Positions 1-64,000 of a stretch of DNA of 64,000 nt are shown one piece after another. Source of the stretch: Polyangiales bacterium. Lineage in GTDB: Bacteria > Myxococcota_A > Polyangia > Polyangiales > Ga0077539. A model generated the notes under the pieces. That model was not told the DNA's origin, ran no database searches, and worked only from the letters and a program-made list of their open reading frames with translations. Made by a program: the position numbers and the translations under genes. Position 1 is the first letter of the stretch. Each line of letters opens with the position of its first letter. Location of the stretch: positions 64,001-128,000 of the forward strand of contig JBGARZ010000017.1 of NCBI GenBank assembly GCA_044229975.1, given 5' to 3'.

Positions 1-551
1 TCGAGCTCATCCAGGTACGGCTCTTCCGCGACCTGCCCGACGCGGCCGAGGCGCGCGCCGGGTACAGCAGCGTGCAGAAGCTGGTGGCCTTCGACATGGC
101 CATCGCCATCGACACCTACAACGAGGCCAACCTCCAGACCGTGGGGCGCCACCAGGCAGCCATCCGCGAACTCTCGACGCCGGTGATCCGGGTGCACGAC
201 GGGGTGCTGCTGCTGCCGCTCATCGGCACCATCGACAGCCAGCGCGCCCAGCAGGTGATGGAGACGGTGCTGGTGCGCGTCACCGAGGAGAAGGCCGAGG
301 CCATCATCATCGACATCGCGGGCGTTCCCGTGGTCGACACCAAGGTGGCCGACCACCTGCTCAAGACCACCGCGGCGGTGCGGCTGCTGGGCGCCCGCAC
401 CATCCTCACGGGCATCACCGCGCAGGTCGCGCGCACCATCGTGCAGCTCGGCGTGGACATCTCGGCGATGGAGACCCGGGCCCGCCTCGCCGACGGCATC
501 GAGCTGGCCCTCTCCATGGTCGGCAAGTCCATCGGTCCGAAGGGACGCTGA
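1..551 (+). CDS. rsbR: Stressosome sensor RsbR-like protein (globin-like sensor C-terminus + STAS), 5' partial
   Basis: Frame open from the window edge. KLVAFDMAIAIDTY resembles the last helix of sensor globins. It is followed by a STAS domain with ELSTPVI and VVDTKVA (conserved RsbR phospho-Thr motifs). Confidence 0.85.
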   Translation, partial: ELIQVRLFRDLPDAAEARAGYSSVQKLVAFDMAIAIDTYNEANLQTVGRHQAAIRELSTPVIRVHDGVLLLPLIGTIDSQRAQQVMETVLVRVTEEKAEAIIIDIAGVPVVDTKVADHLLKTTAAVRLLGARTILTGITAQVARTIVQLGVDISAMETRARLADGIELALSMVGKSIGPKGR

Positions 552-554
552 GCG

Positions 555-920
555 ATGCGCGGCCCGATCCCGATCCTGAAGGTGGGGCCCAACCTCCTCA
601 CCACCATCCACGTCGAGCTCAACGACTCGGTGGCCGAGGCGTTTCAGCGCGACGTGCTCAGCGCCATCGAGCGCACCAGCGCCGGGGGCCTGGTGATCGA
701 CATCTCCTCGCTGGAGGACGTCGACACCTACGTCGCGCGGCTGCTCGCCGAGACCGGCCGGATGGCGGCGCTCATGGGCACCCGCACCGTGCTGGTGGGC
801 ATGCGCCCGGAGGTGGCCGCGACGCTGGTGCGCATGGGCTACGCGATGGACGGCGTGGAGACGGCGCTGGACGTCGACCGCGGCATCGCGCGCCTCGCGG
901 CCCTGCGCGGAGGGGCGTAG
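555..920 (+). CDS. rsbS: Stressosome STAS protein RsbS
   Basis: 121 aa single STAS domain (IPILKV, GLVIDISSLEDVDTY, VGMRPEVAATLV) between rsbR and rsbT. Confidence 0.9.
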   Translation: MRGPIPILKVGPNLLTTIHVELNDSVAEAFQRDVLSAIERTSAGGLVIDISSLEDVDTYVARLLAETGRMAALMGTRTVLVGMRPEVAATLVRMGYAMDGVETALDVDRGIARLAALRGGA

Positions 921-928
921 GCGGGCCC

Positions 929-1345
929 ATGGCGGTGCAGATCATCGACGCGGTGGAGCTGCCCATCCGCTACGAGACGGACATCGCGGACGTGCGTCGC
1001 CGGGCGCGAGCGCTCGCTCAGGGACGGGGCTTCGACTCCTTCGCCACCGCGGCGCTCACCACCGCGGCCTCGGAGATCGCGCGCAACGTCTGGGTGCACG
1101 GCGGCGGCGGCACGGCCCTGCTGGAGGACCTCGCGGACGGTCACCGCGCGGGTGTGCGCCTGACCTTCATCGACGCAGGCCCTGGGATTGCGAATCTCGA
1201 CCGCGTGTTGGTCGGCGGCTTCAGCACGGTGCGCTCGCTCGGCCTCGGCGTGTCGGGTACGCGGCGGCTGGTGGACGAGTTCACCATCGAAACGGCGCCG
1301 GGCCGCGGCACCAAGGTGGTCATCACGAAATGGACGCGCTTCTAG
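929..1345 (+). CDS. rsbT: Stressosome Ser/Thr kinase RsbT
   Basis: TAASEIARN, DAGPGI, GGFST..LGLGVSGTRRLVDEF, GRGTKV.ITKW: GHKL RsbT signature. Confidence 0.9.
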   Translation: MAVQIIDAVELPIRYETDIADVRRRARALAQGRGFDSFATAALTTAASEIARNVWVHGGGGTALLEDLADGHRAGVRLTFIDAGPGIANLDRVLVGGFSTVRSLGLGVSGTRRLVDEFTIETAPGRGTKVVITKWTRF

Positions 1346-2349
1346 TCGAGCGGTGGCTGGGGGACGGGCCGCGGACCCCGATCTATGATCAGGCCTCGGT
1401 GTCCGTCGTTCGCGAGGCGGTGCGCGCGCTGGGCGTCCGGCTCGGGATGTCGGAGGTGGCGATCGGGTCGCTTGCGATCGTGGTGAGCGAGCTGGCGACC
1501 AATCAGCTCCGGCACGCGCGCGACGGCGCCATCGCGCTTCGCGCCGTGGAGCGCGGTGGGGTCCCGGGCGTCGAGGTGATCGCGGCCGACCGGGGCACCG
1601 GTATCCGCGACGCGGCGGAGGCCATGGACGGCGTGCCACGCACCCACGGGAGCCTCGGCATCGGCCTGTCGGGAGTGCAGCGGCAATCCGACGAGGTCGA
1701 CTTCGACGTGCGGCTGGGGCAGGGCACCTGCGTGCGCGCGCGGAAGTTCGCCGCTGCGGTGGCGCGGCGGCGCGAGGTGGCCGTCCTCGGGCGGAGCTTC
1801 GCGGGCGAGCCCGTGAGCGGCGACGACGCGACCTTCGAGCGGTCGGGTGACCTCCTGGTGCTGGCGCTGGCCGATGGCCTGGGCCACGGGCCTGAGGCGC
1901 TGGTGCCCGCGCGGCGGGCGATCGAGCTGGTGCACGGGGCGCCGGGCGTCGCTCCGGCGACGCTGCTGAGCGACGCGCACGAGGCGCTCCGGGGGTCGCG
2001 CGGCGCGGTGATGGCCGTGGCGCGCATCGACGAGGGGGCGTCGTCGCTCGCCCACGCCGCGGTCGGTAACGTCGTGACGCGCGTCCTCGGCGATCGCGCC
2101 AGCCGTACCTACGGCGACGTCCAGGGGGTGCTGGGGATGGCCGCCCCGCGCCCGCCCCGCGTCGTTGAAGAGGTGGGAGCGCTCGGGCCAAGGGACCTGC
2201 TCGTGATGTGCTCGGACGGCCTGCGCTCGCGCCTCGACCTGGGCGACACGCGGCACCTCGCGTCGCGGCACCCGCTCGTGACGGCCGAGCACATGCTGCG
2301 CCTCTTCGGGCGCGACAACGACGACGCCACGCTGATCGTTGTGCGCTGA
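1330..2349 (+). CDS. RsbT-like kinase domain fused to RsbX/SpoIIE-type PP2C phosphatase
   Basis: N-terminal SELATN, DRGTGI, GSLGIGL; C-terminal SGDD, ADGLGHG, CSDGL, DDAT. Confidence 0.85.
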   Translation: MDALLVERWLGDGPRTPIYDQASVSVVREAVRALGVRLGMSEVAIGSLAIVVSELATNQLRHARDGAIALRAVERGGVPGVEVIAADRGTGIRDAAEAMDGVPRTHGSLGIGLSGVQRQSDEVDFDVRLGQGTCVRARKFAAAVARRREVAVLGRSFAGEPVSGDDATFERSGDLLVLALADGLGHGPEALVPARRAIELVHGAPGVAPATLLSDAHEALRGSRGAVMAVARIDEGASSLAHAAVGNVVTRVLGDRASRTYGDVQGVLGMAAPRPPRVVEEVGALGPRDLLVMCSDGLRSRLDLGDTRHLASRHPLVTAEHMLRLFGRDNDDATLIVVR

Positions 2350-2356
2350 CGGGTCC

Positions 2357-3739
2357 CTACGGGGCGCCGCGGTCCTTCGGCGAGGTGCGACCGTACTCGT
2401 GGAGGCGGTACTGGATCGTACGGATGCTGAGGTCCAGCATCTCGGCGGCCTTCGCGGTGGAGCCGCCCACGGCGTCGAGCGTCGTCTCGATGGCGTGGCG
2501 CTCGATCTGCGCCATCGTCGACCCGGGGATCTGCACCCCCTGCCGACCCGCGACCGCCACCTGGATGGGGAGGTCGTCCTCGTCGATGAGTTCGCCCTCG
2601 GCGAGCACCACGGCGCGCTCGACGGCGTTCTCCAGCTCCCGCACGTTGCCCGGCCAGCGGTGCGACAGGAGCCTCGCCACGGCCCGGTCGGTGAAGCCCT
2701 CGATGGCCTTGCCGTTGTCGCCCGCGAAGCGCGCCAGGAAGTGCCGCGCCAGCGTGAGGATGTCGTTGTCGCGCGCCCGCAGCGGCGGCATCTCCACGTG
2801 CACCACGTTGAGGCGGTAGTAGAGGTCCTCGCGGAAGCGCCGGGCCTCGACCTCCGCGGGCAGGTCGCGGTTGGTGGCCGCGATGAGGCGCACGTCCACC
2901 TTCACGCTCTCGTTGCCGCCCACGCGCTCGAAGGTGCGCTCTTGCAGCACCCGCAAGAGCTTCACCTGGATGGCCATCGGGATCTCCCCGATCTCGTCGA
3001 GGAAGAGCGTCCCGCCGTGGGCCTGCTCGAAGCGCCCCACGCGCCGCCGGTCGGCGCCGGTGAAGCTCCCGCGCTCGTGGCCGAAGAGCTCGCTCTCCAG
3101 CAGCGTCTCGGCGAGCGCCGCGCAGTGCAGCGTCACGAAGGGTTTGCCCGCCCGTGGGCCGCGCGCGTGGATGGCCCGCGCCAGCTCCCCCTTGCCGGTG
3201 CCGCTCTCTCCCGTGATGAGCACCGTCGCCCGCGCCGGGGCGACCTGTGCGGCCACCTTGTAGACCTTCTGCATCGCGGGAGAGGCACCGATGAGGCCCT
3301 CCAGGCCCCGGGCGTCGCGCTCGCTGAGCTGCCGCCGCAGCTGGCTCGCCTCGGCGCGAACGTCGCGGTGCTCGATGGCGCGGTCGACGGCGACCTGGAG
3401 CTCGTCAAAATCGACGGGCTTCATCAGGTAGTGCTCGGCGCCCTGCCGCATCGCCGCGACGGCGGAGGCCACGTCGTGCGAGGCCGTCACCATGATCACC
3501 GGGAGGTCGGGGTACTGCGCGCGCAGCTTGCCCAGCAGCTCGATGCCGTCCATGCGGGGCATCTTCAGGTCGGTGACGACCACGTCGGGACAGGTCTCGG
3601 CGGCGCGCTCCAGCGCTGCCACGCCGTCGGCCGCGGTCTCGACCTCATAGCCCTCCAGGCGAAGCAGCTTTTCCAGCCCCGAGCGCGCCGCCTCCTCGTC
3701 GTCGACCACCAGAACCCTGATCTTCGATTTGCCGCTCAA
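2357..3739 (-). CDS. NtrC-family sigma54-dependent response regulator (REC-AAA+-HTH)
   Basis: VLVVDDE..DLKMP receiver; [30 protein letters not shown]-terminal HTH. TTG start at 3739 follows GGAGG. Confidence 0.93.
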
Positions 3740-3832
3740 GATTCCTCCATCACACCGCGTCGGTTGAACGAGCGCGCGGGCGGACGGTCGCACGGTGGAG
3801 CTGGACCGGACAACCGTGAACCCCACCCCGCC

Positions 3833-3868
3833 GCGCGCCGATTGCGCCCCTCAGCGCACCGCCTGCGC
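3833..3868. promoter_or_regulatory. Tandem activator sites GCGCA-N5-TGCGC
   Basis: GCGCGccgatTGCGC (3833) and perfect GCGCAccgccTGCGC (3854), 21 bp apart. Confidence 0.7.
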
Positions 3869-3899
3869 CGCGTCCCATCCACCTCCTTCCGGCGCAGGG

Positions 3900-3915
3900 C
3901 GGCACGGGGGCTGCG
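3900..3915 (+). promoter_or_regulatory. sigma54 promoter of CBS gene
   Basis: CGGCACGGGGGCTGCG (GG-N10-GC). Confidence 0.65.
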
Positions 3916-3928
3916 TTGGGTGCGGCCC

Positions 3929-4354
3929 ATGTCGAAGTCCATCCCAGCCATCCAGAAGTACATGACCACCGCGCCCCACTCGATCGGGGTCGATCAGCCG
4001 ATGAGCCGCGCGCACGCCGTGATGCGCGAGCACCGCATCCGGCACCTCCCGGTGCTCTCGGGCGGCCGCCTGATGGGCGTCGTCAGCGAGCGCGACCTCC
4101 ACATCATGGAGACGATCTCGGGGGTCGACCCTAGGACCGTCGGCGTCAACGAGGCGATGTCTACGGTCGTCTACGCGGTGCCGCCAGACGCGCCCCTCGA
4201 CGAGGTCGCCCTGGAGATGGCCGAACACCGGTACGGCTGCGTCGTGGTGATGGAGCACGAGAAGGTTGTCGGCATCTTCACCACCGTCGACCTCGCGCGC
4301 GTCCTCGCGGAGCTGCTCCAGGGCCGCCTGGGCAAGGAGGGGCGCGCGGCATGA
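3929..4354 (+). CDS. CBS domain pair protein
   Basis: YMT..P..IRHLPV..GVVSERDL..AMS..GCVVV..VVGIFTTVD; ATG at 3929 within the long track ORF. Confidence 0.88.
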   Translation: MSKSIPAIQKYMTTAPHSIGVDQPMSRAHAVMREHRIRHLPVLSGGRLMGVVSERDLHIMETISGVDPRTVGVNEAMSTVVYAVPPDAPLDEVALEMAEHRYGCVVVMEHEKVVGIFTTVDLARVLAELLQGRLGKEGRAA

Positions 4355-4362
4355 AGGCTGCT
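4347..4362 (+). promoter_or_regulatory. sigma54 promoter candidate for the SDR-kinase unit
   Basis: CGGCATGAAGGCTGCT, overlapping the CBS stop codon. Confidence 0.5.
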
Positions 4363-4403
4363 CAAGGACAGTCGTGTACAACCACGTTGAGGGAGATGCG
4401 AAC

Positions 4404-5162
4404 ATGAAGCGCTTCGAAGACAAGGTCGTGTTGGTGACGGGCGGCGGCGCGGGCATCGGCCGCGCGGCGGCCCTGGCCTTCGCGCGTGAGGGCGCCGCGG
4501 TGATGATCGGCGACCTGAGCGCCGAGGGAGAGGAGGTGCTCGGGGAGATCCGGGCGGCGGGGGGCTCCGCGCGCTTCATGCGCTGTGACGTCTCGGAGCC
4601 GTCGGCCGTCGAGGCGCTGGTGTCCGCCGCGGTCTCCACCTTCGGGGGCTTGGACGTAGCGTTCAACAACGCTGGCGTGGAGGGCGCCTCGGCGCCGACC
4701 GAGTCGTACCCCCTCGACGCCTGGAACCGCGTGATCGCCACCAACCTCACGGGGGTGTTCCTGTGCATGCGGGCGCAGATCCCCTACCTGCGCACGCGCG
4801 GCGGCGGGGCCATCGTCAACAACGCCTCCATCCTCGGTCACGTGGCCTTCGCCAACGCCCCCGCCTACGTCGCCGCCAAGCACGGGCTCATCGGGCTCAC
4901 CAAGGCTGCGGCTCTGGAGAACGCGCCTCACGGCGTGCGCGTCAACGCCGTCTGCCCGGCCTTCATCGACACCCCCATGCTCACCCGCGCCGGCCTCACC
5001 GCAGATCCCGCCGCCCGCGCGGCGGTCGAGGCGATGCACCCGGTCCACCGGCTCGGACGAGCCGAGGAGGTTGCGGCGGCCGTGCTCTGGCTCGCCTCGG
5101 CCGAGGCATCGTTCGTCACCGGGACCGCGATGCTGGTAGACGGCGGCTACGTCGCGCAGTAG
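4404..5162 (+). CDS. Short-chain dehydrogenase/reductase (classical SDR)
   Basis: TGGGAGIG, NNAG, YVAAK, VDGG motifs. Confidence 0.93.
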   Translation: MKRFEDKVVLVTGGGAGIGRAAALAFAREGAAVMIGDLSAEGEEVLGEIRAAGGSARFMRCDVSEPSAVEALVSAAVSTFGGLDVAFNNAGVEGASAPTESYPLDAWNRVIATNLTGVFLCMRAQIPYLRTRGGGAIVNNASILGHVAFANAPAYVAAKHGLIGLTKAAALENAPHGVRVNAVCPAFIDTPMLTRAGLTADPAARAAVEAMHPVHRLGRAEEVAAAVLWLASAEASFVTGTAMLVDGGYVAQ

Positions 5163-5179
5163 GCGCGACGGAACGCGAC

Positions 5180-6808
5180 ATGGCCGACCCGCCCGCCGAG
5201 ACCCTGTTCGGGGAGATGAAGCGCTACGTGCGCTTTTCGGACGACGACGCCCGCGCGCTGGCCGCCTTCGGCGAGGTCGCTGCGCCCCACTTCGAGCGCA
5301 TCGCGGCGGAGTTCTACGAGCGGGTGCGCGAGCACGAGGAGGCGCACGCGGTCTTCACCGGCGAGGCGCAGATCGAGCGGCTGCGGCGCACCCTGGTGCG
5401 CTGGATGGAGCGGCTCTGCTCCGGCCCCCACGACGAGGGCTACTACGCCGAGCGGGCTCGCATCGGTCGGGTCCATGTTCGCATCGGGCTCCCGCAGCGG
5501 TACATGTTCACGGCCATGGCGCTGATGCGCGGCGCCTTCGAGCACCTGGCCGAGGGGATGGCCGCGGGGGAGGCGACGGCAGCCCGCACGGCGCTCTCGC
5601 GGGTGCTCGACCTGGAGCTCGCCATCATGCTGGAGACCTACCGCGAGGACTATGTTGAGCGCCTCCAGCGCACCGCGCGGCAGGAGAACGACCGCCTGCG
5701 CGGCGAGCTCGCGCGCAGCGAGCACCGGGCCGCGAGCGCGGTCGCGTTCGCCCGGGTGATGGTGGTGGGGACGGACGCCGCGGGCGTGATCGTGCTCTTC
5801 AACCACGAGGCCGAACGGGTCACCGGCTACGCCGCGGACGAGGCGCTGGGCCGGGCCTTCGTCGACCTGCTCGTGCCCGAGTCGCTGCGCGACGGCGACG
5901 GCGACGACGCGCGCTTCCTGCGGGCCGCCGCGGGCTCCTCGTCGACCCCCGAGGTCTGGGATGCGCCGGTCCGGGTGCGCTCGGGTCGCGAACGACTGGT
6001 GCGTTGGCTCCTCTCGCCGGTGCCGCCCACGCCCGACGACACGGCCACGCTCTACGCCGTCGGCCGCGACGTTACGGACGAGAACGTCTTGTGGGAGCGG
6101 ACGCGCCAGAGTGAGCGCCTCGCCGCGGTGGGCACGCTCGCGGCGGGCCTCGCGCACGAGATCCGCAACCCCCTCAACGGCGCGCTGCTGCACGTCACCT
6201 ACCTGGAGCGCGCCCTGCGGCGCTCGGACGGCACCCCTGACGCCCTGGAGGCGGCGCGCTTCATCGGCGTCGAGATCCAGCGGCTGTCAGCGCTGGTGCG
6301 GGACTTCCTCGTCTTCGCGCGCCCCGCCCCGCCCGACCGCCGGGCCCGCTCGCTGCCGGAGGTCTGCCGGCGCGCGGCCGCGTTGGTGACCGGGGACGCC
6401 GAGCGTGCGAAGGCCGCCATCGCCCTCGACCTGCCCGCCGCCGACCTCATGGTCCAGATCGACGCCGACAAGATCGAGCAGGTGCTGCTGAACCTCCTGC
6501 GCAACGCCCTCGACGCCGTCGGCGGCGCGGGCGGCGGCCGGGTCACGCTGCGGGCGCGCCGGGAGCCGCGCCAGGCCCTCGTCGAGGTCGAGGACGACGG
6601 GCCGGGGCTCCCCTCGCCCGACGCGCCCATCTTCGACGCGTTCTACACGACCCGTCCGCAGGGCACCGGCCTCGGGCTCGCCATCGTGCACCGCGCGGTG
6701 AGCGACCACGGCGGGACCGTCGAGGTCGAGAGCCGCATGGGGCGCACCGTGTTCCGGGTGCACCTGCCGCTGGGGGGTGGAGCGACAGAGTCACCGGCGG
6801 CGCCCTGA
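5180..6808 (+). CDS. Protoglobin-PAS sensor histidine kinase (globin-coupled, likely O2 sensing)
   Basis: Globin FYE..GRVHVRIGL..LDLELAIMLETY; PAS FNHEAERVTGY; H-box AHEIRNPL; N-box NLLRNA; DDGPG and GTGLGL boxes. Confidence 0.9.
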   Translation: MADPPAETLFGEMKRYVRFSDDDARALAAFGEVAAPHFERIAAEFYERVREHEEAHAVFTGEAQIERLRRTLVRWMERLCSGPHDEGYYAERARIGRVHVRIGLPQRYMFTAMALMRGAFEHLAEGMAAGEATAARTALSRVLDLELAIMLETYREDYVERLQRTARQENDRLRGELARSEHRAASAVAFARVMVVGTDAAGVIVLFNHEAERVTGYAADEALGRAFVDLLVPESLRDGDGDDARFLRAAAGSSSTPEVWDAPVRVRSGRERLVRWLLSPVPPTPDDTATLYAVGRDVTDENVLWERTRQSERLAAVGTLAAGLAHEIRNPLNGALLHVTYLERALRRSDGTPDALEAARFIGVEIQRLSALVRDFLVFARPAPPDRRARSLPEVCRRAAALVTGDAERAKAAIALDLPAADLMVQIDADKIEQVLLNLLRNALDAVGGAGGGRVTLRARREPRQALVEVEDDGPGLPSPDAPIFDAFYTTRPQGTGLGLAIVHRAVSDHGGTVEVESRMGRTVFRVHLPLGGGATESPAAP

Positions 6809-7483
6809 TCAGGCGTCCGCGAAGCGGGGCCGGAGCACGTGGTTCTCCAGGTGGACGTGCGTGAAGACGTCGCGCTCGACCTGTGCGAGCTCGGAGAGGA
6901 GCGTGCGGTAGCTGTTGCACGCCCAGGCGGGCGGCGCGAACCCGTCGGCCGCGGCGTGAACCCTCTCCAGCAGCCCCGCCACCGCCAGGTGCTCGCCCTG
7001 CATCGCGGCGAGCCCCTCGGCCACCTCCGCCCGGTCGGTCCGCCTCGCGGTGAGCGCGGGGAAGAGGGTAGCCTCCTCGTCGTCGAGGTGAACCAGCAGC
7101 GCGGCGGAGAGCGCTTCCACCCCGGCCTTCAGTTCGCGGAGCTTCGGGTTGCGGTCGCCGTGGACTCGGCTCACCTTGGCAGCGAGGGCGCTGGCGAAGG
7201 GCAGCGCCCGGCGGAGGTACTCATGGTGCTTCGCGACGATGTGCGCGACGAGCCGCGGGGTGGAGAGCGTGCGCGGGTCGACCTGCGAGTCGCCGCGGCG
7301 CTCCGCGATGGCCGCGGACAGCTCCGCGACGAGGGCGTCGACGGCGAGGCCCCTCCCCTCCGCCGCTGCCTCGACGCTGATGTCACCGCGGCAGCAGAAG
7401 TCGATGCGGTTGCGCTGGAAGACCTCGGCGCACTCCGAGTGGTCGAGGACGAGGGAGGCGACGGTCTGTTGGCGATCGAGCAT
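6809..7483 (-). CDS. ric: Iron-sulfur cluster repair di-iron protein (Ric/YtfE/ScdA)
   Basis: IDFCCRG, HHEYLR, HLDDEE, ACNSYR, HVHLENHVL. Confidence 0.92.
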   Translation of the reverse strand: MLDRQQTVASLVLDHSECAEVFQRNRIDFCCRGDISVEAAAEGRGLAVDALVAELSAAIAERRGDSQVDPRTLSTPRLVAHIVAKHHEYLRRALPFASALAAKVSRVHGDRNPKLRELKAGVEALSAALLVHLDDEEATLFPALTARRTDRAEVAEGLAAMQGEHLAVAGLLERVHAAADGFAPPAWACNSYRTLLSELAQVERDVFTHVHLENHVLRPRFADA

Positions 7484-7513
7484 GGTCAGGAACTCCTTCC
7501 AGCGGCGATACCC

Positions 7514-7529
7514 AGCAGCGGTCGTACCA
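7514..7529 (-). promoter_or_regulatory. sigma54 promoter of ric
   Basis: Minus strand TGGTACGACCGCTGCT. Confidence 0.65.
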
Positions 7530-7571
7530 ACGCAGCAACCCCGGTCCCGACCCGCGGCGGGCGGCGCCCCG

Positions 7572-7607
7572 GCGAAGGTCTTGCGCCGGCCGGCGCAGAC
7601 CCTGCGT
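7572..7607. promoter_or_regulatory. Tandem GCGCA-N5-TGCGC-like sites upstream of ric
   Basis: GCGAAggtctTGCGC (7572) and GCGCAgacccTGCGT (7593), 21 bp apart. Confidence 0.6.
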
Positions 7608-7972
7608 CAGCAGCGGTCGTGGGGGTTGGGGAAGGCGTCGTCGTCGCTCTCGCCGCTGCGGGTCTTCAGGCAGGCGAAGTCCTTCTCGACGAGCACCCGC
7701 AGCGACGCTCCTTCCCCCACCGGCTGCGACCCCTCGATGGCCACACGGTCGGTCTCGCACCACTCCCGCGCGACGACCTCGGGGACGGTGACCACCACGC
7801 GCGCGCCGTCGAGCCGCGCCGACAGCGCGTCACCCAGCTCCAGCGCGTACGACAGCCGGGCGTCCGCGCCGAAGCGCACCGCCTCCTCAACGCGGCCGTC
7901 GCGCCCGAAGGCCTCCACCTCGCTGCGCGTCAGCCGCAGCCGCAACGAGTCTCCGCGCATCCTCAGCTTCAT
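7607..7972 (-). CDS. Conserved hypothetical protein
   Basis: MKLRMRGDSLRLRL...LVEKDFACL...DAFPNP; its ATG overlaps the mobA stop. Confidence 0.75.
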   Translation of the reverse strand: MKLRMRGDSLRLRLTRSEVEAFGRDGRVEEAVRFGADARLSYALELGDALSARLDGARVVVTVPEVVAREWCETDRVAIEGSQPVGEGASLRVLVEKDFACLKTRSGESDDDAFPNPHDRC

Positions 7973-8535
7973 CGTCGCTCCATGTCCTCGGGCGTGTCCC
8001 AGTCGTCGAGCAGCCGCTGCTCGCCCAGCGAGAGCGGCAGCTCCGCGGCGCCGAGCGCGTCGAGCAGCCCTTGTGTCGAGCGCGCCCCGGCCTCCAGACG
8101 GCTCAGCGCCGTGGGGAGCGCGCGCGGGGCGTCATAGCGGGCGAACATCGGCTCCCAACGCCCGCCGCGCCGGGCGGCCACGGCGGGGCCCGGGGCGTCG
8201 GCCGCGAGGAGGGCGCCGAGCAGCGCGCGCGTGACGAAGGGCATGTCGCAGCCGAGGGCGACGCACCGGCCCCCACCGGCCCGGCGGAGCAGCGCCACGA
8301 GCCCTCCCAGCGGGCCGACGCCGGCGGGTTCGTCGTCGAGGGTCTCCACGCCGAGGTGCGCGTACTCGGGACGCCGGCCGACCAGCACGCAGGGGACCGA
8401 GAGCGCCACGCAGTGCCCCCGCAGCCCCTCGACCAGCGCCGCCCCGGTGGGCCCCGGAAGGAGCCCCTTCGGGCGGCCGCCGAAGCGGACAGAGGCGCCG
8501 CCGACGAAGATCCCTGCGACGACCGCGTGCGTCAT
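7969..8535 (-). CDS. mobA: Molybdenum cofactor guanylyltransferase
   Basis: GGASVRFGGRPKGLL, GPLGGL, GCDMPF, EPMFARY, DTPED; ATG 8535 overlaps the upstream stop. Confidence 0.82.
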   Translation of the reverse strand: MTHAVVAGIFVGGASVRFGGRPKGLLPGPTGAALVEGLRGHCVALSVPCVLVGRRPEYAHLGVETLDDEPAGVGPLGGLVALLRRAGGGRCVALGCDMPFVTRALLGALLAADAPGPAVAARRGGRWEPMFARYDAPRALPTALSRLEAGARSTQGLLDALGAAELPLSLGEQRLLDDWDTPEDMERR

Positions 8536-9572
8536 CGCTCGCGCCACGCCTTCGGGAGGTTCGTCGCCATGCCCGCGAAGGCGAGGGCCCAGGCCGCCAG
8601 GGCGACGAACACGAAGGCCCTGGGGATGGCGAAGAGGAAGGGCGCGTCCACGGCGCGGGAGAGCCGGGCCGTCGCCGCGGTGTACATCCCGAGCGGGAAG
8701 ACTGCGCCCCAATAGAGCGCGTCGTAACGCAGCGGGAAGCGCTTGTAGACGTGCCGCCACGCGCCCAGCACGAGCAGCATCGGGATCCACCAGGTGGCCG
8801 TCGACCACCACAGGAGCGTGAAGCCGCGCACGAAGGGAAGCACCTGCGTGAGCACGGGCGAGTGCGCCGCCGCCGCGACCAGCGACGCGCCTGCGAGGGT
8901 GGTGATGGCCGCGGCGCCCATGTTGACCCAGTAGGGCGGCGCGAGGTCGGAGGGCGCGAGGGTAAAGAAGGTGTAGCGGTAGAAGATGAGCGCGATGATC
9001 CAGAGGTAGAGCATCGCGCCGCCGAGCCACATCGCGAGGCAGAAGAAGAGCGCCTCGGCCCGGTGCGACGCGAAGCCTGGCGCGAGCTGCGCGCCGAGGG
9101 CGGCCACCGACTGCGCCGCGACGACGGAGACGAGCCAGCCACCGTTGATGCCCTCGGCGAGCGAGGGCTTCTCGGGCTTCACCGTGAGGAGCGCGAACAC
9201 CCCGTAGGTGAGCGCCGCCCAGAGCGCGATGCCAAACCCCCAGAGGGCCGCCGCGGCGCGCGGGGCGTCGCCCACCAGGAGGCACTGCGAGCCCAGCACG
9301 GAGGTGGCCGCGACGGCGGTGAAGAAGCCCACCGAGCGGCCGTGGTGCAGCAGGTCGGCGACCACGCGGTCGCGGTGGAGGGCCACGCGCGCCAGGGTGA
9401 GCGCCCACACCGCGGGGTAGAGGGCGAGGTTGAGCGCGAAGAGGGCGGCGGCGAGGGTGCGGTAGCCGACGAGGTGCGACGCGACGGAGACGATGCCCGT
9501 GGCCATCACGAGCGCGAACTGCGCCGGGTGCATGGTCGCGAGGGACCCGGAGGGTGCGTCGCGGGCCGTCAT
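8532..9572 (-). CDS. TDT/SLAC1-family anion channel (tellurite resistance/C4-dicarboxylate type)
   Basis: FALVMATGIVS, PPYWVNMGAAAITTLAG, YWGAVFPLGMY; about 10 hydrophobic segments. Confidence 0.88.
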   Translation of the reverse strand: MTARDAPSGSLATMHPAQFALVMATGIVSVASHLVGYRTLAAALFALNLALYPAVWALTLARVALHRDRVVADLLHHGRSVGFFTAVAATSVLGSQCLLVGDAPRAAAALWGFGIALWAALTYGVFALLTVKPEKPSLAEGINGGWLVSVVAAQSVAALGAQLAPGFASHRAEALFFCLAMWLGGAMLYLWIIALIFYRYTFFTLAPSDLAPPYWVNMGAAAITTLAGASLVAAAAHSPVLTQVLPFVRGFTLLWWSTATWWIPMLLVLGAWRHVYKRFPLRYDALYWGAVFPLGMYTAATARLSRAVDAPFLFAIPRAFVFVALAAWALAFAGMATNLPKAWRER

Positions 9573-9793
9573 CCCAGCGAGTCGAGGTGGCGGAGCAGGC
9601 CGAGGTTGAGCAGCAGGCACGCGAGGCTCGCGGCCAGCGCCGGCCACACGACCGCGGCGTCGCCGCCGAGCCAGGCGTTCATCGTGGCGGTGAGCAGCCA
9701 GAGCTGCAGCACCACGAGCGTCAGCACGAAGCAGAGCACCCCGTAAACGACGGTGGTGCGCTGGGCCCGGGTGAGGTGCCGCTTCAGCCCCAA
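9569..9793 (-). CDS. Small two-TM membrane protein (DUF6755-like)
   Basis: LQLWLLTATMNAWLGG motif; tightly coupled between the Rieske and TDT genes. Confidence 0.7.
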   Translation of the reverse strand: MGLKRHLTRAQRTTVVYGVLCFVLTLVVLQLWLLTATMNAWLGGDAAVVWPALAASLACLLLNLGLLRHLDSLG

Positions 9794-9794
9794 G

Positions 9795-10448
9795 TCACAC
9801 CGTCCTCGCGGTGACGCCCACGGCGTACACGTCGTCGCCCACGACCTCGAGCTCGACCTTCGGCAGCGGGCGCGGGGGCGGCCCGGCGACGTTGCGCCCC
9901 GTGCGCAGGTCGAAGTATCCGTGGTGGCAGGGGCAGACCAGCGTCCCCCCGGCGAAGTCGGGCACCACCGCGCAGGACAGGTGTGTGCACGCCTGGCTGA
10001 AGGCCACCACCGTCTCAGCGTCCGGGCGCAGCAGCAGGCACGCGTCGTGGTCGCCCGGGTAGTGGAACATCTTCGCGGTCCCCACGGGCACCTCGCCCAG
10101 CGACGCGACCTTCACCCGCGGCGGCGCGCGGCGGGCGCGCACGAGGTGCTGCCCGGCGATCCACGCCTGCCCAACCACGAAGGCCCCGCTGGTGAGCACC
10201 AGGAACTTCGCGAGGTCGCGCCGCGCCACGTACTGGTCCTGCGGCCAGTCGATGGGGAAGTCCTGGCGCCACCGGGGCTGCTCGCCCATCGGGCGCCCGT
10301 CGGGGGCGACCGTAACGTCGTCGGGGTCGCGCGTGGGGGCGTACACGTCCGAGCGCGCGGTGCCCGTGAGCCCCTCGCGGCCGGGCGAGTCGACGCGGGG
10401 GTCGAGCGCCCGGTCCTGCTCGAAGCGGCGCTGCGGGTCGTCAGGCAC
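9795..10448 (-). CDS. Membrane-anchored Rieske [2Fe-2S] protein
   Basis: CTHLSC and CPCHHG boxes, GPPPRPL; ARRDLAKFL twin-Arg-like motif before a hydrophobic helix. Confidence 0.9.
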   Translation of the reverse strand: MPDDPQRRFEQDRALDPRVDSPGREGLTGTARSDVYAPTRDPDDVTVAPDGRPMGEQPRWRQDFPIDWPQDQYVARRDLAKFLVLTSGAFVVGQAWIAGQHLVRARRAPPRVKVASLGEVPVGTAKMFHYPGDHDACLLLRPDAETVVAFSQACTHLSCAVVPDFAGGTLVCPCHHGYFDLRTGRNVAGPPPRPLPKVELEVVGDDVYAVGVTARTV

Positions 10449-10451
10449 GGC

Positions 10452-11111
10452 TCACACCTCCACGTCGGCGAAGGGGTCGGCGCTGTCGGCGCCCAGCACC
10501 GGGAGGCGCACCGTCCGCGGGCGGGCGTGCTCGTCCATGGCGGCGACCACGTCCACGATCACGTCGCGCGCGGCGCCCTTCGGGGCCATCACGTTCACCC
10601 GGGTGGTGATGGTCTGGTCGCCGAAGCGGAAGCGGTTGACCGGCGTGGACTGCGGGCGCAGCGCCAGCACCTGCTCGCGCGTCCCGAAGAAGAGCGCCTG
10701 GCTCGGGCAGACCGTCGCGCACATGGGCCGCTTGCCCGCCGAGGAGCGGTCGTAGCACATGTCGCACTTCATCATGATCTGCCGGTCGAGGTAGAGCTCG
10801 GGCACCCCGAAGGGGCACGCCACCACGCAGTTGCCGCACGCGATGCACCGCGGCTTGCGGGCGCTCTGCACCACCCCGTCGGCGGTGCGCTTGATGGCGT
10901 CGGCGGGGCAAACCTCCGCGCAGGTCGGCTGCTCGCAGTGCATGCAGACCACGGGCACCGTCTGCACGGAGCTCGCGCGATCGACGTACTCCAGGTGGAT
11001 CATCGATTCGCCGCGGTGGGTGTCGCACTCGCTGCACGCCTGCACGCAGGCCTGGCATCCGATGCAGCGGCTCGGGTCGATGAAGAACTCCAGGTGGGCG
11101 GGCACGGGCAT
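10452..11111 (-). CDS. Four-cluster [4Fe-4S] electron transfer subunit (DmsB/NrfC-like)
   Basis: CIGCQAC..C, CMHC....C...CP, CIACGNC...CP, CDMC...C...CP. Confidence 0.92.
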
Positions 11112-11124
11112 GGGGCGTCTCCGG

Positions 11125-13392
11125 TCACTGCTGGGATTCGTGGGTGGCGGCGTAGGCGGGCGGCCCGGCGGCCTTGCGCACGCGGCAGCCGCAGACCTTG
11201 TACTGGGGGATCTTGCTGATCGGGTCCTGGGCGGCGACGGTGAGCCGGTTGGCGCTCTTCTCGCCGGGCCAGTGGTAGGGGACGAACACCGTGTCGGGGC
11301 GGATGGTGGTGACCACCATCGCGCGGAGGGTGACCTCGCCGCGGCGGGTCTCGCAGGTGGTCCAGTCGCCGTCGGCGATGCCGAGCTTGTCGGCGAGGCG
11401 CGGGTGCAGCTCGATGCAGGGCTCGGGGTACTGCTTCACCAGCGGGCCAATGCGCCGCGTCTGCGTGCCCGACAGGAACTGGCTCACCACCCGGCCCGTC
11501 GTGAGGAACAGCGGGTACTCCTCGGAGGCGTCGTCGACCGGGGCGCGGTAGTCGGCCACGTTGAAGCGCGCGCGCCCGTCGGGGAAGTAGAAGGGCCCCG
11601 TGCCCTTGGCGACGGGGTTGTAGCTCCCGGGCTCAAAGAGCCTCGGGGTGCCCGGGTGCTCGGGCGTCGGCGCGCCGGTCTGCGGGTCGTGGCTGTAGCA
11701 GGGCCAGAACACGCCCATCTGTCGCTCGATCTTCTCGTAGGTGATGCCCGAGTAGTCGGCGACGCCGCCCTTGCTGGCCACCCGCAGCTCCTCAAAGATC
11801 TCCCCCGCGCTCGCGAAGGTGAACCCGTGCGGGCGCTCGAGGGCGCGGGCGAGATCCTGGATGATCTCCCAGTCGCGCTTCGCCTCGCCTGGGCACTCGA
11901 CGGCCCGGTTGATCTTGATGACCCGCCCCTCGACCTGGGTGACCGTGCCCTCGTCCTCCTCCTGGAGGCTCCCCGGCAGGACGAGGTTGGCGTGGCGGGC
12001 CGAGTCGTTGAGGAAGAAGTCGATCGCCACGTAGAACTCGAGCTTCTCCAGCGCGCGCGCGATGAACCCGTTGTCGGGCAGCGAGATCTTGGGGTTGAAG
12101 CAGATCGATATCAGCCCCTTGATCTCCCCCGCGTCGATCTTCCGGAACATCTCGTAGGCGTCGACGCCGGGCCCCGGGATGGACGCCTCCTCGACGCCCC
12201 ACACCGACGCGACGTACTTGCGGTGCTCGGGGTTGGAGATGTCGCGCCAGCCCGGGAGCTGGTCGCACTTCTGCCCGTGCTCGCGCCCCCCCTGCCCGTT
12301 GGCCTGGCCGACGATGGTGCCGTAGCCGCACTTGGGCTTGCCGATGCGCCCAGAGGCCAGCACGAGGTTGATGCTCCCGAGGGAGTTCTGCACCCCGTTG
12401 GAGTGGTGCTCGATGCCGCGCGCGTGGAAGAGGAAGCTCGACTTCGCCGTCCCCCACAGCTCCGCCGCGGCGCGGAGCGAGCGCTCGGGAACGCCCGTCA
12501 CCTCCGCGGTGCGCGCGGGCGTCCACTGCGCGCAGTACTCCTCCACCTTGTCGAAGCCGACGGTGTGGGCGTCGATGAAGTCCCGGTCGATCCACCCCCT
12601 CTCGATCATCAGGTGGAGCACGCCCGCGAAGAGCGCGGCGTCGCGCCCGGGGCGCACTGGGAGGTAGAGGTCGCAGGTGCGCGCGACGGGGGTGATGCGC
12701 GGGTCCTGCACAATGACCTTCGCGCCCATCTCGCGGGCCTGCCAGATGTAGTTGGTGGTGATGGGCGAACACTCGGCGACGTTCGACCCGGCGACCCAGA
12801 TCACCTCCGTGCCGACCATGTCCGACCAGGGGTTGGTGGTGCGGTCGACGCCGAAGGCCTTCTTGTTGGCGGCCCCCGCGCTCACCATGCAGAGCCGCCC
12901 ATTGTAGTCGATGAAGGGGGTCTTCAAGCACACGCGCGCGAACTTGCCGAGGAGGTAGGTCTTCTCGGTGGTGAGGCTCGCCCCCCCGAGTACGCCCACG
13001 GCGCCCGGGCCGTGCTCCTTCTGGAGCCGCCCGATCTCGCGCGCGGCGAGCGCGATGGCCTCGGCATACGGCATCGGGCGAAACCCGCCGGACGCCGAGG
13101 GGTCGCGCCGCACGGCAGTGAGCAGCCGGTCGGGGTGCGAGCCCTGGAGGTAGCGCTTGACCCCTTTGGGGCAGAGCATCCCGCGGTTGAAGGGGAACTC
13201 CTCCCAGGGCTCGAAGCCGACGACCTCGTTGCCGCGCACCTTCAACTGGATGCCGCACTGCTGCCCGCAGAAGCAGCAGTGGGTCTTCACCAGCTTGTCG
13301 GGCTCGCCGCTCTCGGGTCCGCGGACGGACGCCGACAGGTGCGGCCCGAAGGCGCGGGTGATCTCGAGGTCGTCGACGGGGAGGGTGGCCAT
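11125..13392 (-). CDS. Mo-bis-PGD oxidoreductase catalytic subunit, Nas/Nap nitrate-reductase-like
   Basis: [13 protein letters not shown] [4Fe-4S] motif; NGRLCMVS (Cys ligand followed by Met); [25 protein letters not shown]. No signal peptide. Confidence 0.88.
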
Positions 13393-13396
13393 GCGG

Positions 13397-14464
13397 CTAA
13401 GGGCTCACTTTCGGTGTGGACCAGAGGGCGCCCTGTGCGAGCCCGAAGAGGGCGCGTCGGCACTTGGGGCAGACCTGCTGGTAGTGCTTCCCCTCGCCGC
13501 GGGCCGTGAGCTCGTAGCGGAACCCGAGCTCGCGCTCGACGGTGACGAGGTCGCGCACCATCGCGGCCGATGCGTACGGGGCGTCGCAGCGCGCGCAGCG
13601 GGCCTGCTCGCTCCGGTTGCCGGCGTCCTTGTAGAAGCTGACCCCCAGCTGCGCGGGGCGCTGGAAGACGTGGAAGAGCTTGCCGAAGGGCAGCCAGAGC
13701 AACGTGAGGATCACTACCGCGGCGTGCAGGATGGCGAGGAAGGGGTACGCGTAGCCGCGCATCCACGTGTAGCTCACGGTGAGCATCAGCCCCGTGACGC
13801 TGACGGCGAGGAGCAGCACCAGAGGGAGGATATCCTCGCCGAACTGCTGCACCGCCGCGGCGCCGTGGTCGATCATGCGCCGGCGGAACGCGAGCATCAC
13901 CCCGACGATGACGAGAAGCGACGACCAGACGAGCCCGTGGAAGAGCACGAACCCGACGAGCGAGCGCACCGGGAACTCCCCCGCGGCGACGCCGAAGACG
14001 AAGGCGCGGTAGGTATCGAGCTGCCCCGGGACGGTCTCGAAATGGATCCAGCCCCAGACGAGCGGGAAGGTGATCGCGGCGGCCAGGAGGCAGCCCCACA
14101 TGATGGCCCAGTGGGCCAGGCCCCGGAGGGATCCGCGCCGGAAGATGAAGCGGTTGGCGGCGAACTCCAGCAGGGCGCGCCGCCCGAGCTCGGCGAGGTT
14201 GGTGCCGAGGAAGCGCGGCGTGAAGAAGACCTGCCACCCGCGGCGCCAGTACATCCGCGTCGGCGGCCGCTGGAGCCACATGGTGTAGCGCCAGGTAATG
14301 CCGAAGGTCGCGAACAGCGTCGCGAAGGTGTAGCCCACCAGCGCGGCGTCGAAGTGCGCGAGGTTGCGCGAACCGAGCACGATAAACGCAGCGAGCGTTG
14401 TGGTGAAGGTCGTCGCCCACGTGAAGGCCTTGAGTCGAGGCTTGTCTCGCGCCACGTCAGCCAC
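13397..14464 (-). CDS. Polytopic membrane protein, NarI/cytochrome b-like, with C-terminal Cys4 motif
   Basis: Several TM helices carrying His ([17 protein letters not shown]), WLPFGKLFH motif, and CARC...CPKC. Confidence 0.7.
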
Positions 14465-14735
14465 CGTGGGTGGTTCTTACAGCCCCTGCCGCCGGGGCGG
14501 AAGCCTCCGCATCGTCGATCCTCGCGGGGTCGCCCGGCGGTCTGCACAGCACCGCGCCCCGCCGCCCGCCGGACGGCAACAGGAATCCCACGCACCCCGG
14601 GCAGACCGCGCAGACCGCGACGAACGTCGTGCCGACGTAGCGATCGCAGTCCACCGTCAGTCGGCGCACCACGGTCCCTTCCACGGTGACCATCTCCTGC
14701 ACCCCGATGTCACGCTCGACGAGGTCCGCCATCAT
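14457..14735 (-). CDS. Small five-cysteine protein, first gene of the Mo-enzyme operon
   Basis: GGAG 8 nt upstream and a sigma54 box; stop overlaps the next GTG; gapless similarity to the N-terminal domain of 34027-34677. Confidence 0.75.
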
Positions 14736-14786
14736 GTTCTTTGCTCCAGCGCGGACCCTGATTGTGGTGCCGCCGAGCAGCCACAG

Positions 14787-14802
14787 AGCAGTCCACGTGC
14801 CA
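14787..14802 (-). promoter_or_regulatory. sigma54 promoter of the Mo-enzyme operon
   Basis: Minus strand TGGCACGTGGACTGCT; 15/16 identical to the box at 16158. Confidence 0.75.
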
Positions 14803-14843
14803 TCACCCTCGCCCCTCCGTACAAGTTCGGAGCGCTCAGTCCG

Positions 14844-15252
14844 ATGCGCCTTGACGGGTTCGTGTCCTTAGAGTCGCGATCCGAGACGAAGCACCGCATC
14901 CTTCTGGTGGAGGACGACGCGGGCACCGCGCGGACGCACTCGCGCCTCCTGGGCGAGGACGGCTACGAGGTGGAGGTCGCCTCCGACAGCGCCGAGGCGT
15001 TGGACCGCCTCGACCGCGCGCCCGCCCCGGACGTCCTCATCTCCGACTTCCTGCTGCCGCACGCCGACGGCCTCGCGGTGGCAAGCCACGCCCGCGCGCG
15101 CCGACCGGCGCTCCCGGTGGTCATGGTCACCAGCTCCGCGGAGGTGCTCGCGCGCCTCGACCGCCGGCTCGATCCCCCCGCGGTGATGCTGGCCAAGCTG
15201 CTCGACTACGCGGCACTGACGCGCGCTCGAAGCGCTGCTCGCGCCGACGTAG
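14844..15252 (+). pseudogene. Single-domain response regulator with 3' frameshift
   Basis: ILLVEDD..DVLISD..DGL..VMVTS. Adding 2 nt in the GCGCGC run near 15221 gives ALEALLAPT* (TAG 15250), abutting the convergent USP stop. Paralog of 33629. Confidence 0.65.
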
Positions 15253-15253
15253 T

Positions 15254-15694
15254 TCAGGCGGAGGGGGCGGGCTGCGGGCGCACGACGAGCGCGCTCCGAT
15301 CGAGGTGGGTGACCACGCGACTCGCGGTGGTGCCGAGCAGGCCGTCGAGCGTGCGGTGGCCGTGGGCGCCGATCACCACCAGCGCCGCGTTCTCGTGGAG
15401 CGCGACGTCGCAGATCACCCGCCACGCCGCGCCGTACTCCACGCGCACCGTGGCGTTGACGTCCGCCGGGAGCAGCGCGCGCAGCCCTTCGAGCTCGGAG
15501 CGGGCGCTGCGCTCGATGAGCTGGGCGACCTGGTCAGGCGCCATGGCGTAGGCCTCCAGCGGCAACTCGGAGGGGATGCCGAGGGCGCGCAGGAGGACGA
15601 GGTCGGCGCTGCGCCAGCGAGCCTCCTCGACGGCCGCGGCGAGCACGGCGGGGGCGATCGGGGTCGAATCCACGGGGACAAGGATCTTCGTCAT
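15254..15694 (-). CDS. Universal stress protein
   Basis: KILVPVD..LVVIGAHG..LLGTTASRV. Confidence 0.9.
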   Translation of the reverse strand: MTKILVPVDSTPIAPAVLAAAVEEARWRSADLVLLRALGIPSELPLEAYAMAPDQVAQLIERSARSELEGLRALLPADVNATVRVEYGAAWRVICDVALHENAALVVIGAHGHRTLDGLLGTTASRVVTHLDRSALVVRPQPAPSA

Positions 15695-15719
15695 GGGGAA
15701 TGCTCCTTCACGACGCGCC

Positions 15720-16130
15720 TCAGCGCGCCTCGGCCTGGATCTCGGTGAGCTCCTCAGCCGCGACGCCGCGCCACCGGTAGAGCGTCTCCTCCTCGTGGCG
15801 TCCGTGCGCTCGCAGGTGAGAGAGAAGGCGGTTCATCGCGTCTTCGCGCACGGTGTGCAGCTCGATGGCAATGCCGACGTCGGAGAGGGCGTCCCGAATC
15901 TGCGCGTGCTCGGCCTGGATCCGGCGCGCCGCGTCCGGGGCGATCAGCTCGAAGCGCGGCAGGAGCTGGAGCTCCTCGAAGTCCATGTGCGCGCGGAGCC
16001 TCGTCTCCAGCGGGCCCCAGGCCTCGTCGATAGCGGCCGTGTCGCCGCAATGGACGCGGTTGGCGAGGTCTTCGTAGAGCGCGTCGAGGTCCTTGTGTTC
16101 GTGAGTGAGGCGTTCTCCCAGCGTCGTCAT
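15720..16130 (-). CDS. Hemerythrin (HHE) domain protein
   Basis: EH, HMDFEE, EH, HGRHEE ligand pattern; ATG 16130 with GGAG upstream. Confidence 0.82.
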   Translation of the reverse strand: MTTLGERLTHEHKDLDALYEDLANRVHCGDTAAIDEAWGPLETRLRAHMDFEELQLLPRFELIAPDAARRIQAEHAQIRDALSDVGIAIELHTVREDAMNRLLSHLRAHGRHEEETLYRWRGVAAEELTEIQAEAR

Positions 16131-16157
16131 CGCATTCTCCGTTCGACCGGGGCGTAG

Positions 16158-16173
16158 AGCAGTCGACGTGCCA
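16158..16173 (-). promoter_or_regulatory. sigma54 promoter of hemerythrin-USP
   Basis: Minus strand TGGCACGTCGACTGCT. Confidence 0.75.
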
Positions 16174-16213
16174 CCGCGGCCCGCGGCCGAATGGATGCCG
16201 GGACGGTCGCTTC

Positions 16214-16248
16214 GCGCAGACGCTGCGCCCCACGCGCAAGGCGTGCGA
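16214..16248. promoter_or_regulatory. Tandem GCGCA-N5-TGCGC sites between divergent sigma54 promoters
   Basis: Perfect GCGCAgacgcTGCGC (16214) and GCGCAaggcgTGCGA (16234). Confidence 0.72.
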
Positions 16249-16288
16249 GCGCCGCGCCCGGCGACGGCGGTGGCTTCGGATCGACAAA

Positions 16289-16304
16289 CGGCACGCCCCG
16301 TGCG
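16289..16304 (+). promoter_or_regulatory. sigma54 promoter of the PAS-like gene
   Basis: CGGCACGCCCCGTGCG. Confidence 0.6.
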
Positions 16305-16362
16305 AACGCGTCTGGCCTTTGGTCCCGCGGTGTCGCGCGGGCGGTCGCGACGAGGAACAACG

Positions 16363-17007
16363 ATGTCCCATGCGAGGCAACCGATCGGGTCCCAGGCGCC
16401 TCTGCCGACCTTCCTCCGCGCGGCCTTCGACGAGGCCTCGCTGGAGGAGAGCCGGTCGACGCTCGTGGCCGTGGCGCCGACGGGCGAGATCCTCTGGGTG
16501 AACTGCGCGTGGTGGGACTTCGCGCGCGCCAACGGCGGCGACGAGGTGCCCACGCGGTTCGGCGTGGGCGCATCGTACTTCGACGGGATCGCGCCGCCCC
16601 TGCGCGCCTACTACGAGGAAGCACTAGCGGGCGCCCTGCGCGCCGCCGAGCCCTTCGAGCAGGACTACGAGTGCTCCTCACCGGACGTCTTCCGGCTCCA
16701 CCACCTGAGGGCGCTCCCCTTCGGATGGGACGGGCTGCTGCTCGAGCACAGCCTCGTGCTGGAGCGCGAGCACGGCGACGACGGCGATCTGCGCGACGAG
16801 GGCGGGATCGTTCGACAGTGCTCCAACTGCCGCCGGGTCGAGCGCCCGTCGGACGGGTCGTGGGTGCACGTACGATCCCAGATGGTCGCCCCGCGCCCGA
16901 ATGTCAGCCACGGCATCTGCCCCCTGTGCGTCGGCTTCTACTGGGGCGTCCTGCTGAACGACGAGCCGCCGACGCCCGTTGGCCCGGAAGAGGGGACGCA
17001 GGGATGA
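16363..17007 (+). CDS. PAS-like protein with C-terminal CxxC...SHGICPxC motif
   Basis: GEILWVN.AW..FARANGG, YECSSP, QCSNCRRV...W...SHGICPLC. Confidence 0.7.
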   Translation: MSHARQPIGSQAPLPTFLRAAFDEASLEESRSTLVAVAPTGEILWVNCAWWDFARANGGDEVPTRFGVGASYFDGIAPPLRAYYEEALAGALRAAEPFEQDYECSSPDVFRLHHLRALPFGWDGLLLEHSLVLEREHGDDGDLRDEGGIVRQCSNCRRVERPSDGSWVHVRSQMVAPRPNVSHGICPLCVGFYWGVLLNDEPPTPVGPEEGTQG

Positions 17008-17353
17008 AGATCCTGGTGGTCGACGACGATGTCTCACATTCAAGGTGGTGACCCTCCTGCTGCGCCAGGAGGGCCACGAGGTCGACGCCTGCACGTGCGG
17101 GGAGGACGCCCTGACGCGGCTGCGGTCCGCGCAACACGAGGTGCTCCTGACCGACCTGGTCATGCCCGGCATGAGCGGCATCGAGCTCGTGCGGCGGGCC
17201 CGCGAGCACGACGGCGCGTTGCGCTGCGCGATCCTCAGCGGCCACGAGGACGGCGGTGCGGGCGCGGCGGTGCGGCTGCGCAAGCCACTGGACTTCGAGG
17301 CGTTGATCGCGACCCTCGACGCGTGGCAGAGGGAGGGCGTCGCGGTGCGGTGA
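17004..17353 (+). pseudogene. Single-domain response regulator, frameshifted near 17033
   Basis: MKILVVDDD starts at ATG 17004 in one frame; LLTDLVMPGMSG..KP continues in another frame. Confidence 0.75.
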
Positions 17354-17381
17354 GTGACGGCGCGCCCTACCCGAAGGTGTT

Positions 17382-17894
17382 CTACGCGCACTCCGTGGCC
17401 CCGGCGTCGGGCGCACACTCGGCGTCGGGCTCCAAGCGCGCGAGGAGCGCGGACAGGCGCAGACCGGTGTGGACTAGCGCGTCCTGGAGCATCGTCTCGA
17501 TGTCGTGGTCGACCGCGTAGACGTGAGGGTCTGCCGGGTCGTCGTCCGAGGCTGCGACCATGAGGACCCACGTACCAGAGTTGGCGCTGCCGACCTCGAT
17601 CAGCGGCGTCGGGGATTGGTCGAGCACGGGATCGAGGGTGTCTTCGAGGCTACGGCCCGGCCCGAACCGCACCCACTGCCCGGCTTGGAGGAAAGGCGCC
17701 GCCGGGTCCCGGACGCGGAGGGTTCGTTCGCCCCAGGCGAAGCCCGCGAGGAGCGACCACAGGGTGGATCCGGGCGTGAGGGACCCCGGCGTCGACCACA
17801 GCGCGCCGACGGGCCCCGGGTCCCGTCGGCGAATTCCCAGGCGGGCGGCCTCTCGCGCGACCGGAGGTTGCAGGCGTTCCACGCCCGGCATCAT
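17382..17894 (-). CDS. Hypothetical protein, weak SUKH/SMI1-KNR4-like C-terminus
   Basis: Protein-like composition; LIEVG..G..L......DPHVYAVDHD...LSALL pattern. Confidence 0.4.
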   Translation of the reverse strand: MMPGVERLQPPVAREAARLGIRRRDPGPVGALWSTPGSLTPGSTLWSLLAGFAWGERTLRVRDPAAPFLQAGQWVRFGPGRSLEDTLDPVLDQSPTPLIEVGSANSGTWVLMVAASDDDPADPHVYAVDHDIETMLQDALVHTGLRLSALLARLEPDAECAPDAGATECA

Positions 17895-17944
17895 CGCCGG
17901 GCGTACGTGGGATGACCATCGGGCCCCCAACCCGAAGCCGACGC

Positions 17945-18571
17945 TCAATAGGAGATGGAGACCCCGCGGCGGATCAGTGTCCGGTCGTCGACCTGCCTGA
18001 GCATGAAGTCGGCAAGGTCGGCCCGGGCGACGCGGGCCAACGCGCCAAGATGAATGGTCTCTCCGACCCGCCAGCTCCCGCGCGGCGCGCCGTCGGTGAG
18101 GCGCGGCGGGTGCACGAGCGTCCAGTCCAGGTCGCTCGCCGTCACCAGCGTCTCCTGGAGGCGCCGGTCGGCCAGCGAAGCCTGTGGGATGGCGGCGCGC
18201 AGGGTGCGGTAGAGCCAGCCGAGCCCTTCGGTGGGGTGGCCGATCATCGCGCCCGTGACGATCACCAGCCGGGGGACGTGCTCGCTCTTCATCGCCGCGA
18301 TCAGGTGCTGCGTCCCCTCGGAACACAGCGTCGGCGGCGAACCCGTCGCCGGGCCCAACACGCAGAGGACGGCGTCCTGGCCCCTCACCGCGGGCGCGAG
18401 GGTCGCTGCTTGGAGGACGTTCCCCTCGGCGCGTACGACCTCGGCGGGGAAGAGATCTGGCGGCGCCCCTGGAGGGACGAGCGCGGTCACGCCGAGGCCG
18501 CGGGAAAGGGCGCTGGCGACGAGGTGACGACCGGTGCGGCCCGAGGCGCCAACGATCAGTACGCGGGTCAT
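17945..18571 (-). CDS. NAD(P)H-binding flavin reductase/BLVRB-like atypical SDR
   Basis: GASGRTG, GQDAV, SDLDWTLVHPPRL, RADLADFML. Confidence 0.85.
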   Translation of the reverse strand: MTRVLIVGASGRTGRHLVASALSRGLGVTALVPPGAPPDLFPAEVVRAEGNVLQAATLAPAVRGQDAVLCVLGPATGSPPTLCSEGTQHLIAAMKSEHVPRLVIVTGAMIGHPTEGLGWLYRTLRAAIPQASLADRRLQETLVTASDLDWTLVHPPRLTDGAPRGSWRVGETIHLGALARVARADLADFMLRQVDDRTLIRRGVSISY

Positions 18572-18588
18572 TGGAGGCTCCTACGGTT

Positions 18589-19326
18589 TCAGTGGCAGTG
18601 GCAGTGGGCGGGCGACATCGCGGGGACGGTCGGTTGCAGGAAGACGGCGGTCTGCTGGCAGACGGCGACCAGGCTCAGCACCCCCATCACGCCGAGCGCG
18701 AAGCCGATGGCGCGCCGCACTGGCGCCCGGCGCACCAGGGACGAAAGCACCCCGGCGGCGACGGACATGGCGAGCAGCATCGGCAGCGTCCCGAGCCCGA
18801 ACGCCATCATCGCGAGCGCGCCCGTGGTGGCCGACCCGGCGCTCAGCGCCAGCGCGAGCGCGGTGTACACGAGGCCACAGGGCAGCCACCCCCACAAGAC
18901 ACCTAGCGCTATCGCCTGGCGCGGCGAGCGCACCGGCAGCAGCGCCTGCGCGGCCGGTCGGAGGCGCTCCCAGAGCGGCGCGCCGAGCGCTTCGAGCCGG
19001 GCGAAGAGCGGCCACACGCCCGCGAGGTAGAGGCCCGCGCCCAGCATCAGCGCGCCTGCCACGGCCTTGAGTGCGAGCTGGGCTCCCGCGACGGGCCAGA
19101 GACCCTGGGCGACGGCGCCGAGCCCGCCCGCGAGGAGCCCGGCGAACGTGTACGACCCGATGCGGCCGAGGTTATAGGCCAGCAGGTAGGGGAGCGGCCG
19201 CGAGCGCGCCTCGGCCGGCAGGCCCGCGCAGAGGACGCCCACGACGCCGCCGCACATCAGCACGCAGTGGGTGCTGCCCGCGAGCCCGAGCGCGAAGGCA
19301 GCGACGATCGTCGCGTCGACCGTCAC
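18589..19326 (-). CDS. cbb3-associated DsbD_2/sulfite-exporter-like membrane protein
   Basis: HCVLMCGG, YNLGRIGSY, GWLPCGLVY, FGLGTLP. Confidence 0.85.
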   Translation of the reverse strand: MTVDATIVAAFALGLAGSTHCVLMCGGVVGVLCAGLPAEARSRPLPYLLAYNLGRIGSYTFAGLLAGGLGAVAQGLWPVAGAQLALKAVAGALMLGAGLYLAGVWPLFARLEALGAPLWERLRPAAQALLPVRSPRQAIALGVLWGWLPCGLVYTALALALSAGSATTGALAMMAFGLGTLPMLLAMSVAAGVLSSLVRRAPVRRAIGFALGVMGVLSLVAVCQQTAVFLQPTVPAMSPAHCHCH

Positions 19327-20705
19327 AGCACCACCCCCGGCCCGAGGCAGGGCGCTGTGAGCACGCGGGACGAACCGCCGCTCGCGCGCACCGTGATGGG
19401 CACGCCGAAGTCGCCCCGCCTCGACGCGCGCGGGACGCTCACGAACACCGGCACCGTGACCCCCTCCAACGGTCCGAGCACGACCTCGCGCAGCGGCGCG
19501 ACCACCTCCACGCCCGCGACGTTCGACGGCTCGATGCGCAGCGTGGCGCGCTCGCTGCGCTTGTTTACGAGGTGGATCTGGAAGGCGTTGCGGACGCGCC
19601 CCTCGACCAGCTCGTAGGGTGCGCCCGGCAGGCGCATGAGGTTGGCCTCAAAGTCCGCCCGCTCGCGCAGCGTGAGGCCCGCGACCAGGGCGCCGATCGC
19701 TCCGAGCGCGAGGTAGGCCGCGAGCCGGGGACGCCAGAGGCGACGGGTCTCGCCGTCGAGGCCGCGCACCGAGTCGTAGCGGATGAGCCCGCGCGGTCGG
19801 TGGAGCTTGTCCATGATCTCGTCGCACGCGTCGATGCAGGCCGTACAGCCGATACAATCGAGCTGTGTGCCGTGGCGGATGTCGATGCCCGTCGGGCACA
19901 CTACCACGCAGCGGTGGCAGTCGACGCAGTCGCCGTGGTTGGGTTCGGTGGCCTTGCCGCGGGGTTCGCCGCGGCGCGCGTCGTAGCCGACGGTGAGCGA
20001 GTCGGCGTCGGTGAGCGCGCCCTGGAGCCGGCCGTAGGGGCACACCCCCAGGCAGAGCTGCTCGCGGAAGTGCGCGAAGTTGGCGTAGAGCAGGGCCGCG
20101 ATGACGAAGGTCCAGGCGAAGGCTTCGGGGTGCGCGGCGGGCGCGGCGCGCACCATCGCGTAGAGGCGCGGCAGCGAGACGAAGTAGCTGATGAAGACGT
20201 GCGCGAGCAGCAGCGACACCACCGCGAAGAGCGCGTGCTTGGTCACCTTGCGGGCGAGCTTGCCCGCGTCCCAGGGCCCCTTGTCGCGGCGCACGCGGGC
20301 CTCGCGCGGACCCTCGATCGCCCGCTCGATGCGGCGGTAGACCCCTTCGAGGAACACCGTCTGCGGGCACGCCCAGCCGCACCACACCCGTCCCGCCACG
20401 GCGGTGAGCAGCAGCAGCGCGAAGCCCACGCCCGTGACGAGGAAGAATACCAGCGGCAGGTCTTGCGCGTTGAAGGCGGCGCCGAAGAGGAAGAAGCGCC
20501 GCGCCTCGATGTCGAGAAACACCGCCGGGTTTCCGCCTACCGACACCCACGGCAGCGCGGCGTACACCGCGATGAGCACGGCGAACACCACCCGGCGCGC
20601 GGTGGTGAAGCGCCCGTGGGTGTCCGCGGGGTAGACCCGCGCGTGCGAGCCATCGGCGCGCAGCGAACTCGGGGCGAGCACCGGGAGGTGGTGGCGGGCG
20701 GTCAT
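19323..20705 (-). CDS. ccoG: Cytochrome c oxidase accessory protein CcoG
   Basis: GRVWCGWACPQT, CPYGRLQ, CVDC..C..VCPTGIDIR, CIGC..CIDAC. Confidence 0.95.
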   Translation of the reverse strand: MTARHHLPVLAPSSLRADGSHARVYPADTHGRFTTARRVVFAVLIAVYAALPWVSVGGNPAVFLDIEARRFFLFGAAFNAQDLPLVFFLVTGVGFALLLLTAVAGRVWCGWACPQTVFLEGVYRRIERAIEGPREARVRRDKGPWDAGKLARKVTKHALFAVVSLLLAHVFISYFVSLPRLYAMVRAAPAAHPEAFAWTFVIAALLYANFAHFREQLCLGVCPYGRLQGALTDADSLTVGYDARRGEPRGKATEPNHGDCVDCHRCVVVCPTGIDIRHGTQLDCIGCTACIDACDEIMDKLHRPRGLIRYDSVRGLDGETRRLWRPRLAAYLALGAIGALVAGLTLRERADFEANLMRLPGAPYELVEGRVRNAFQIHLVNKRSERATLRIEPSNVAGVEVVAPLREVVLGPLEGVTVPVFVSVPRASRRGDFGVPITVRASGGSSRVLTAPCLGPGVVL

Positions 20706-20720
20706 CGGTCTGGGTCTCCT

Positions 20721-21302
20721 TCAGGGCTCGGCGGTGCCCTGCGGTGCCTTGCCGCTGGGCACGTTGCGGTTGCGGATGGTGACCAGGTACGCGGTCACGG
20801 CGAGCACGCGGTCGGCCCCGAGCTGCGGCCCCCAGGCGGGCATGCCGCGCGCGGTGACCCCTTCGGTGACCGTGCGGTACACCCGGTCGGGCGCCGCGCC
20901 GTGCAGCCACGCCGCGTCGGTGAGGTTGGGCCCGATGCCGCCGCCACCGGTCGCGCCGTGGCAGGCCGCGCAGGTGCTCGCAAACACCCCGGCGCCCTGG
21001 CGCACCGTGGCGTCGTCGCGGGACATCGCCAGCAGCATCGCGGGGGTGATGGTCCCGCGGGCGCGCATCCGAGCGGCCTCGGCGGCGTACACGGCCTGCA
21101 TCTCGCGGTGGAGTGTCTGCCGCGGCGTCTCGGCGACGGCGAAGACCTCGACCCAGTACCAGTACCCGAAGGCGAAGACGATCGTGGCGAAGAGTGCCGT
21201 GAGCCACCAGGTGGGCAGGTCGTTGTCGTACTCCTCGATGCCGTCGTACTCGTGCAGCACGCGGTCGACGTTGGCGTCGGGCGTCACGGCGCGGTCAGTC
21301 AT
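20721..21302 (-). CDS. ccoP: cbb3 oxidase subunit III (monoheme)
   Basis: HEYDGIEEYDNDLPTWW, a single CAACH, GPNLTD, GMPAW. Confidence 0.92.
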   Translation of the reverse strand: MTDRAVTPDANVDRVLHEYDGIEEYDNDLPTWWLTALFATIVFAFGYWYWVEVFAVAETPRQTLHREMQAVYAAEAARMRARGTITPAMLLAMSRDDATVRQGAGVFASTCAACHGATGGGGIGPNLTDAAWLHGAAPDRVYRTVTEGVTARGMPAWGPQLGADRVLAVTAYLVTIRNRNVPSGKAPQGTAEP

Positions 21303-21468
21303 CGGCGTCCTCCCGGGCGGCGAGCGGCACGGCGGCGGCGCCGTCGAAGTGGGCCGCGCGGCGCAGCACCACCGAGAGCAGCACGGCGGTGAACGCGACG
21401 AGGAAGATCACCAGCGCCGCGAGCGGCAGGGCCAGCAGGGGGCTGTGAGCGAAGAACTCCCGGTACAT
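21295..21468 (-). CDS. ccoQ: CcoQ-like small membrane subunit
   Basis: 57 aa, one TM helix, ..VPL..ED tail, located between ccoNO and ccoP. Confidence 0.65.
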   Translation of the reverse strand: MYREFFAHSPLLALPLAALVIFLVAFTAVLLSVVLRRAAHFDGAAAVPLAAREDADD

Positions 21469-21470
21469 GG

Positions 21471-23825
21471 TCAGTGCGCTCCTTGCGCAGGGGTGGTCGC
21501 GGCGGGGGCCGCGGCGGTCGCGGCGTCGGGCGCGTGGCCCAGTCGCTGGAGATAGGCGATGAGGGCGAGCACCTCGCGGTCGGGCGCGACGCGGGCGCCG
21601 TTGTCGGCGAGGTCGCGGGCGATCTCGGCGGCCTGCGCGCGGGCGTCGGTCACCGCGTTGGCGATGTCGCGGTCGGTGTACGGCACGCCCAGCGTGCGCA
21701 TCGCGGTGAGCTTGTCGGCGGTACGCGAGAGGTCGAGCGGCGCCCGCGCCATGAACGCGTACGGCGGCATGTTGGACCCCGGCGAAGTGGCCCGCGGGTC
21801 GAGCAGGTGGCGGTAGTGCCAGAGGTTGGGGTAGCGGCCGCCCTCGCGCGCGAGGTCGGGCCCGGTGCGCTTGGAGCCCCACTGGAAGGGGTGGTCGAAG
21901 CGCGACTCCTCCGCCGTCGAGGCCTCGCCGTAGCGCAGCGTCTCGAAGCGCAGCGGCCGGATCATCTGCGAGTGGCAGTTGTAGCAACCCTCGCGCAGGT
22001 AGAGGTCGCGCCCCTCCAGCTCCAGCGGGCGGTACGGATGCGCGTGCGTGCCGGCCTCGCTTGCGGGCCGGAGCACGATGGTGGGGATGATCTCCGCGAC
22101 GCCACCGATGAGCACGGCGATCACCGTGAAGACAGTGAAGATGAGCGCGCGTCCTTCCAGGAGACGGTGCCAGGTGGGGCGGCCGTCTTCGCGGGTGAGC
22201 TGGATGCCGAGGGTTCCGCCGAAGGCGACGCAGACGCCCAGCAGCGCCACCGCGAGGCTCGCCACCTGGCTGGTGACGGCCATCGCGCCGAAGAGCACGG
22301 CGCTCAGCGTGACGATGACCACTGGGGCGCTGAAGACCATCGCCGTCCAGCGCACTTCGGGCTCCTCCTTGGGCTCCTCGAAGACCGTCATGGTGCCGTC
22401 GACGGCGTGGCCGCGGCGGGCGGTGGCGACGAGGTTCCAGGCCATGAGGCCCATGCCCGCGAGGTAGAGCGAGCCGCCCGCGAGGCGCATCCAGTACATC
22501 GGCCGCAGCGCGAGCACCGTCTCGATGAAGTTCGGATAGACGAGCGCGCCGGTCGGAGTGAGCGCGCGCCACATGAGGCCCTGGGTGACTCCAGAGACCC
22601 ACATCGAGACGACGTAGAGCAGGATGCCCACCGTCCCGACGTAGAAGTGCAGCTCCGCGGCGGCCTTGGAGTGGAGCTTCGTGCCGTAGAGGCGCGGCAC
22701 CATCCAGTAGAACATCCCGGCGGCCATCAGGCCGTTCCAGCCGAGGGCGCCGGCGTGCACGTGGCCGACGATCCAGTCGGTGTAGTGGGCGAGGCTCGAC
22801 ACGCTACGGATGGAGAGCAGTGGCCCCTCGAAGGTGGCCATCCCGTAGAAGGTGATGCCCGCCGCGAAGAACTTGAGCACCGGCTCTTCGCGCACCTTGG
22901 CCCAGGCGCCGCGCAGCGTGAGCAGGCCGTTGAGCATGCCGCCCCAGCTCGGCGCCCAGAGCATCACGCTGAAGATCATCCCCAGCGTCTGCGCCCACTC
23001 GGGCAGCGCGGTGAACAGCAGGTGGTGCGGCCCCGCCCAGATGTACATGAACACCAGGGCCCAGAAGTGGATGATCGAGAGCCGGTACGAGTAGACCGGG
23101 CGCTCGGCCGCCTTCGGCACGAAGTAGTACATGATCCCGAGCACCGGGGTGGTCAGGAAGAAGGCGACGGCGTTGTGGCCGTACCACCACTGCACCAGTG
23201 CGTCCTGCACGCCGCCGAAGATCGAGTAGCTCTTGAAGGGCGAGACCGGCAGCGCGAGCGCGTTGACGACGTGCAGCACCGTCACGGTGACGATGGTCGC
23301 GATGTAGAACCACACCGCGACGTACAGGTGCTTCTCGCGGCGGCGCGCGAGGGTCCAGAAGAAGTTGATGGCGAAGACGACCCACACCGCGGCGATGGCG
23401 AGGTCGATGGGCCACTCCAGCTCCGCGTACTCCTTGCCCTGCGTGATGCCGAGCGGGAGCGTGACGGCGGCCGCGACGATGATGGCCTGCCAGCCCCAGA
23501 AGTGGATCTTGGCGAGGAGGTCGGACGGCAGCCGCGCCTTCACGAGGCGCTGGGTGGAGTAGTAGATCCCGCTGAAGATCATGTTGCCCACGAACGCGAA
23601 GATCACGGCGTTGGTGTGCAGCGGGCGCAGGCGACCGAAGGAGAGGTGCGGGTCGACGTTGGCCCGCCACCACGCCATCTGAAGGGCGATGAGCGCGCCC
23701 ACGGACATGCCGATGAGCCCCCAGAAGACGGAGGCCCAGAGGAACTTTCGCGCGACGTCGTCGTTGTAGACGATGCGGGTGCCGACGAGGCTCGGCCGGG
23801 GCGGTTCGAGGTCGGATGTGCTCAC
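21471..23825 (-). CDS. ccoN: Fused cbb3 oxidase subunits I and II (CcoNO)
   Basis: RLRPLHTN, QWWYGHN, WAGPHH, GHVH; C-terminal EGCYNCHSQMIRP and WGSKRTGPDLAR. Confidence 0.96.
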   Translation of the reverse strand: MSTSDLEPPRPSLVGTRIVYNDDVARKFLWASVFWGLIGMSVGALIALQMAWWRANVDPHLSFGRLRPLHTNAVIFAFVGNMIFSGIYYSTQRLVKARLPSDLLAKIHFWGWQAIIVAAAVTLPLGITQGKEYAELEWPIDLAIAAVWVVFAINFFWTLARRREKHLYVAVWFYIATIVTVTVLHVVNALALPVSPFKSYSIFGGVQDALVQWWYGHNAVAFFLTTPVLGIMYYFVPKAAERPVYSYRLSIIHFWALVFMYIWAGPHHLLFTALPEWAQTLGMIFSVMLWAPSWGGMLNGLLTLRGAWAKVREEPVLKFFAAGITFYGMATFEGPLLSIRSVSSLAHYTDWIVGHVHAGALGWNGLMAAGMFYWMVPRLYGTKLHSKAAAELHFYVGTVGILLYVVSMWVSGVTQGLMWRALTPTGALVYPNFIETVLALRPMYWMRLAGGSLYLAGMGLMAWNLVATARRGHAVDGTMTVFEEPKEEPEVRWTAMVFSAPVVIVTLSAVLFGAMAVTSQVASLAVALLGVCVAFGGTLGIQLTREDGRPTWHRLLEGRALIFTVFTVIAVLIGGVAEIIPTIVLRPASEAGTHAHPYRPLELEGRDLYLREGCYNCHSQMIRPLRFETLRYGEASTAEESRFDHPFQWGSKRTGPDLAREGGRYPNLWHYRHLLDPRATSPGSNMPPYAFMARAPLDLSRTADKLTAMRTLGVPYTDRDIANAVTDARAQAAEIARDLADNGARVAPDREVLALIAYLQRLGHAPDAATAAAPAATTPAQGAH

Positions 23826-24004
23826 GGGATATCGGCTCCTGAGGGTGTGCGGGGAGAGGGTTGAGCGTCGTCGTCGCCGAGGGGCGCGAGGGCGAGGCGG
23901 TCGGCGTGGTCGAGGTCGCGCTGGCGCGCCGAGTACGCGAAGAGGAGCAGCGCACCGGCCACCAGCGCGAGGCTCACGAAGACCTGGAGGACGAGGACTT
24001 CCAA
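23822..24004 (-). CDS. ccoS: cbb3 assembly protein CcoS
   Basis: Short single-TM protein with D.DH.DRLAL.PL.DD, located between ccoI and ccoN. Confidence 0.8.
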   Translation of the reverse strand: MEVLVLQVFVSLALVAGALLLFAYSARQRDLDHADRLALAPLGDDDAQPSPRTPSGADIP

Positions 24005-26412
24005 AGGGGGCTCCGGGAGGAGAGCGAGGCGACGGTGGCCAGCAGGATGCTGAGCGAGCTCGCGGGCATCACCACCGCGCAGAGCAGCGGCGACATGCGG
24101 CCCGCGAGCGCGAGTCCGACCGTGACGGCGTTGTATGCGAGCGCGATGCCGAGGTTGCGGCGGTGGATGCGGGCGAGGGCGTGCGCCGCGCGCAACGCGA
24201 GCCCGACGGGGCGCAGGCCCGCCGTGACGACGTAGAAGTCCGTGCGCGCGGGCATGAACGGCCGGTCGATGGCGGGCGTGCCGGAGCAGAACGCGCGCTC
24301 GACGGCGAGGGCGTCGTTGATGCCGTCGCCGACCATGAGCGTGTCGTGCAGATCGTGCGCCTCCAGCCAGCGGGCCTTGTCGTCCGGCGAGAGTCCCCCG
24401 ATGGCGCGCTCCGCGGGGACGCCCAACGCGACGGCCATGGACGACACCCGTCCGGGCGCGTCGCCGCTCAGGATCCAGACCTCGTATCCCTCGGCGGTGA
24501 GCTGCGCGAGCTCGGCCCGGGCGCCCGGGCGGAGCACCTCCTCGGTGCGCATGCGAGCGAGCGCGACCCGGTCGACAGAGAAGACGAGATCACCGTCGGT
24601 CGCGGCCGCCGCGGCGGCCCACGCGGGCTCGCCGAGGCGGTACACGTGGTCGCGCGTGCTGAGCTCGACGCCGCGCCCGGCGAGCTCGCGCACGTCGAGC
24701 GAGTCGTCGAAGCGGAGGCCGTTGTCCGGCAGCGCCGTGCGCACCGCGAGGCTCTTCGGGTGGGTGCTGCGGACGGCGAGGTTGTAGAGGGCGGCGCGGT
24801 CGTCGGGCGCGAGCGCGTCGAGCGCCGCGGGGTCGGCGAGGCGGAGGGCGCCGGTGGTGAGCGTCCCGGTCTTGTCGAAGACGACGCGCCGCACGGCCGT
24901 GGCGCGGTCGAGGAAGCTCGGCGAGCGCACGAAGAGGCCCGCGCGCCGCAGGCCCGCCTGCGCGAGCTCGTAGGCCATCGGGGTCGCGATGCCGAAGGCG
25001 CACGGGCAGGTGACGATGAGGACGGCCGTCGCGACTTCCATCGCGCGTTGCGGGTCATTCGTCACGACGGTCCAGCCGATGAATCCCAGCGCGGCGAGGG
25101 AGAGCACGCCGACGACCCATGCGGCGGCGAGGCGACGCCACCACGGGGTCGCGCGTGCGGCGTCGGCTCGGGGGACGGGGTTGCGTAGCAGGCCCACGAG
25201 CGGCGAGCCCGCGAAGTCGGTCGACGCGCCCACCCGCACCGCTCGTTGGCCCAGGTTGAAGGCGCCCGCGGGGACGGCCTCGCCGCGGACGAAGGCGCGC
25301 GGGGCGCTCTCGCCCGAGATCCAGTCGAGGGAGCAGCTCGCCTCGTCATCGAGGAGCGCGCCGTCGACCGGGACGACGTCACCCGGCGCGATGAGCATCA
25401 TGTCGCCCGCCGCGACCTCGCGGCACGGGACGAGCGACACCGCGCCGTCGCGCACCCGGCGGGTGAGCAGGCCGTCGATGCCGTCGGAGGCGAGGAGGTA
25501 GTGGCGGTTGCGCTCCAGCACCCGCTCCTGGAGCCAGCGGCCCGCGAGCATGAGGGTGATGAAGGTCGAGAGCGTGTCGAAGTAGGCGCCGCGCCCGTCG
25601 CGCCCGGCGGCGAAGGCCCAGGTCGACCCGGCGAAGGTGAGCACGATCCCGAGCGCGATGGGCAGGTCGAGGTGCACGACCCGGCGCCGCACGGCCTGCC
25701 ACGCCGAACGCAGAAACACCGACCCGCCGACCGAGACGCTCGCCAGGGCCAGGAGGAAGGAGAGCCACGCGAAGAGCGAGTGCACGGGTCCGGTGCGCAG
25801 CCCAAGGTAGAGCGGGAGCGAGAAGATCATCCCGTTGACGGTGAGGGCCGCGCACACGCCGAGGCGCGTGAGCAGCGTGCGCGAGGGCTGCGTCTCGGCT
25901 TTGAGCGGCGGTCCCAGCGCGTAGCCGAAGGACTCGACGTCGCGCACGTAGGCGCGCAATCGGAAGGTGCGGGTGACGGTGAGCGAGACGCGCCCGACGC
26001 CCGGGTTGACGACGTCGCGGAGCGCGCCGGGCTGGCGGCGGAAGAGCTCGCCCAGCAGCCACACGCAGGCCGCGCAGTGGAGGCCCTGCACGTCGAGCTC
26101 GACGCGGCACACGCCCTCGGCGGCGGCCACCCGAGCCTCGATCGACTCCAACCATTTCAGGTCGTGCGCCGAAGACCCCGTCGCAGCGACCGGCGCGCCC
26201 GAGGTGCCCTGGAGGTCGTAGTAGCGGGTGAGCCCCTGGGCCTGGAGCAGATGGTGAACCGCCTCGCAGCCCGTGCAGCAGTAGGGTCCCTCATCGCCCG
26301 CGAGGGCTGTCCCGCAGTGGAGGCAGAGGGTCTCGTCGATGCCCGCGCCCGAGGCGCGCCGCGAGGCAGCGTCGTCAGCGGGGGCGGACGACGTGACAGG
26401 CTCGGTCTGCAT
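23974..26412 (-). CDS. ccoI: CcoI/FixI heavy-metal P1B-type ATPase
   Basis: CLHC..CC.GC, CAAC, SGES, CPC, DKTGTLT, GDGIND. Confidence 0.92.
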   Translation of the reverse strand: MQTEPVTSSAPADDAASRRASGAGIDETLCLHCGTALAGDEGPYCCTGCEAVHHLLQAQGLTRYYDLQGTSGAPVAATGSSAHDLKWLESIEARVAAAEGVCRVELDVQGLHCAACVWLLGELFRRQPGALRDVVNPGVGRVSLTVTRTFRLRAYVRDVESFGYALGPPLKAETQPSRTLLTRLGVCAALTVNGMIFSLPLYLGLRTGPVHSLFAWLSFLLALASVSVGGSVFLRSAWQAVRRRVVHLDLPIALGIVLTFAGSTWAFAAGRDGRGAYFDTLSTFITLMLAGRWLQERVLERNRHYLLASDGIDGLLTRRVRDGAVSLVPCREVAAGDMMLIAPGDVVPVDGALLDDEASCSLDWISGESAPRAFVRGEAVPAGAFNLGQRAVRVGASTDFAGSPLVGLLRNPVPRADAARATPWWRRLAAAWVVGVLSLAALGFIGWTVVTNDPQRAMEVATAVLIVTCPCAFGIATPMAYELAQAGLRRAGLFVRSPSFLDRATAVRRVVFDKTGTLTTGALRLADPAALDALAPDDRAALYNLAVRSTHPKSLAVRTALPDNGLRFDDSLDVRELAGRGVELSTRDHVYRLGEPAWAAAAAATDGDLVFSVDRVALARMRTEEVLRPGARAELAQLTAEGYEVWILSGDAPGRVSSMAVALGVPAERAIGGLSPDDKARWLEAHDLHDTLMVGDGINDALAVERAFCSGTPAIDRPFMPARTDFYVVTAGLRPVGLALRAAHALARIHRRNLGIALAYNAVTVGLALAGRMSPLLCAVVMPASSLSILLATVASLSSRSPLWKSSSSRSS

Positions 26413-26998
26413 GACGGAGCCGCTCAGCAAGGGGGAGGCCGGACGCGTCGGCCCGCGGGTTCGCGACGCTCGACGAAGGTTGGCGCAAGGCGTGCGCCTG
26501 ACACGCGAGACCTGCGCCTGCCGGGGGTGCAGCGTGGTCGTGCTTCGGGGAGCTGCTCGCGACAGGGGTGGCCGTGACGTCGTCTCCGGAGCCCGCGCGG
26601 TCGACCGCGGCGAGCACGTCGGCCGGCAGACGCGCCTCGCACCACGGGAACAGCTCGCGCTCCTCGAAGCGGACGTGCTCGCGGAGCAGAGCCGCGAACA
26701 TCGCCGCCGCCCTGCGATCGCCGCCCGCGGAGGCCTCGACGAATGCGCGCACCGCGGCGTGCTCGCGCTCGACCCGCAGGGCGAGGGCGTCGCCGCCGAA
26801 CAGGCGTAGCGCGGGCAGCAGGACCGACTCCTCGACGCGGAAGTGGGGCTCCAGCTCGCGTTCGAAGTGCGCGCTCAGCGCTGGACCGAGGGAGGGGTCC
26901 ATGGGCACAGCAATGGCCCGGCGCGCGACATCGCGGGCCAGTACGAGCGCGCGGTGGTGCTCTGCGGAGAGGCGATGGAGTCGGGGGTCGCGGATCAC
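26375..26998 (-). CDS. Hemerythrin (HHE) domain protein with probable read-through tail
   Basis: LSAEHH, HFRVEE, EH, HVRFEERELF. The domain ends near 26600 but the frame runs across the cco promoter. Confidence 0.75.
   Translation of the reverse strand: MIRDPRLHRLSAEHHRALVLARDVARRAIAVPMDPSLGPALSAHFERELEPHFRVEESVLLPALRLFGGDALALRVEREHAAVRAFVEASAGGDRRAAAMFAALLREHVRFEERELFPWCEARLPADVLAAVDRAGSGDDVTATPVASSSPKHDHAAPPAGAGLACQAHALRQPSSSVANPRADASGLPLAERLRHADRACHVVRPR
26426..26441 (-). promoter_or_regulatory. sigma54 promoter of the cco operon
   Basis: Minus strand CGGCCTCCCCCTTGCT; GC lies 14 nt before ATG 26412. Confidence 0.55.
26483..26517. promoter_or_regulatory. Tandem GCGCA-N5-TGCGC sites upstream of the cco operon
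   Basis: Perfect GCGCAaggcgTGCGC (26483) and ACGCGagaccTGCGC (26503). Confidence 0.7.
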
Positions 26999-27801
26999 CG
27001 ACTCCACTCGACCGACGCGGCGTTCGGCGACGACGTCGCGAGCGCGGGCAGCGGGTCGGCCGAACGCTCGATCGACCGGAAGTACCTCGTGGAGAGGCCT
27101 GCCCCGACGAGGCCGAGTAGCGCGAACGCGACGGCCCGCGCGGGTTCGCCGTGGAGGGTGGTCGAGGCCACCGCGAACGCGGACAGCGTGGCGGAGGGGA
27201 GCAGCACCCCAGCAAGCACGAAACCCCAGGGCTTGCGCCGTCCGAGCGCCGCGCTCACGAGAAGAATGACGGGCAGCACGAGCGTCACATCGAGCACACG
27301 CAGCAGGGTCCCGTCGGCCGCTGAGCCCGAGGAGGCCAGGACAACGGCGGCAAGCGCGAGGAAGGCGGCGACGGAACGCGCCGGGGCACGCGCGCCGAAG
27401 GCGGACTTCACGGCGTCGGCGTCGACGTCGAGCAGCAGGTCGAGCAGGGCATAGAGGCCTGCGGCGACGAGGGCGACGTGCGCGGGGACGAACGGCGCGT
27501 CGTGGGCCCCGAGAACGGCCCGCGCGGACGAGGACGTCAGGTGGGCAAGTGCGCCCATCCAGAGCAGGCGACCCGCGAGCGAGCCACGGCGCGCGAGCCA
27601 GGTCGCGCCCAGCAATAGCGGCAGACCGACGAGAAGATCGACGACACCTCGCCCCAGGAGTGCGGTCTCCGGCGCATCGAGGCGTGCGACCGTGAGCGCG
27701 AAGAGACCTGCGCCCGCGACCGAGAGAGCAGTGGGCAGGTCGAGCGGGTTCGCCTCGGAGCGAGACGAGATGTCGAGCGGGGCATCGTAGGAGAGCGTCA
27801 T
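26995..27801 (-). CDS. Polytopic membrane protein, diverged paralog of 32351-33247
   Basis: Shared segments GLPLL..WLARRG.LAGRLLWMG, AVK.AFG.R.PAR, PWGFVLAGVLLP. Confidence 0.7.
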   Translation of the reverse strand: MTLSYDAPLDISSRSEANPLDLPTALSVAGAGLFALTVARLDAPETALLGRGVVDLLVGLPLLLGATWLARRGSLAGRLLWMGALAHLTSSSARAVLGAHDAPFVPAHVALVAAGLYALLDLLLDVDADAVKSAFGARAPARSVAAFLALAAVVLASSGSAADGTLLRVLDVTLVLPVILLVSAALGRRKPWGFVLAGVLLPSATLSAFAVASTTLHGEPARAVAFALLGLVGAGLSTRYFRSIERSADPLPALATSSPNAASVEWSR

Positions 27802-27827
27802 GGCCAGAACCTCTGGCGCGAACGCAA

Positions 27828-27866
27828 TGCAGGGCCCGCGCCGATCGCAACGGCACACCCCGTGCT
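27828..27866. promoter_or_regulatory. Back-to-back sigma54 promoter candidates
   Basis: Minus CGGCGCGGGCCCTGCA (27828-27843); plus CGGCACACCCCGTGCT (27851-27866). Confidence 0.55.
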
Positions 27867-27878
27867 CCGCGGGCCGCA

Positions 27879-28424
27879 GTGACCACCCTCGATCTCGCTA
27901 CCACCACTCGTCAGGCCGCCGATCACTACCGACACCTGCACGACGACGTGGAGCGGATCACCGGGAGTCGTCGCGGCGCGTCCGAGGCCGACGACCCGTC
28001 GGCGCCTCCGCTGGTCGAGGTGATGCCGCGGGTGTCGATCGCGCCGTGGGGCACCGAGCCTGCGGCGAGCGCCGACCTCGTGTCCGAGCGGGTGCTGGGC
28101 GAAGGGGGGATGGGCGTCGTGCTGCTTCTCCTGCGCTGCCTGGCCGGGGCGATGGCCAACCGCGCGGGCCGGGTGCTCATCGCGATGCCCTTCATGGCGC
28201 AGGGCGGCGCCCTGGTGAGCCTCTGGGTGGGATCGCGCCTGGGCCTCTCACCCAGCGCGCCGACGGTGTTCGCGCTGCTGGTGGTGTCGGCGACGACGCT
28301 GGCGGAGACCGTCGCGAGCGCGTCATGGCCCGCACATGCCTTCGACATCGCGGCCCTGGCGTGCGGCTGCGCCTGCGTCGAGGTCGCGCTCTTCTTCCGC
28401 GCCTTCGCCCGCGCCGAGGTCTGA
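27879..28424 (+). pseudogene. Probable internally deleted Ser/Thr protein kinase
   Basis: LGEGGMGVV glycine-rich loop (28095-28121) is followed directly by hydrophobic segments; no other kinase subdomain is present. Confidence 0.55.
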
Positions 28425-29327
28425 GGCGAGCGCGAGACCGTCCGCGCCGGGCTCGACGTGCACGACGACGCGCAGTCCGGGCTCCCACGCCCGGAGCGCC
28501 TCTTCGATCAGATCGCAGATGGCGTGGGCCTCGCGCACCGACATCGCGCCCGGCACCTTGAGGCGCAGGTCGCAGTGCCCGTCGGGCCCCGCCCGTCGGA
28601 GACGGAATCCCTCCACCGCGAGCGCGCCCCGCTCCCTCGCGACGCGCTCGGCGATCGCCCGCCCCCGCGCGACCTCCTCCTCGTCGAGGACCTCGTCCAT
28701 CAGCCCGCCCACCGAGCGCCGCACGAGCTTCCATCCCACCCACAGGATGTTGAGGGCGACGCCGCAGGCGAGGAGCGGGTCGAGCCACCACCGCCCCGTC
28801 GCCCACGCGAGCGCGACCCCCACGAGGACGCCCGCCGTCGTCACGACGTCGGTCAGGACGTGTCGCCCGTCCGCCGTCAGGGCCGGGGAGCGCAACTGTT
28901 TGCCCGCGCGCAGCAGGCTCCACGCGAGCGCGGCGTTGAGCGCGGACGCGGCCGTCGAGACGAGCAGCGCGATGCCCACGGTGGGGAGGGCGACGGGGTG
29001 CAGGAGTCGTCCCCACGCTGCGCGGATCGTGAGCATCGCGGCCACCACGATGAGCGCGCCCTCCAGCACTGCGGAGAGGTACTCCGCCTTGCCATGGCCG
29101 TAGGGATGGTCGCGGTCCTCGGGGCGGTGCGCGATGCGTACGGCGAAGGCCATGGCGATCGCCGCCACGACGTTGACGATGGACTCGAGAGCGTCGGAGA
29201 GCAGCGCGACCGAGCCCGTCAGCCGCCAGGCGACGCCCTTCAGCGCGAGCACCGCGACGCCGGTCGCCACGCTCCAGCGGGCGAAGCGTTCGGCGGGGTG
29301 CAACAGGGGCCGTGGCGTCGGTGGCAT
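28323..29327 (-). CDS. Cation diffusion facilitator (FieF-like)
   Basis: LLSDALES, HPYGHGKAEY, HVLTD, VVHVEP; start uncertain. Confidence 0.9.
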   Translation of the reverse strand: MPPTPRPLLHPAERFARWSVATGVAVLALKGVAWRLTGSVALLSDALESIVNVVAAIAMAFAVRIAHRPEDRDHPYGHGKAEYLSAVLEGALIVVAAMLTIRAAWGRLLHPVALPTVGIALLVSTAASALNAALAWSLLRAGKQLRSPALTADGRHVLTDVVTTAGVLVGVALAWATGRWWLDPLLACGVALNILWVGWKLVRRSVGGLMDEVLDEEEVARGRAIAERVARERGALAVEGFRLRRAGPDGHCDLRLKVPGAMSVREAHAICDLIEEALRAWEPGLRVVVHVEPGADGLALASDLGAGEGAEEERDLDAGAAARQGRDVEGMCGP

Positions 29328-29430
29328 CGGTCCTCGGGGGTGATGCATGCGCTGGGCTACGAGGTGCGTCGAGGGGCACCGCGGAGGTGAGCACGCTTCT
29401 CGCTTGAGGCCGCCGACGGAGGAGAGACCC

Positions 29431-29865
29431 ATGATTCAACCGTTCAAGAAGATACTCGTCGCGACGGACTTCAGCGAGCCCGCCGGACGCGCGGTGGAGC
29501 GCGCTTGCGACCTCGCGCGGAGGTTCGACGCGGCGCTGCACGTGGTCCACGTCTGGGAGGCGCCGTTGATCGTGGGCGGCGCCATCGCGGGATACGACAC
29601 CGACTGGGTCACCCTCGTGGAGGAGAGTGCGCGATCCCGCCTGAGCGCAGTGGTCGGGGGTCTTGAGGGGAGCGGCGTCGTGGTCACGTCAACGCTATGC
29701 AGCGGCGCCGCGTGGGACCGCATCGTCGCCCTGGTGCCCGAGCACGGAGCCGATCTCGTGGTCGTCGGTACCCACGGACGCACCGGCCTCAGCCGCGCGT
29801 TCATGGGGAGCGTCGCCGAGCGGGTGGTCCGGCACTCGCCGGTCGCCGTGCTCACGGTTCGTTGA
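29431..29865 (+). CDS. Universal stress protein
   Basis: KILVATDFS, VVGTHGRTG, GSVAERVVRHS; GGAGGAG RBS. Confidence 0.93.
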   Translation: MIQPFKKILVATDFSEPAGRAVERACDLARRFDAALHVVHVWEAPLIVGGAIAGYDTDWVTLVEESARSRLSAVVGGLEGSGVVVTSTLCSGAAWDRIVALVPEHGADLVVVGTHGRTGLSRAFMGSVAERVVRHSPVAVLTVR

Positions 29866-29886
29866 TCGGTCGGGCGCGCGAACGGG

Positions 29887-30711
29887 CTACCGCGTCGTGC
29901 GCCCGGGCGTCCTCGCGCCGTCGAGGAACTCTCGCACGACGGGGGCGGTGCTCGCCTCGATGCTCTCGACGGGGCCGATGGCCACGACCCGCCCCTCGTG
30001 GAGGAGCGCGATGCGATCGGCGACGCGTGAGGCCAGCGCGAGGTCGTGAGTGACGACCACCGAGGTGACCTTCAACTGCTCGCGCAGGGACGCGATGAGG
30101 TCGCCAATGCGGCTGCTATTGATCGGGTCGAGGCCCGTCGTCGGTTCGTCGTAGAGGACGACCTCGGGGCGCAACGCGATGGTGCGCGCCACGCCCACGC
30201 GCTTGCGCATGCCCCCGGAGAGCTCGGCGGGCATCAGCGGCCCGGCGTCGGCGAGCCCCACCGCGCCGAGGGCCCACGCCACGCGCTCATCGACCGCGTC
30301 GGGCTTCATGCCGCGACGCCCCTCCACCCGGAGGCCGTAGGCCACGTTGTCGGCGACCGAGAGCGAGTCGAAGAGCGCCGCGCCCTGGAACACCATCCCG
30401 ACGTTGCGGCGCACCGAGGCCAGCTCGCGGGACGTGGCGCGCTCGACGTGGAGGTCGTGCCAGAGGACCTCGCCGCGGTCGACGGGCAGCAGCCCGATGA
30501 TGAGCTTGAGCAGCACGCTCTTGCCGCACCCGGACGGCCCGAGGAGCGCGAGCACCTCGCCGCGACGCACGTCGAGGTCGAGGTCGCGAAACACCTCCTT
30601 CGGACCGAAGCTCTTCCAGACGCCGCGCACCCTCAGGACCACCTCCGCGGGTGTGGCGGTCGACGGCTGGGGCGGGTCGCGCGGGACCCGGTCGGACGTC
30701 GCAGCGTTCAC
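29887..30711 (-). CDS. MlaF/Mkl-family ABC ATPase (orphan)
   Basis: GPSGCGKS, FQGAALFDSL, LSGGMRKRV, YDEPTTGLDP, VTHD; start uncertain. Confidence 0.88.
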   Translation of the reverse strand: MNAATSDRVPRDPPQPSTATPAEVVLRVRGVWKSFGPKEVFRDLDLDVRRGEVLALLGPSGCGKSVLLKLIIGLLPVDRGEVLWHDLHVERATSRELASVRRNVGMVFQGAALFDSLSVADNVAYGLRVEGRRGMKPDAVDERVAWALGAVGLADAGPLMPAELSGGMRKRVGVARTIALRPEVVLYDEPTTGLDPINSSRIGDLIASLREQLKVTSVVVTHDLALASRVADRIALLHEGRVVAIGPVESIEASTAPVVREFLDGARTPGRTTR

Positions 30712-30718
30712 GTTGGCG

Positions 30719-30904
30719 CTACGCGGCGAACGACACACGGGCCACGGCGCGCCCACCCAGGCGCTCACGTAATGCCCCTCGGACGGTGAGGGTCGCGAGC
30801 GCGGTCGCGAGGCGCGGATCCGGCACGACAGCCTCGGCGGCGTCGAACGCCAACGCGACGAGGTCGCCCAGCGAGATGGTGTCAGTTCGGCGGGTTCGGC
30901 TCAT
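30719..30904 (-). CDS. Small hypothetical protein (61 aa)
   Basis: Own sigma54 box and GGAG RBS; its 5' end is duplicated at 37414. Confidence 0.6.
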   Translation of the reverse strand: MSRTRRTDTISLGDLVALAFDAAEAVVPDPRLATALATLTVRGALRERLGGRAVARVSFAA

Positions 30905-30934
30905 GGTTCAACACTCCGTTCGGGTAGGAGCAAG

Positions 30935-30950
30935 AGCAGAGCGCGTGCCG
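30935..30950 (-). promoter_or_regulatory. sigma54 promoter
   Basis: Minus strand CGGCACGCGCTCTGCT. Confidence 0.65.
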
Positions 30951-30992
30951 AGCACGCCGTGGGCATCGGCGGGCGCGACGCGCGTGAGCTCA

Positions 30993-31028
30993 GTGCAGCC
31001 GGTTCGCCGTGCGGCGCAGAACGTGCGC
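30993..31028. promoter_or_regulatory. Tandem GCGCA-N5-TGCGC sites
   Basis: GTGCAgccggTTCGC (30993) and perfect GCGCAgaacgTGCGC (31014). Confidence 0.68.
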
Positions 31029-31070
31029 GAGGCCGCGTCCCAGTCGGCGTGGCGTGGCCGGGCACGAACG

Positions 31071-31086
31071 TGGAACGACTCTCGCT
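31071..31086 (+). promoter_or_regulatory. sigma54 promoter candidate of the acg-like gene
   Basis: TGGAACGACTCTCGCT. Confidence 0.55.
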
Positions 31087-31138
31087 TTGCGCGCCCTCCG
31101 TCGGGCCTCTGCGCCCGAACGGACAGGAAGCGAAACCG

Positions 31139-32164
31139 ATGACCTCCAGCGACGTCGACGACCGGATCCACAACCAGCTCCGCTGGGCCGTCGCCCAGGC
31201 AGTGCGTGCGCCCTCGACCCACAACACGCAACCCTGGCGGTTCCGCATCGTGGGTTCGACCATCGAGCTCTACGCCGACCGCTCGCGGGCGCTCCCGGTG
31301 ACCGACCCCGAGGGGCGCGAGCTGACGATCAGCTGCGGCGCGGCGCTCTTCCACCTCCGCGTGGCGCTCCGCGGCTTCGGGCTCGACGCCGACGTCGAGC
31401 GCCTGCCCGAGCCGGTGAACAACGACCTGCTCGCGCGAGTGACGGTGCGAGCGGGTTCGCCCCCCGACGAGGAGGAGCGCCTGATGGGCGCGGCGATCGG
31501 CACGCGACACACCTCCCGCGCGCCGTACCTGGGCATCACCGTGCCCGAGGACGCGGTCGATCGTCTCCGTCGCGCCGTCGAGGCGGAGGACGCCTGGTTC
31601 GTACCGCTCGCCGAGGAGGCCCAGCGGGTCCGCCTCGTCGCGTTGATCATGGAGGCCGACCACGAGCAGTGGCAAAGCGGCGCCTTCCGCGGCGAGTTCG
31701 CCCGGTGGATGCGCGCCAACGACAGCACGGCCACCGACGGAGTCTTCGGCTACGCGGGCGGGCTCGACAACGTGGAGTCCCACCTCGCCGCCATGGCCGT
31801 CCGGCTGATCGATCGCGGGGCGCGCGAGGCCGTCCGACACAAGGACATCGCGGAAGCCTCGCCGCTGCTCGCGGTGATCGGGACCGAGGGCGACTGGGCG
31901 CTGCCGTGGATCCGCGTCGGCGAGGCGCTCGACCGGGCGCTCCTCTGCGCGGAGAGCGAGTCGTTCTGCGTGGCGTACCTCAATCAACCGATCGAGGTCC
32001 CAGAGCTTCGGACGCACGTCGGCGAACTCACCGGCGGCGCCGGCTTCCCTCAGCTCATTCTCCGGATCGGCTACGGCACGGCGGGTGCGCCGACGCCGCG
32101 GCGTCCCGTCACCGAGGTCCTCGATTCGGACCCGAACCAGGCCGCGAAGAGCGACGGAGGCTAA
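31139..32164 (+). CDS. Acg-family FMN-binding nitroreductase-like protein
   Basis: RAPSTHNTQPW, DPEGRELTISCGAAL, RHTSR, PQLILRIGY..TPRRPV. Confidence 0.9.
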   Translation: MTSSDVDDRIHNQLRWAVAQAVRAPSTHNTQPWRFRIVGSTIELYADRSRALPVTDPEGRELTISCGAALFHLRVALRGFGLDADVERLPEPVNNDLLARVTVRAGSPPDEEERLMGAAIGTRHTSRAPYLGITVPEDAVDRLRRAVEAEDAWFVPLAEEAQRVRLVALIMEADHEQWQSGAFRGEFARWMRANDSTATDGVFGYAGGLDNVESHLAAMAVRLIDRGAREAVRHKDIAEASPLLAVIGTEGDWALPWIRVGEALDRALLCAESESFCVAYLNQPIEVPELRTHVGELTGGAGFPQLILRIGYGTAGAPTPRRPVTEVLDSDPNQAAKSDGG

Positions 32165-32350
32165 GCCGACGACGCGGGGTTCGCCGCGAAGTCGATGCCT
32201 CAGAAGAAACACCGCCGTAGATCCGCGTGGAGGCGACTGTCTTCGTGCCGACTCGCTCGCAGCCGGGGAACGTGACGGCGATCTCCTCAAGAAGCGATGG
32301 GGTCGAGCTCCGCCAGTGGAGGCGGATGCAGGTCGCTGGCATCGCCCTCG

Positions 32351-33247
32351 TCACGGTTCATCGCGCCCGACACGGATGCGGCCGTGAACCGATTCGCCTG
32401 GTGCGCAGGCGGCGCGCTCGATCGCGTACAGGTACCGCGCGGTCAGCGCGAGGCCCACCGTCCCGAGGATCACAAAGGCGACGGTCTGCACGGGGTCGCC
32501 CGGCACGCCCCGGCGTGCGGCTAGGGCCGTGGTGACCACCAGCGTGAAGCCGATGAGCGTCGCCTTCGGGAGGAGCACGCCGGCGAGCACGAAGCCCCAT
32601 GGGCGACGTCGCCAGAGCAGCACGCCGCCCCAGAACATCGCCGGGAGGGCGACCACCAGGTCCAGCGACCAGACAAGGTGGGGTACCGGCCCCGGAGCGC
32701 GACCCGAGGCGATCGCGGAGGCGATGCCCCCGCCCCAGAGCGAGACGAAGAGCAGGGCCATGGCCACCAGAAAGCCGCCCACCGGCCGCGCCGGAGTGCG
32801 TGGCCCGAAGGCGGCCTTCACTGCGTTGGGATCGACCTCGACCAGGAGGCCGAGCAATGCGTACGTGCTCATGGAAACGACGGCGACGTGGGCGGGGAAC
32901 AGCAGCGAGAAGCGACACCCCAGCACGTAGAACGCGTACGAGTACGCGACGTAGAAGAGCGTCCCCATCCAGAGCAGACGGCCCGCGAGCGCGCCGCGCC
33001 GGGCCAGCCACACCGAGGCCGCGAGTAGCGGGAGGCCGACAACGAGGCTGACCGCGTCCTGCCCGATGAACGCGGCGAGCGTCGCCGGGTCAGGATCGTA
33101 GAGGCGCTCGGCGCCCCACCGCAGGCCCACCACCGAGGTGGCCGTCATGAGTGCGCCAACGGCGATCGAGAGGGCGACCGAAAGCCGAAGGAGGCCCGGT
33201 TCGCGTCGAGCTGGTGCGGCGAGGGGAGCTGCGAGTGGGAGGGTCAT
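32351..33247 (-). CDS. Polytopic membrane protein
   Basis: About 8 TM helices; GQDAVSL, YVAYSY, LDLVVALP. Confidence 0.75.
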   Translation of the reverse strand: MTLPLAAPLAAPARREPGLLRLSVALSIAVGALMTATSVVGLRWGAERLYDPDPATLAAFIGQDAVSLVVGLPLLAASVWLARRGALAGRLLWMGTLFYVAYSYAFYVLGCRFSLLFPAHVAVVSMSTYALLGLLVEVDPNAVKAAFGPRTPARPVGGFLVAMALLFVSLWGGGIASAIASGRAPGPVPHLVWSLDLVVALPAMFWGGVLLWRRRPWGFVLAGVLLPKATLIGFTLVVTTALAARRGVPGDPVQTVAFVILGTVGLALTARYLYAIERAACAPGESVHGRIRVGRDEP

Positions 33248-33270
33248 GGCGAGGGTTGTCAGGGCCAGTC

Positions 33271-33286
33271 CGCAAGTCCCGAGCCG
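33271..33286 (-). promoter_or_regulatory. sigma54 promoter candidate
   Basis: Minus strand CGGCTCGGGACTTGCG. Confidence 0.55.
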
Positions 33287-33349
33287 GATGGCTGTGGGCG
33301 ACGCCAACGGTTCGCTGGAGCGGCCACTGACCTCACGAACGGACTGCGA

Positions 33350-33549
33350 TCAGCGGGGCGCAGGGGCGGCGTCGCGGAGTCGGTGCTCCAGGTCGGTACG
33401 CTCCGCGCTCACGCGGGTCGTGGTGGCGCCCACGAGCCGACCCTCACGGCCCGCATCAAGGCCTCCGAGTAGTCGCAGGCGGGGAGGCTAGGGACGAGGG
33501 CCGTCGCCATGAGGATTCGAAGAGTTCGGGAGGAGAGGGTTGGCTTCAT
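33350..33549 (-). other. Small lipoprotein or frameshifted lipoprotein remnant
   Basis: MKPTLSSRTLRILMATALVPSLPAC signal/lipobox-like start, with sigma54 box CGGTACGCGGCGTGCT (33563-33578). Stop at 33409, or at 33350 after a frameshift. Confidence 0.45.
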
Positions 33550-33628
33550 GCGGGGCGCATCGAGCACGCCGCGTACCGCCTCGCGGTTCCGCGCCTGGCG
33601 GCGGCACGTCGCTTGAGTCAGGGAGCGC

Positions 33629-34030
33629 ATGTCACCCACGCTCGCTCCGACCCGACGAGTCCTGCTCATGGAGGACGACGCCTCCGCGGGGGGCAGGCTC
33701 GCGCAGATGCTGCGCGAGGACGGCTACGAGGTGGAGTTCGTGCCCGACGGGGAGACGGCGATCTCGCGGCTCCGACGCTCCCCGCCCCCGGACGTGCTGG
33801 TGGCCGACTACCGGCTCCCGGGGATCGATGGGCTCGGCGTCGCGGCCTTCGTGCGGGATCGATGGCCGGGCATGCCGGTGATCATGGTCACCAGCTACCC
33901 CGAGGTGATCGAGCGCGTCACCCGTCGCGACGGCACGCCGATGGTCATCCTCGGCAAGCCCCTCACGTATGCGGACCTCGTCCGCGAGCTGGAGCGGGGA
34001 CGCCGCGTCGACCCGACCCCGGGGTCGTGA
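33629..34030 (+). CDS. Single-domain response regulator
   Basis: VLLMEDD, DVLVADYRLPGIDG, IMVTS, KP. Confidence 0.88.
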   Translation: MSPTLAPTRRVLLMEDDASAGGRLAQMLREDGYEVEFVPDGETAISRLRRSPPPDVLVADYRLPGIDGLGVAAFVRDRWPGMPVIMVTSYPEVIERVTRRDGTPMVILGKPLTYADLVRELERGRRVDPTPGS

Positions 34031-34677
34031 CAACGCTCAAGAGTCCGGGCGTCGCCGTGCGCGTCGTGGGGGTGAGGGAGACGCTCTCCGGCGACGGCGC
34101 GGTCCGACGTCACCTGACCGTGTACTGCGAAGACGCGGGCCGGTCGGTCGATGCGATCGCCTGCGCCGACTGCGCCCACTGTGTAGGGAACGAGGGACCG
34201 ACGGTGAACCGCCCGGGCGCCGTGCATTGCCTGCGACTCGACGTCGAGCGCGCGTCCGCCCCACGGGGGTCGGGGCCGAGCCTCCCCGTGTGGTCGGTGA
34301 TGCAGCGCGACGTGGTGTGCGTGACGGCGGACGTCGCCCCCGCGACCGTCACCGCGCTGCTCCGCGCGTGGGGCGCCGACGGCGTCCCCGTCGTGGACGA
34401 GAGCGGTCGTCCGGTTGGGATGGTCTCCCGAACGGACCTCCTGGGCCGACCTCTCCACCGCGGCGAGCTCGCGAATCCGGCAGCGCACCCGCCGGTCCCG
34501 CGGACCGTGGCCGAGGTGATGACTCCCCGGGCGCTCTCGGTCATCGAGACGACCGCGCTGGCCGCCGCCGTCGCGTCCATGTCGGCCGCCGGGTTTCATC
34601 AGCTACCGGTCGTCCTGGCGGACGGCACCATCGTGGGTGTCCTCTCGACGCGCGCGGTGGTCCGTCGGGTGAGATGA
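34027..34677 (+). CDS. Five-cysteine domain + CBS pair protein
   Basis: GTG overlaps the regulator stop; C-x11-CxxCxxC-x15-C, then CBS motifs (GVPVVD..GMVSRTDL; HQLPVV..VGVLS). Confidence 0.82.
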   Translation: MTTLKSPGVAVRVVGVRETLSGDGAVRRHLTVYCEDAGRSVDAIACADCAHCVGNEGPTVNRPGAVHCLRLDVERASAPRGSGPSLPVWSVMQRDVVCVTADVAPATVTALLRAWGADGVPVVDESGRPVGMVSRTDLLGRPLHRGELANPAAHPPVPRTVAEVMTPRALSVIETTALAAAVASMSAAGFHQLPVVLADGTIVGVLSTRAVVRRVR

Positions 34678-34700
34678 GGGGACCGCGCACGGGTTGCGAC

Positions 34701-35828
34701 TCAGTCGCGATGGTGTCCCCACAGCGCGGGGCGGTTGATCTCGACGTCGAGGATCTCCCATCGGTAGTAGTCGAAGTCGCCCGCGGGAAGCCGCCAGATG
34801 GCGCCGCCGCGTACGGGCACCTCGACGCCCCGGATCACCCTCCAGGTGGTCGCGGGAATCACCCACGTCTCCAGGGTCGCGCCGTTGTAGTACCGCCGCG
34901 CCGTGAGGCGGGTGAAGCGCCCGCGTGCGTCGAACTCGAAGACCGCGGACGCCTCGACCCCGTCGACCCGGAGCGTGGCCCGGGCGCTCGCGTCGTCGAT
35001 GGCCTCCCAGGAGATCGACCGGGATAGCGCGGCGGACGGGAACCAGATGATCTCCCCCAGGTAGCGGAGCGCGGTGCCCTGGTCGAAGCGCGGGCCGGTG
35101 CCGTCGGCCACCGCGAAGAGGCCCGCGAGGGTGATGTACATCCGCCCCCTACCGCCGACGAAGGTGTCGCGACCCGCGAGCGGCAGCACACCCGCCATCG
35201 TCACGTCGACGTTCCACACGAAGCCGGGCTCGTCGGCGGTGAAGTACTGCGTCGCCTCGGCGTGCATGAACGCGCGCCCCGGCCCGGTGCGCATCTCGCC
35301 GCGCTGCCGCAGGCGCACCGTCCGCGCCCGCGGCCGACCGACGGCCCCGCAGCCTTCGAGCCAGCGGCGCACCGGCGACGGCAGCGACGCGAGCTCCTCC
35401 GCGCGTACCACGGGGGCGTCACCGACCGTGCTTCGCGCGAAGAGCGCCCGGGCGTGGCGGTCGTTCACCGAGTGAAACCCGTGAACGCCCGCGGCCATGA
35501 CCACGGCGAGGCCCAGGAGCGCGTTGGCCGCCGTCCCGGCCCGCGCCTCGCCCCACTGGAGGATGATCAGCGTCTGCGACAGGGCCAGGTTCGGGGCGGC
35601 CACCATCCACCACGCGTCGCGATCGAGGAGGCGCAGCGTGGCGGCGGCGAGGAGGCCGACCGCCGTCAGGAGCCACAGGGCGCCGACCGCACGAAGCGCG
35701 CCCTCCGGCAAAGGTACGATCGTGCGGCCGCTCAGCCGTGGGAGCTCGGCCAGCTTCCACGCCTTGAGGAAGCCCGGGAGGTGGATCAGCCCGTGGAGGA
35801 CGAGGAGTGCGGCGGTCGCGATGCGCAT
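34701..35828 (-). CDS. Membrane-anchored conserved protein (DUF6544-like)
   Basis: N-terminal TM helices, then LP.PV.R.L, Q.G.MR, QYF...PGFVW, DQG..LRYL.E..W.P. Confidence 0.7.
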   Translation of the reverse strand: MRIATAALLVLHGLIHLPGFLKAWKLAELPRLSGRTIVPLPEGALRAVGALWLLTAVGLLAAATLRLLDRDAWWMVAAPNLALSQTLIILQWGEARAGTAANALLGLAVVMAAGVHGFHSVNDRHARALFARSTVGDAPVVRAEELASLPSPVRRWLEGCGAVGRPRARTVRLRQRGEMRTGPGRAFMHAEATQYFTADEPGFVWNVDVTMAGVLPLAGRDTFVGGRGRMYITLAGLFAVADGTGPRFDQGTALRYLGEIIWFPSAALSRSISWEAIDDASARATLRVDGVEASAVFEFDARGRFTRLTARRYYNGATLETWVIPATTWRVIRGVEVPVRGGAIWRLPAGDFDYYRWEILDVEINRPALWGHHRD

Positions 35829-35834
35829 CGACCG

Positions 35835-37064
35835 TCACGCCCCGACGTGGCCGCCGGGCAACGGCGGAGGGGCGTGACTGGAGCCGTCATCGCCGGTCGC
35901 GGGGAGCAGGTCGCCGTCGCCCATCTCGATCACGTCGAGGTCCATCGACACCTCGCCGACGGCAGCCTGGATATACTGGAGGTCGCGTCGTCGCCGGTCT
36001 TCGCGGGGCTCGGCTCCGCCACCGGTCATTGGCGATGCCCCGGCACGGCCACGCCCCCGCGCCAGCACTGCGACGAGTCGCCGGTCGGCCTCGCGCAGCT
36101 GCCGGACGCTCACCGTGGCGAGGTGATGCTGGAGGCTCACCGCCGCGGGACCTCCAGCGCCAACGAGGCGCTCGTATCCATCGCGCCCCATCTCCAGCGC
36201 CGTGACGGTGCGACGGGCGCGGAGGGTGGCCGATCGCCGGGTGCCGTCGAGCAGCGCCGCCTGCCCCACGGTGGAGCCCGCGCGCAGCGTCGTGAGCACC
36301 CGCTCTCCGGCCATCAGCGCCTTGACCACCTCGACCTCGCCCGCGAGGACGAAGTAGCAGCAACGCGCCTCGGACCCCTGCGACGAGAGCACCTCGCCTC
36401 CGGCGAAGTGTCGCTCCTCGCACGCCGAGAGCAGCGCCCTGAGGTCGTCGTCACCGCAGTCGAGCGTCACCCCACAGGCGCGTAGCGCGAAGGGCTCCAC
36501 CGTGGGTCGGCGCGGCGGCGGCGGGGCGGAGCGTGGCCACCGCGAGCGGATCCTTCCGGGCTCCGCGGCAGGCGGCGACGAGAGAGGGGCGAACGCGCTC
36601 ACCTCGCCGAGCTCGATGGCGATCCGCCGGTCGACCGCGTGCAGCTTCCGCGCGACGCCGTGGAGGATCGCCGTGAGCAGTCGCGCCGCGACGCGGGGCC
36701 ACTCCCGGCGCAGGGCCTCGAATCCGCGCCGGTCGAGCTCCAGCACGACGGAGGGCGCCGTCGCGACGACCGTGGACGATCGGGGCTCCGGGTCGATGAA
36801 GGCCCCCTCGCCGATGAGCGCGCCGGCGCCGAGCACGGCGACCTCGGCCCCCGGGATCGGGACGTCGCGCAGGCTGACGGCGACCTCGCCCCGGACCACG
36901 ATCGCGAGCGCGTCTCCGGGGTCGCCCTCGCGGAACAGGACGTCGCCGGGTTCGAGCCATCGATCCCGCGCGTGCGAGAGGAACGCGTCGAGCTCGGCGA
37001 CCTCGAGGGGGTGGAAGAGTTCGAGGCGACGCAGGTCGAGGTGATGGGCGGATGCGGGTAGCAT
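35835..37064 (-). CDS. Tandem cyclic-nucleotide-binding domain protein
   Basis: Two cNMP domains (FREGD..IGE...PRSSTV; QG..VGQ...RRSATL); no HTH or enzyme domain. Confidence 0.82.
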   Translation of the reverse strand: MLPASAHHLDLRRLELFHPLEVAELDAFLSHARDRWLEPGDVLFREGDPGDALAIVVRGEVAVSLRDVPIPGAEVAVLGAGALIGEGAFIDPEPRSSTVVATAPSVVLELDRRGFEALRREWPRVAARLLTAILHGVARKLHAVDRRIAIELGEVSAFAPLSSPPAAEPGRIRSRWPRSAPPPPRRPTVEPFALRACGVTLDCGDDDLRALLSACEERHFAGGEVLSSQGSEARCCYFVLAGEVEVVKALMAGERVLTTLRAGSTVGQAALLDGTRRSATLRARRTVTALEMGRDGYERLVGAGGPAAVSLQHHLATVSVRQLREADRRLVAVLARGRGRAGASPMTGGGAEPREDRRRRDLQYIQAAVGEVSMDLDVIEMGDGDLLPATGDDGSSHAPPPLPGGHVGA

Positions 37065-37112
37065 GGTCGTCCTCCGGGGGTGGCGCCGGGTTGCGGTTGA
37101 GGCGATCCATCG

Positions 37113-37128
37113 AGCACGGGTCGTGCCG
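37113..37128 (-). promoter_or_regulatory. sigma54 promoter of the cNMP gene
   Basis: Minus strand CGGCACGACCCGTGCT. Confidence 0.65.
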
Positions 37129-37171
37129 CCGCCCGACGTCCATGCGGAAGTGTCGGTGTGGTGGCGTAGCG

Positions 37172-37414
37172 TCAGCGGGTCGAGTTCGCCCCATCGAGGA
37201 ACTCACGGACGATCGGGTCGACGCTCGCCTCGATGGTCGCGACGGGGCCGATGGCGACGACCCTCCCTTCGTGAAGGAGCGCGATCCGATCGGCGACGCG
37301 GGAGGCCAGCGCGAGGTCGTGGGTGACGACGACGGAGGTGACCTTCAACTGCTCTCGCAGGGACGCGATCAGGTCGCCCAGAGGGATCGAGTGACTCCGT
37401 CGATCTGCGTGCAT
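37172..37414 (-). pseudogene. Chimeric remnant: small-protein N-terminus fused to MlaF C-terminus
   Basis: GDLIASLREQLKVTSVVVTHDLALASRVADRIALLHEGRVVAIGPV is identical to the ATPase at 29887; the start context GTTGAACCATG is shared with 30904. Confidence 0.8.
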
Positions 37415-37724
37415 GGTTCAACCTTTCCTTCGGATGAGGGAAGAGCCGCGCGTGCCACTTCCACTTCCGGCAACCACTGCTCGAACAACCCGTCAGGTCG
37501 TCTGACGACGCGGCGCTGCTCCCGACGCTCGCGCCCTCGATCGGCGCGATGGCGGTGGCTGGCGTCGTCGCCGCGGCGCAGGCCTACCGACGGTCCTCCT
37601 CGCCTCCAGGTATCGTGAGCGGTTCGTCGGAGGACGCGAGCGTGCGCAACCCTTCGAGCTGCGCTCCGCGATCACCTTCGGGGTGCTCTACGGGGTGACC
37701 CTGGCGATGAAAACGAAGCCACCC

Positions 37725-38798
37725 TCACGCCGTGCGCTGCCGGAGCCGCGGACCGAGCGTCAGTGCCAGGATCGCCCCGGTGACGAGTGCCGCGCCCGCG
37801 ACCTCGTGCCCGTCGGGAGCGCGCTGCGACGGGAACAGAGCCGCCAGCGCGAGCGCAGCGGCGACGCCCGCGAGCACGCTCGATGCGCGGTTGACCGGCA
37901 CGGCGAAGGAGTTCTCTCGCTTGTCGAGCAGGATCAATCCGCCGAACACGCCCGTGAGCTGGGAGAGCAGCCCGACGGCTACCACCACGAGCGCCGCGGG
38001 GCCGGTTGGCACCTCCGTGAACCCGCGCTGCACGGCCTCCCCGAGAGCGCCGCGCCCAGCGATCGCGACCGCGACGAGCGCGACGAGGGCCGCCGGGCTC
38101 GCGACCATCTGCTCCTCGACGAAGAACCGCCGGTTGTCCTCGTCGGACCCCTTCGCGAGGCGGCTCATGGCGCGCAGCCGTACGAAGTAGGCTGCGAGGT
38201 ACACGGCGACGTCCACCACGGCGACGAGGGGGAGCGGCGCGCGCGCGCCCGGGGCCACCGTCGCACCGAGCGCCCCGAGGCTAAGGCCGAGCGCCACCCA
38301 CGAGAACCACCGCACCCGCCGACCGCTGACGGCGTCGACGATCGGCGCGAGGACCAGCACGCCGCCGCGCATCAGCAGCATCATGAACACGATGCTCGCC
38401 CCGCGGAACGTGTACGCCAGCGTCGTCGTGAGCATCACGGCCGCGGTGCACAGCCCCGAGAGGAGGGTCCAGCGACCCGGCCGCGGCAGGCGCACGCCCG
38501 CCACCGTCGCCTGGCCCGCCGCGCGCCACCAGCCGAGCACCGTGATCAGCGCGAACATCCCGACCGTCGACGCCGCGACGCTGATGGGCAGCAGCGAGGG
38601 GCCGTCGATCGGCCCTCCCAGTGACGGCACGAGTCCCGACGACAGCACCTTGGTCAGGGCGCTGTAGGGCACGTAGGCTGAGAAGTACCCGAAGGCGCAG
38701 AGCCAGATCGACTGCCCGCCCAGCCACTCCCGCAGGACTCCCCGATGGGAGGTCCGATGCCCTCCCGTCGTCGACGGCTCGCTAGCGGTGCGTCTCAA
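37725..38798 (-). CDS. Polytopic membrane protein (possibly DMT superfamily)
   Basis: About 10 hydrophobic segments; directly downstream of ppsA; start uncertain. Confidence 0.7.
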   Translation of the reverse strand: MRRTASEPSTTGGHRTSHRGVLREWLGGQSIWLCAFGYFSAYVPYSALTKVLSSGLVPSLGGPIDGPSLLPISVAASTVGMFALITVLGWWRAAGQATVAGVRLPRPGRWTLLSGLCTAAVMLTTTLAYTFRGASIVFMMLLMRGGVLVLAPIVDAVSGRRVRWFSWVALGLSLGALGATVAPGARAPLPLVAVVDVAVYLAAYFVRLRAMSRLAKGSDEDNRRFFVEEQMVASPAALVALVAVAIAGRGALGEAVQRGFTEVPTGPAALVVVAVGLLSQLTGVFGGLILLDKRENSFAVPVNRASSVLAGVAAALALAALFPSQRAPDGHEVAGAALVTGAILALTLGPRLRQRTA

Positions 38799-41187
38799 CC
38801 TGGGTCTTCTCCAGTTCGAGCACGGCGAGCGTGGTCTTCACGACGCTGTCGGGGTTGAGCGAGAGCGCGTCGATGCCGAGGCGCACCAGGAGGGCCGCGA
38901 CCTCCGGGTGGTCGGACGGCGCCTGGCCGCAGATGGCCGCCGGGCGCCCGTTGCGGTGGGCGCCCGCCACCGCCTGGCGCAGCAGCTCCAGCACGCCCGG
39001 GTCGCGCTCGTCGAACTCGAAGGCCACCAGCGCCGAGTCGCGGTCGACGCCCAGGGTGAGCTGCGTGAGGTCGTTGGAGCCGATGGAGATGCCGTCGAAG
39101 AGCCGACAGAAGGCGTCGATCTGGAGGACGTTGTTGGGGATCTCGCACATCACCAGCACCTTCAGCCCGCGCTCGCCGCGCACGAGCCCGTGCTTCGCCA
39201 TCTCGGCCAGCACCCGCTCGCCCTCGGCCACGCGGCGGCAGAAGGGGACCATCAGCTCCACGTTGCTCAGGCCCATGTCCTCGCGGACCCGGCGCATCGC
39301 GCGGCACTCCAGCGCGAACGCCTCGGCGTAGCTCGGGTGCGTGTAGCGCGACGCGCCCCGCAGGCCGATCATGGGGTTCTCTTCAACGGGCTCGAAGTCG
39401 CGGCCGCCCACGAGGCTCGCGTACTCGTTGGACTTGAAGTCCGACAGGCGCACCACCACGGGCTTCGGGTAGAACGCCGCCGCGAGGGTCCCGACGCCCT
39501 GCGCGAGCTGGTCGACGAAGTACTCCGCGCGGTCGGCGTAGCCCGCCGTGAGCCGGTCGAGCTCGGCACGCGCGGCCGGGTCGGTCACCCGCTCCGGGTG
39601 CAGCAGCGCCATCGGGTGCGCCGCGATGGTGTGGCTGATGATGAACTCCAGGCGCGCCAGCCCGACGCCGTCGTTGGGCAGCGCCGCGAGCGAGAACGCG
39701 CGGCCCGGGTCGCCGACGTTCATCAGGATGCGGGTGCGCGGCCGGGGCATCGATCCGATCTCGGTGCGCTCGACGTGGTGTGCGAGGCGCCCCTTGTAGA
39801 CCCTGCCCGCGTCACCGCCGGCGCAGGAGACCGTGACGTCCGTGCCGGTGGCGAGGCGGCGCGTGGCGTCGGCCGCGCCCACCACGGCGGGGATCCCGAG
39901 CTCCCGCGCGACGATGGCCGCGTGGCAGGTGCGGCCGCCGCGCTCGGTGACGATGGCCGCGGCGCGCTTCATCACCGGCTCCCAGTCGGGCGTCGTCGTG
40001 TCGGCCACAAGCACCTCGCCGTCGCGGAAGTCCGCGAGCTGCGAGGGGTCGCGCAGCACACGCACCGGCCCCGCGCCGATGCGGTCGCCCACGCTCACAC
40101 CGCTCGCCAGCACCGGCCCGGTGCCGTCGAGGACGTACCGTTCGACGACGTCGACCCGCCCGGAAGCGCGCACCGTCTCGGGCCGGGCCTGCACCACGAA
40201 GAGCTCGCCGGTGACTCCGTCGCGAGCCCACTCGATGTCCATGGGGGTGTCGCGGCCCGCGCGCCCGGTGTAGTGGCGCTCGATCGCCACGGCGGTGCGG
40301 GCGAGGGCGAGCACCTCGTCGTCGGTGAGGCAGAAGCGGGCGCGCTCCTCGGCGGGCACGGCGAGGTTGCGCGTGGCGGGACCCGCCGGGTCGTCGCCGT
40401 ACACCATGCGCAGATGCTTGCCCCCGAGTCGCCGCCGCAGGATGGGGCGCGGCGCGGAGTCGAGGGTGGGCTTGAAGACGTAGAACTCGTCGGGATCGAC
40501 GGCGCCCTGCACGACGTTCTCGCCGAGGCCGAAGGCGGCGTTGAGGAGCACCACGTCGCGGAAGCCGGTCTCGGTGTCGAGGGTGAACATCACGCCGCTC
40601 GACCCGAGGTCGGAGCGCACCATGCGCTGCACGCCGATGGAGAGCGCGACCCGCAGGTGGTCGAAGCCCTGGTCGATGCGGTAGGCGATGGCGCGCTCGG
40701 TGAAGAGACTCGCGAAGCAGCGGCGGCAGGCCGCGCGCAGCGCATCGAGTCCGCTGACGTGGAGGAAGCTCTCCTGCTGGCCCGCGAAGGAGGCGCCGGG
40801 GAGGTCCTCCGCCGTGGCCGAGGAGCGCACCGCCACCGAGTCGGCGCCCTCGCGCGTGAGGCGCTCGTACGCGTCAACGATCTCCGCCCAGAGGTCCGCG
40901 GGGAGCTCGGCCGACTCGATGAGCGCGCGGGCGGCCGTGGCGCGGCGCGCGAGGTCGGCGGTGTTGTTCTTGTCGACGCCGGCCATCAGGTCGGACAGCG
41001 GGGCGCGCAGCTTCGCATCGTCGAGTACGCGCCAGTAGGCCTCGGCCGTGACCGCGAAGCCGGGTGGAACCTTCACGCCGAGCGGACGGAGCGAGCGCCA
41101 CAGCTCGCCGAGCGACGCGTTCTTGCCGCCGACGAGCGGAAGGTCGGCGAGGGTGAGCTCTTCGAAGCGGCGGATGTAGCGGTCCAT
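38782..41187 (-). CDS. ppsA: Phosphoenolpyruvate synthase
   Basis: GGKNASLGE, VRSSATAEDL..ASFAGQ, GGRTCHAAI, ENPM.G.RG, SIGSNDLTQL, ICGQAPSD. Confidence 0.96.
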   Translation of the reverse strand: MDRYIRRFEELTLADLPLVGGKNASLGELWRSLRPLGVKVPPGFAVTAEAYWRVLDDAKLRAPLSDLMAGVDKNNTADLARRATAARALIESAELPADLWAEIVDAYERLTREGADSVAVRSSATAEDLPGASFAGQQESFLHVSGLDALRAACRRCFASLFTERAIAYRIDQGFDHLRVALSIGVQRMVRSDLGSSGVMFTLDTETGFRDVVLLNAAFGLGENVVQGAVDPDEFYVFKPTLDSAPRPILRRRLGGKHLRMVYGDDPAGPATRNLAVPAEERARFCLTDDEVLALARTAVAIERHYTGRAGRDTPMDIEWARDGVTGELFVVQARPETVRASGRVDVVERYVLDGTGPVLASGVSVGDRIGAGPVRVLRDPSQLADFRDGEVLVADTTTPDWEPVMKRAAAIVTERGGRTCHAAIVARELGIPAVVGAADATRRLATGTDVTVSCAGGDAGRVYKGRLAHHVERTEIGSMPRPRTRILMNVGDPGRAFSLAALPNDGVGLARLEFIISHTIAAHPMALLHPERVTDPAARAELDRLTAGYADRAEYFVDQLAQGVGTLAAAFYPKPVVVRLSDFKSNEYASLVGGRDFEPVEENPMIGLRGASRYTHPSYAEAFALECRAMRRVREDMGLSNVELMVPFCRRVAEGERVLAEMAKHGLVRGERGLKVLVMCEIPNNVLQIDAFCRLFDGISIGSNDLTQLTLGVDRDSALVAFEFDERDPGVLELLRQAVAGAHRNGRPAAICGQAPSDHPEVAALLVRLGIDALSLNPDSVVKTTLAVLELEKTQVETHR

Positions 41188-41200
41188 GACCCACCCCGAC

Positions 41201-41216
41201 TGCACCGCACGCGCCA
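41201..41216 (-). promoter_or_regulatory. sigma54 promoter of ppsA
   Basis: Minus strand TGGCGCGTGCGGTGCA. Confidence 0.6.
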
Positions 41217-41259
41217 CCGCTCACGCGGACCGTGAGCGCGGTGATGGACCCGAATGTCG

Positions 41260-41294
41260 GCGCAGCTTCTGCGCCTCCCGGGCAAACCGTTCGC
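41260..41294. promoter_or_regulatory. Tandem GCGCA-N5-TGCGC sites
   Basis: Perfect GCGCAgcttcTGCGC (41260) and GGGCAaaccgTTCGC (41280). Confidence 0.68.
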
Positions 41295-41348
41295 CGACCG
41301 TACGATCGACGATGGGTAGTCGACGGCGGCGACGGGGCCGCCTCGTGG

Positions 41349-41364
41349 CGGCACATGCCGTGCT
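41349..41364 (+). promoter_or_regulatory. sigma54 promoter of BON-USP
   Basis: CGGCACATGCCGTGCT. Confidence 0.6.
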
Positions 41365-41404
41365 CATGCACCCACGTACGAGGACGATGATGGAGACCCA
41401 CGGG

Positions 41405-42061
41405 ATGAGGACGGACGGCCAGATCCAGGCAGACGTGATGAGTGAGCTCGCGGCCGACACGAGGGTCCGCGCGACGGACATCGGGGTGACGGTGGAGGGC
41501 GGCGTGGTGACGCTGATCGGCGCGGTCGACTACTGGGCGCGGCGGCACGCGGCGCAGCAGGCGGCGCACCGGGTCGCGGGGGTGAGGGACGTCGCCAACG
41601 ACATCCAGGTGCGGGTGCCGGGCTCCCTCCAGCGCACCGACGCGGACATCGCCAGGGCGGTGCGCCGCGCGTTGGAGTGGGACGCCCGGGTGCCCGACGA
41701 GCGTATCCGCTGCACGGTGTCCAACGGCGACGTCTGTCTGGAGGGGGCCGTGGAGTACTGGAGCCAGCGCGAGGACACCGAGGACGCCGTGCGCAACCTC
41801 GCGGGCGTGAGGAGCGTGAACAACGCACTCGCGATCGACCCCCCGAGCGTTACGCCGGAGGAGGTCCGCCGCGCCATCGCCGACGCCCTGGAGCGTCGCG
41901 TGAGCCGCGAAGGCGAGGGCGTCGAGATCACCCTCGAGAACGGTCGCGTCACGCTCGCCGGGGTCGTTCGCACCTGGGACGAGCGCGCGGCGGTCCTGGG
42001 CGCGGCGGGCGCGCTGCCGGGCGTCCGCGGCGTCACCGATCGCCTTCGCCTCGCACGCTGA
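41405..42061 (+). CDS. Triple BON-domain (OsmY-like) protein
   Basis: Three repeats of V.L.G.V....GV..V.N/D; no signal peptide. Confidence 0.88.
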   Translation: MRTDGQIQADVMSELAADTRVRATDIGVTVEGGVVTLIGAVDYWARRHAAQQAAHRVAGVRDVANDIQVRVPGSLQRTDADIARAVRRALEWDARVPDERIRCTVSNGDVCLEGAVEYWSQREDTEDAVRNLAGVRSVNNALAIDPPSVTPEEVRRAIADALERRVSREGEGVEITLENGRVTLAGVVRTWDERAAVLGAAGALPGVRGVTDRLRLAR

Positions 42062-42076
42062 ACCAAAGGAGACACC

Positions 42077-42508
42077 ATGATCGAACCATTCAAGAAGGTC
42101 CTCGTCGGGACCGATTTCAGCGAGGCGGCGGGTCGGGCCGTGGAGCGCGCGGTGGACGTCGCCGCCCGCTACGGCGCAAAGCTTCACCTTGTTCACGCGT
42201 GGGACTACCCCGCCGTCGCCTACGCCGCGATGGGCACCACGATGATCGACATCCTGCCCTTCGAGCAGGCGGCGCGGGAGAAGCTCGACGCGCTCGTGGC
42301 CTCCCTCGCGGACCGCGGCGTCACCGTTGAAGCAAGCCTCTGCCGCGGCGTCGCGTGGGACCAGATCGTCTCACTCGTCGATCAGGTCGCGGCCGACCTT
42401 CTGGTGGTCGGCACGCACGGCCGCACCGGCCTCAAGCGCGCGATGCTCGGCAGCGTGGCCGAGCGGGTGGTGCGTCACGCGACGGTGCCTGTGCTCACGG
42501 TGCACTGA
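42077..42508 (+). CDS. Universal stress protein
   Basis: Close paralog of 29431; AAGGAG RBS. Confidence 0.93.
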   Translation: MIEPFKKVLVGTDFSEAAGRAVERAVDVAARYGAKLHLVHAWDYPAVAYAAMGTTMIDILPFEQAAREKLDALVASLADRGVTVEASLCRGVAWDQIVSLVDQVAADLLVVGTHGRTGLKRAMLGSVAERVVRHATVPVLTVH

Positions 42509-42568
42509 AACGGAGGGACCCAGGTCAAGCGGTGTTCCGACGAGCGGCCCGCGTGCGATGGAGGATCC

Positions 42569-43222
42569 TCACGCCTCGACGTCTGCACCCACGGTAGTCC
42601 CCGCACGGGCGACGGCGGCGAGGATCGCCGCGGCCGCGGCCGCCAACCACAGACCACCCAGCCCGACGAAGCGGTGGGCGAGTGCGCCCGCTGCGGCTCC
42701 CGTCACGAGGCCGCCCCAGAGCAGGAGGTAGGGTAGCCAGGCCGTGCGGCTACCGCCCATGAGCGCGGCGGCGAGGCGCTGGCCGAGCTTCACCAGCGAG
42801 CCCGTCATGTACGTCACGCCGATGCTCACCTCTCCCTCGCGCTGGAAGACGGTGTTCTCTGCGCCCATGGCGAGCGCCATCGCGGCGGCCGCCGGGCGCG
42901 CCGACCCGCGCGCACCCAGCGCCGCCGCGGCCGCCAGCAACCCTGCGACGAGCAGGAGCACCGCCGCGCGCTGCCGTCGTCCCGCGGCGCGTCCGACGAG
43001 GGAGCCAGCCACCACACCGAGCACGAAGGTGCCGATCAACGCGGTGGCCTCCACCCCTGCTCGGCTACCCTGGGTGAAGCCCACGCCGGCGCGGGTGGAG
43101 TTTCCGCTCATGAAGCTCACGAAGAAGCCGCCGAGCGACAGGAAGCCCAGGGAGTCGACGTAACCCGCCAGCGTCGAGAGGCAGGCGGCGAGCAAGCGGT
43201 CGCGTCGGTCGGTGCGAGTCAT
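42569..43222 (-). CDS. YoaK/DUF1275 family membrane protein
   Basis: AGYVD, FVSFMSGNST, AMGAEN, TYMTG. Confidence 0.85.
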   Translation of the reverse strand: MTRTDRRDRLLAACLSTLAGYVDSLGFLSLGGFFVSFMSGNSTRAGVGFTQGSRAGVEATALIGTFVLGVVAGSLVGRAAGRRQRAAVLLLVAGLLAAAAALGARGSARPAAAAMALAMGAENTVFQREGEVSIGVTYMTGSLVKLGQRLAAALMGGSRTAWLPYLLLWGGLVTGAAAGALAHRFVGLGGLWLAAAAAAILAAVARAGTTVGADVEA

Positions 43223-43247
43223 GCGGGAGGAATACCGCCGTCCACGG

Positions 43248-44723
43248 TCAAGGGTGGTCGCCGAGGCGCGATCCCGTCGCGCGACCCGGATGCGTGCGGA
43301 GTCGGGCCGCAGCCTCCGCCCGCTCCTTCACGCCGAGCAGCATCCGGCGATCCATCGCGAACCCCACTGGCTCCATGAAGGTCGGACCCATCGCGACGAG
43401 CGTCGCCAGGTCGTCCGAGCAGTCGCATCGGTAGCGGCTCACGAAGCGGCAGCGCGCGTCCCCGAGCGGCTCCAGCTGGAACAACCACGACACGCGAACC
43501 CACGGCCGACCGTCCGCCATCGCCGCTTCATCGGGCCGCGCGACGGCCAGCAGGTGGTGCTCGGGCCGCAGGGACTCGACCCGCATCGGCGGCATCTTCG
43601 GGTGCAGCACGAGGCCGTCGCCGAGCCGGTGCGCCTCCGAGAGGTGGATCGACTCGGCGTTGTGGACCCCGCAGCCCGCGAGATTCTCCAGCGCCTGGTA
43701 GCTGTAGAACCCACCCCGGTCGGCGCCCACCTGGACCACCCAGGGCCACACCTCGCTCGCGCTCGCATCGATCTCGACGCCGTGGGTCCACGACCAGCGC
43801 GGTACGGGCACGACGTCGTCGCCCGGCCGCGGCGCGTCGGCGTCCTCCGCGTCGAGCCCCCAGTGACTGCGCGGCCCCCGCAGGAAGGGCGTCAGCAGCG
43901 CGAAGAGCATGGTCGCCGCGCCCTCGACGGCCTCGACCGCGTCGCCCCAGTTGCTCGAGCCCAGGCGCCCCTCAGCGCGGGCGGCGAGGTGGCGGAGCTG
44001 CACGGCCTGCATGAGGTGGTGCACCGGTCGGATCCACGCGGCGTGGAGAGCTTCCTCCGGCGGCCACCACGCGCGTGCCCGCGCCAGCAGTCGAGTGCTG
44101 TTCGCGTCGAGGGGCTCCAGGACGAAGCTCCAGGTGACGTGCCAGCTCCGAAGCGGCCGTGCGGACGCGAAGGGCAGCTGCCCTCCTGCCTCCAGGTCGT
44201 AGAGCCCGCCCAGCACCAGCGCGCGCGACGGCACAAGGCGGAGGACCTCGAAGCCGTCGTCGCCGTTGGGCGTCGCGGGGAGCACGTCGCCGACCGCGAG
44301 GTCCTGGAGTTCGGCGTGGACCTCCCGGGCGCTCGGGGGCGCGCCGTTGTCGAGCAGGTCCACGCTGTAGAAGCCGCCGCGGCGGCAGCCCATCTGCACC
44401 AGCCAGGGCCAGATGGCGTCCGGGGTGGCCGCGACGGTGATCCCCTTGGTGATCTGCGCGAGCGCCCCCGGGAGGAACTGGTCCCCTTCGAGGGCGCGGT
44501 CGTTCTCGTGGGCGTCCGGTGCGCCGAGGTCGCGCTCGATCCCCGCGAGCACGGCGTGACGGATGAAGTGGGACCCCGGGCCGATGAGCCGGTAGTAGCG
44601 GCGCACCTGCTCCCAGGCGTCGTCGGTCGTGGCGTCGACGCGGACCTCGAACTCGACGCGGGCGCCCCGTTCGCCGCGCGGCAGGACGCGCACCGCCCAC
44701 GCCACGCGCGCGTAGCCCGGCTC
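43248..44723 (-). pseudogene. 5'-truncated multi-domain SRPBCC-like protein
   Basis: Two repeats of I.A....WPW.VQ.G..RGGFYS. The frame begins mid-domain (EPGYARVAW) at the stop of the upstream gene. Confidence 0.6.
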
Positions 44724-45909
44724 ACCGCGAGCCCCCGGTCACGAACACCGTGAGCGCCCCGGCGCCAATGAACGTGAGCGTCGCCGCGAGCGAGCGGGTC
44801 GAGAAGCGCGAGAGGCCGCACACGCCGTGGCCCGAGGTGCAGCCGCTACCCAGCCGCGTGCCGACGCCGACGAGCAGGCCCGCCGCGATCGCCGTGCCCG
44901 CGCCGACGCCTGCACTCGTGAAGGCGCCCGGGAGCGCGACGAGGGCTACGACGCCTCCACCGAGCAGTTCGGCGACGAACAGGGCGCGCCACCCGACGTC
45001 GCCCCGGGTCGGATGCACGACGCCGCCGACGATGCCCGACACGCCCAGGATGCGCCCGTTGAACCCGAGCAGGAGCGAGGCGCTGAGGCCGGTGAGCGCC
45101 CCTCCGGCGAGCGCGCGAACCCAGTCTGGATGAAGCAGCGACAAGAGGTCCCTCCCGAGAGGCGTTGAAGTGATCTGGCGACCGAGCGTGAAGAGCGCGA
45201 CGAGCAGCACGAAGGCGCCGAAACCCGCGCGCAGGGATGCCAGGGACACCCGCCGCGAGAGGCGCGTGCCGACGAGGCTCCCCCCGATGGCGGCGGCGGT
45301 GACGGCGGCGATGAGCGCCCAGGGGAGACCGCCCTCACCGGCGTGGCCCGCGAACCCTGCGAACGACTGCAACGCGATGACGAAGAGCGACGTGGCGACG
45401 GCCGTCTCCATGGTGAGGCCTCCGAGCAGCGCCAGCGCCGGGACGATCACGAAGCCGCCGCCGGCGCCCACGAGCCCCGAGATGAGCCCCACCGCCGCGC
45501 CCAGCGCGAGCATGCGGCCCGTGCGCGCCGGAGCATCGGAGGGGCCGACCGGGGCGTCGCGCCGCGGCCTCATCATCGACACCGCCGTGATCAGCATGAG
45601 CGCGGTGAACCCCACCAGCAGGACAGGGCCGGGGATGAGCCGCGCGAGGCACCCCCCGAGGAACGCGCCGACCATGCCCGCGCCGCCGAACACGGCGCCC
45701 ACGCGCCAGCGCACGAGGCCCGCCCGTGCCCTCGGGATGAGCGCCGCGACGCTGGTCGCCCCGACGACGAGCAGCGACGACGCGATCGCCCGGCGCGGGT
45801 CGAGGCCAGCGGCATAGACGAGCACCGGCACCGCGAGGATCGACCCCCCGCCGCCGAGCAGGCCCAGCGAGACGCCGATGAGCACCGCGAGGGCGACCGC
45901 GAGCGCCAC
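44722..45909 (-). CDS. TauE/SafE (TSUP) exporter fused to a YeeE/YedE sulfur-transport domain
   Basis: GLLGGGGSILAVP and GAGGGFVIVP (TSUP); NGRI.GVSG and GTRLGSGCTSGHGVCG (YeeE). Confidence 0.85.
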   Translation of the reverse strand: MALAVALAVLIGVSLGLLGGGGSILAVPVLVYAAGLDPRRAIASSLLVVGATSVAALIPRARAGLVRWRVGAVFGGAGMVGAFLGGCLARLIPGPVLLVGFTALMLITAVSMMRPRRDAPVGPSDAPARTGRMLALGAAVGLISGLVGAGGGFVIVPALALLGGLTMETAVATSLFVIALQSFAGFAGHAGEGGLPWALIAAVTAAAIGGSLVGTRLSRRVSLASLRAGFGAFVLLVALFTLGRQITSTPLGRDLLSLLHPDWVRALAGGALTGLSASLLLGFNGRILGVSGIVGGVVHPTRGDVGWRALFVAELLGGGVVALVALPGAFTSAGVGAGTAIAAGLLVGVGTRLGSGCTSGHGVCGLSRFSTRSLAATLTFIGAGALTVFVTGGSR

Positions 45910-45913
45910 GGCC

Positions 45914-46276
45914 CTACCGCCCCGCCCGCGCGCCCGGGAGGCCGGCAGCGTTGTAGGCGACCATGCCGCCTTCCAGGTTGATCACGCGCTGGAAGCCCTG
46001 GCGCACGAGCGCGAGCGCGGCGCGGCCCGATCGTGCGCCGGAGCGGCACACCATCATCAGGAGGGCGCCGCGATCCCAGGCCGACGCGGCGCCTTCGAGG
46101 GTGGCAAGCGGGACCAGCTCGGCGCCCGGGATGTGCCCGAGCTCGGCGTCGAACTCGCCCGGCTCTCGCACGTCGACGAGGCGCGCCCCGGCAGGCACGG
46201 CGCCGAGGTCGGCGGGGGCGAGAACGCGGTAGCCGTCCGGGTGCAGACGTGCGCGAGCGAAACGGTCCGTGTCCAT
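45914..46276 (-). CDS. Single-domain rhodanese
   Basis: LVDVREPGEF, GHIPGA, CRSGARS, LEGGM. Confidence 0.92.
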   Translation of the reverse strand: MDTDRFARARLHPDGYRVLAPADLGAVPAGARLVDVREPGEFDAELGHIPGAELVPLATLEGAASAWDRGALLMMVCRSGARSGRAALALVRQGFQRVINLEGGMVAYNAAGLPGARAGR

Positions 46277-46329
46277 GGTCGGGTCTCTCCTTCGGGGTGA
46301 TGGGTCGGGTCCTGCGAGAGGGAGCGAGC

Positions 46330-47055
46330 TCAGCTCGACACGCCCTGGACGGGCGCCAGAGACCTTTGGGTGTTGCGCGGCTCGCCGCACGCCTGGTTCG
46401 CGGGCACGGCCTCCTGGATCCTCCGGGGCGCGGGCACCTTGAGCGCCTGCATGGTGCGGATGAACTCGGCGCGGCTCTTCCCCGCGAGGCGCGGGTTGAA
46501 GCGCCGCTCCTCACCGATGGTCGTCATGCCGTGGCCCTTGTAGTCGTGGGCGGGGTAAACGAGCGTCTCGTCGGGGAGCGCGAAGAGCACCCGGGTGATG
46601 GAGTCGTAGAGGGCGCCCGCGTCGCCGTTCTGGAAGTCGGTGCGACCGTTGCCGCGCACGAGCATCGCGTCGCCCGTGAAGACGCGGTCGCCCACGAGGT
46701 AGCTCACGCTCTCGTCGGTGTGCCCCGGCGTCGCCAGGACTCGCACCACGAGCGAGCCGAGGCGGATCTCGTCGTCATGCTGGACGTGGAGGTCGGCGCA
46801 CGGCGCGGCGGCGCCCCCAACAACGGTCTTCGCCTGCGTTCGCTCGCGCAGCTCCCCCGCGCCCGTGACGTGGTCGGCGTGGACGTGGGTGTCGAGCACG
46901 TAGACGAGGCGCAGACCGAGCTCCTCGATCAGCTTGAGATCGCGATCCACCTGCTCGCGCACGGCGTCGATGAGCAGCGCCTCGCGGGTCACCGGGTCGG
47001 CGACGAGATAGGTGTAGGTCGAGCTGTCGGCGTCGAAGAGCTGACGGAAGATCAT
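46330..47055 (-). CDS. Persulfide dioxygenase, ETHE1-like
   Basis: FRQLFD..SSTYTYL, THVHADH, TPGHT, GRTDFQ, YPAHDYKG, EERRFNPRL. Confidence 0.9.
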   Translation of the reverse strand: MIFRQLFDADSSTYTYLVADPVTREALLIDAVREQVDRDLKLIEELGLRLVYVLDTHVHADHVTGAGELRERTQAKTVVGGAAAPCADLHVQHDDEIRLGSLVVRVLATPGHTDESVSYLVGDRVFTGDAMLVRGNGRTDFQNGDAGALYDSITRVLFALPDETLVYPAHDYKGHGMTTIGEERRFNPRLAGKSRAEFIRTMQALKVPAPRRIQEAVPANQACGEPRNTQRSLAPVQGVSS

Positions 47056-47085
47056 GGCGGCGTTCCTCTGTGCCTCGGAGGGCAT

Positions 47086-47101
47086 AGCGAGGCGCATGCC
47101 G
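47086..47101 (-). promoter_or_regulatory. sigma54 promoter of the pdo-rhodanese-transporter operon
   Basis: Minus strand CGGCATGCGCCTCGCT. Confidence 0.6.
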
Positions 47102-47189
47102 GAGCCTGGAGCCGCGCCGACGCGTCGCGGATTCCTGCGCCCGACGCGATAGGAGTGGTCCCGGACGGGGGGCGGTCACGGCGGCGCGA

Positions 47190-47236
47190 CGAAACGCTTC
47201 GCAACGCGCCGTGAAACACGTTCGCGACCTTGCAAC
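47190..47236 (+). repeat. Four YG(A/C)AAC direct repeats, candidate activator sites
   Basis: CGAAAC 47190, CGCAAC 47200, TGAAAC 47212, TGCAAC 47231. Confidence 0.5.
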
Positions 47237-47351
47237 AGCGTCGCCGCGACTCATCCGGCGCGGCACGGCCCGGGGCGGGTGGCGGCACGGCGCCCGCGTT
47301 GGTGACAGGCACGGCCGCGCAAGGCGGTCGGACAACAGGACGAGGCGGATC

Positions 47352-47756
47352 ATGATGGATTGGAACGTGCCCTACGGCATCGCGCGTCGGCTCGCGGGTG
47401 TCTCCCTGGACGAGGCGCGGGCCCGTGTCACCGAGGCGCTGAAGCGGGAGGGCTTCGGCGTGCTCACCGAGATCGACCTGCGGGCGACGCTCAAGAAGAA
47501 GCTCGACGTCGACACCGCGCCCTACCTCATCCTCGGCGCCTGCAACCCGCAGCTCGCGCACCGCGCGATCGGGATGGAGCCCGCCATCGGGCTGCTGCTT
47601 CCGTGCAACGTCATCGTCGCGCAGGACGGCGGCGACACCGTCATCGCGGCGGCCTCGCCCACGGCGATGTTCTCCGTCGTCGAGCGGAAGGACGTCCTGT
47701 CGACCGTCGCGGTCGACGCCGAGGCGCGCCTGCGCAGGGCCATCGAGACCGCCTGA
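47352..47756 (+). CDS. DUF302 family protein
   Basis: EGFGVLTEID, Y.ILGACNP..AH, IGLLLPCNV. Confidence 0.9.
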   Translation: MMDWNVPYGIARRLAGVSLDEARARVTEALKREGFGVLTEIDLRATLKKKLDVDTAPYLILGACNPQLAHRAIGMEPAIGLLLPCNVIVAQDGGDTVIAAASPTAMFSVVERKDVLSTVAVDAEARLRRAIETA

Positions 47757-47801
47757 AAGCCCACGACGGCTTCGCCAGCACCCAGCAAGGAGACCGCATC
47801 G

Positions 47802-48599
47802 ATGCCGCCGTCACCCTTCGCCCTCCTCGCGGTCCTGCCGTACATCACGGTGCCCGATCGCCTGGGGCCGATTCACCCCTTCGGCATCCTCGTCGCGATC
47901 GGGGTCGCGGTCGGCTTCCGGCTCGCCTCGCAGCGAGCGCGCACGCTCGGCCACGACATGGCGCGCTTCGACAGCCACGTCACGTGGACGGTCGCGACGG
48001 GCTTCGTCCTGAGCCACGTCCTCGACACCGTCTTCTACCACCCCGATCTCCTGCTGCGGCAGCCGTGGGAGATCGTCATGCTCCACCACGGGCTGTCGTC
48101 CTTCGGGGGCTTCGTCGGGGGCGTGCTGGGCTTCGTCGCCTACGGCCGCCGCCACCGCCTGGACCTCTGGCGGAGCGCGGACGCGATCGCGTTCGGCCTG
48201 CCCACGGGCTGGCTCTTCGGCCGGATGGGTTGCGCGACGGTCCACGACCACCCCGGCGCGCGCTCCTGGAGCCCGCTCGCGGTGGACTGGCCCGGCGGCC
48301 CGCGCTTCGACCTCGGGCTGCTCGAGCTCCTGCTGGTGCCGGTCCTCATCGCGGGCGTGGCCCTCGTCGCGCGCCGCACGACGCGGCCGGGCTCCCTCAT
48401 CACCGCCCTCGCGCTCCTGTACCCGCCGATCCGCTTCCCGCTCGACTTCCTCCGTGCGTCGGCGGCGGAGGGCGGCGACGTCCGGTACCTGGGTCTCACG
48501 TCCGGCCAGTACGCTTCCATGGGGCTCTTCGCCATCGGAGTCGGGCTCCTGCTTCGGCGTCCGGCGCCGACGGAGGGCGCTCGTGGGCACGCCCCATGA
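47802..48599 (+). CDS. Prolipoprotein diacylglyceryl transferase-like protein
   Basis: GLSSFGG, GRMGC...DHPG, RFPLDFLR, LTSGQY. Confidence 0.8.
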   Translation: MPPSPFALLAVLPYITVPDRLGPIHPFGILVAIGVAVGFRLASQRARTLGHDMARFDSHVTWTVATGFVLSHVLDTVFYHPDLLLRQPWEIVMLHHGLSSFGGFVGGVLGFVAYGRRHRLDLWRSADAIAFGLPTGWLFGRMGCATVHDHPGARSWSPLAVDWPGGPRFDLGLLELLLVPVLIAGVALVARRTTRPGSLITALALLYPPIRFPLDFLRASAAEGGDVRYLGLTSGQYASMGLFAIGVGLLLRRPAPTEGARGHAP

Positions 48600-48694
48600 A
48601 TAGAACACGGGGTTGAGCAATCCGGGACCGTCGGTCCGCCGTCCGGCGGGCCGATCGGCGTCGCAGAACACCGCCTCAGCACGGAGACACGCCC

Positions 48695-49156
48695 ATGAAC
48701 ATCGGCATCAACGACAACGACCGCGCCGCCATCGTCGAGCACCTGAGCCGGGTGCTCGCGGACACGTACACGCTCTACCTGAAGACCCACAACTTCCACT
48801 GGAACGTGACGGGTCCACGCTTCAACGACCTGCACGCCATGTTCATGGGGCAGTACACGATGATGTGGAACGCCGTGGACCTCGTGGCCGAGCGCATCCG
48901 ATCGCTCGCGGCGCCGGCCCCGGGCAGCTACCGCGACTTCGCTAGGCTCACGGTCATCGCCGAGGCCGAAGGCGTGCCGAAGGCCCACGACATGGTGCGG
49001 CAGCTCGTGGACGGCCACGAGGCGGTCTGCCGAACCGCGCGCGCGGCCTTCCCCGTTGCCGAGACCGCCGGCGATCAGGTGACGATGGACCTGCTCACCC
49101 AGCGCCTTGAGTTTCACGAGAAGACGGCGTGGATGCTCCGCAGCCTGCTCGAGTAG
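48695..49156 (+). CDS. dps: Dps ferritin-like protein
   Basis: [28 protein letters not shown]. Confidence 0.95.
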
Positions 49157-49190
49157 GGCCGAGCCGGCCTGCTCACCTTCGCCGGGGCAC

Positions 49191-50540
<1,350 letters not shown>

Positions 50541-50643
50541 CGGGTTGTCTCGGGGTGCGTTGCGGAGGCGGTCTGAAACGGTTCACTCCCTATACCGCAG
50601 CGGCCTTCGACGCATTGCCTCTTCCGCCGGGGAGGGGAGGAGC

Positions 50644-51534
50644 TCAAATCGGCTTCGGGTTGCCGCCCTCGTCGGTCGGGTGAAACAGGTTGAGGGGCAG
50701 GCGCAGGTACCGTACGCCGTTGGCGGCGACGCGAGGGAGGGCGCCCGCGTCGATGTTGACCCCTACGCTCGGCAGCAGCAGCCGGGGCGCTGCCAGCGTC
50801 GCGTCGCGCGTCCGGCGCATCGCGACGAAGTCGGCCCGAGAGGTCTCCGACAGGAGCTGCACGTTGGAACGCTTGGAGGCGCCGATGGTGGTCTCGAAGC
50901 GCATCGCGCGTCCGCCCGGCTGGTAGTCATGGCCGACGAAGACCCGCGTCGCGTCGGGCAGCGCGTAGAGGCGCTGGATGGAGTCGTAGAGGTCCTCCGC
51001 CGAGCCTCGGGGGAAGTCGCAGCGGCCGGTGCCGAAGTCCTCGATGAACAGCGCGTCGCCGGTGAAGAGCGCGTCGCCGATCAGGTAGCTCACGCAGGCC
51101 GGCGTGTGCCCCCGCGTCGCGATGACCTTCATCGCGAGCGACCCGGCCCGCAGCGTCTCGCCGTCGGCGAGCAGCCGGTCGAACTGCGACCCGTCGACAC
51201 GGAGGTCGTCCCCAAGGTCGAAGATGCCCCGGAAGTTCTGCTGCACCTCGGTGATGCGCGCCCCGATCGCGACCGCGGCCCCGTGCCGCTGCTTGAGGAG
51301 TTGCGAGCCCGACAGGTGGTCGGCGTGCGCGTGCGTCTCCAGTACGTAGCGCAGCGAGAGAGACTCGTGCTCGACGAATCGCGAGACGGTGTCGACCGAG
51401 GCGGTGCTCGTCTGCGAGGCGCCCGGCTCATAGTCGAGCACCGGGTCGATCACGACGGCGTCGCGCGTGGCCTCGTCGAACACCACGTAGGTCAGCGTGA
51501 AGGTATCCGGGTCGAAGAACTCTCGGATCTGCAT
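50644..51534 (-). CDS. Persulfide dioxygenase, Blh/SdoA-like
   Basis: [41 protein letters not shown]. Confidence 0.9.
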
Positions 51535-51576
51535 GGCGGTCCCTTTCGGTACGTCGGTCACGTCGACGTACAAGCC

Positions 51577-51591
51577 GCAATGGTCGTGCCG
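51577..51591 (-). promoter_or_regulatory. sigma54 promoter of the second pdo
   Basis: Minus strand CGGCACGACCATTGC, near consensus. Confidence 0.78.
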
Positions 51592-51652
51592 GTCGTCCGA
51601 TCGCATTCTCCCAGGAGGGCCGATGCTTCCGATGTAACAGGCGGTGGTGAGC

Positions 51653-51684
51653 CGTTTCATCGGGACGTTTCATCTCGTTTCATC
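51653..51684. repeat. Three exact CGTTTCATC direct repeats
   Basis: Starts at 51653, 51666 and 51676, between divergent sigma54 promoters. Confidence 0.8.
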
Positions 51685-51724
51685 GGATTGAGCCCGGTCG
51701 CCCCGACGTCGCGCCGTCCCCGTG

Positions 51725-51740
51725 TGGCATGTCGCTCGCT
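51725..51740 (+). promoter_or_regulatory. sigma54 promoter of the small Cys-rich gene
   Basis: TGGCATGTCGCTCGCT. Confidence 0.65.
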
Positions 51741-51818
51741 TCGGGATCCGCGACAGCAGACGGACCGATCGGCGGACCAGGCGCCGATGCGACCGAGCGA
51801 GGAAGGACGAGAGACTCC

Positions 51819-51998
51819 ATGTGCCAACGGGTGACCTGTCCGAAGTGCAATAAGGCGACGTTTGCGGGCTGCGGGAGGCACGTCGAGCAGGTGCTTCAGG
51901 GCGTCCCGCCGGAGCAGCGGTGCGTGTGCGACCAGCAGAAGTCCGCGCCGTCGAGCGACCCTGCGCCGAAGCGCAAGGGGTGGTGGCCCTTCATCTGA
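51819..51998 (+). CDS. Small Cys-rich protein (59 aa)
   Basis: MCQRVTCPKCNKATFAGCGRHVEQVL...RCVC; purine-rich RBS region. Confidence 0.8.
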   Translation: MCQRVTCPKCNKATFAGCGRHVEQVLQGVPPEQRCVCDQQKSAPSSDPAPKRKGWWPFI

Positions 51999-52016
51999 AG
52001 GCGCGAGGTAACGCGG

Positions 52017-52628
52017 TCACGCCGCCGCCGCGCCCGGTTCGCCATCGCGTCGACTCTGATCGAGCGGGCGGAGGCGGAGGGCGAAGGCGACCATCGTGGC
52101 GCCGAAGCCCAGGGCGTAGACCCCCACGCACCACGTCAGGACGGTGAGCGCGACGCCGGGCCGGGCCACGATCAGGGCGCCGAGAGCGATCGACGCGACG
52201 CCGGCCAGGGTGAGCGCGATGCCGCCGAAGAGGCGACGCCACCAGAGGCCCGCCGCGACCTCGATGAGACCGGAGAGGACCGCGCAGCCCGCCACGATGT
52301 GGAGCAGCGCGTAGGTCGGGAGCGATGGCCAGAAGAAGGTCACGAGACCGCCTGTGATACCGAGCGCGGCCTCGACGACGAGCGCGCCGCGGCGGTGTGC
52401 TCCGTCGGCGGGTCGAGGCCCGAGCGCGGCGAGTGCGGCCATGCCGTCGGCCAGCATGTAGGCCGCGAGGAGCACGACGAGCGTGCGCACCGTGGCCGCG
52501 GGCCAGATGAGTGCGGACGCGCCGAACGCTACGCCGAGCGCGCCGCGAAACGCGAGCGCGCGCCAGCTGCGGAAGTGGATGAGGATCATGGCGGGACCGA
52601 CGGACCTTTCTTGCGCCGGAGCTGGCAT
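52017..52628 (-). CDS. HdeD/DUF308 family membrane protein
   Basis: W..L..RG....FG...L.WP, Y...DG, repeated WP/P-G turns; sigma54-like TGGTCCGGTTGCTGCT at 52642-52657. Confidence 0.8.
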   Translation of the reverse strand: MPAPAQERSVGPAMILIHFRSWRALAFRGALGVAFGASALIWPAATVRTLVVLLAAYMLADGMAALAALGPRPADGAHRRGALVVEAALGITGGLVTFFWPSLPTYALLHIVAGCAVLSGLIEVAAGLWWRRLFGGIALTLAGVASIALGALIVARPGVALTVLTWCVGVYALGFGATMVAFALRLRPLDQSRRDGEPGAAAA

Positions 52629-52859
52629 GAGGCTCCGCCGGAGCAGCAACCGGACCACGGGCCGGGACCGGCTACAGCGAGCCGTGCACGTGCAGCAGGA
52701 GCGTGACCGTGACCGTGACGGTCAGCTGCGCCGCGGGGAGCGCCCCGACGCCGACGTCGAGCGGTCCCTCCAGGCGGAGCCGAAGGTGGGTGGGGCCCGA
52801 GAGGATGTGGGAGACGAGAGAGCGCACCCCCTCGGGGTCGACGGTCACCGGCCGGGTTG

Positions 52860-53054
52860 CACCGGCACGGGCTGGCGGCGAGCACCGCGGCGACCGCGGT
52901 CACCCTGGCGATGATGACGAACACGGTCGCCAAGGCGGTCATCGCGCTGTGGGCGGGCGGCGCCACGCTCGGCCGCCGGGTCGCCCTGTCGCTGGGCGGG
53001 GCGCTCCTCGCCGGGATCGCAGCGCTGGTGATCGCCGCCGCTACGCGCGGCTGA
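52860..53054 (+). pseudogene. 3' remnant of an MgtC/DUF4010-like membrane protein
   Basis: AVTLAMMTNTVAKAVIALWAGG resembles the final helices of that family; no 5' part present. Confidence 0.5.
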
Positions 53055-53068
53055 CGGGCGCCCCGGCG

Positions 53069-53545
53069 TCAGATGAAGATGATCTGCGAGCCGGCGGCCT
53101 TGTCGTAGAAGTCGACCGCGCTGATGACGTCCTTCACCTGCGGCGCGAGGTCTTCGCGCTTCAAGCGGAACATGTCCATCGCGAGCTGGCAGGCGTAGAG
53201 CTCGGCGCCCGCGTCGCTCAGGATCTGTAGGAACTCGGGCACCGGCGGGATGTCGAGCTTCTCCATCTCCTTGCGCATCGCGACGCTCGCGAGCGCCTCG
53301 ACGCCGGGCAGCCCGGCGAGCATCGCCGGGACGGGCACGGAGGTGTTGCCGACGAGGGACAGGTGCAGGTGGTCGGCCTTCCCCTTGGTGACGATGTCGA
53401 GGCCCCAGAAGGTGAAGAAGAGCACCGCCTCGATGCCGGACATGCGCGCGGCGTTGGCGAGAATGAGGCCGGGGTAGGCCATGTCGAGGCTGCCCTTCGA
53501 ACAGATGATGCTGACCTTGCGGATCGGTTCGTGGTTGTCGCTCAT
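53069..53545 (-). CDS. DsrE2/DrsH-like sulfur carrier
   Basis: SIICSKGSLDMAYPGLILA, FFTFWGL, YACQLAMDM. Confidence 0.88.
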   Translation of the reverse strand: MSDNHEPIRKVSIICSKGSLDMAYPGLILANAARMSGIEAVLFFTFWGLDIVTKGKADHLHLSLVGNTSVPVPAMLAGLPGVEALASVAMRKEMEKLDIPPVPEFLQILSDAGAELYACQLAMDMFRLKREDLAPQVKDVISAVDFYDKAAGSQIIFI

Positions 53546-53561
53546 GAAGTCCTCGCTCGGG

Positions 53562-53876
53562 TTACAGACACGATTTCGGCTTCGGGGTGCCGGCGATGCG
53601 CGCGATGAGCTTCACCGGGCCCTTCGGGAAGAGCCCGTAGAGGTCCTTGGTGCCCACCCCGGTGCGCGCGGTGATGCGGCGCATGCCTGGGGTCTGCCCC
53701 TGCTCCTGGAAGTCGGCGCGGACGAAGTCGATCACCCGCCAGCTCGCGGGCGCGAGCGCGACGCCGAGCTCGGCGGCGACGGCCTCGCCGACCTCCCTCG
53801 TCCACTCACCGGCGCGTGTCAGGTAGCCCTCCGCGTCTACTTCCACGGTCCTGCCCGCGTAGTTCTTGTTCGTCAT
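53562..53876 (-). CDS. tusE: TusE/DsrC-family sulfur relay protein (single C-terminal Cys)
   Basis: DAEGYL, W, LYGLFPKGP, IAG.PKP..CL; lacks the second Cys of DsrC. Confidence 0.85.
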   Translation of the reverse strand: MTNKNYAGRTVEVDAEGYLTRAGEWTREVGEAVAAELGVALAPASWRVIDFVRADFQEQGQTPGMRRITARTGVGTKDLYGLFPKGPVKLIARIAGTPKPKSCL

Positions 53877-53919
53877 CGATTGTTCTCCTTCACTCGTGCG
53901 GCACGCGTCGCGCGCCGGG

Positions 53920-55146
53920 TCAGGTCTCCGGGGGCCTCTCCTTGCCCACCATCGAGAGGCGCGTCGGAACGGGGATGGGCCGCGCCGGGAGCAGCCCGTT
54001 CCAGTACATCCACTGGAAGGCCACCTTGCCCCAGTGGTTGGCGCGGCTCTCCGCCAGCAGCGTGAACGGCCCCGCGAGGGGTAGCGGGTAGCGGCCGGGC
54101 AGCGGTTCCACGTCGTAGTTGAAGTCGATTAGCATCGCCTTGCCGCCGCCCGTCTCGACGAAGCAGTTGGCGTGGCCGTCGAAGCCGCCTTCGGTGGGGC
54201 GACCCTCGGCGATGCGCACCAGGTCGTGCACGAGGGTCTCGGCCTGGAAGTGCGCGACGCTGCCGGCCTTCGAGGTGGGGAGGTCGGTCGCGTCGCCCAG
54301 CACGAAGACGTCGTCCATTCCCTTCGCCCGCAGCGTCCCCGGGTCGGTGGGAATGAACGCGAGCTCGTTGCCGAGCTTCTGGCGCTCGACCCACGCGGCG
54401 CCCGAGTGGGTGGGCACGCTCACTAGGAGATCGAAGGGCTCCTCGCGGTCGTCGAAGGAGCGCAGGACGCGCCGCGCGCCGTCGACGGAGCCCGTGTTGA
54501 ACTCGGTCACCACCTTGATGCCCTTGTCCTGGATGAGGTGCGCGAGCCGCTTCGCCGCGAGTGGCTTGGTGAACACCGCGTCGAGCGGCGTGACGAACAC
54601 CACCTCCGTCCTCTCGCGCAGCCCCCGCCGCTTCAAGAACTCGTCGGCGAGGAACAGGAACTCAAGCGGCGCCACCGGGCACTTGATGGGCATCTCGACC
54701 ACATTGACGACCAGCCGCCCTCCCGCGAACTGGTCGAGCGCCGCGCCCAGCCGACGCGCCCCGTCCAGCGTGTAGAACTCGTGTGCGCTCGCCTCGGCGT
54801 CGGCCAGGCCCTCCAGGAGGTCTGGGCGGATGCGGCACCCCGAGGCGATCACCAGCACGTCGTACGGGACCGTGTCGCCGTCGGACAGCGTCACCTCGCG
54901 GCGCACGGGGTCCACCGCCTCGACGCCCTGGCGCACCCACTCGACGCCGTGCGCGAAGGTGTCCTCCCGCGGCCGCGACAGCTCCGTCGATCCGCCGAAC
55001 GGCACGAACAGCAGGCCGGGCTGGTAGAGGTGCTCCGTCGCGGGGTCCACGACCGTCACCACCCAGTCGGCGGGAAGTCGATGCTGGCTCGCGTTGGCGA
55101 CGATGGTCCCGGCGGTGCCCGCCCCAAGGATGACGAGGTGCTTCAT
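53920..55146 (-). CDS. sqr: Sulfide:quinone oxidoreductase-like flavoprotein (type III-like)
   Basis: GAGTAG, HLYQPG, IKCPVAPLE, GDAT..PTSKAG, FDGHANCF. Confidence 0.82.
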   Translation of the reverse strand: MKHLVILGAGTAGTIVANASQHRLPADWVVTVVDPATEHLYQPGLLFVPFGGSTELSRPREDTFAHGVEWVRQGVEAVDPVRREVTLSDGDTVPYDVLVIASGCRIRPDLLEGLADAEASAHEFYTLDGARRLGAALDQFAGGRLVVNVVEMPIKCPVAPLEFLFLADEFLKRRGLRERTEVVFVTPLDAVFTKPLAAKRLAHLIQDKGIKVVTEFNTGSVDGARRVLRSFDDREEPFDLLVSVPTHSGAAWVERQKLGNELAFIPTDPGTLRAKGMDDVFVLGDATDLPTSKAGSVAHFQAETLVHDLVRIAEGRPTEGGFDGHANCFVETGGGKAMLIDFNYDVEPLPGRYPLPLAGPFTLLAESRANHWGKVAFQWMYWNGLLPARPIPVPTRLSMVGKERPPET

Positions 55147-55161
55147 GCCGGTCGATCACGG

Positions 55162-55177
55162 AGCAGCGTCCGTGCCG
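55162..55177 (-). promoter_or_regulatory. sigma54 promoter of sqr-tusE-dsrE2
   Basis: Minus strand CGGCACGGACGCTGCT. Confidence 0.68.
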
Positions 55178-55229
55178 ACCACCGCGAGCCGCGCCTTGCG
55201 CCACCCAGCGAGGCGGCTCGGCCTGCGCG

Positions 55230-55265
55230 GTGCAGGTCCTGCGCCTCCGAGCGCAAGGCGTGCTC
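55230..55265. promoter_or_regulatory. Tandem GCGCA-N5-TGCGC-like sites
   Basis: GTGCAggtccTGCGC (55230) and GCGCAaggcgTGCTC (55251), one mismatch each. Confidence 0.65.
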
Positions 55266-55444
55266 GATGCGCCCGACCGCGACAATGTCGACGGCTTCGC
55301 GGGCGGGAACGAGGGGGCGGGTGGTGAACATCGATCCCGGGCCAGGGCGGGCGGCGTGCCGAGATCGGCGGTGGCGCGGTGCCGACCGCTCGGCCTCCTG
55401 GACGTCACGGAGCGACGCGACCGACCCACGGCATCGCGATCGGT

Positions 55445-57946
55445 TCAGCGGGTGCGGCGGAGCGACGCGCGTCGATCGGAGGGGGCGCCGGGATCGCGCC
55501 CCGCGTGGAGCGCGGAGAGCCGCCGGGAGTAGCGCCGGAGCCTCGCGACCGCCCGGCCGTGGACGCTTGCCGGGGGAAACTCGCCGTCGCGCCCGGCGGT
55601 GCCGACCTCGGCGCCCGAGAGGAGCGCAAGTGCCTCGTCGGCCGTGCGCACGGCCCACACGTGAAAGAGCCCCTCGCGGACCGCCTCGACGACCTCGTCG
55701 TCGAGCACGAGGTGCACCGCGTTGGCGAGGGGGATCAGTACGCCCTGGTCGCCCGTGAGGCCCGCGTCGCGGCAGGTCTGGAAGAAGCCCTCGATCTTCG
55801 CGTTGACCTCCCCGACGGGCTGGAGCTGGCCGCGCTGGTCCAGGGACCCGGTGACCGCGACGCCCTGGTCGAGGGGCGCGTCGGCGAGCGCGGAGATGAG
55901 CGCGAGCAACTCGGCGAGGGACGCCGAGTCGCCCTCGATCGGTCCGTAGGATTGCTCGAAGGTGAGCGTCGCGGCGAGGGACAGCGGCTCGCTGCCGCCG
56001 TACAAGCGCACGAGATAGCCGCGGAGGGTCAGGACCCCTTTGGCGTGGATCGCGCCCGAGAGGTCCACCTCCCGCTCGACGCTGCACACCTCGCCGTCGC
56101 CGGGCCCGACCGTCGCCGTCACGCGCGCCGGGACGCCGAAGCAGGCGTCGCCGGACTCGACCACGGTGAGGGCGTTCACCTAGCCGACCTGTTGGCCGGC
56201 GGTCTCCACCAGGAGGACACGCCGGGCGATCTCCGACCGGATCGACCGCTCCAGCAGGCCGGAGCGCGCGCGGCGGGATCGGATGGCGCGGTCGACGTCC
56301 TCGGCCACGATCCGATCGCGCCCCGCCTTGCCCGCCCAGAAGCTGGACTCGCTCACGGTGTCGGCGAGGTCGCCCAGTCGCGTCGACAGGCGACCCTGCC
56401 GTCCGCACAGCCGCGCGCCGTGCTCGATGGCGCGGGCGATCGCGTCCGCGCCCAAGGGGCGGAGTTCGCGCTCGATCACGCAGCGGCTCAGGAACCCCGC
56501 GTAGAGGCTCATCGCGTCGTCCGACCACGGGAGGTCGGGGGCGAACTCAACCTTGACCTTGAAGAGCTCACGGAAGTCCGGGTCGAGGGCGAAGAGCATC
56601 TGGTAGCGCTCCTCGGTGCCGATGAGCACGACCTTCACGTCGAGCGGAATCGCCGCGGGCCGCAGCGCGACGGTCGGCAGCGGCGAGCCGTCACCGCCGC
56701 CCTCCAGCCGGACCTCCCTCCCGACCAGGGCGCGCTTGAGCACCGACCAGGCGTCCTCGGTCTCCAGGAGGTCGTCGGCGCGCACGACGAGGAACCCGCC
56801 GTTCGCGCGGTGCAGCGCGCCGGGCCGCACCTGGAGGAAGTCCGTCACCAGGCCGTTCGCGGTCGCGCGGTAGTCCGTCCGTCCGGTGAGGTTCTCCGCG
56901 GTCGGGTGCGCCTCCACGACGACCGGGGCCCCCGCCGCGGCCGTGTGGTCGATGAACACGTTGACCTCGTAGCGCGTGAACGGCGTCGGCCGGCTCCGAC
57001 CGGCTCCGACGGCGGTGCCGTCTACCTCGACGTCTGCGTCGCGCTCCGATCCGTCCTCGTCGAGGTCGGTCGGCCCCGGCGGGGTGAGGTCCTGCGCGCG
57101 GTCGACGACGTCGGCGCCCACCCGCGTCAGGTGGTCGAGCACCGGGGCGACGTCGGCGTAGCGGGACTTCAGGTCCGCGAGTAGTGGCTCAACGGCAGCC
57201 TGCACGGCGTCGCGCTCGAAGGCATGCCGCTTCTCCTCCTCCTCGCGCTCCACCAGACGGAGCTGGCGGACAACGGCTTCGATCTCCTGCCCGAAGCGCT
57301 CGGTGCGCTGCGCGAGGGAGTCGCGCTCCTCGGGGGCCAGCGCCGCAAACTGCTCCTCGGTGATCGACTCTCCATCAACGAGCGGCGTCGAGGTGAGGCG
57401 CCCGAGCGAGTAGTCCACCCGAAAGCCCTGGGCGACGCCGACGGCGCCTGCCTGGACCACGACCTCCTTCCTTCGCCGCGCGACGTCGGCGAGCGAAGCG
57501 CGGAGACGCCGGTCGTGGTCCTCGCTCTCGAACGCGCGACGGATCGCCCGCTCGGCGTCGCGGGCGAAGGAGGCCATCTCGCGCGCCAGGCCCGCCGCGC
57601 GTCCGCTGGGGAGCGACAGCGCGAGCGGCCGGTCGGGGGACGAGAAGTTGTGGACGAAGACCCAGTCGGGCGGCGCGGGCCGGGCGCCGGCCGCGGCGCG
57701 AAGATGGGCCAGGACCGCGGTCGTGCGGCCCGAGCCGCTGTCGCCCGCGACGTAGAGGTTGAAGCCCGGCCCGCGCGCCTCGACCCCGAACGCGAGCGCG
57801 TCGAGCGCGTCCTGCTGACCCAGCAGGCTGTCGCACGGGGGGACTTCGGCGGTGGAGTTGAAGGGCAGCGTGGAAGGGTCGAGGTGCGCGCGCAGCTGGT
57901 CGGCGTGCAGCGCCGCGTGCTCACGAATCGGGCGGTACGTCGTCAT
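55445..57946 (-). pseudogene. Lon-like (LonB/YcbZ-type) ATP-dependent protease with an in-frame TAG at 56180-56182
   Basis: GDSGSGRTT, GALHRANGG, FKVKVEF; VG*VNAL; EGDSAS and VNAKIEGF catalytic motifs follow in the same frame. Confidence 0.88.
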
Positions 57947-57958
57947 CGACCGCCGGTG

Positions 57959-58088
57959 AGCAAGGACAGGGCCGTGGCCTGCACCCCACCGCGCGTCCGC
58001 GAACTCAGGAGCAACGCGCAGGTGTTGCGCCGGATGCGCAACCCCGGCGTCGGGGCACGGGTCTCACCGTGACGGCACGCCCGGTGCT
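57959..58088. promoter_or_regulatory. Divergent sigma54 promoters flanking a GCGCA-N5-TGCGC site
   Basis: Minus CGGCCCTGTCCTTGCT (57959-57974); perfect GCGCAggtgtTGCGC (58016) plus a GCGCA half-site (58036); plus CGGCACGCCCGGTGCT (58073-58088). Confidence 0.65.
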
Positions 58089-58106
58089 CAACGAAGACGC
58101 GCTGCC

Positions 58107-58507
58107 ATGAAGCCCAAGATCCTCGTTCCGGTGGACGCGACCTCCCATTCGGCTCTGCTTCCGGTCGCCACCAACGAGGCGCGGTGGCGCGGCGCGGAGC
58201 TGGTCCTCTTGCGGGTGGTGTCGTCGTCGACGCAGCTGCCCCCCGACGTCCCTGCGCGGCCGACGGAGAGCGGCGCGACGCTGCTCGCCCGCAGCGCCCG
58301 CGCCTCTCGGCCGACGTCGACGTGAGCGTGCGGGTGGAGTTCGGGTCGCCCTGGCGGGTCATCGTCGAAGCCGCGGAGGACGAGCGTGCGGCGCTCATCG
58401 TGATGGGCGCGCACGACCAGAGGCTGCTCGACAGTTGGCTCGGCACGACGACCACCCGCGTGCTCGAACACGCCGGGTGTAGCGTGCTGGTGGTGCGGGA
58501 CGCTTGA
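58107..58507 (+). pseudogene. Universal stress protein with deletion/frameshift near 58305
   Basis: KILVPVD..EARWRGAELVLLR in one frame, VRVEFG..LIVMGAH..LGTT in another; paralog of 15254. Confidence 0.82.
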
Positions 58508-58548
58508 AGCGCCCGGACACGCCAGGCCGACGTGCCTGGCGGGGCCCG

Positions 58549-59220
58549 TCAGTGCCAGGGCTCGACGCGGAGCCGGTCGACGACGGCGCGCACCCCCTGC
58601 GTCGCACCGGCGGCGTTCAGGGCCGCCTGACGCTCGGCCCAGGAGCGTACGGATCCGGTGAGGGTGACGCGTCCGTCCTCGTCGGTGATGTCGAAGGAGA
58701 GTGCCTCGTCCCGGGCCTGCCGGGTGAGCGCCTCCCTGACCGCCGTGCGGACGTCCGCCGGTGCAACCACCGGGGCGACGGTGAGGCGGTTGTCGATGCC
58801 GTGCACGCCCGCGAGGTGGCGCACGGCCTCCTCGGCGTCGTCGCGCTGGCTCAGGCACTCGACGACACCTTCGAGGGTGATGACCCCCTGGGCGACGGTC
58901 GTCTGGATGGCCTCGTCGGGCACGCGGACGTCCCACTCCAACGCCCGCCTCGTCGCCTTCGCGATGTCCGCATCGGTGCGCCGCAAGTCGCCGGGGACGT
59001 GCGTCACGAGGTCGTTGGCGACGTCGCGGACGCCCGCGACGCGGTGGGCCGACTGCTGGGCGGCATGTCGCTGGGCCCACGAGTCGACCGTGCCGGAGAG
59101 GGTGACCACGCCGTCCCGCACGCTCACGCCGACGGCGGCGGCGATCCGGGTGTCGAAGCACAGCTGGTTCTGCACGTCGGTCTGGAGCTGGAGGTCGGAC
59201 TTCTTCGGCGTGACTTGCAT
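58549..59220 (-). CDS. Triple BON-domain protein
   Basis: Close paralog of 41405 (shared QQ.AHRVAGVRDVAND and RTDADIA). Confidence 0.88.
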   Translation of the reverse strand: MQVTPKKSDLQLQTDVQNQLCFDTRIAAAVGVSVRDGVVTLSGTVDSWAQRHAAQQSAHRVAGVRDVANDLVTHVPGDLRRTDADIAKATRRALEWDVRVPDEAIQTTVAQGVITLEGVVECLSQRDDAEEAVRHLAGVHGIDNRLTVAPVVAPADVRTAVREALTRQARDEALSFDITDEDGRVTLTGSVRSWAERQAALNAAGATQGVRAVVDRLRVEPWH

Positions 59221-59272
59221 GGCGTTCCTCGATGATCCGCCTGCGACGGGAGGGGCGGGCGGTGATGCTCTC

Positions 59273-59520
59273 AGCACCCGCTGTGCCGCGCGCCGAGGAT
59301 GCGAAGTTCGGGGCGCGAGCGAGCTTCGTGCGCAGGTCGCGCAGCGATTGCGCCGACCCGTGCGCTTGATGCGCCCGCGTGTCGGCGACCACTGTCCTGG
59401 GGCCGAAGCAACGTGTGCTCACGAGGGCATGGCTTGTGTCGCGCGCAAGGCTGCGTGCACCCGGCGACATCCAGTTTGGGAGGAGACGGTCGGTCCTGCC
59501 CGCGCGGCACACCCTCTGCT
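59273..59520. promoter_or_regulatory. Divergent sigma54 promoters with tandem GCGCA-N5-TGCGC sites
   Basis: Minus CGGCACAGCGGGTGCT (59273-59288); perfect GCGCAgcgatTGCGC (59339) and GTGCGcttgaTGCGC (59360); plus CGGCACACCCTCTGCT (59505-59520). Confidence 0.68.
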
Positions 59521-59531
59521 GTGACGCTCGC

Positions 59532-60573
59532 ATGAAGAGAGTGCGCGATGTCGGGACGGTGGCCCAGTGGATGACATCCCAGGAGGAGACGGTCGGACGC
59601 CGCACGTCGCTGGCCGTCGCGCGCATCGCGATGGCACGCACACGGCTCGAACACCTGCCGGTGATGCACGAGGGCTCCCTCGTCGGCGTGCGCACCGCGA
59701 GCGACCTCGCGCGCCTGGAGACGCTCGGCGTGGCGCCCGATCGGTCTGCGGCGGAGGCGATGCGCACCGACGTCTTCGCCGTGGGGGCCGAAGAGCCCGT
59801 CGCGCGCGCCGTCGCGCCCATGGCCGCGGGTGGGGGCGGCCTCGCGGTGGTGATGCGCGACGGTCACGTCGTCGGAGTGTTCTCCGCGGCCAACGCGCTG
59901 CGCTCCGCTGGGGGCGATCTGCGGGCCGCTGACGAACCCACGGTGCCGGAGCTCGCGGCGCGGGCCCGGGCGGCCCGGGGGCTATGCGCTCGCCGTCATC
60001 GCCGGCTCCGCGGGGGCCATCCGTCCGCTGGTGCGGACCCTGGGCGCGCTGCCGCGGACCTTTCCGTTGGCGGTCGTCGTGGTGCAACACCGGGCGTCGC
60101 GCCCGCACGACCTGCTCGCGCAGCTGCTGCGCCGGACGGGATCGCTGCCGATCGTCGAGGTCGTCGACGGGGCACAGCTCACGCCGGGTACCGTGCACCT
60201 GGCCCCGCCGGACCTCCACGTCGAGACCGGCCCCGGCGGAGTCCTCGAACTCCACGACGGGCATCGCATCGCGGGCGTGCTCTCGTCGGCGGACCCGCTG
60301 CTCGAGAGCGCGGCCCGCGAACTCGGTCCGCGGGTGATCGCGGTGATCCTCTCGGGGAGGGGATCCGACGGCGCCTTCGGCGTGCGCGCCGTCGGCAAGG
60401 CCGGCGGCACCGTACTCACTCAATCGACCGGCAGCGCGGACTTCGACGGGATGCCCGCGTCGGCGCTCGCCACTGGCTGCGTGGACCTGTCGCTCGGCGT
60501 AGACGCGATCGGGCCGGCGCTCGTGCGACTCGCGCGCGAGGCTCGTCCCGTCGACGCTCTCGCGGATAAGTGA
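59532..60573 (+). pseudogene. CBS-pair + CheB methylesterase, probable fusion split by a +1 frameshift near 59905
   Basis: The CBS frame has no nearby stop. The CheB frame (AGSAG, VQH, SGRGSDG, GMP) is open from 59908 with no start codon before the catalytic Ser. Confidence 0.65.
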
Positions 60574-60581
60574 CCGCGCGG

Positions 60582-62627
60582 TCACTCGTGCCGGAGGGCG
60601 TCGATCGGGTTGAGCCGCGCCGCGTCGCGCGCGGGGACGAAGCCGAAGACCACACCGACGCCGCACGAGACGAGCATCGCGAGGAGTGCCGTGTCGGTCT
60701 GGAACTGGAGGCTGAAGTCCGTCACCCGCGAGAGCACGAAGCTCGCCCCCACGCCCAGGAGCAGACCCGCGAGGCCTCCGACGCCGGACAGCACCACGGC
60801 CTCGACGAGGAACTGCGCCAGGATGTCCCGCGGGCGCGCCCCGATCGCGAGGCGGATGCCGATCTCGCGCGTCCGCTCGGTGACCGAGACCAGCATGATG
60901 TTCATGACGCCGATGCCGCCCACCAGGAGCGAGATGGAGGCGACGGTGAGCAGCAGCACGCTGATGATCGACTGCTGCGCCTGGAACGAGTTCATGATCT
61001 CGGTGAGGTTGCGCACCGAGAAGTCGTCCTCCTGGCCGGCGTCGATCCGGTGCCGCTGCCGGAGAAGCGCCGTCACCCCGTCCTGGGCGCGGAACACCAG
61101 GTCGGGCCCGCGCGCCGTCACCATGACGGCGTTCACCTGCCCGTTGGGGAGGCGGAAGATCCCGGCGCGGAAGGCGCTGATGGGGACGACCACGGTGTCG
61201 TCCTGGTCCTGGCCGAAGCCGGTCTGGCCGCGCGGGGCGAGCACCGCCACGACGGTGCACGGCATTCGCCCGACGCGCACCTCGCGCCCGGTGGGGTCGT
61301 CCGCGCCGAAGAGCTGGCGGCGCACCGTCTCCCCCAGGACGCACGACCGGGCCGACAGCCGGACCTCGTCGTCGCCCCAGAGCGCACCGAGCGCGGCGTC
61401 CCAGGTCCGCACCGCGAAGTACCCGGGCGTCGTGCCCGTCACCCGCGTCGACCAGTTGAGCTCCCCCGCGACGACCTGCGCGCTCGCGCCGAGGACGGGC
61501 GCGACCGCCGCGACGGACGGCACCTCCCGGCCGATGGCGACGGCGTCCTCGTCGGTGAGGGTGGCAGCGGCGCCCCGCGCTCCGCGCGCGCCGCCGCTGA
61601 CGGTGGGGTTCGGCACGACGACCAGGAGGTTGACCCCGAGCGACGCGAGCTGCGCCGCCATCCGCTGGCGCGCCCCCGCGCCGAGGGCGCTGGTGGTCAC
61701 CACCGCCGCGATGCCGATGAGGATCCCGAGCGCCGTGAGCGAGGTGCGCAGCTTCGCCCGCGAGAGCGCCCGCAACGCGAGCCAGAGCGCGGTCAGCCCC
61801 CGCCACGCGGCGCCCGCCGCGCGTCGCATCGCGCCCCGCGGGGACGTCCCGGCGCCGGCCCCGCGGAGGTCCTCCCGCTGCCACGGCATCACGGCGTCGG
61901 CGGGGGTCGCGATCCGCGGCCGGGTCGCGCGCTCGTCGGACACCACGCGACCGTCGCGCATGCTGATCACCCGCGAGGCGCAGGCCGCGACGTCCGCCTC
62001 GTGGGTGACCATCACGATGGTGAGGCCGTGCTCGCGGTTGAGCCACTGGAGCAGCGCCAGGATCTCCTCGGAGGTCTTCGAGTCGAGGTTGCCGGTGGGC
62101 TCGTCGGCCAGCAGCAGGGCGCGCACCGTCACGAGCGCGCGGGCCGTGGCGACGCGCTGCTGCTGGCCCCCCGAGAGCTGCGCCGCCGTGTGCTTCATGT
62201 GCGCGCCGAGCCCCACCAGCGCGAGGGCGTACCTGCACCGCCGCGCGCGCTCGGCCGCGGGCGTGCCCTGGTGGACCAGCGGCATCTCGACGTTCTCGAG
62301 GGCGCTGGTGCGGGGCAGGAGGTTGAAGCCCTGGAAGATGAACCCCAGGAGCCGGTTGCGCGCCCGCGCGAGCTCGTCGGTCCCGAGGGCCGAGACGTCG
62401 CGCCCGTCGAGGACGAATCGCCCGCTCGTGGGCCGGTCGAGGCACCCGATGACGTTCATGAGGGTGCTCTTGCCCGAGCCCGACGGGCCGACGATCGCCA
62501 CGAACTCGCCGCGCTCGACCCGCAGCGTGGCCCCCTCCAGTGCGACGAAGGTCACCCCGCCGGTGCCGTAGACCTTCCGCACGTTCTCCAGCGAGAGCAT
62601 CGGGGTGGCGGCGAGCGCGCCCTCCAT
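60582..62627 (-). CDS. macB: MacB-family ABC transporter (ATPase + permease)
   Basis: GPSGSGKST, LSGGQQQRV, ADEPTGNLD; VGGIGVMNIMLVSVTERTREIGIR; LNPIDALRHE. Confidence 0.92.
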   Translation of the reverse strand: MEGALAATPMLSLENVRKVYGTGGVTFVALEGATLRVERGEFVAIVGPSGSGKSTLMNVIGCLDRPTSGRFVLDGRDVSALGTDELARARNRLLGFIFQGFNLLPRTSALENVEMPLVHQGTPAAERARRCRYALALVGLGAHMKHTAAQLSGGQQQRVATARALVTVRALLLADEPTGNLDSKTSEEILALLQWLNREHGLTIVMVTHEADVAACASRVISMRDGRVVSDERATRPRIATPADAVMPWQREDLRGAGAGTSPRGAMRRAAGAAWRGLTALWLALRALSRAKLRTSLTALGILIGIAAVVTTSALGAGARQRMAAQLASLGVNLLVVVPNPTVSGGARGARGAAATLTDEDAVAIGREVPSVAAVAPVLGASAQVVAGELNWSTRVTGTTPGYFAVRTWDAALGALWGDDEVRLSARSCVLGETVRRQLFGADDPTGREVRVGRMPCTVVAVLAPRGQTGFGQDQDDTVVVPISAFRAGIFRLPNGQVNAVMVTARGPDLVFRAQDGVTALLRQRHRIDAGQEDDFSVRNLTEIMNSFQAQQSIISVLLLTVASISLLVGGIGVMNIMLVSVTERTREIGIRLAIGARPRDILAQFLVEAVVLSGVGGLAGLLLGVGASFVLSRVTDFSLQFQTDTALLAMLVSCGVGVVFGFVPARDAARLNPIDALRHE

Positions 62628-63901
62628 CAGAACATCCTCATGCGCGCGCCGCCGGTGCTCCTCGCGCCCGCGGCGTCGGTGTCGTCGAGCACCACCTCCT
62701 CGCCGACCCGCAGGCCCGCGCCAGAGACCTCCGTGGCGACGCCGTTGGTGACGCCCACCGCTACCGGCACGGCGACCGCGCGCCCGCCGCGCAGGACGTA
62801 GACCACGCCCGCGCCCGGCGGCGGCTCGACGGACGGTCGCCGGGCCTCGGCGGCGGGCGGCCAGTACCGGAGGGCCGCGTTGGGGACGCAGAGCGCACCG
62901 GGCCGGCGCTGCGTGACGATGGTGATGGTGGCCGTCATCCCCGGGCGCAGCTTGAGCTCCGGGTTGGCGAGCGCGATCACCGTCGCGTATGTCACCACGC
63001 CGCTCGTGGACGTCGGGGTGATGCGGAGCTGCGAGACCTCGCCGCGGAACGTCTCGCGCGGGAACGCGTCGACCCGCGCGACGGCGCCCATGCCCTCGCG
63101 CGGGCGGCCGATGTTGGCCTCGTCGACGTCGGCCATCACCCGCATCTGCGCGAGGTCGTTGGCGATGACGAAGAGCGTGGGCGTCTGGAAGCTCGCGGCG
63201 ACCGTCTGTCCGGGGTCGACCGCGCGCGTCGCGACGACACCGTCGATGGGCGCCTCGATGCGCGTGAACGCGAGGCTGGTCCGCGCCGAACGGAGCGACG
63301 CCCGGGCCTGGGCGACCTGCGCGGTCGCGAGGTTCACCGAGGCCTCGGCCATCTCGCGCTGGGCGGCGGCCTGGTCGACGTCGGCCTGCGCGTTGAGCCC
63401 GCCGGACCGCAGCGCGACGGCGCGCGCGAGCACCCGCTCGGTCAGGCGGTGGTTGGCGCGGTTCTGCGCGAGCGTCGCCTACGCGGCCTGGAGCGAGGCG
63501 GCCGCCTGCTCGACCTGCGCGCGGTAGGTGGTCGCGTCGATCTCCGCCAGCAGGTCGCCGCGGCGGACGCGGCTGTTGAAGTCCACCGCCACGCGCAGGA
63601 TGCGGCCGCTCACCTGGGCGCCGACCTGCACCTCGACGAGCGGCTGCACGGTGCCCGTCGCGCGGATGACCTCCTCGAGGTCGGTACGGGCGACGCGCGC
63701 GGTCAGGTGTCGTGAGGTCACGGGTCGGGGGCGGGCGCGCCACCACGCGAAGGCCCCGGCGGCGAGGGCGAGGAGCGCGAGCGCGAGCGCCAGCCACCGA
63801 AGCCAGCGGCGGTTGGAACGTCCCGCCGGGTCGGTCGCGTCCGAGGGCCCGACGACGACGGCCGGAGGGTCGGCGGCGCCGACGCTTGTTGACGGGGTCA
63901 T
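62627..63901 (-). pseudogene. macA: MacA-like periplasmic adaptor with an in-frame TAG at 63479-63481
   Basis: ATGTVQP..VGAQVSG..VDFN, then QAA*ATLAQ, IEAPIDG, GQTVAASFQTPTLF, LRPGMTA, all in one frame. Confidence 0.85.
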
Positions 63902-64000
63902 CGCGGGTCACCGGCGGCGGTCGCCGCGGTGCGGTGTCTCGGTGGGGTGGAACCCGGGCGTGGATCACGACGTGTCATGGTGGCCTCGCGGCGCTTCGCC

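Follow-up and report, generated by a model that had tools for sequence, protein, structure and literature searches.

A putative oxygen-inhibited globin-coupled histidine kinase built from NmpU- and NmpS-type parts beside a clustered tandem-box regulon in a Polyangiales genome

The window, a 64,000-nucleotide stretch of DNA from a Polyangiales bacterium, encodes a sensor kinase in which, judged from sequence, an NmpU globin is fused to an NmpS PAS-kinase body. We propose, with a probability of about 0.5, that this protein is a naturally occurring globin-coupled histidine kinase which O2 turns off, the reverse of AfGcHK, and that it came from a four-protein sign-inverting relay collapsed into one chain. 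On the same reading, the collapse was repeated in the phylum, with a recent case in one genus (G325 intact, G174 fused), and in the largest lineage of fusions (Sorangium, Polyangium, Nannocystis and this genome) the activator shifted to boxes two, not three, helical turns apart. The repeats are real. Since the motif and the regulon type have both been published, the regulon as such belongs to a known kind. The new part is a set of natural experiments on keeping an output sign after the inverting step of a pathway has been lost.

Paired boxes and boxed promoters

A sequence-only reading of the window had listed seven perfect GCGCA-N5-TGCGC sites (3854, 16214, 26483, 31014, 41260, 58016 and 59339) and two one-mismatch pairs (7572/7593 and 55230/55251). 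All were found at these positions, but the window contains nine perfect sites, those at 33701 and 60118 having been overlooked. The estimate of fewer than one perfect match per 64 kb by chance was sound: 100 dinucleotide shuffles gave a mean of 0.62 and a maximum of 4, and the whole genome contains 83 perfect sites, or 0.53 per 64 kb. With its nine sites the window ranks first of 141 genome tiles, the runner-up having three. The partner distance of 20–21 bp holds as a start-to-start period, corresponding to a gap of 5–6 nt. Among pairs with at most two mismatches genome-wide, 10 have period 20 and 9 have period 21, and every other period from 16 to 35 has 0–4; of these 19 pairs, 15 are intergenic, and the sites show a bias towards promoters. 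A chance origin of the repeats was rejected on the basis of the shuffles, the tiling of the genome and the controls on spacing.

With a weight matrix built solely from 17 pairs outside the window, 9/9 window promoter pairs were recovered, as were the third site at 59319 and, weakly, one coding match at 11023. GG-N10-GC boxes had also been noted near the sites; they accompany 9/9 promoter pairs (score at least 27), lying 20–60 bp off and pointing outward, and 5.5% of random intergenic positions (n = 3000) pass the same scoring, whose weights were hand-set from a sigma54 consensus. The rpoN gene is present on contig C13, above the TIGR02395 cut-off. Gene identities of the targets were confirmed by Pfam and NCBIfam (Table 1). 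In our gene calls, a predicted hemerythrin ORF extends with its 3′ end into the 26483 pair, and no good sigma54 box for the activator's own gene was found near the 3833 pair.

Table 1 Features of the window
Feature	Position	Strand	Description
Stressosome module	1–2349	+	globin-STAS RsbR, RsbS, RsbT, RsbX; abuts activator gene
NmpR-family sigma54 activator	2357–3739	−	REC-AAA+-HTH, 460 aa, TTG start, Asp57, GSFTGA loop
Box pair, period 21	3833–3868		sigma54 box 3899–3915 (+) facing CBS-SDR-kinase operon
CBS-domain gene and short-chain dehydrogenase	3929–5162	+	likely co-transcribed with kinase, gaps ~20 bp
Fused sensor kinase	5180–6808	+	542 aa; NmpU-type protoglobin, PAS, NmpS-type HisKA-HATPase
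Box pair, period 21	7572–7607		sigma54 box 7514–7530 (−) facing ric (6809–7483)
Box pair, period 20	16214–16248		divergent sigma54 boxes 16158–16174 (−), to hemerythrin-USP 15254–16130, and 16288–16304 (+), to unknown 214-aa ORF and receiver gene
cbb3 oxidase operon	18589–26412		ATPase, ccoNO, ccoP, ccoG, DsbD-like
Box pair, period 20	26483–26517		sigma54 box 26426–26442 (−) facing cbb3 oxidase operon
Box pair, period 21	30993–31028		divergent sigma54 boxes 30935–30951 (−), to 61-aa ORF and ABC ATPase, and 31070–31086 (+), to acg 31139–32164
Stand-alone receiver protein	33629–34030	+	houses single box 33701
Single perfect box	33701–33715		inside receiver-domain gene, no partner, likely chance
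Box pair, period 20	41260–41294		divergent sigma54 boxes 41201–41217 (−), to ppsA 38782–41187, and 41348–41364 (+), to BON-USP 41387–42508
Box pair, period 21	55230–55265		sigma54 box 55162–55178 (−) facing type III sqr, TusE/DsrC and DsrE2-like genes, 53069–55146
Box pair, period 20	58016–58050		divergent sigma54 boxes 57959–57975 (−), to Lon-like gene with internal stop, and 58072–58088 (+), to USP split over two frames
Three boxes, periods 20 and 21	59319–59374		sigma54 box 59273–59289 (−), BON 58549–59220; farther box 59504–59520 (+), CBS gene
Single perfect box	60118–60132		inside CheB-like gene, no partner, likely chance

The postulated physical clustering is borne out for this genome, where 25 of 28 pairs fall in about 1.2% of the sequence, in paralogous islands. 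The boxed pattern extends past both window edges (C17, 52.3–133.6 kb) and is found again on contigs C1, C3 and C15. There are at least 25 boxed promoter regions; targets outside the window include CoA-transferase and OsmC-like genes. Such clustering seems peculiar to this genome rather than a trait of the genus. The copies on C1, C3 and C15 could come from a co-binned relative, in which case the duplication and part of the clustering would be an assembly artefact. The assembly has 39 contigs and 3.04% contamination, the copies are 75–86% identical and rearranged, and seven congeners carry one full-length kinase each. However, island GC and third-position GC match the genome, other accessory blocks are likewise paralogous (75–85%), and the contig of the window itself holds 13 of the 28 pairs, so that we regard co-binning as doubtful. 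It would leave the window's regulon and the fusion intact.

The globin-STAS RsbR of the stressosome module starts 363 bp before the window, and the globin stressosome is a possible second oxygen input. In many related loci, relatives of the stand-alone receiver are neighbours of the fused kinase or of nmpR; this protein could possibly serve as a phosphate sink.

The activator and the fused kinase

The activator is 54% identical to NmpR of the Myxococcus-type locus L127, a metagenome contig with the published gene order, Asp54 and Val87, which stands in here for M. xanthus. It groups with this NmpR (SH-aLRT 98), away from 17 other NtrC-like proteins of the genome, in a subclade of its own inside the NmpR family (support 100). 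The GSFTGA loop is common to both proteins, and the recognition helix reads IRTIQYRL in the activator and VRKIQYRL in L127 NmpR. The link to NmpR made in the sequence-only reading proved correct: the M. xanthus consensus, tested by EMSA and reporter assays, is GCGCA-N5-TGCGC, and the targets include CBS, USP, cbb3 oxidase and hemerythrin genes (PMC11841059).

Another activator might read the boxes, either a third NmpR-family protein of the genome (C32:1014196), which has a similar recognition helix, or the second sigma54 activator of the window (49191–50540). Genomes of the C32 branch, however, mostly have 29–31 bp spacing, for which this genome has 1 pair vs 3 in the control, and the 49191 protein has a different helix, with different repeats near the neighbouring promoters. 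We consider this explanation highly improbable.

The kinase had been taken for the NmpU counterpart. Only its globin is NmpU-like, whereas the PAS-kinase body resembles NmpS: the globin domain is 54% identical to L127 NmpU, and the kinase domain is 41% identical to L127 NmpS vs 32% to L127 NmpU. All globin-PAS kinases (87/87) match NmpS better than NmpU. In a kinase-domain tree of 57 rows, the window clade is nested among NmpS-type kinases, and its union with NmpU-type kinases was rejected (p-AU 0.019). The trees are quick LG+G4 searches with the root not inferred and with support of 81–94 for the deeper NmpS grouping; a quick mixture-model tree agrees (support 96). The PAS-to-His distance is 29 residues in 42/42 measurable window-type and 12/12 NmpS-type kinases, and the globin-to-PAS distance is 54 in 64/69 kinases.

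As expected for a globin-coupled histidine kinase, the protein combines a protoglobin carrying a proximal His and a distal Tyr with a HisKA-HATPase. Tyr46 and His99 of the globin, the counterparts of AfGcHK Tyr45 and His99, are invariant in 23 aligned sequences, as is His326 of the HisKA domain. The AlphaFold monomer (pLDDT 86.7, pTM 0.43) has continuous helices at 129–190 and 299–348 and is silent on polarity.

All three globin kinases in the genome carry NmpS-type kinase domains, and the sole U-type kinase found is without a globin. An NmpS-type REC-PAS kinase lies beside a globin-less NmpU-type kinase (C34:191545), and absence of NmpS from the genome is thereby rejected; this protein is the best match to L127 NmpS (48%), with the window kinase second. 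With L127 NmpT as the query, the gene set of this 93% complete genome gave only single-receiver matches (34–38%) and no double receiver. The C34 kinase pair and the C32 protein are thus further inputs or binders in the genome.

Proposed mechanism and oxygen polarity

In the published relay, the globin-kinase NmpU passes phosphate to NmpS and NmpT and holds the system off while oxygen is present; NmpS phosphorylates NmpR, and NmpU never does (PMC6211767). The wiring here must accordingly differ from the one first suggested for the activator and the globin kinase, although the NmpR-family activator stands. Our proposal builds on features established at the sequence level, namely the motif, its spacing, the promoter geometry, family membership, the chimeric build and the conserved heme and phospho-His residues. 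While its heme is free of O2, the fused kinase probably transfers phosphate directly to the activator, which would switch on the low-oxygen genes of the island. The NmpU-type globin would bind heme and O2, and the NmpS-type docking helix and gene adjacency point to phosphotransfer from the kinase to the activator. Regulon content and loss of the NmpU-to-NmpS shut-off step suggest a low-oxygen-ON polarity; because the fusion removes the sign-inverting step of the relay, the kinase is likely active at low oxygen, opposite to AfGcHK. Two activator dimers on boxes two helical turns apart would then contact the sigma54 polymerase ~30–55 bp off, and positive feedback may arise because the kinase gene sits in a boxed operon. 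The simplest origin of the fusion would be an in-frame deletion within an nmpU-T-S operon that removed the kinase of U, all of T and the receiver of S, placing the globin where the inhibitory receiver had been.

The sole measured relative, AfGcHK, is active with O2. If the same parts kept this polarity, the fused kinase would be O2-active, and the boxed genes would be on in air or upon re-oxygenation. The globin belongs to the NmpU/AfGcHK type and keeps both its distal Tyr and its proximal His, and AfGcHK is active in the Fe(II)-O2 form and inactive as Fe(II) (PMC8697598). Against this, the targets match the hypoxia-induced set of M. xanthus (CBS promoter, 6.5-fold; cbb3, USP and hemerythrin), and in PAS-less fusions the globin-to-His distance is 21, 27 or 32, in no case in register with the 26 found in 10/10 NmpU-type kinases. 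Retention of AfGcHK polarity is, in our judgement, unlikely. Kinase output can be inverted by linker changes (PMC11164954).

The ligand might be NO, CO, sulfide or the heme redox state rather than O2, which would make this a nitrosative- or redox-stress regulon. Expression of ric is commonly NO-induced, and the presence of ric, sqr and a nitrate-reductase-like operon may hint at NO or sulfide. Type III sqr is boxed together with sulfur carriers, hemerythrin and ric are boxed as well, and AfGcHK responds also to CO and Fe(III) (PMC8697598). The core targets are nevertheless those of the hypoxia-induced M. xanthus regulon, and Tyr46, tied to O2 recognition in AfGcHK, is invariant. We give a ligand other than O2 little credence.

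Alternatively, the activator could bind the boxes while receiving phosphate mainly from the NmpS-type paralogue on C34 or from a stressosome-side GAF kinase, leaving the fused kinase to serve chiefly as a modulator or phosphatase gated by O2. A docking helix of the NmpS type is present in the C34 kinase; in this genome, both copies of nmpR are flanked by the stressosome and GAF kinase, which also adjoin the fused kinase in loci L079 and L141. However, of 80 related loci, 1 shows a stressosome, whereas 52 have the fused kinase directly next to nmpR; moreover, the GAF kinase falls outside the NmpS clade, and the C34 pair lacks a globin and groups in a different NmpS branch. Another main phosphodonor is thus improbable, and direct phosphorylation by the fused kinase remains our preferred reading.

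Related fusions, box spacing and known systems

Among the 80 related loci, which do not include M. xanthus, the kinase adjoins nmpR in the 52 just mentioned and lies at most three genes away in 12; 14 have no nmpR in view, and in 2 the kinase was not called. None of the 80 contains NmpS, a U-type kinase or a double receiver, and NmpS is likewise absent from the window. Judged from their sequences, such globin-kinase fusions seem to go back to several events; the AU test rejected a single origin for all of them (p 4e-6).

Box pairs two helical turns apart track the fused subfamily in 16/19 genomes. This genome has 28 pairs at gap 4–6 and 1 at gap 14–16 (controls, 2 and 3), and so shows no preference for the 14–15 nt gap of M. 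xanthus NmpR sites. In the congener G008 (93% complete), the fused kinase was not found and short-spaced pairs number 0. With the genome-wide pattern, Sorangium So ce56 has no excess over the control (8 vs 8). Fusion as the cause of short spacing was rejected, as genomes with other fusions keep 29–30 bp (G441 2/20, G295 1/11, G199 0/6).

Because it likely activates a low-oxygen cluster directly, the fused kinase would have to respond to oxygen oppositely to its studied relatives. The same type of globin was apparently fused to one type of kinase body on several occasions, through different linkers. The proteins are soluble and open to assay alongside AfGcHK, and the window-type fusion is present in cultured strains of Sorangium, Polyangium and Nannocystis. 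The analysis also predicts a low-oxygen regulon for a large myxobacterial branch and ties a shift in enhancer spacing to one activator subfamily.

The system shares with NmpRSTU of M. xanthus an identical consensus, tandem sites, sigma54 dependence, an NmpR-family activator and a protoglobin sensor, as well as CBS, USP, cbb3 with P-type ATPase, hemerythrin and kinase genes as targets. It differs in having one fused globin-PAS-kinase at the locus in place of NmpU, NmpT and NmpS. The gap is 5–6 nt (two helical turns) here, whereas it is 14–15 nt (three turns) in 5/7 M. xanthus promoters (PMC11841059), where only the atypical pilR site has a gap of 5. The boxed promoter regions here exceed the 7 promoters there and are clustered in islands, with ric, acg, ppsA, sqr, BON, Lon-like, CoA-transferase and OsmC-like genes as added targets.

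AfGcHK of Anaeromyxobacter sp. Fw109-5 (PDB 5OHE; PMC8697598) has a homologous globin (E 8e-42) with the distal Tyr and proximal His. The AfGcHK type has ~390 aa, no PAS, another docking helix and activity with O2; the window kinase, with 542 aa and a body of the NmpS type, should by prediction be inhibited by O2. That predicted polarity is the one of FixL, which is inactive as Fe(II)-O2 (PMC8697598) and, as a heme kinase, acts directly on its regulator FixJ; FixL-FixJ controls cbb3 genes, as cited in PMC11841059. FixL carries its heme in a PAS domain, unlike the protoglobin heme site and sigma54 activator here. The mycobacterial DosR regulon has similar acg, USP and CBS content and a heme kinase input; its regulator, however, belongs to another family (NarL-type), with GAF-heme sensors and no sigma54. 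The lxa locus of Burkholderia cenocepacia (~50 genes, six USPs) is likewise a clustered low-oxygen set with a motif at many intergenic points and host-like composition, but its TGA-N6-TCA Anr/Fnr-like motif and candidate CRP-family regulators are unrelated to those described here (PMC3721108).

NmpR boxes and sigma54 promoters

The palindrome that marks promoters in the window is already known: GCGCA-N5-TGCGC is exactly the consensus of Myxococcus xanthus NmpR, defined by EMSA and reporters (McAllister et al. 2025, PMC11841059). The M. xanthus NmpR regulon comprises seven promoters and 23 genes, including nmpU and hemN-hemerythrin, and the targets named in the sequence-only reading (CBS, USP, cbb3 oxidase, hemerythrin) are borne out there; hypoxia raises the CBS promoter 6.5-fold (PMC11841059). 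That reading had placed its palindromes correctly, and the total of perfect sites is nine, not seven: the two additional ones lie in coding DNA and have no partner, and the other seven are in promoter regions. Its estimate of under one perfect site per 64 kb by chance also holds (shuffles average 0.62). Among 141 tiles of the genome (10.0 Mb, GC 71%), the window ranks first, with 9 perfect sites vs 3 in the runner-up. Genome-wide, start-to-start periods of 20 and 21 bp hold 19 box pairs with at most two mismatches, 15 of them intergenic, and no other period from 16 to 35 shows a pile-up (0–4 pairs each). A weight matrix trained on 17 pairs from outside the window recovered 9/9 window promoter pairs. 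An outward-facing sigma54 box, scored with weights set by hand after the sigma54 consensus, lies 20–60 bp from each of these nine pairs, vs 5.5% for random intergenic positions; at least four box pairs serve divergent promoters, and rpoN is found in the genome. Taken alone, the reading as an NmpR-type regulon is very probable.

Genes were called with a purpose-made codon-based caller and checked against Pfam and NCBIfam.

Other features of the window and its flank (C17, the window's contig)
Feature	Position	Context
Stressosome with globin-STAS RsbR, divergent GAF kinase and boxed 124-aa gene	1-2349 and C17:61967-64551	Flanks nmpR
Operon of NasC-like molybdoenzyme, 4Fe-4S, Rieske, DUF6755, SLAC1/Tdt and MobA-like genes	7607-14735	
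ORFs without Pfam/NCBIfam match at the thresholds used	16363-17007, 26995-27801, 32351-33148, 37725-38672, 43248-44705	
ABC ATPase fragment	37169-37414	
Second sigma54 activator, PAS-AAA-HTH	49191-50540	In 44722-51606 with persulfide dioxygenase, rhodanese, TauE and DUF302 genes
Lon-like gene	55445-57946	In-frame TGA at 56180-56182
USP gene in two frames	58107-58507	

A copy of this stressosome module (C3:16116-20486) flanks nmpR in the second island as well, and stressosomes also adjoin the fused kinase in two related loci, L079 and L141 (for stressosomes see PMC4976288, PMC9237108). The NasC-like operon has a strong sigma54 box (14787-14803) without a tandem NmpR pair, and the first unmatched ORF lies directly downstream of a boxed sigma54 promoter. 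The second activator's region has its own GAAAC/GTTTC repeats near 47190-47230 and 51654-51695 and a paralogous block on contig C31. The C1 paralogue of the Lon-like gene is a single 818-aa frame. The split USP gene and the ABC ATPase fragment reflect either decay or assembly error.

Island copies, activator and box spacing

The physical clustering proposed for the regulon is evident genome-wide, 25 of the 28 short-spaced pairs (periods of ~19–21 bp) falling on contigs C17 (13), C1 (7), C3 (4) and C15 (1). The C17 pairs occupy 52.3–133.6 kb, spanning the window, and the three pair-bearing stretches total ~119 kb, or 1.2% of the genome. The islands are rearranged paralogues with nucleotide identity of 75–86% that include the activator, stressosome, cbb3 operon, sqr and Lon-like gene; such copies may derive from a co-binned relative. 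Congeners carry 12–16 pairs scattered across many contigs, in assemblies more fragmented than this one. A Burkholderia low-oxygen locus is likewise clustered, but with a different motif (PMC3721108). The regulon may also reach beyond the islands: at C29:92226 a pair of period 19 separates a heavy-metal ATPase-like gene from a divergent one, and the genomes G001 and G002 have almost the same pair. Left of the C17 island, transposase-like and recombinase-like genes, AAA-ATPase clusters and lower GC (C17:8055-16161 and 36701-49555; genes named by eye from translations) mark an accessory region.

The published nmpR primer sequence matched two metagenome contigs, and L127 served as the M. xanthus-type reference. 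It has the published gene order (CBS first, nmpR fifth, opposite nmpS, nmpT and nmpU), carries Asp54 and Val87, and has period-29 box pairs upstream of the CBS gene and nmpU. Its NmpR is 54% identical to the window activator (2357-3739, minus strand), which in a 51-row tree falls inside the NmpR clade (support 98), within a distinct subclade (support 100), and separate from 17 other NtrC-like proteins of the genome. The activator copy on C3 is 92% identical, and a third family member, on C32, belongs to the canonical branch.

In 79 loci with kinases of the window subfamily (window-type), pairs at periods 19, 20 and 21 number 47, 30 and 14, and those at 29–30 number 6; 25 other loci have 15 pairs at 29–31 and 1 at 20. 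Genome-wide, short spacing outnumbers long in 16/19 window-type genomes (195 vs 66, controls 72 and 67) and long outnumbers short in 14/18 others (116 vs 31, controls 37 and 36), the exceptions being G044, G450 and G451, and G150, G263, G012 and G225; control values reach 12 in single genomes, the search pattern derives from the window's genome, the related genomes are non-independent, and the tally omits G008 (0/0) and G011 (2/4), where no globin kinase was seen. Short pairs go with membership of the activator subclade rather than with fusion itself.

A globin kinase with an NmpS-like kinase domain

The kinase at 5180-6808 had been likened to NmpU, which stands for its globin (54% identity to L127 NmpU) and fails for its kinase domain, 41% identical to NmpS vs 32% to NmpU. 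It is a globin-PAS-kinase of 542 aa, vs ~390 aa without PAS for NmpU-type proteins; its closest titled records are from uncultured Myxococcota, followed by Sorangium, Polyangium and Nannocystis. NmpS outscores NmpU as the match for 87/87 globin-PAS kinases, and the helix after the phospho-His, HEIRNPLNGALL, resembles that of NmpS (HEIRNPLNAAAL) and differs from that of NmpU (HELRNPLGVIET). In a 57-row kinase-domain tree, whose rows were picked on architecture and locus and include a sample of 15 window-type kinases, the window clade lies within NmpS-type kinases, and the 13 U-type domains form a separate group (support 96); a constraint grouping the clade with U-type kinases was rejected (p-AU 0.019). 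PAS-to-His distance is 29 in all measurable proteins, both window-type (42/42) and PAS-bearing NmpS (12/12). The junction falls at the end of the last globin helix, which continues into the counterpart of the post-receiver helix of NmpS, and heme and phospho residues are unvarying across 23 aligned sequences. The kinase adjoins nmpR in 52 of 80 related loci and lies at most three genes away in 12 more, and neither NmpS, NmpT nor a U-type kinase was seen in these 80. A chimeric origin is very probable. The genome retains, at C34:189517-193113, an NmpS-type kinase next to a globin-less U-type kinase, an arrangement kept in the family member L136; their retention speaks against a simple picture.

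We found the NmpRSTU system only in PMC6211767, PMC11841059 and a hemerythrin follow-up (PMC12753109), most subscription journals lying outside the search. The word "fusion" is absent from the 2018 main text (PMC6211767), and the 2025 main text and supplementary tables (PMC11841059) do not describe the fused kinase; loci of this kind may be drawn in S2 Fig of the 2018 paper under the label NmpU.

Recurrent fusion and predicted oxygen response

Sequence comparison indicates that globin–kinase fusion recurred. A single clade for all 25 fused kinases was rejected (p-AU 4e-6). The clearest case lies within one genus, where the G325 locus reads U-T-S-R and congener G174 has a single fused gene between the same flanking genes. 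The G174 kinase domain is sister to G325 NmpS (support 99) and its globin to G325 NmpU (support 94, long branch); this globin has diverged (42%), and the junction is as given by the assembled genome. Globin-to-His distances are 21, 27 and 32 in PAS-less fusions of other groups and 26 in 10/10 U-type kinases. In these unrooted trees the intact relays have one U-kinase clade in common, which makes deletion within a complete operon the simpler account of fusion. The fused kinases of L131 and L132 have fast-evolving globins that keep the proximal His, and are possibly recent fusions still adapting.

Sites, geometry, protein families and chimeric build are established at the sequence level. We propose that the fused kinase would phosphorylate the activator, whose paired dimers would assemble an ATPase ring and open sigma54 promoters. 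Since the kinase gene itself stands in a boxed operon, positive feedback would follow. In the M. xanthus model, O2-active NmpU phosphorylates the NmpS receiver and turns NmpS off, and NmpS alone phosphorylates NmpR (PMC6211767). Because this inverting step is lost and the targets correspond to hypoxia-induced genes of M. xanthus, the window kinase is predicted to be active without O2. For the whole chain, from fused kinase through activator to boxed low-oxygen genes with an O2-free ON state, we put the probability at roughly 0.6. In engineered kinases, output can be inverted by linker changes (PMC11164954). The window kinase should have the opposite polarity to AfGcHK, an O2-active globin-coupled histidine kinase (PMC8697598).

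Follow-up and report, generated by a model that had tools for sequence, protein, structure and literature searches.

A conserved five-gene operon with a NasC-type molybdenum subunit, a predicted cytochrome b and an anchored Rieske protein encodes a probable cytoplasm-facing nitrate reductase

To which class of nitrate reductase, if any, should an operon be assigned that joins a NasC-type catalytic subunit to a membrane protein, a four-cluster iron-sulfur protein and a Rieske protein? The window analysed here, a stretch of 64,000 nucleotides from a Polyangiales bacterium (GCA_044229975.1, JBGARZ010000017.1:64001-128000), carries such an operon, for which an original prediction had proposed a non-canonical, membrane-bound, nitrate reductase-like complex. 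All nine open reading frames were found at their expected places on the minus strand, with intergenic gaps of -8 to +13 bases, and their motifs and families (DUF6755, SLAC1/TDT, MobA-like and DUF7009, together with the neighbouring ric) were recovered, in agreement with the tightly coupled operon originally described (Table 1).

Table 1. Features of the operon and its immediate flanks, in window coordinates.
Feature	Position	Strand	Evidence
Ric iron-sulfur repair di-iron protein	6809..7483	-	TIGR03652, 199 bits; 123 bases downstream of operon
DUF7009 protein	7607..7972	-	PF22668; 1/57 loci
MobA-like molybdenum cofactor guanylyltransferase	7969..8535	-	family searches; 1/57 loci
TDT/SLAC1-family anion channel, 346 aa	8532..9572	-	PF03595, E 3e-48
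DUF6755, 74 aa, two TM helices	9569..9793	-	PF20540, E 7e-32; 57/57 + 26/26 loci
Rieske [2Fe-2S] protein, 217 aa	9795..10448	-	invariant residues in 59 sequences; nearest structures
Four-cluster [4Fe-4S] electron-transfer subunit, DmsB/HybA-like, 219 aa	10452..11111	-	family searches; 57/57 loci
Mo-bisPGD catalytic subunit, 755 aa, NasC clade	11125..13392	-	NCBIfam score, tree, motifs, hydropathy
Membrane subunit, 355 aa, NarI/EMO-type cytochrome b fold + Cys4 site (predicted)	13397..14464	-	AF2 model, fold comparison, alignment
Weak ORF, stand-alone Cys4 domain	14457..14735	-	very low coding score
Sigma54-like box TGGCACGTGGACTGC	14788..14802	-	motif match

Five genes constitute the core of the system, namely those for the NarI-fold membrane protein, the NasC-type Mo subunit, the four-cluster protein (16 cluster cysteines and one more), the twin-arginine Rieske protein and DUF6755. 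Among the two sets of 80 loci compared, which cover the closest relatives only and are dominated by two phyla, this core was complete in all 57 genome loci and all 26 metagenome loci with sufficient flank, and as judged by gene linkage DUF6755 is a core subunit; no paper on this family was found, in a literature coverage that leaves most subscription journals outside. The core also occurs in Deinococcus, and in Brevibacillus with DUF6755 undetected; Sorangium cellulosum and Paenibacillus mucilaginosus are among the carriers. When the scored candidates for the membrane subunit alone are grouped at 90% identity, over 6,400 clusters result, and this subunit is present in Myxococcota, Acidobacteriota, Planctomycetota, Bacillota, Deinococcota, Actinomycetota and Chloroflexota, among others. 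The belief that similar clusters exist in other phyla is substantiated by the synteny survey, in which many phyla carry the set.

Other elements originally counted with the system proved to be local. MobA and DUF7009 are each present in one of the 57 loci and are local accessories, a MobA-like gene also adjoining the operon in loci L084 and L085; ric, near the operon in 10 of the 57, is a frequent neighbour. The supposed five-cysteine leader (coding score 5) is absent from all 80 related loci at E 1e-4 and was rejected as a subunit; it is a stand-alone copy of a Cys4 domain that precedes a CBS protein at position 34027 of the window. The predicted sigma54 box has its match in the sequence, but a box of this kind lies upstream in just 2 of 74 relatives, against 1 in control stretches, and two such matches per window arise in 15 of 100 shuffles; it is possibly a local promoter, not a conserved one. 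Fnr boxes, found upstream in 3 of the 74, are not conserved either.

The catalytic subunit displays FS0 cysteines at 39, 42, 46 and 74 with Lys76, a Mo ligand Cys168 followed by Met (R-L-C168-M) and the GQxN...RE motif, and its N-terminus, by hydropathy and sequence, has neither a hydrophobic segment nor twin arginines and hence no export signal; the anticipated RLCM and GQxN...RE motifs and missing signal peptide were seen directly. Its best NCBIfam match is NasC (NF047855), at 761 bits under the cut-off of 1100, which is a weak test as several nirB-linked copies also score below it. In a quick tree, for which three long NasA references were trimmed to their catalytic part and in which the placement of long branches is uncertain (NapA, haloarchaeal NasA, D. 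grandis), the subunit falls with nirB-linked NasC in one clade (support 100), with FdhF outside, and the Mo subunits of the operon form their own subclade (support 91). The active-site motif DYNGRxCM and a further motif are common to the subunit and nirB-linked NasC. The Cys-Met ligand, the FS0 pattern CxxCxxxC...C with its Lys, GQxN...RE and the grouping with Nas are those of the Cys-liganded Nas/Nap type, phylogeny and motifs agreeing with the proposal of a nitrate reductase rather than a formate dehydrogenase. Since these active-site motifs and the clade are shared with nirB-linked NasC, nitrate is the likely substrate.

The established classes were rejected on several grounds, as the original prediction had held for Nap, classical Nas and Nar. 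The Cys/Sec-then-His and RGQNNVQG signatures of FdhF-type formate dehydrogenases were not found; NapAB is discordant with the lack of a Tat signal on the catalytic subunit and of napB/C/D and with a NapA score of 243 versus 904; for NarGHI, marked by a large Asp-liganded NarG, the narG model gave 54 bits over 82 residues, and the host has no narG and the operon no NarJ. A grouping with assimilatory NasA partnered by nirBD had been named as evidence against the prediction: the clade was recovered, the partnership with nirB or nirA was not, and the operon partners differ. Among characterised enzymes, those nearest to the Mo subunit are assimilatory, an observation that counts against a respiratory reading.

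An AF2 model of the membrane subunit (pLDDT 91) has as its best folds EtfD (Z 11.3, rmsd 4.8, 238 residues aligned) and NarI (Z 10.6, rmsd 4.7, 182 aligned), although chance similarity between helical bundles can also yield Z values of 10-11. Alignment to NarI with hhalign gave E 4e-5, Foldseek matched NarI only at E 0.047, and a search of the membrane-subunit alignment against PDB sequences returned nothing significant. The protein carries a PFGKLFH motif, and the predicted haem ligands H118, H247 and H265 and residue T132 are invariant in all 355 homologues; the cysteines C290, C293, C332 and C335 make up a predicted cytoplasmic metal site. H247 and H265 align with the last-helix His pair of NarI and the five helices of NarI are matched, so that the NarI-like, histidine-bearing membrane protein of the original prediction gains a NarI-type fold and conserved predicted ligands. 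The counterpart of NarI H66 is missing, with no His ten residues past H118 in any of 355 plus 44 sequences and Ala, Ser, Gly or Val at position 128 in all of them. The pattern of putative ligands is thus the three-His one of EMO/HdrE, with a single His at the distal site, and not the four of NarI, two of which lie in helix II. With H66 missing, the presence of a distal haem is uncertain: EtfD has the same three His and carries a single haem. H37, H141, H176 and H327 were rejected as universal haem ligands; position 176 is His or Asn, and H176 may line a quinone site.

The Rieske protein combines a conserved cytoplasmic W..DF..DW segment, an ARRDLAK twin-arginine motif and one uncleaved transmembrane anchor with the cluster motifs CTHLSC...CPCH, including the disulfide Cys pair. 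R76, R77, D78, C159, C174, G177 and F179 are invariant in 59 sequences, and the nearest structures are the Thermus Rieske protein and AioB. Of the earlier description, the twin-arginine-like anchor and the disulfide pair stand and the assignment to the high-potential proteins does not: by the rule in PMC3509893, high-potential Rieske proteins have hydrogen bonds from Ser and Tyr following the second cluster box (CPCH), whereas Gly and Phe at these potential-setting positions mark the low-potential type, and the positions are here Gly177 and Phe179. The protein is of the low-potential type, predicted below +200 mV.

The transporter gene (PF03595, 165 bits versus a cut-off of 27.9) probably links the system to its substrate. 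In all 75 loci with full flanks either a NarK-like or a TDT gene is present, never both or neither; the type switches 7 times on the tree, at least 3 switches being forced by strong branches, and a genome-wide search with the NarK-like query draws a blank in 20 of the 24 genomes of TDT type. In 38 of 80 loci, many of them from Acidobacteriota, the NarK-like transporter (best NCBIfam match TIGR00886, below cut-off) is fused in frame ahead of the membrane subunit, and NarK-family genes adjoin the Deinococcus and Brevibacillus operons. This mutual exclusion suggests that the channel likely carries nitrate/nitrite, which gives substance to the earlier idea that it moves substrate or product; the plant channels SLAC1/SLAH3 conduct nitrate (PMC3509319). 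The TDT/NarK exclusion, the EMO/HdrE-type three-His pattern and the low-potential Rieske protein are new here.

The genomic setting is one of low oxygen and nitrosative stress, with ric/hemerythrin, Crp/Fnr, NnrS, NirK-like, protoglobin kinase and cbb3 oxidase genes among the operon neighbours. Screening of the host genome (93% complete) for nitrite reductases, Nar, Nap and NarK, nirB and narG included, and for nirS and nosZ found none of them, so that the reported absence of nirBD and narK from the window is confirmed and extends to the genome. Among 51 carrier genomes, narG and napA are both missing in 45, and 24 have none of nirB, nrfA and nirK; these and the following absences are soft, as most carriers are incomplete MAGs and the family searches scored top candidates only. 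In sequencing runs, at most 11% of the words were present; two RNA libraries contain operon contigs of a relative, one spanning 8532-14436, and contigs of 30-35 kb in them make DNA carry-over likely.

We consider that the operon probably encodes a quinol-fed, cytoplasm-facing respiratory nitrate reductase. Its products would assemble into a complex whose membrane subunit oxidises quinol on its outer side, close to H247 and to the TFPL motif (T132), which is invariant. The twin-arginine anchor would keep the low-potential head of the Rieske protein outside, where it would act with DUF6755 as a one-electron partner. Electrons would cross the membrane through the H118/H265 haem and reach the Mo centre by way of the four-cluster protein and FS0. 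Protons would be released outside and consumed inside, in a Nar-like redox loop worth about two charges per nitrate. No nitrite reductase being apparent in the host, the nitrite formed would have to leave the cell, and at low oxygen the enzyme would provide an electron sink.

A simple Nar-like loop needs no Rieske protein, which is a point against this respiratory reading. In an unlikely variant, the same enzyme, acting on the same substrate, would draw electrons from outside. The Rieske head would accept them from a periplasmic carrier or reduced inorganic donor, and the haems would relay them inward to nitrate, whether or not quinol takes part; alternatively, in a true bifurcation, one electron would go to the Rieske protein and on to a cytochrome c or cbb3 oxidase and the other to nitrate. 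The invariant anchor does place the head outside, its predicted potential falls between menaquinol and nitrate, AioB is among its nearest structures, a cbb3 cluster lies 4 kb away, and external supply could explain why NaoABC oxidises Sb(III) only with nitrate present (PMC11521347). The gene clusters neighbouring the operon in 80 loci include no conserved cytochrome c gene, however, and the cbb3 linkage is local. Mo-bisPGD enzymes are often reversible and TDT proteins pass several anions, so the complex might conceivably work in reverse, oxidising nitrite in the cytoplasm, or reduce chlorate, selenate or another oxyanion; we regard this as the remotest of the readings, since a low-potential Rieske protein suits the supply of nitrate rather than withdrawal from nitrite, the carriers belong to ordinary heterotroph lineages, and the NarK linkage points to nitrate/nitrite.

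An assimilatory nitrate reductase fed from the membrane, and not by NasB/NirB, would accommodate the NasC clade, the presence of nirB elsewhere in 15 of the 51 carriers, and the view of Heylen and Keltjens (PMC3475470) of nasC, an FeS gene and a Rieske gene in Bacillus bataviensis as an alternative assimilatory system. We find it quite improbable: the host lacks nirB and its sole siroheme enzyme sits among sulfate-assimilation genes, no nirB or nirA occurs in 160 loci, the siroheme reductase domain is wholly absent from 7 of 50 carriers (in a search that does not tell ferredoxin-type NirA from sulfite reductase), and the neighbours are low-oxygen genes. It is very unlikely, in turn, that the operon is NaoABC in its published sense, an antimonite or other metalloid oxidase passing electrons to quinone. 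The account in PMC11521347 has the same order and affinities (a Mo subunit nearest to NapA, a DmsB-like FeS protein and an AioB-like Rieske protein with an N-terminal TM helix), and the clusters cloned there, 5.5 and 6.7 kb in size, would by our estimate fit the operon without and with NarK. The likeness is one of published description; in the text of that paper the legend of the tree mentions no Nas group, and no enzyme purification is reported. Moreover, the Mo subunit here has no export signal and keeps a full nitrate-reductase site, and the operon is tied to NarK rather than to ars genes: 2 of 80 loci contain an ArsR-like gene, and a crude motif scan gave one match, in a gene with an unrelated-looking start.

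A broader proposal, which we offer only tentatively and think more doubtful than the respiratory role itself, is that of a fourth prokaryotic nitrate reductase architecture. A NasC subunit would be combined with a twin-haem cytochrome b of the EMO/HdrE type and with an outward, low-potential Rieske protein splitting or gathering electrons at the outer membrane face, so as to conserve energy or to couple outside donors to cytoplasmic nitrate reduction, served by a fused NarK or a SLAC1-type nitrate/nitrite channel; this would also be the true identity of NaoABC. Should the enzyme be respiratory, nitrate respiration by common bacteria of soil and sludge is overlooked wherever a survey counts its Mo gene as assimilatory nasA/nasC. 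The operon also gives a bacterial TDT/SLAC1 channel a concrete, testable candidate function in nitrate/nitrite passage, offers in its membrane subunit a target for testing the newly described twin-haem site beyond EMO/Hdr, and provides a direct route to re-examine the NaoABC claim and naoA as a marker of antimony oxidation.

Regarding earlier descriptions, the original statement that no characterisation is known calls for caution, and literature searches yielded no further papers than those cited here. NaoABC, the nitrate-dependent antimony (Sb(III)) oxidase, was published as a periplasmic, Rieske-anchored enzyme with the same three-subunit layout, for which the main text of PMC11521347 describes no cytochrome b, DUF6755 or transporter, whereas the operon has a predicted cytochrome b and the other two; a Bacillus version is noted in PMC3475470, and the passages of PMC11388526 and PMC6349771 do not describe the system. 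Symbiobacteriaceae do not appear among the named homologues, where a Limnochordia protein comes nearest to them. The haloarchaeal Rieske/cytochrome b-Nar clusters, as outlined in PMC3509893, likewise put a low-potential Gly/Phe Rieske protein beside a nitrate reductase, but with an outward NarG and a bc-type cytochrome b in place of a cytoplasmic NasC-type subunit and a NarI-type cytochrome b. With EMO/EtfD/HdrE (PDB 9OJN; bioRxiv 10.64898/2026.08.18.745454; PMC13083937) the membrane subunit shares the three His and the 18-residue spacing in the last helix; 14 residues past the first His, at the place tied there to the twin haem, stands a hydroxyl residue, T132 here and Ser in the HdrE model, with A101 in SaEMO, an equivalence resting on spacing and not on superposition. 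Unlike those proteins, it has no fused FeS/CCG domains and would serve a Mo enzyme. NasC of Bacillota and Actinomycetota (NF047855) is cytoplasmic, of the same clade and 40-47% identical to the Mo subunit, the nirB-linked copies compared being from Paenibacillus, Ca. Mycobacterium methanotrophicum, Skermanella and Deinococcus grandis; its partners here are the four-cluster protein, the cytochrome b, the anchored Rieske protein and DUF6755 instead of NirB/NasB. The predicted topology, finally, is that of E. coli NarGHI with NarK (PDB 1Q16), with a cytochrome b, a four-cluster wire, a cytoplasmic Mo site and a transporter. The catalytic subunit, however, is Cys-liganded and of 755 residues against the 1,247 of NarG, the membrane subunit has additional N-terminal helices, a Cys4 tail and three His where NarI has four, and the operon adds the Rieske protein and DUF6755, has no NarJ and carries a TDT channel instead of NarK.

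The operon is a real and widespread variant of the complex iron-sulfur molybdoenzymes. As originally proposed, its nine ORFs are tightly coupled (minus strand, 7607 to 14735, spaced by -8 to +13 bases) and ric lies close by, starting 123 bases downstream; its nearest named relatives are from Myxococcota (88-95% identity), which makes a myxobacterial host likely. A GTDB survey baited with the membrane protein yielded 451 stretches by pattern matching, of which 302 encoded a relative; 80 loci were retained. The membrane protein, Mo subunit, FeS protein, Rieske protein and DUF6755 were encoded in the same order in each of the 57 loci whose downstream flank reached 7 kb or more, and this core was complete in 26/26 loci with at least 4 kb downstream from an independent metagenome set (80 loci). 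Among accessory genes, TDT was present in 23 of the 57 loci and ric in 10, while MobA and DUF7009 occurred in one each and are consequently no longer regarded as parts of the system. Annotations of a Deinococcus plasmid show this gene order too, and it can be read in Brevibacillus, though no DUF6755 was detected there; named homologues occur in Paenibacillus, Bacillus, Streptomyces, Chloroflexia, Elusimicrobia, Holophagaceae, Limnochordia and others, in line with the expectation of similar clusters in other phyla. The distribution is patchy, since only 5 of 41 genomes around the host (host counted) carry the system.

Features of the window, the host genome (G000, contigs C) and related loci (L), with family-scan matches
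Feature	Position	Match or observation
Leader ORF	14457..14735 (-)	
Membrane subunit	13397..14464 (-)	Weak: NarI (E 0.0034), TcuB, QmoC
Mo subunit	11125..13392 (-)	Mo-bisPGD protein; NasC top model 761 bits (cut-off 1100), then Fdh-alpha 522 (cut-off 666), NapA 243
FeS protein	10452..11111 (-)	DmsB/HybA-like
Rieske protein	9795..10448 (-)	Rieske
DUF6755	9569..9793 (-)	DUF6755
TDT channel	8532..9572 (-)	SLAC1/TDT
MobA-like	7969..8535 (-)	MobA-like
DUF7009	7607..7972 (-)	DUF7009
ric	6809..7483 (-)	
Unnamed ~60-aa Cys4 domain	34027-34677; 14457-14735; G000:C17:52427-52642; L038:19618-19800	C-x11-CxxCxxC-like; no Pfam match
Second sigma54-like box	16159-16173	Almost identical to the first; upstream of hemerythrin gene (15720-16130)
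cbb3 oxidase clusters	18589-26430; G000:C3:4340-12128	Near-duplicate pair (fused ccoNO, ccoP, ccoG, ATPase, DsbD-like)
Consecutive genes	53069-55146	SQR-like flavoprotein, DsrC/TusE-like, DsrE-like; possible sulfur-handling module
Alternative complex III genes	G000:C32:107168-115553	Adjoin aa3-type oxidase
Rieske/cytochrome b pair	G000:C38:126278-128567	
Hemerythrin-like domain	L002:15972-16949	Apparently fused to MobA, directly after TDT gene; DUF7009 next
Genes preceding Brevibacillus operon	L087:5277-8722	TIGR04053 radical SAM (haem-synthase-like), NarK, Crp/Fnr regulator

In a quick IQ-TREE analysis of 30 Mo-subunit proteins, the 14 operon copies formed their own subclade (support 91), nested in a clade (support 100) with the nirB-linked NasC of Paenibacillus, Ca. 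Mycobacterium methanotrophicum, Skermanella and Deinococcus grandis, to the exclusion of FdhF-type enzymes, NapA and other NasA. The enzyme is thus not FdhF-type, as had been foreseen, but shares a clade with the assimilatory enzymes from which it had been set apart. DYNGRxCM and a second motif of 12 residues are common to all members of the NasC clade; the formate dehydrogenases compared carry Cys/Sec-His and RGQNNVQG (RGHNNVQG in one). Neither a hydrophobic segment nor a twin-arginine was found at the N-terminus, in agreement with the predicted lack of a signal peptide. Given the shared motifs and an N-terminus without export features, the active site is predicted to be of the cytoplasmic nitrate reductase type.

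The membrane subunit gave a confident predicted model (pLDDT 91), with EtfD (Z 11.3, rmsd 4.8, 238 aligned) and NarI (Z 10.6, rmsd 4.7, 182 aligned) as best structural matches, values only moderate for helical bundles, and Z of at most 8.0 for the remainder. NarI also topped the Foldseek list, and H247 and H265 fall on its last-helix His pair in a profile alignment, which upholds the NarI-like assignment. All 355 full-length homologues (360 minus five dropped by length) share H118, T132, H247, H265 and four C-terminal cysteines; among 44 more distant full-length representatives, from 150 listed, 43, 44 and 43 retain the three histidines in turn and 37 retain T132. The second helix-II His of NarI, at the position we take it to occupy, is absent throughout the homologues examined. 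The same three-His pattern is found in EMO, EtfD and HdrE, for which the available text describes a bis-His proximal haem and a distal site that is empty in EtfD and otherwise holds a stacked twin haem with one His (bioRxiv 10.64898/2026.08.18.745454; PMC13083937). There, the HdrE model has Ser where SaEMO has A101, 14 residues past the first His, as T132 is 14 after H118, a match by spacing only.

In 38 of the 80 genome loci the membrane subunit shares its reading frame with a NarK-like MFS domain (such a gene being present in 43), and these fusions explain why unfused copies are labelled 'MFS transporter'. Three homologues (P0385, P0399 and P0496; 820-830 aa, membrane domain C-terminal) exceed the usual NarK fusion in length. 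Where flanks extended 1.5 kb or more upstream and 5.2 kb or more downstream, NarK was found in 35 and TDT in 22 of 57 genome loci, and in 8 and 10, respectively, of 18 metagenome loci, with both or neither in none of them. On the membrane-protein tree this label is strongly clustered and changes seven times, at least three of these forced by strong branches, so that one inherited split does not explain it. Furthermore, a NarK-like query (E 1e-25) had no match anywhere in 20 of 24 TDT-type genomes, and nitrate is carried by plant SLAC1 and SLAH3, according to the available text of PMC3509319. Together, these patterns of exclusion and repeated switching, the genomes without a match to the NarK-like query and the plant channels make it likely that the TDT channel fills NarK's job. 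We found no paper joining bacterial SLAC1/TehA with nitrate and nitrate reductase.

The window is a low-oxygen island, with a cbb3 oxidase cluster, a protoglobin-PAS kinase, a sigma54-type activator, Usp, CBS and hemerythrin genes (cbb3 and activator identified from translations); the kinase, CBS protein and activator adjoin both cbb3 clusters of the host. The Cys-rich leader, originally listed in the operon, was found in 0/80 loci and is a stray copy of the Cys4 domain located ahead of a CBS protein elsewhere in the window. This domain stands alone or in front of a CBS pair and might sense metals or redox state. The sigma54-like box exists, but neither exceeds chance (15/100 shuffles) nor is conserved (2/74 against 1 in the control). 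Elsewhere in the host, about 20 radical SAM domains grouped on one 150-kb contig (C30) suggest that a large biosynthetic region, RiPP-type or duplicated, lies there.

Neither nirB nor nirA was found in any of the 160 loci, and the host genome (93% complete) showed no nirB, nrfA, nirS, nosZ, narG, napA or narK, and no nirK above cut-off, bearing out the absence of nirBD and narK noted originally. The host has moaA and, apart from NuoG, no full Mo-bisPGD enzyme other than the operon Mo subunit; its single siroheme enzyme is flanked by what are presumably cysC and cysH, judging by motifs. Among 51 carriers (the host and 50 genomes from the 80 loci, mostly MAGs), nirB occurs in 15, nrfA in 12, nirK in 10, narG in 3 and napA-like genes in 4; 45 show neither Nar nor Nap, and 24 show no nirB, nrfA or nirK, NirA not being separated from sulfite reductase. 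This gene pattern favours a dissimilatory electron sink, and the system is probably a quinol-fed, cytoplasm-facing nitrate reductase. Membrane-fed assimilation, with which the nirB-linked NasC relatives would agree, seems quite unlikely. Chemistry of another kind is highly improbable.

Rieske proteins throughout the family, including those of Deinococcus and Brevibacillus, retain RRD(F/L) ahead of one TM segment and a basic patch, an arrangement that suggests insertion by Tat and an outward-facing head; the nearest structures are Thermus Rieske and AioB. The disulfide cysteines are invariant, as had been highlighted, and so are G177 and F179. Since such a Gly/Phe pair predicts a potential below +200 mV (Baymann and colleagues, PMC3509893, available text), the accompanying label 'high-potential' was wrong. 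A Rieske head outside the membrane could serve an outside donor or bifurcation, which we consider unlikely; its predicted potential fits a menaquinol-to-nitrate chain, as a quinol-fed nitrate reductase would have.

Two published systems resemble the operon. In the available text of Heylen and Keltjens (PMC3475470), a short nasC with FeS and Rieske genes of B. bataviensis, described as not linked to nirBD, is interpreted as an alternative assimilatory system with its best match in P. mucilaginosus 3016; because the latter also has the membrane protein, the set is probably the same system. In the other, two clusters of 5.5 and 6.7 kb with the layout Mo + 4Fe-4S + TM-Rieske were introduced by cloning into R. 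palustris by Wang and colleagues (PMC11521347), who, in the text available, report that Sb(III) was oxidised in a nitrate-dependent manner. The layout and sizes of these NaoABC clusters fit the operon, as compared by description only. We regard an Sb(III) oxidase as very unlikely here, and if NaoABC is the same system its periplasmic-oxidase assignment needs re-testing, given the nitrate-reductase site, the cytoplasmic location and the tie to NarK. The window adds the substitution of TDT for NarK, the EMO-type His pattern and a low-potential Rieske.

Follow-up and report, generated by a model that had tools for sequence, protein, structure and literature searches.

A small four-cysteine domain, alone and fused to CBS pairs, in a likely low-oxygen gene island of a Polyangiales bacterium

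A 92-residue open reading frame (ORF) in a 64,000-nucleotide stretch of a Polyangiales genome (the window, by which that whole stretch is meant) encodes the stand-alone form of a small cysteine domain whose usual place is ahead of a CBS pair. The domain family, as yet unnamed, is real and, judging from sequence and gene context, likely to serve as an accessory of a probable low-oxygen regulon and not of the molybdenum (Mo) enzyme encoded behind the ORF; its metal and its activity are predictions. In the explanation that we prefer, and to which we give an even chance, the ORF product is a free-standing copy of a domain of ~58 residues that binds one metal (probably zinc), normally caps the CBS pair of proteins likely to be induced in low oxygen, and would tune or target that pair. 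An earlier note on this DNA had proposed an unrecognised small cysteine domain, stand-alone and CBS-fused, probably metal-binding and in an oxygen-related setting, and that proposal is supported. Of the two metal sites that it offered, Fe-S or Zn, zinc is the one that we prefer, and the sensor role that it proposed is possible.

Table 1. Features of the window referred to in the text, in order of position
Feature	Position	Strand	Remarks
Sigma-54-dependent response regulator (NmpR-like)	2357..3709	(-)	by architecture and position
Protoglobin-PAS histidine kinase (NmpU-like)	5180..6808	(+)	likely oxygen sensor of the island
Membrane protein, first gene of the Mo-enzyme cluster	13397..14464	(-)	start overlaps the stop of the stand-alone ORF by 8 nt
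Stand-alone four-cysteine-domain gene	14457..14735	(-)	92 aa; orthologues P0002, P0158
Four-cysteine domain within the stand-alone ORF (aa 8-65)	14541..14714	(-)	invariant C30, C42, C45, C64; variable C48
GGAG, ribosome-binding-site-like	14744..14747	(-)	8 nt 5' of the first ATG
Sigma-54 (-24/-12) promoter-like site	14787..14802	(-)	67 nt upstream of the ATG of ORF 14457-14735
Single-domain response regulator	14844..15251	(+)	divergent from the stand-alone ORF; frame continues to 15551
Single-domain response regulator	33629..34030	(+)	overlaps the start of the 34027 fusion; exact NmpR-type box at 33701
Domain-CBS fusion protein, 216 aa	34027..34677	(+)	Pfam and AlphaFold2 model
Four-cysteine domain in the 34027 fusion (aa 12-69)	34060..34233	(+)	C34, C46, C49, C68 invariant; C52 variable
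CBS pair of the 34027 fusion	34276..34674	(+)	C98 is the Cys typical of the domain-bearing subfamily

The domain family and its partnership with CBS pairs

The gap-free match between the ORF and the N-terminal part of the CBS protein encoded at 34027, first pointed out in the earlier note, was reproduced with 23 identities over 57-58 residues; its alignment score of 95 compares with 30.0 +/- 4.6 (maximum 56) for 1000 shuffles, and BLASTP gives E 7e-08. The shared motif LTVxC-x11-CAxCxxCVG-x9-GAVxC is exact in residues and spacing and is confined to these two places in the six frames of the window. A 23-row profile search extended the pair to 600 clusters at 50% identity (E <= 0.001), which lie hidden under 'CBS domain-containing' or 'hypothetical' labels as an unnamed domain family. 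From the 150 clusters listed, 149 domains were aligned, after removal of P0003, a false positive with cereblon-like repeats.

The family motif is C-x11-C-x2-C-x18-C. The first three ligand positions (C1 to C3) are Cys in 149/149 domains listed and the fourth (C4) in 145/145 of those aligned there, figures that have to be read with the seeding of the profiles, which contain the invariant cysteines and are biased to matches that keep them. Because the profile favours Cys, 14 CBS fusions from a 16-row alignment, most of them first found through their CBS part, were inspected as well; all keep the four cysteines, and six have replaced the middle one. The same pattern is seen in 65 copies taken from genomic loci, where C1 to C3 are conserved in 65, 65 and 65, C4 in all 61 aligned, and the middle Cys in 36. 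At this middle position, the third Cys of the CxxCxxC string, 91 of the 149 domains have Cys and the others F (17), Y (15), L (10), A (5), W (3) or another residue. The five cysteines claimed earlier are present in both copies of the window (at positions 30, 42, 45, 48 and 64 of the 92-residue ORF), but in the family at large only four are conserved.

CBS fusion is the usual form of the domain. A Pfam scan finds CBS in 118 of the 149 domain proteins listed, and many of those that lack a CBS match end inside the start of a CBS domain and may be fragments; in the genomic loci, CBS follows in the same frame in 57 of 65 copies, as it does in 20/20 longer matches. The four-cysteine domain takes the N-terminal position in these fusions. 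Domain-bearing CBS pairs are mostly of one subfamily, which two residues mark: the first strand of CBS has a Cys in 27/39 domain-bearing frames against 1/29 frames without the domain (this one belongs to a split fusion), and a Trp stands close to the CBS end in 32/39 against 1/29. The contrast is confounded by kinship. In the 34027 fusion the second CBS motif has Ala where 85/107 rows of the subfamily have Asp, and the conserved Trp is changed too, so that one nucleotide site may be lost. Some loci depart from the common architecture: in L128, L129 and L141 (genomes G541, G585 and G561, all of one genus) the domain is attached to CBS pairs of another subfamily or shortened, and its gene lies <=0.8 kb upstream of a protoglobin kinase, while in P0152 / P0036 a GGDEF domain is joined to the domain-CBS unit with a Met at the junction, which leaves a true fusion uncertain. 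P0053, which reads as a fusion to TetR, was discounted as a probable chimera, since in locus L053 a CBS part follows the identical domain sequence.

The stand-alone forms do not group as a single clade (p-AU 0.0001, from a rough tree of 58 columns with unsettled bootstrap), and that of locus L101 is a split fusion gene. The window ORF, its orthologue in genome G025 and P0158 do form one clade (100/99). As fusions dominate the family, loss of the CBS pair is the likely direction in which the stand-alone ORF arose, on a tree without a firm root.

At least 62 of the 251 genomes of the order (a tally that includes the unpublished genome G493) carry the domain, and so do at least 17 of 401 genomes sampled across the phylum, 13 of which belong to that order; both are lower bounds, 14-23 candidates per genome having been scored. 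Named relatives are Polyangium, Polyangiaceae and Myxococcaceae/Myxococcales records, by which the order is probably Polyangiales. Scanning a genome collection with the whole fusion gave 15 loci; two Polyangium records among them carry the domain, and those from Sorangium and Streptomyces were discarded as matching through CBS only. The same kind of scan with a three-row alignment gave zero confirmed matches. A word-based protein search with the domain alone retrieved the window's own protein only, among 58 candidates, and with alignment A5 it retrieved 9 short and 20 long proteins.

A match to a described Pfam domain would have spoken against novelty; the ORF has none, and matches of its relatives are confined to single members below cut-off, as they are in NCBIfam. 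These include TRASH, DUF2387, the SprT ribbon and DUF6811/PxxKW (below curated cut-off or at E > 0.005), and two weak zinc-ribbon matches of single members, which are not significant (E 0.013 and 0.074). A PDB sequence search yielded nothing significant for the domain; the 34027 fusion matches there through its CBS part, and among the 60 PDB matches listed for the fusion profile none reaches positions below 80. The ESM Atlas contained only unnamed clusters at 0.89 and otherwise no usable match, and no description of the domain was found in a largely open-access literature.

AlphaFold2 predicts a compact beta-rich fold for the domain alone (pLDDT 87.6), with a long hairpin, a short strand, a helical turn that holds the CxxC and a second hairpin leading to the last Cys. 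The model of the whole 34027 fusion (pLDDT 90.7, pTM 0.85, domain 95-98) suggests a cap packed in a fixed manner on the CBS pair; mutual-information analysis over 107 rows gave no clear contact between domain and CBS. Foldseek matched the CBS pair alone when given the whole-fusion model, and the domain model found no PDB match at E <= 0.001 and, in a viral library, only partial overlaps of ~30 residues with small uncharacterised phage proteins (E >= 0.38). A fold comparison with 48,161 chains peaked at Z 2.3, in a size range where small domains score low. In the searches run, the family is thus without a sequence or fold match among solved structures, which does not show that the fold is new.

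The stand-alone gene and the Mo-enzyme cluster behind it

ORF 14457-14735 is a real gene, because its GC3 is 0.85, a GGAG motif stands ahead of both candidate ATGs, an orthologue in G025 keeps all five cysteines and the position of the stop, and dN (0.169) is lower than dS (0.444) over 68 codons of the pair, a ratio of ~0.38 that is moderate only. P0158 is a third orthologue, and across the three all cysteines, the length and the stop position are preserved. A protein collection already contains the product, as P0159 and without a name. Since the orthologues begin at the second Met, the product may have 91 residues. These observations bear on the view that the stand-alone gene is what remains of a fusion in the course of decay, or that its cysteines form disulfides and hold no metal. 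Decay would accord with the repeated origin of stand-alone forms, with the split gene of L101 and with the loss, in the clade of the window ORF, of an Arg that 117/149 domains conserve; against it stand the integrity of the three orthologues, the excess of dS over dN and the promoter-like sites ahead of both genomic copies. Structural disulfides are disfavoured in a low-oxygen cytoplasm, and no signal peptide is evident. Decay or disulfides are therefore, in our estimation, very unlikely.

The ORF is followed by a cluster of genes (6809-14464, minus strand) encoding a membrane protein without a Pfam match but with C-terminal CxxC pairs, a NasC-like Mo enzyme (below cut-off), a 4Fe-4S protein, a Rieske protein, a TDT-type transporter, MobA, DUF7009 and, at the end, an iron-centre repair protein. 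The earlier note had treated the ORF as the leader of this operon, and the idea that its product serves the Mo enzyme as a subunit or in maturation has in its favour the 8-nt overlap of the ORF's stop with the next start and the sigma-54-like site ahead of the ORF, which is the only such site (<=2 mismatches) over the 450 nt leading up to the cluster. The first gene of the cluster occurs in 23/251 genomes of the order, however, and neither the domain (within flanks of ~0.7-1.5 kb) nor a sigma-54 site at <=1 mismatch stands upstream of any of the 22 other copies. The G025 orthologue of the ORF lies beside different genes, for an acetyl-CoA hydrolase-like protein and a GST. A functional tie to the Mo-enzyme operon finds no support in this comparison, and a role in the Mo enzyme retains next to no probability. 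Absent from the 22 other clusters, the junction is particular to the window genome, where it would place the Mo-enzyme cluster under the promoter of the island.

The sigma-54-like site, inside 400 nt of the ORF start, has one mismatch to the consensus, and no NmpR-type box at <=2 mismatches was found within 400 nt upstream of the ORF. The single-domain response regulators beside the two window copies are paralogues, as had been stated (50% over 111 aa); their arrangement differs, in that the 14844 regulator is divergent from the stand-alone ORF, whereas the one at 33629 is in line with the fusion gene and overlaps its start. The plus-strand frame of the former runs through 14844-15551, past the stop of its paralogue, while another frame stops near 15250; the gene is apparently frameshifted near its 3' end, by a real event or an assembly error.

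The low-oxygen context

The window is likely to be a low-oxygen island, a predicted regulon by its gene content: beyond the kinase and the regulator of Table 1 it encodes a cbb3 oxidase cluster, hemerythrins, USPs, CBS and BON proteins and an Acg-family oxidoreductase. These genes match the NmpRSTU system of Myxococcus xanthus (PMC11841059), whose protoglobin kinase, sigma-54 regulator, CBS, USP, cbb3 and hemerythrin genes and GCGCA-N5-TGCGC box all have counterparts here. In the excerpts of that account drawn on here, the hypoxia-induced NmpR regulon includes the CBS gene mxan_4236, a USP, cbb3 oxidase and a hemerythrin, its first target is a CBS gene raised 6.5-fold in hypoxia, and 5/10 predicted promoters were bound; the excerpts mention no cysteine domain (PMC11841059). 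The kinase at 5180-6808 and the regulator at 2357-3709 are likened to NmpU and NmpR only by architecture (the regulator also by position), and the stand-alone ORF shares with the NmpR regulon the sigma-54 site but not the NmpR-type box.

Promoter-like motifs are enriched both in the window and ahead of the domain elsewhere. The window holds 11 of the 109 sigma-54 sites of the genome at <=1 mismatch, and its 9 exact NmpR-type boxes compare with 0.083 per 10 kb genome-wide (~17-fold). Upstream of 61 domain copies, a sigma-54 site was present at <=1 mismatch in 16 (controls 1.7-1.9%) and at <=2 mismatches in 29 (controls 4-5%), an NmpR-type box at <=1 mismatch in 21 (controls 3-8%), and neither motif in 28. 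Paired NmpR-type boxes precede the copy on contig C1 of the window genome and those of L080, L081 and L088. For 43 of the 62 domain genomes a kinase position was listed (19 were left out). Domain and protoglobin kinase share a contig in 21 of the 43, lying <=15 kb apart in 15, <=50 kb in 18 and >300 kb in 3, and are on different contigs in 22; related genomes are not independent in these counts. Nearness to the kinase and the upstream sigma-54 and NmpR-type sites together indicate a low-oxygen regulon for the domain copies. Many more genomes have the kinase than have the domain (186/251 against at least 62/251), and the domain is therefore an accessory that the NmpU/NmpR-like system does not need. 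Among the neighbours of the domain within ~+/-5 kb in 20 loci (150 of 168 ORFs scanned, with 16 domain/CBS genes and 2 edge pieces omitted), a USP, a second CBS gene, the kinase, Hsp20 or a cbb3-cluster gene is found in 10 loci and none of these in the other 10, a survey without a background control.

The window genome has four copies of the domain, two of them in the window. The third (G000:C17:52409-53062; L001:8409-9062, plus strand) is a CBS fusion with Arg at the variable Cys position; it has a sigma-54 site and one NmpR-type box upstream, overlaps a gene for a phosphoketolase and faces one for a beta-CASP protein. The fourth (G000:C1 ~96650-96900; L127:5650-5901, minus strand) is a divergent stand-alone form that adjoins hemerythrin, AAA_28, beta-CASP and cation-ATPase genes, the same set as near the C17 copy, where L001:13653-17051 (minus strand) joins a lycopene-cyclase-like region and a cation P-type ATPase in one frame that may be two genes. 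Three close paralogues of the protoglobin kinase are encoded at G000 C17:69180, C15:48039 and C3:13457 (84-88% in the globin part), the C3 copy adjoining a CBS gene, while most other genomes of the order have a single such kinase. In L083 (G328) the domain-CBS gene lies between USPs and a protoglobin kinase on one side and a NiFe hydrogenase cluster on the other. The predicted regulon of the window also spans a stressosome-like STAS/kinase/phosphatase set at 72-2349 and DsrE/DsrC-like, rhodanese, ferritin-like and Lon-like protease genes.

Our preferred explanation can be put as a sequence of events. A drop in oxygen would lead the NmpU/NmpR-like system to activate sigma-54 promoters, as it does in M. 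xanthus according to the excerpted account (PMC11841059); the fusion protein would then be synthesised, its CBS pair reading AMP, ADP or ATP and its Cys4-metal cap acting as a structural or partner-binding module, possibly freed on thiolate oxidation at re-aeration. The stand-alone gene, derived by CBS loss and kept by selection, would act as a cap without nucleotide control, and, in the window genome only, the Mo-enzyme cluster is probably transcribed from its promoter as well. The domain would thereby be a candidate metal-dependent component of a myxobacterial low-oxygen regulon.

Metal binding and the closest known systems

A single tetrahedral metal site is the simplest reading, because four invariant cysteines lie in a beta-rich cytoplasmic domain of 58 residues, and on zinc as the predicted metal our judgement is evenly divided. 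The invariant pattern has only one CxxC pair, and C1 sits in a C-P-x-R-G-x-x-V hairpin, which we take to resemble a zinc-ribbon knuckle minus its second Cys. Irregular spacing with one CxxC is also common in iron-sulphur (Fe-S) proteins, and the earlier note had argued from CxxCxxC for [4Fe-4S]. With the middle Cys in just 91/149 domains, and Arg in its place in the third copy of the window genome, the argument for a ferredoxin-type [4Fe-4S] cluster fails.

In a broader form, the four invariant cysteines might hold an O2- or NO-labile [2Fe-2S] or [4Fe-4S] cluster, intact only in low oxygen, that switches the CBS protein. The irregular spacing of one CxxC and two distal cysteines, the aromatic residues beside the ligands (F, Y or H precedes C1 in 125/149 domains), the low-oxygen context and, in the window genome, the iron-centre repair gene that closes the downstream cluster are all consistent with this. 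Yet the ferredoxin-like third Cys is unconserved and no Fer4-type Pfam model matches the domain among 3, 16 or 149 proteins; the 150 neighbours scanned include no Fe-S assembly genes, the cluster of the repair gene lacks the domain elsewhere, and among 149 + 20 proteins no kinase or DNA-binding fusion is well supported (one GGDEF; one TetR, probably chimeric). An Fe-S switch is accordingly unlikely in our view. Possible, if doubtful, is a metal-thiolate switch for oxygen or redox state, in a fold unlike solved structures, that would gate the CBS adenylate sensor, perhaps together with the CBS Cys of the subfamily, with the stand-alone copies acting in trans on other proteins; if this were true, a single small protein in the low-oxygen regulon of myxobacteria would read both energy charge and oxygen.

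Copper binding, with delivery or buffering of Cu for cbb3 oxidase assembly, draws on the cbb3 cluster inside the window and on fusion genes that adjoin the P-type ATPase or other cbb3 genes in L091, L092, L093 and L095. All four loci belong to the genus of the window, such a neighbour is absent in 16/20 loci, and shared regulation explains the clustering with cbb3, all of which makes a copper role highly improbable.

The preferred Cys4-metal cap has partial counterparts among described domains. The zinc-ribbon and rubredoxin-knuckle domains (SprT-like, DUF2387, TRASH) are likewise small and beta-rich, with four cysteines and a C-P-x-x-G hairpin, but have two CxxC pairs where this domain has one, and the best fold comparison is the Z of 2.3 given above. 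All three cysteines of CxxCxxC are conserved in the Fer4 ferredoxin-type motif; the present domain shares the string in 91/149 copies, both window copies included, and differs in the unconserved third Cys, in having no Fer4 match and in the invariant ligands 11 residues before and 18 after the CxxC. C-x-x-C-G knuckles are typical of rubredoxins, and a single iron held as in rubredoxin, serving as a redox switch or electron carrier on the CBS pair, would suit the four cysteines and the knuckle-like hairpin. It would also have a parallel in TA0289, which passages of two papers cite as an iron-binding protein with a CBS pair and a C-terminal Zn-ribbon-like domain (PMC2447174, PMC7521041). Against a single iron, there is one CxxC only, the C-x-x-C-G knuckles are unconserved and no redox partner recurs among the neighbours, so that we hold it to be distinctly unlikely.

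TA0289 and its family (PDB 1pvm, 2qh1) are nevertheless the closest likeness to the 34027 fusion, both uniting a CBS pair, which the stand-alone ORF lacks, with a small Cys-rich domain, and their CBS parts match. The metal domain is C-terminal in TA0289, as described in those passages, and N-terminal in the four-cysteine fusions; alignment to the fusion profile covers the CBS part only (positions 83-147), and the spacing here is that of the family motif. The fusion is thus not a member of the TA0289 family but alike in outline, because the position of the domain and the spacing differ. The CBS pair itself matches Rv2626c and CBSX by sequence and fold, proteins that, among the PDB matches listed, are without an N-terminal cysteine domain. 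The stand-alone form of ~60 residues is directly assayable for metal and oxygen sensitivity. Since TA0289 already exemplifies the general kind of protein, in which a CBS pair carries a Cys4 metal domain, the family is only moderately surprising, short of a demonstrated redox or Fe-S switch.
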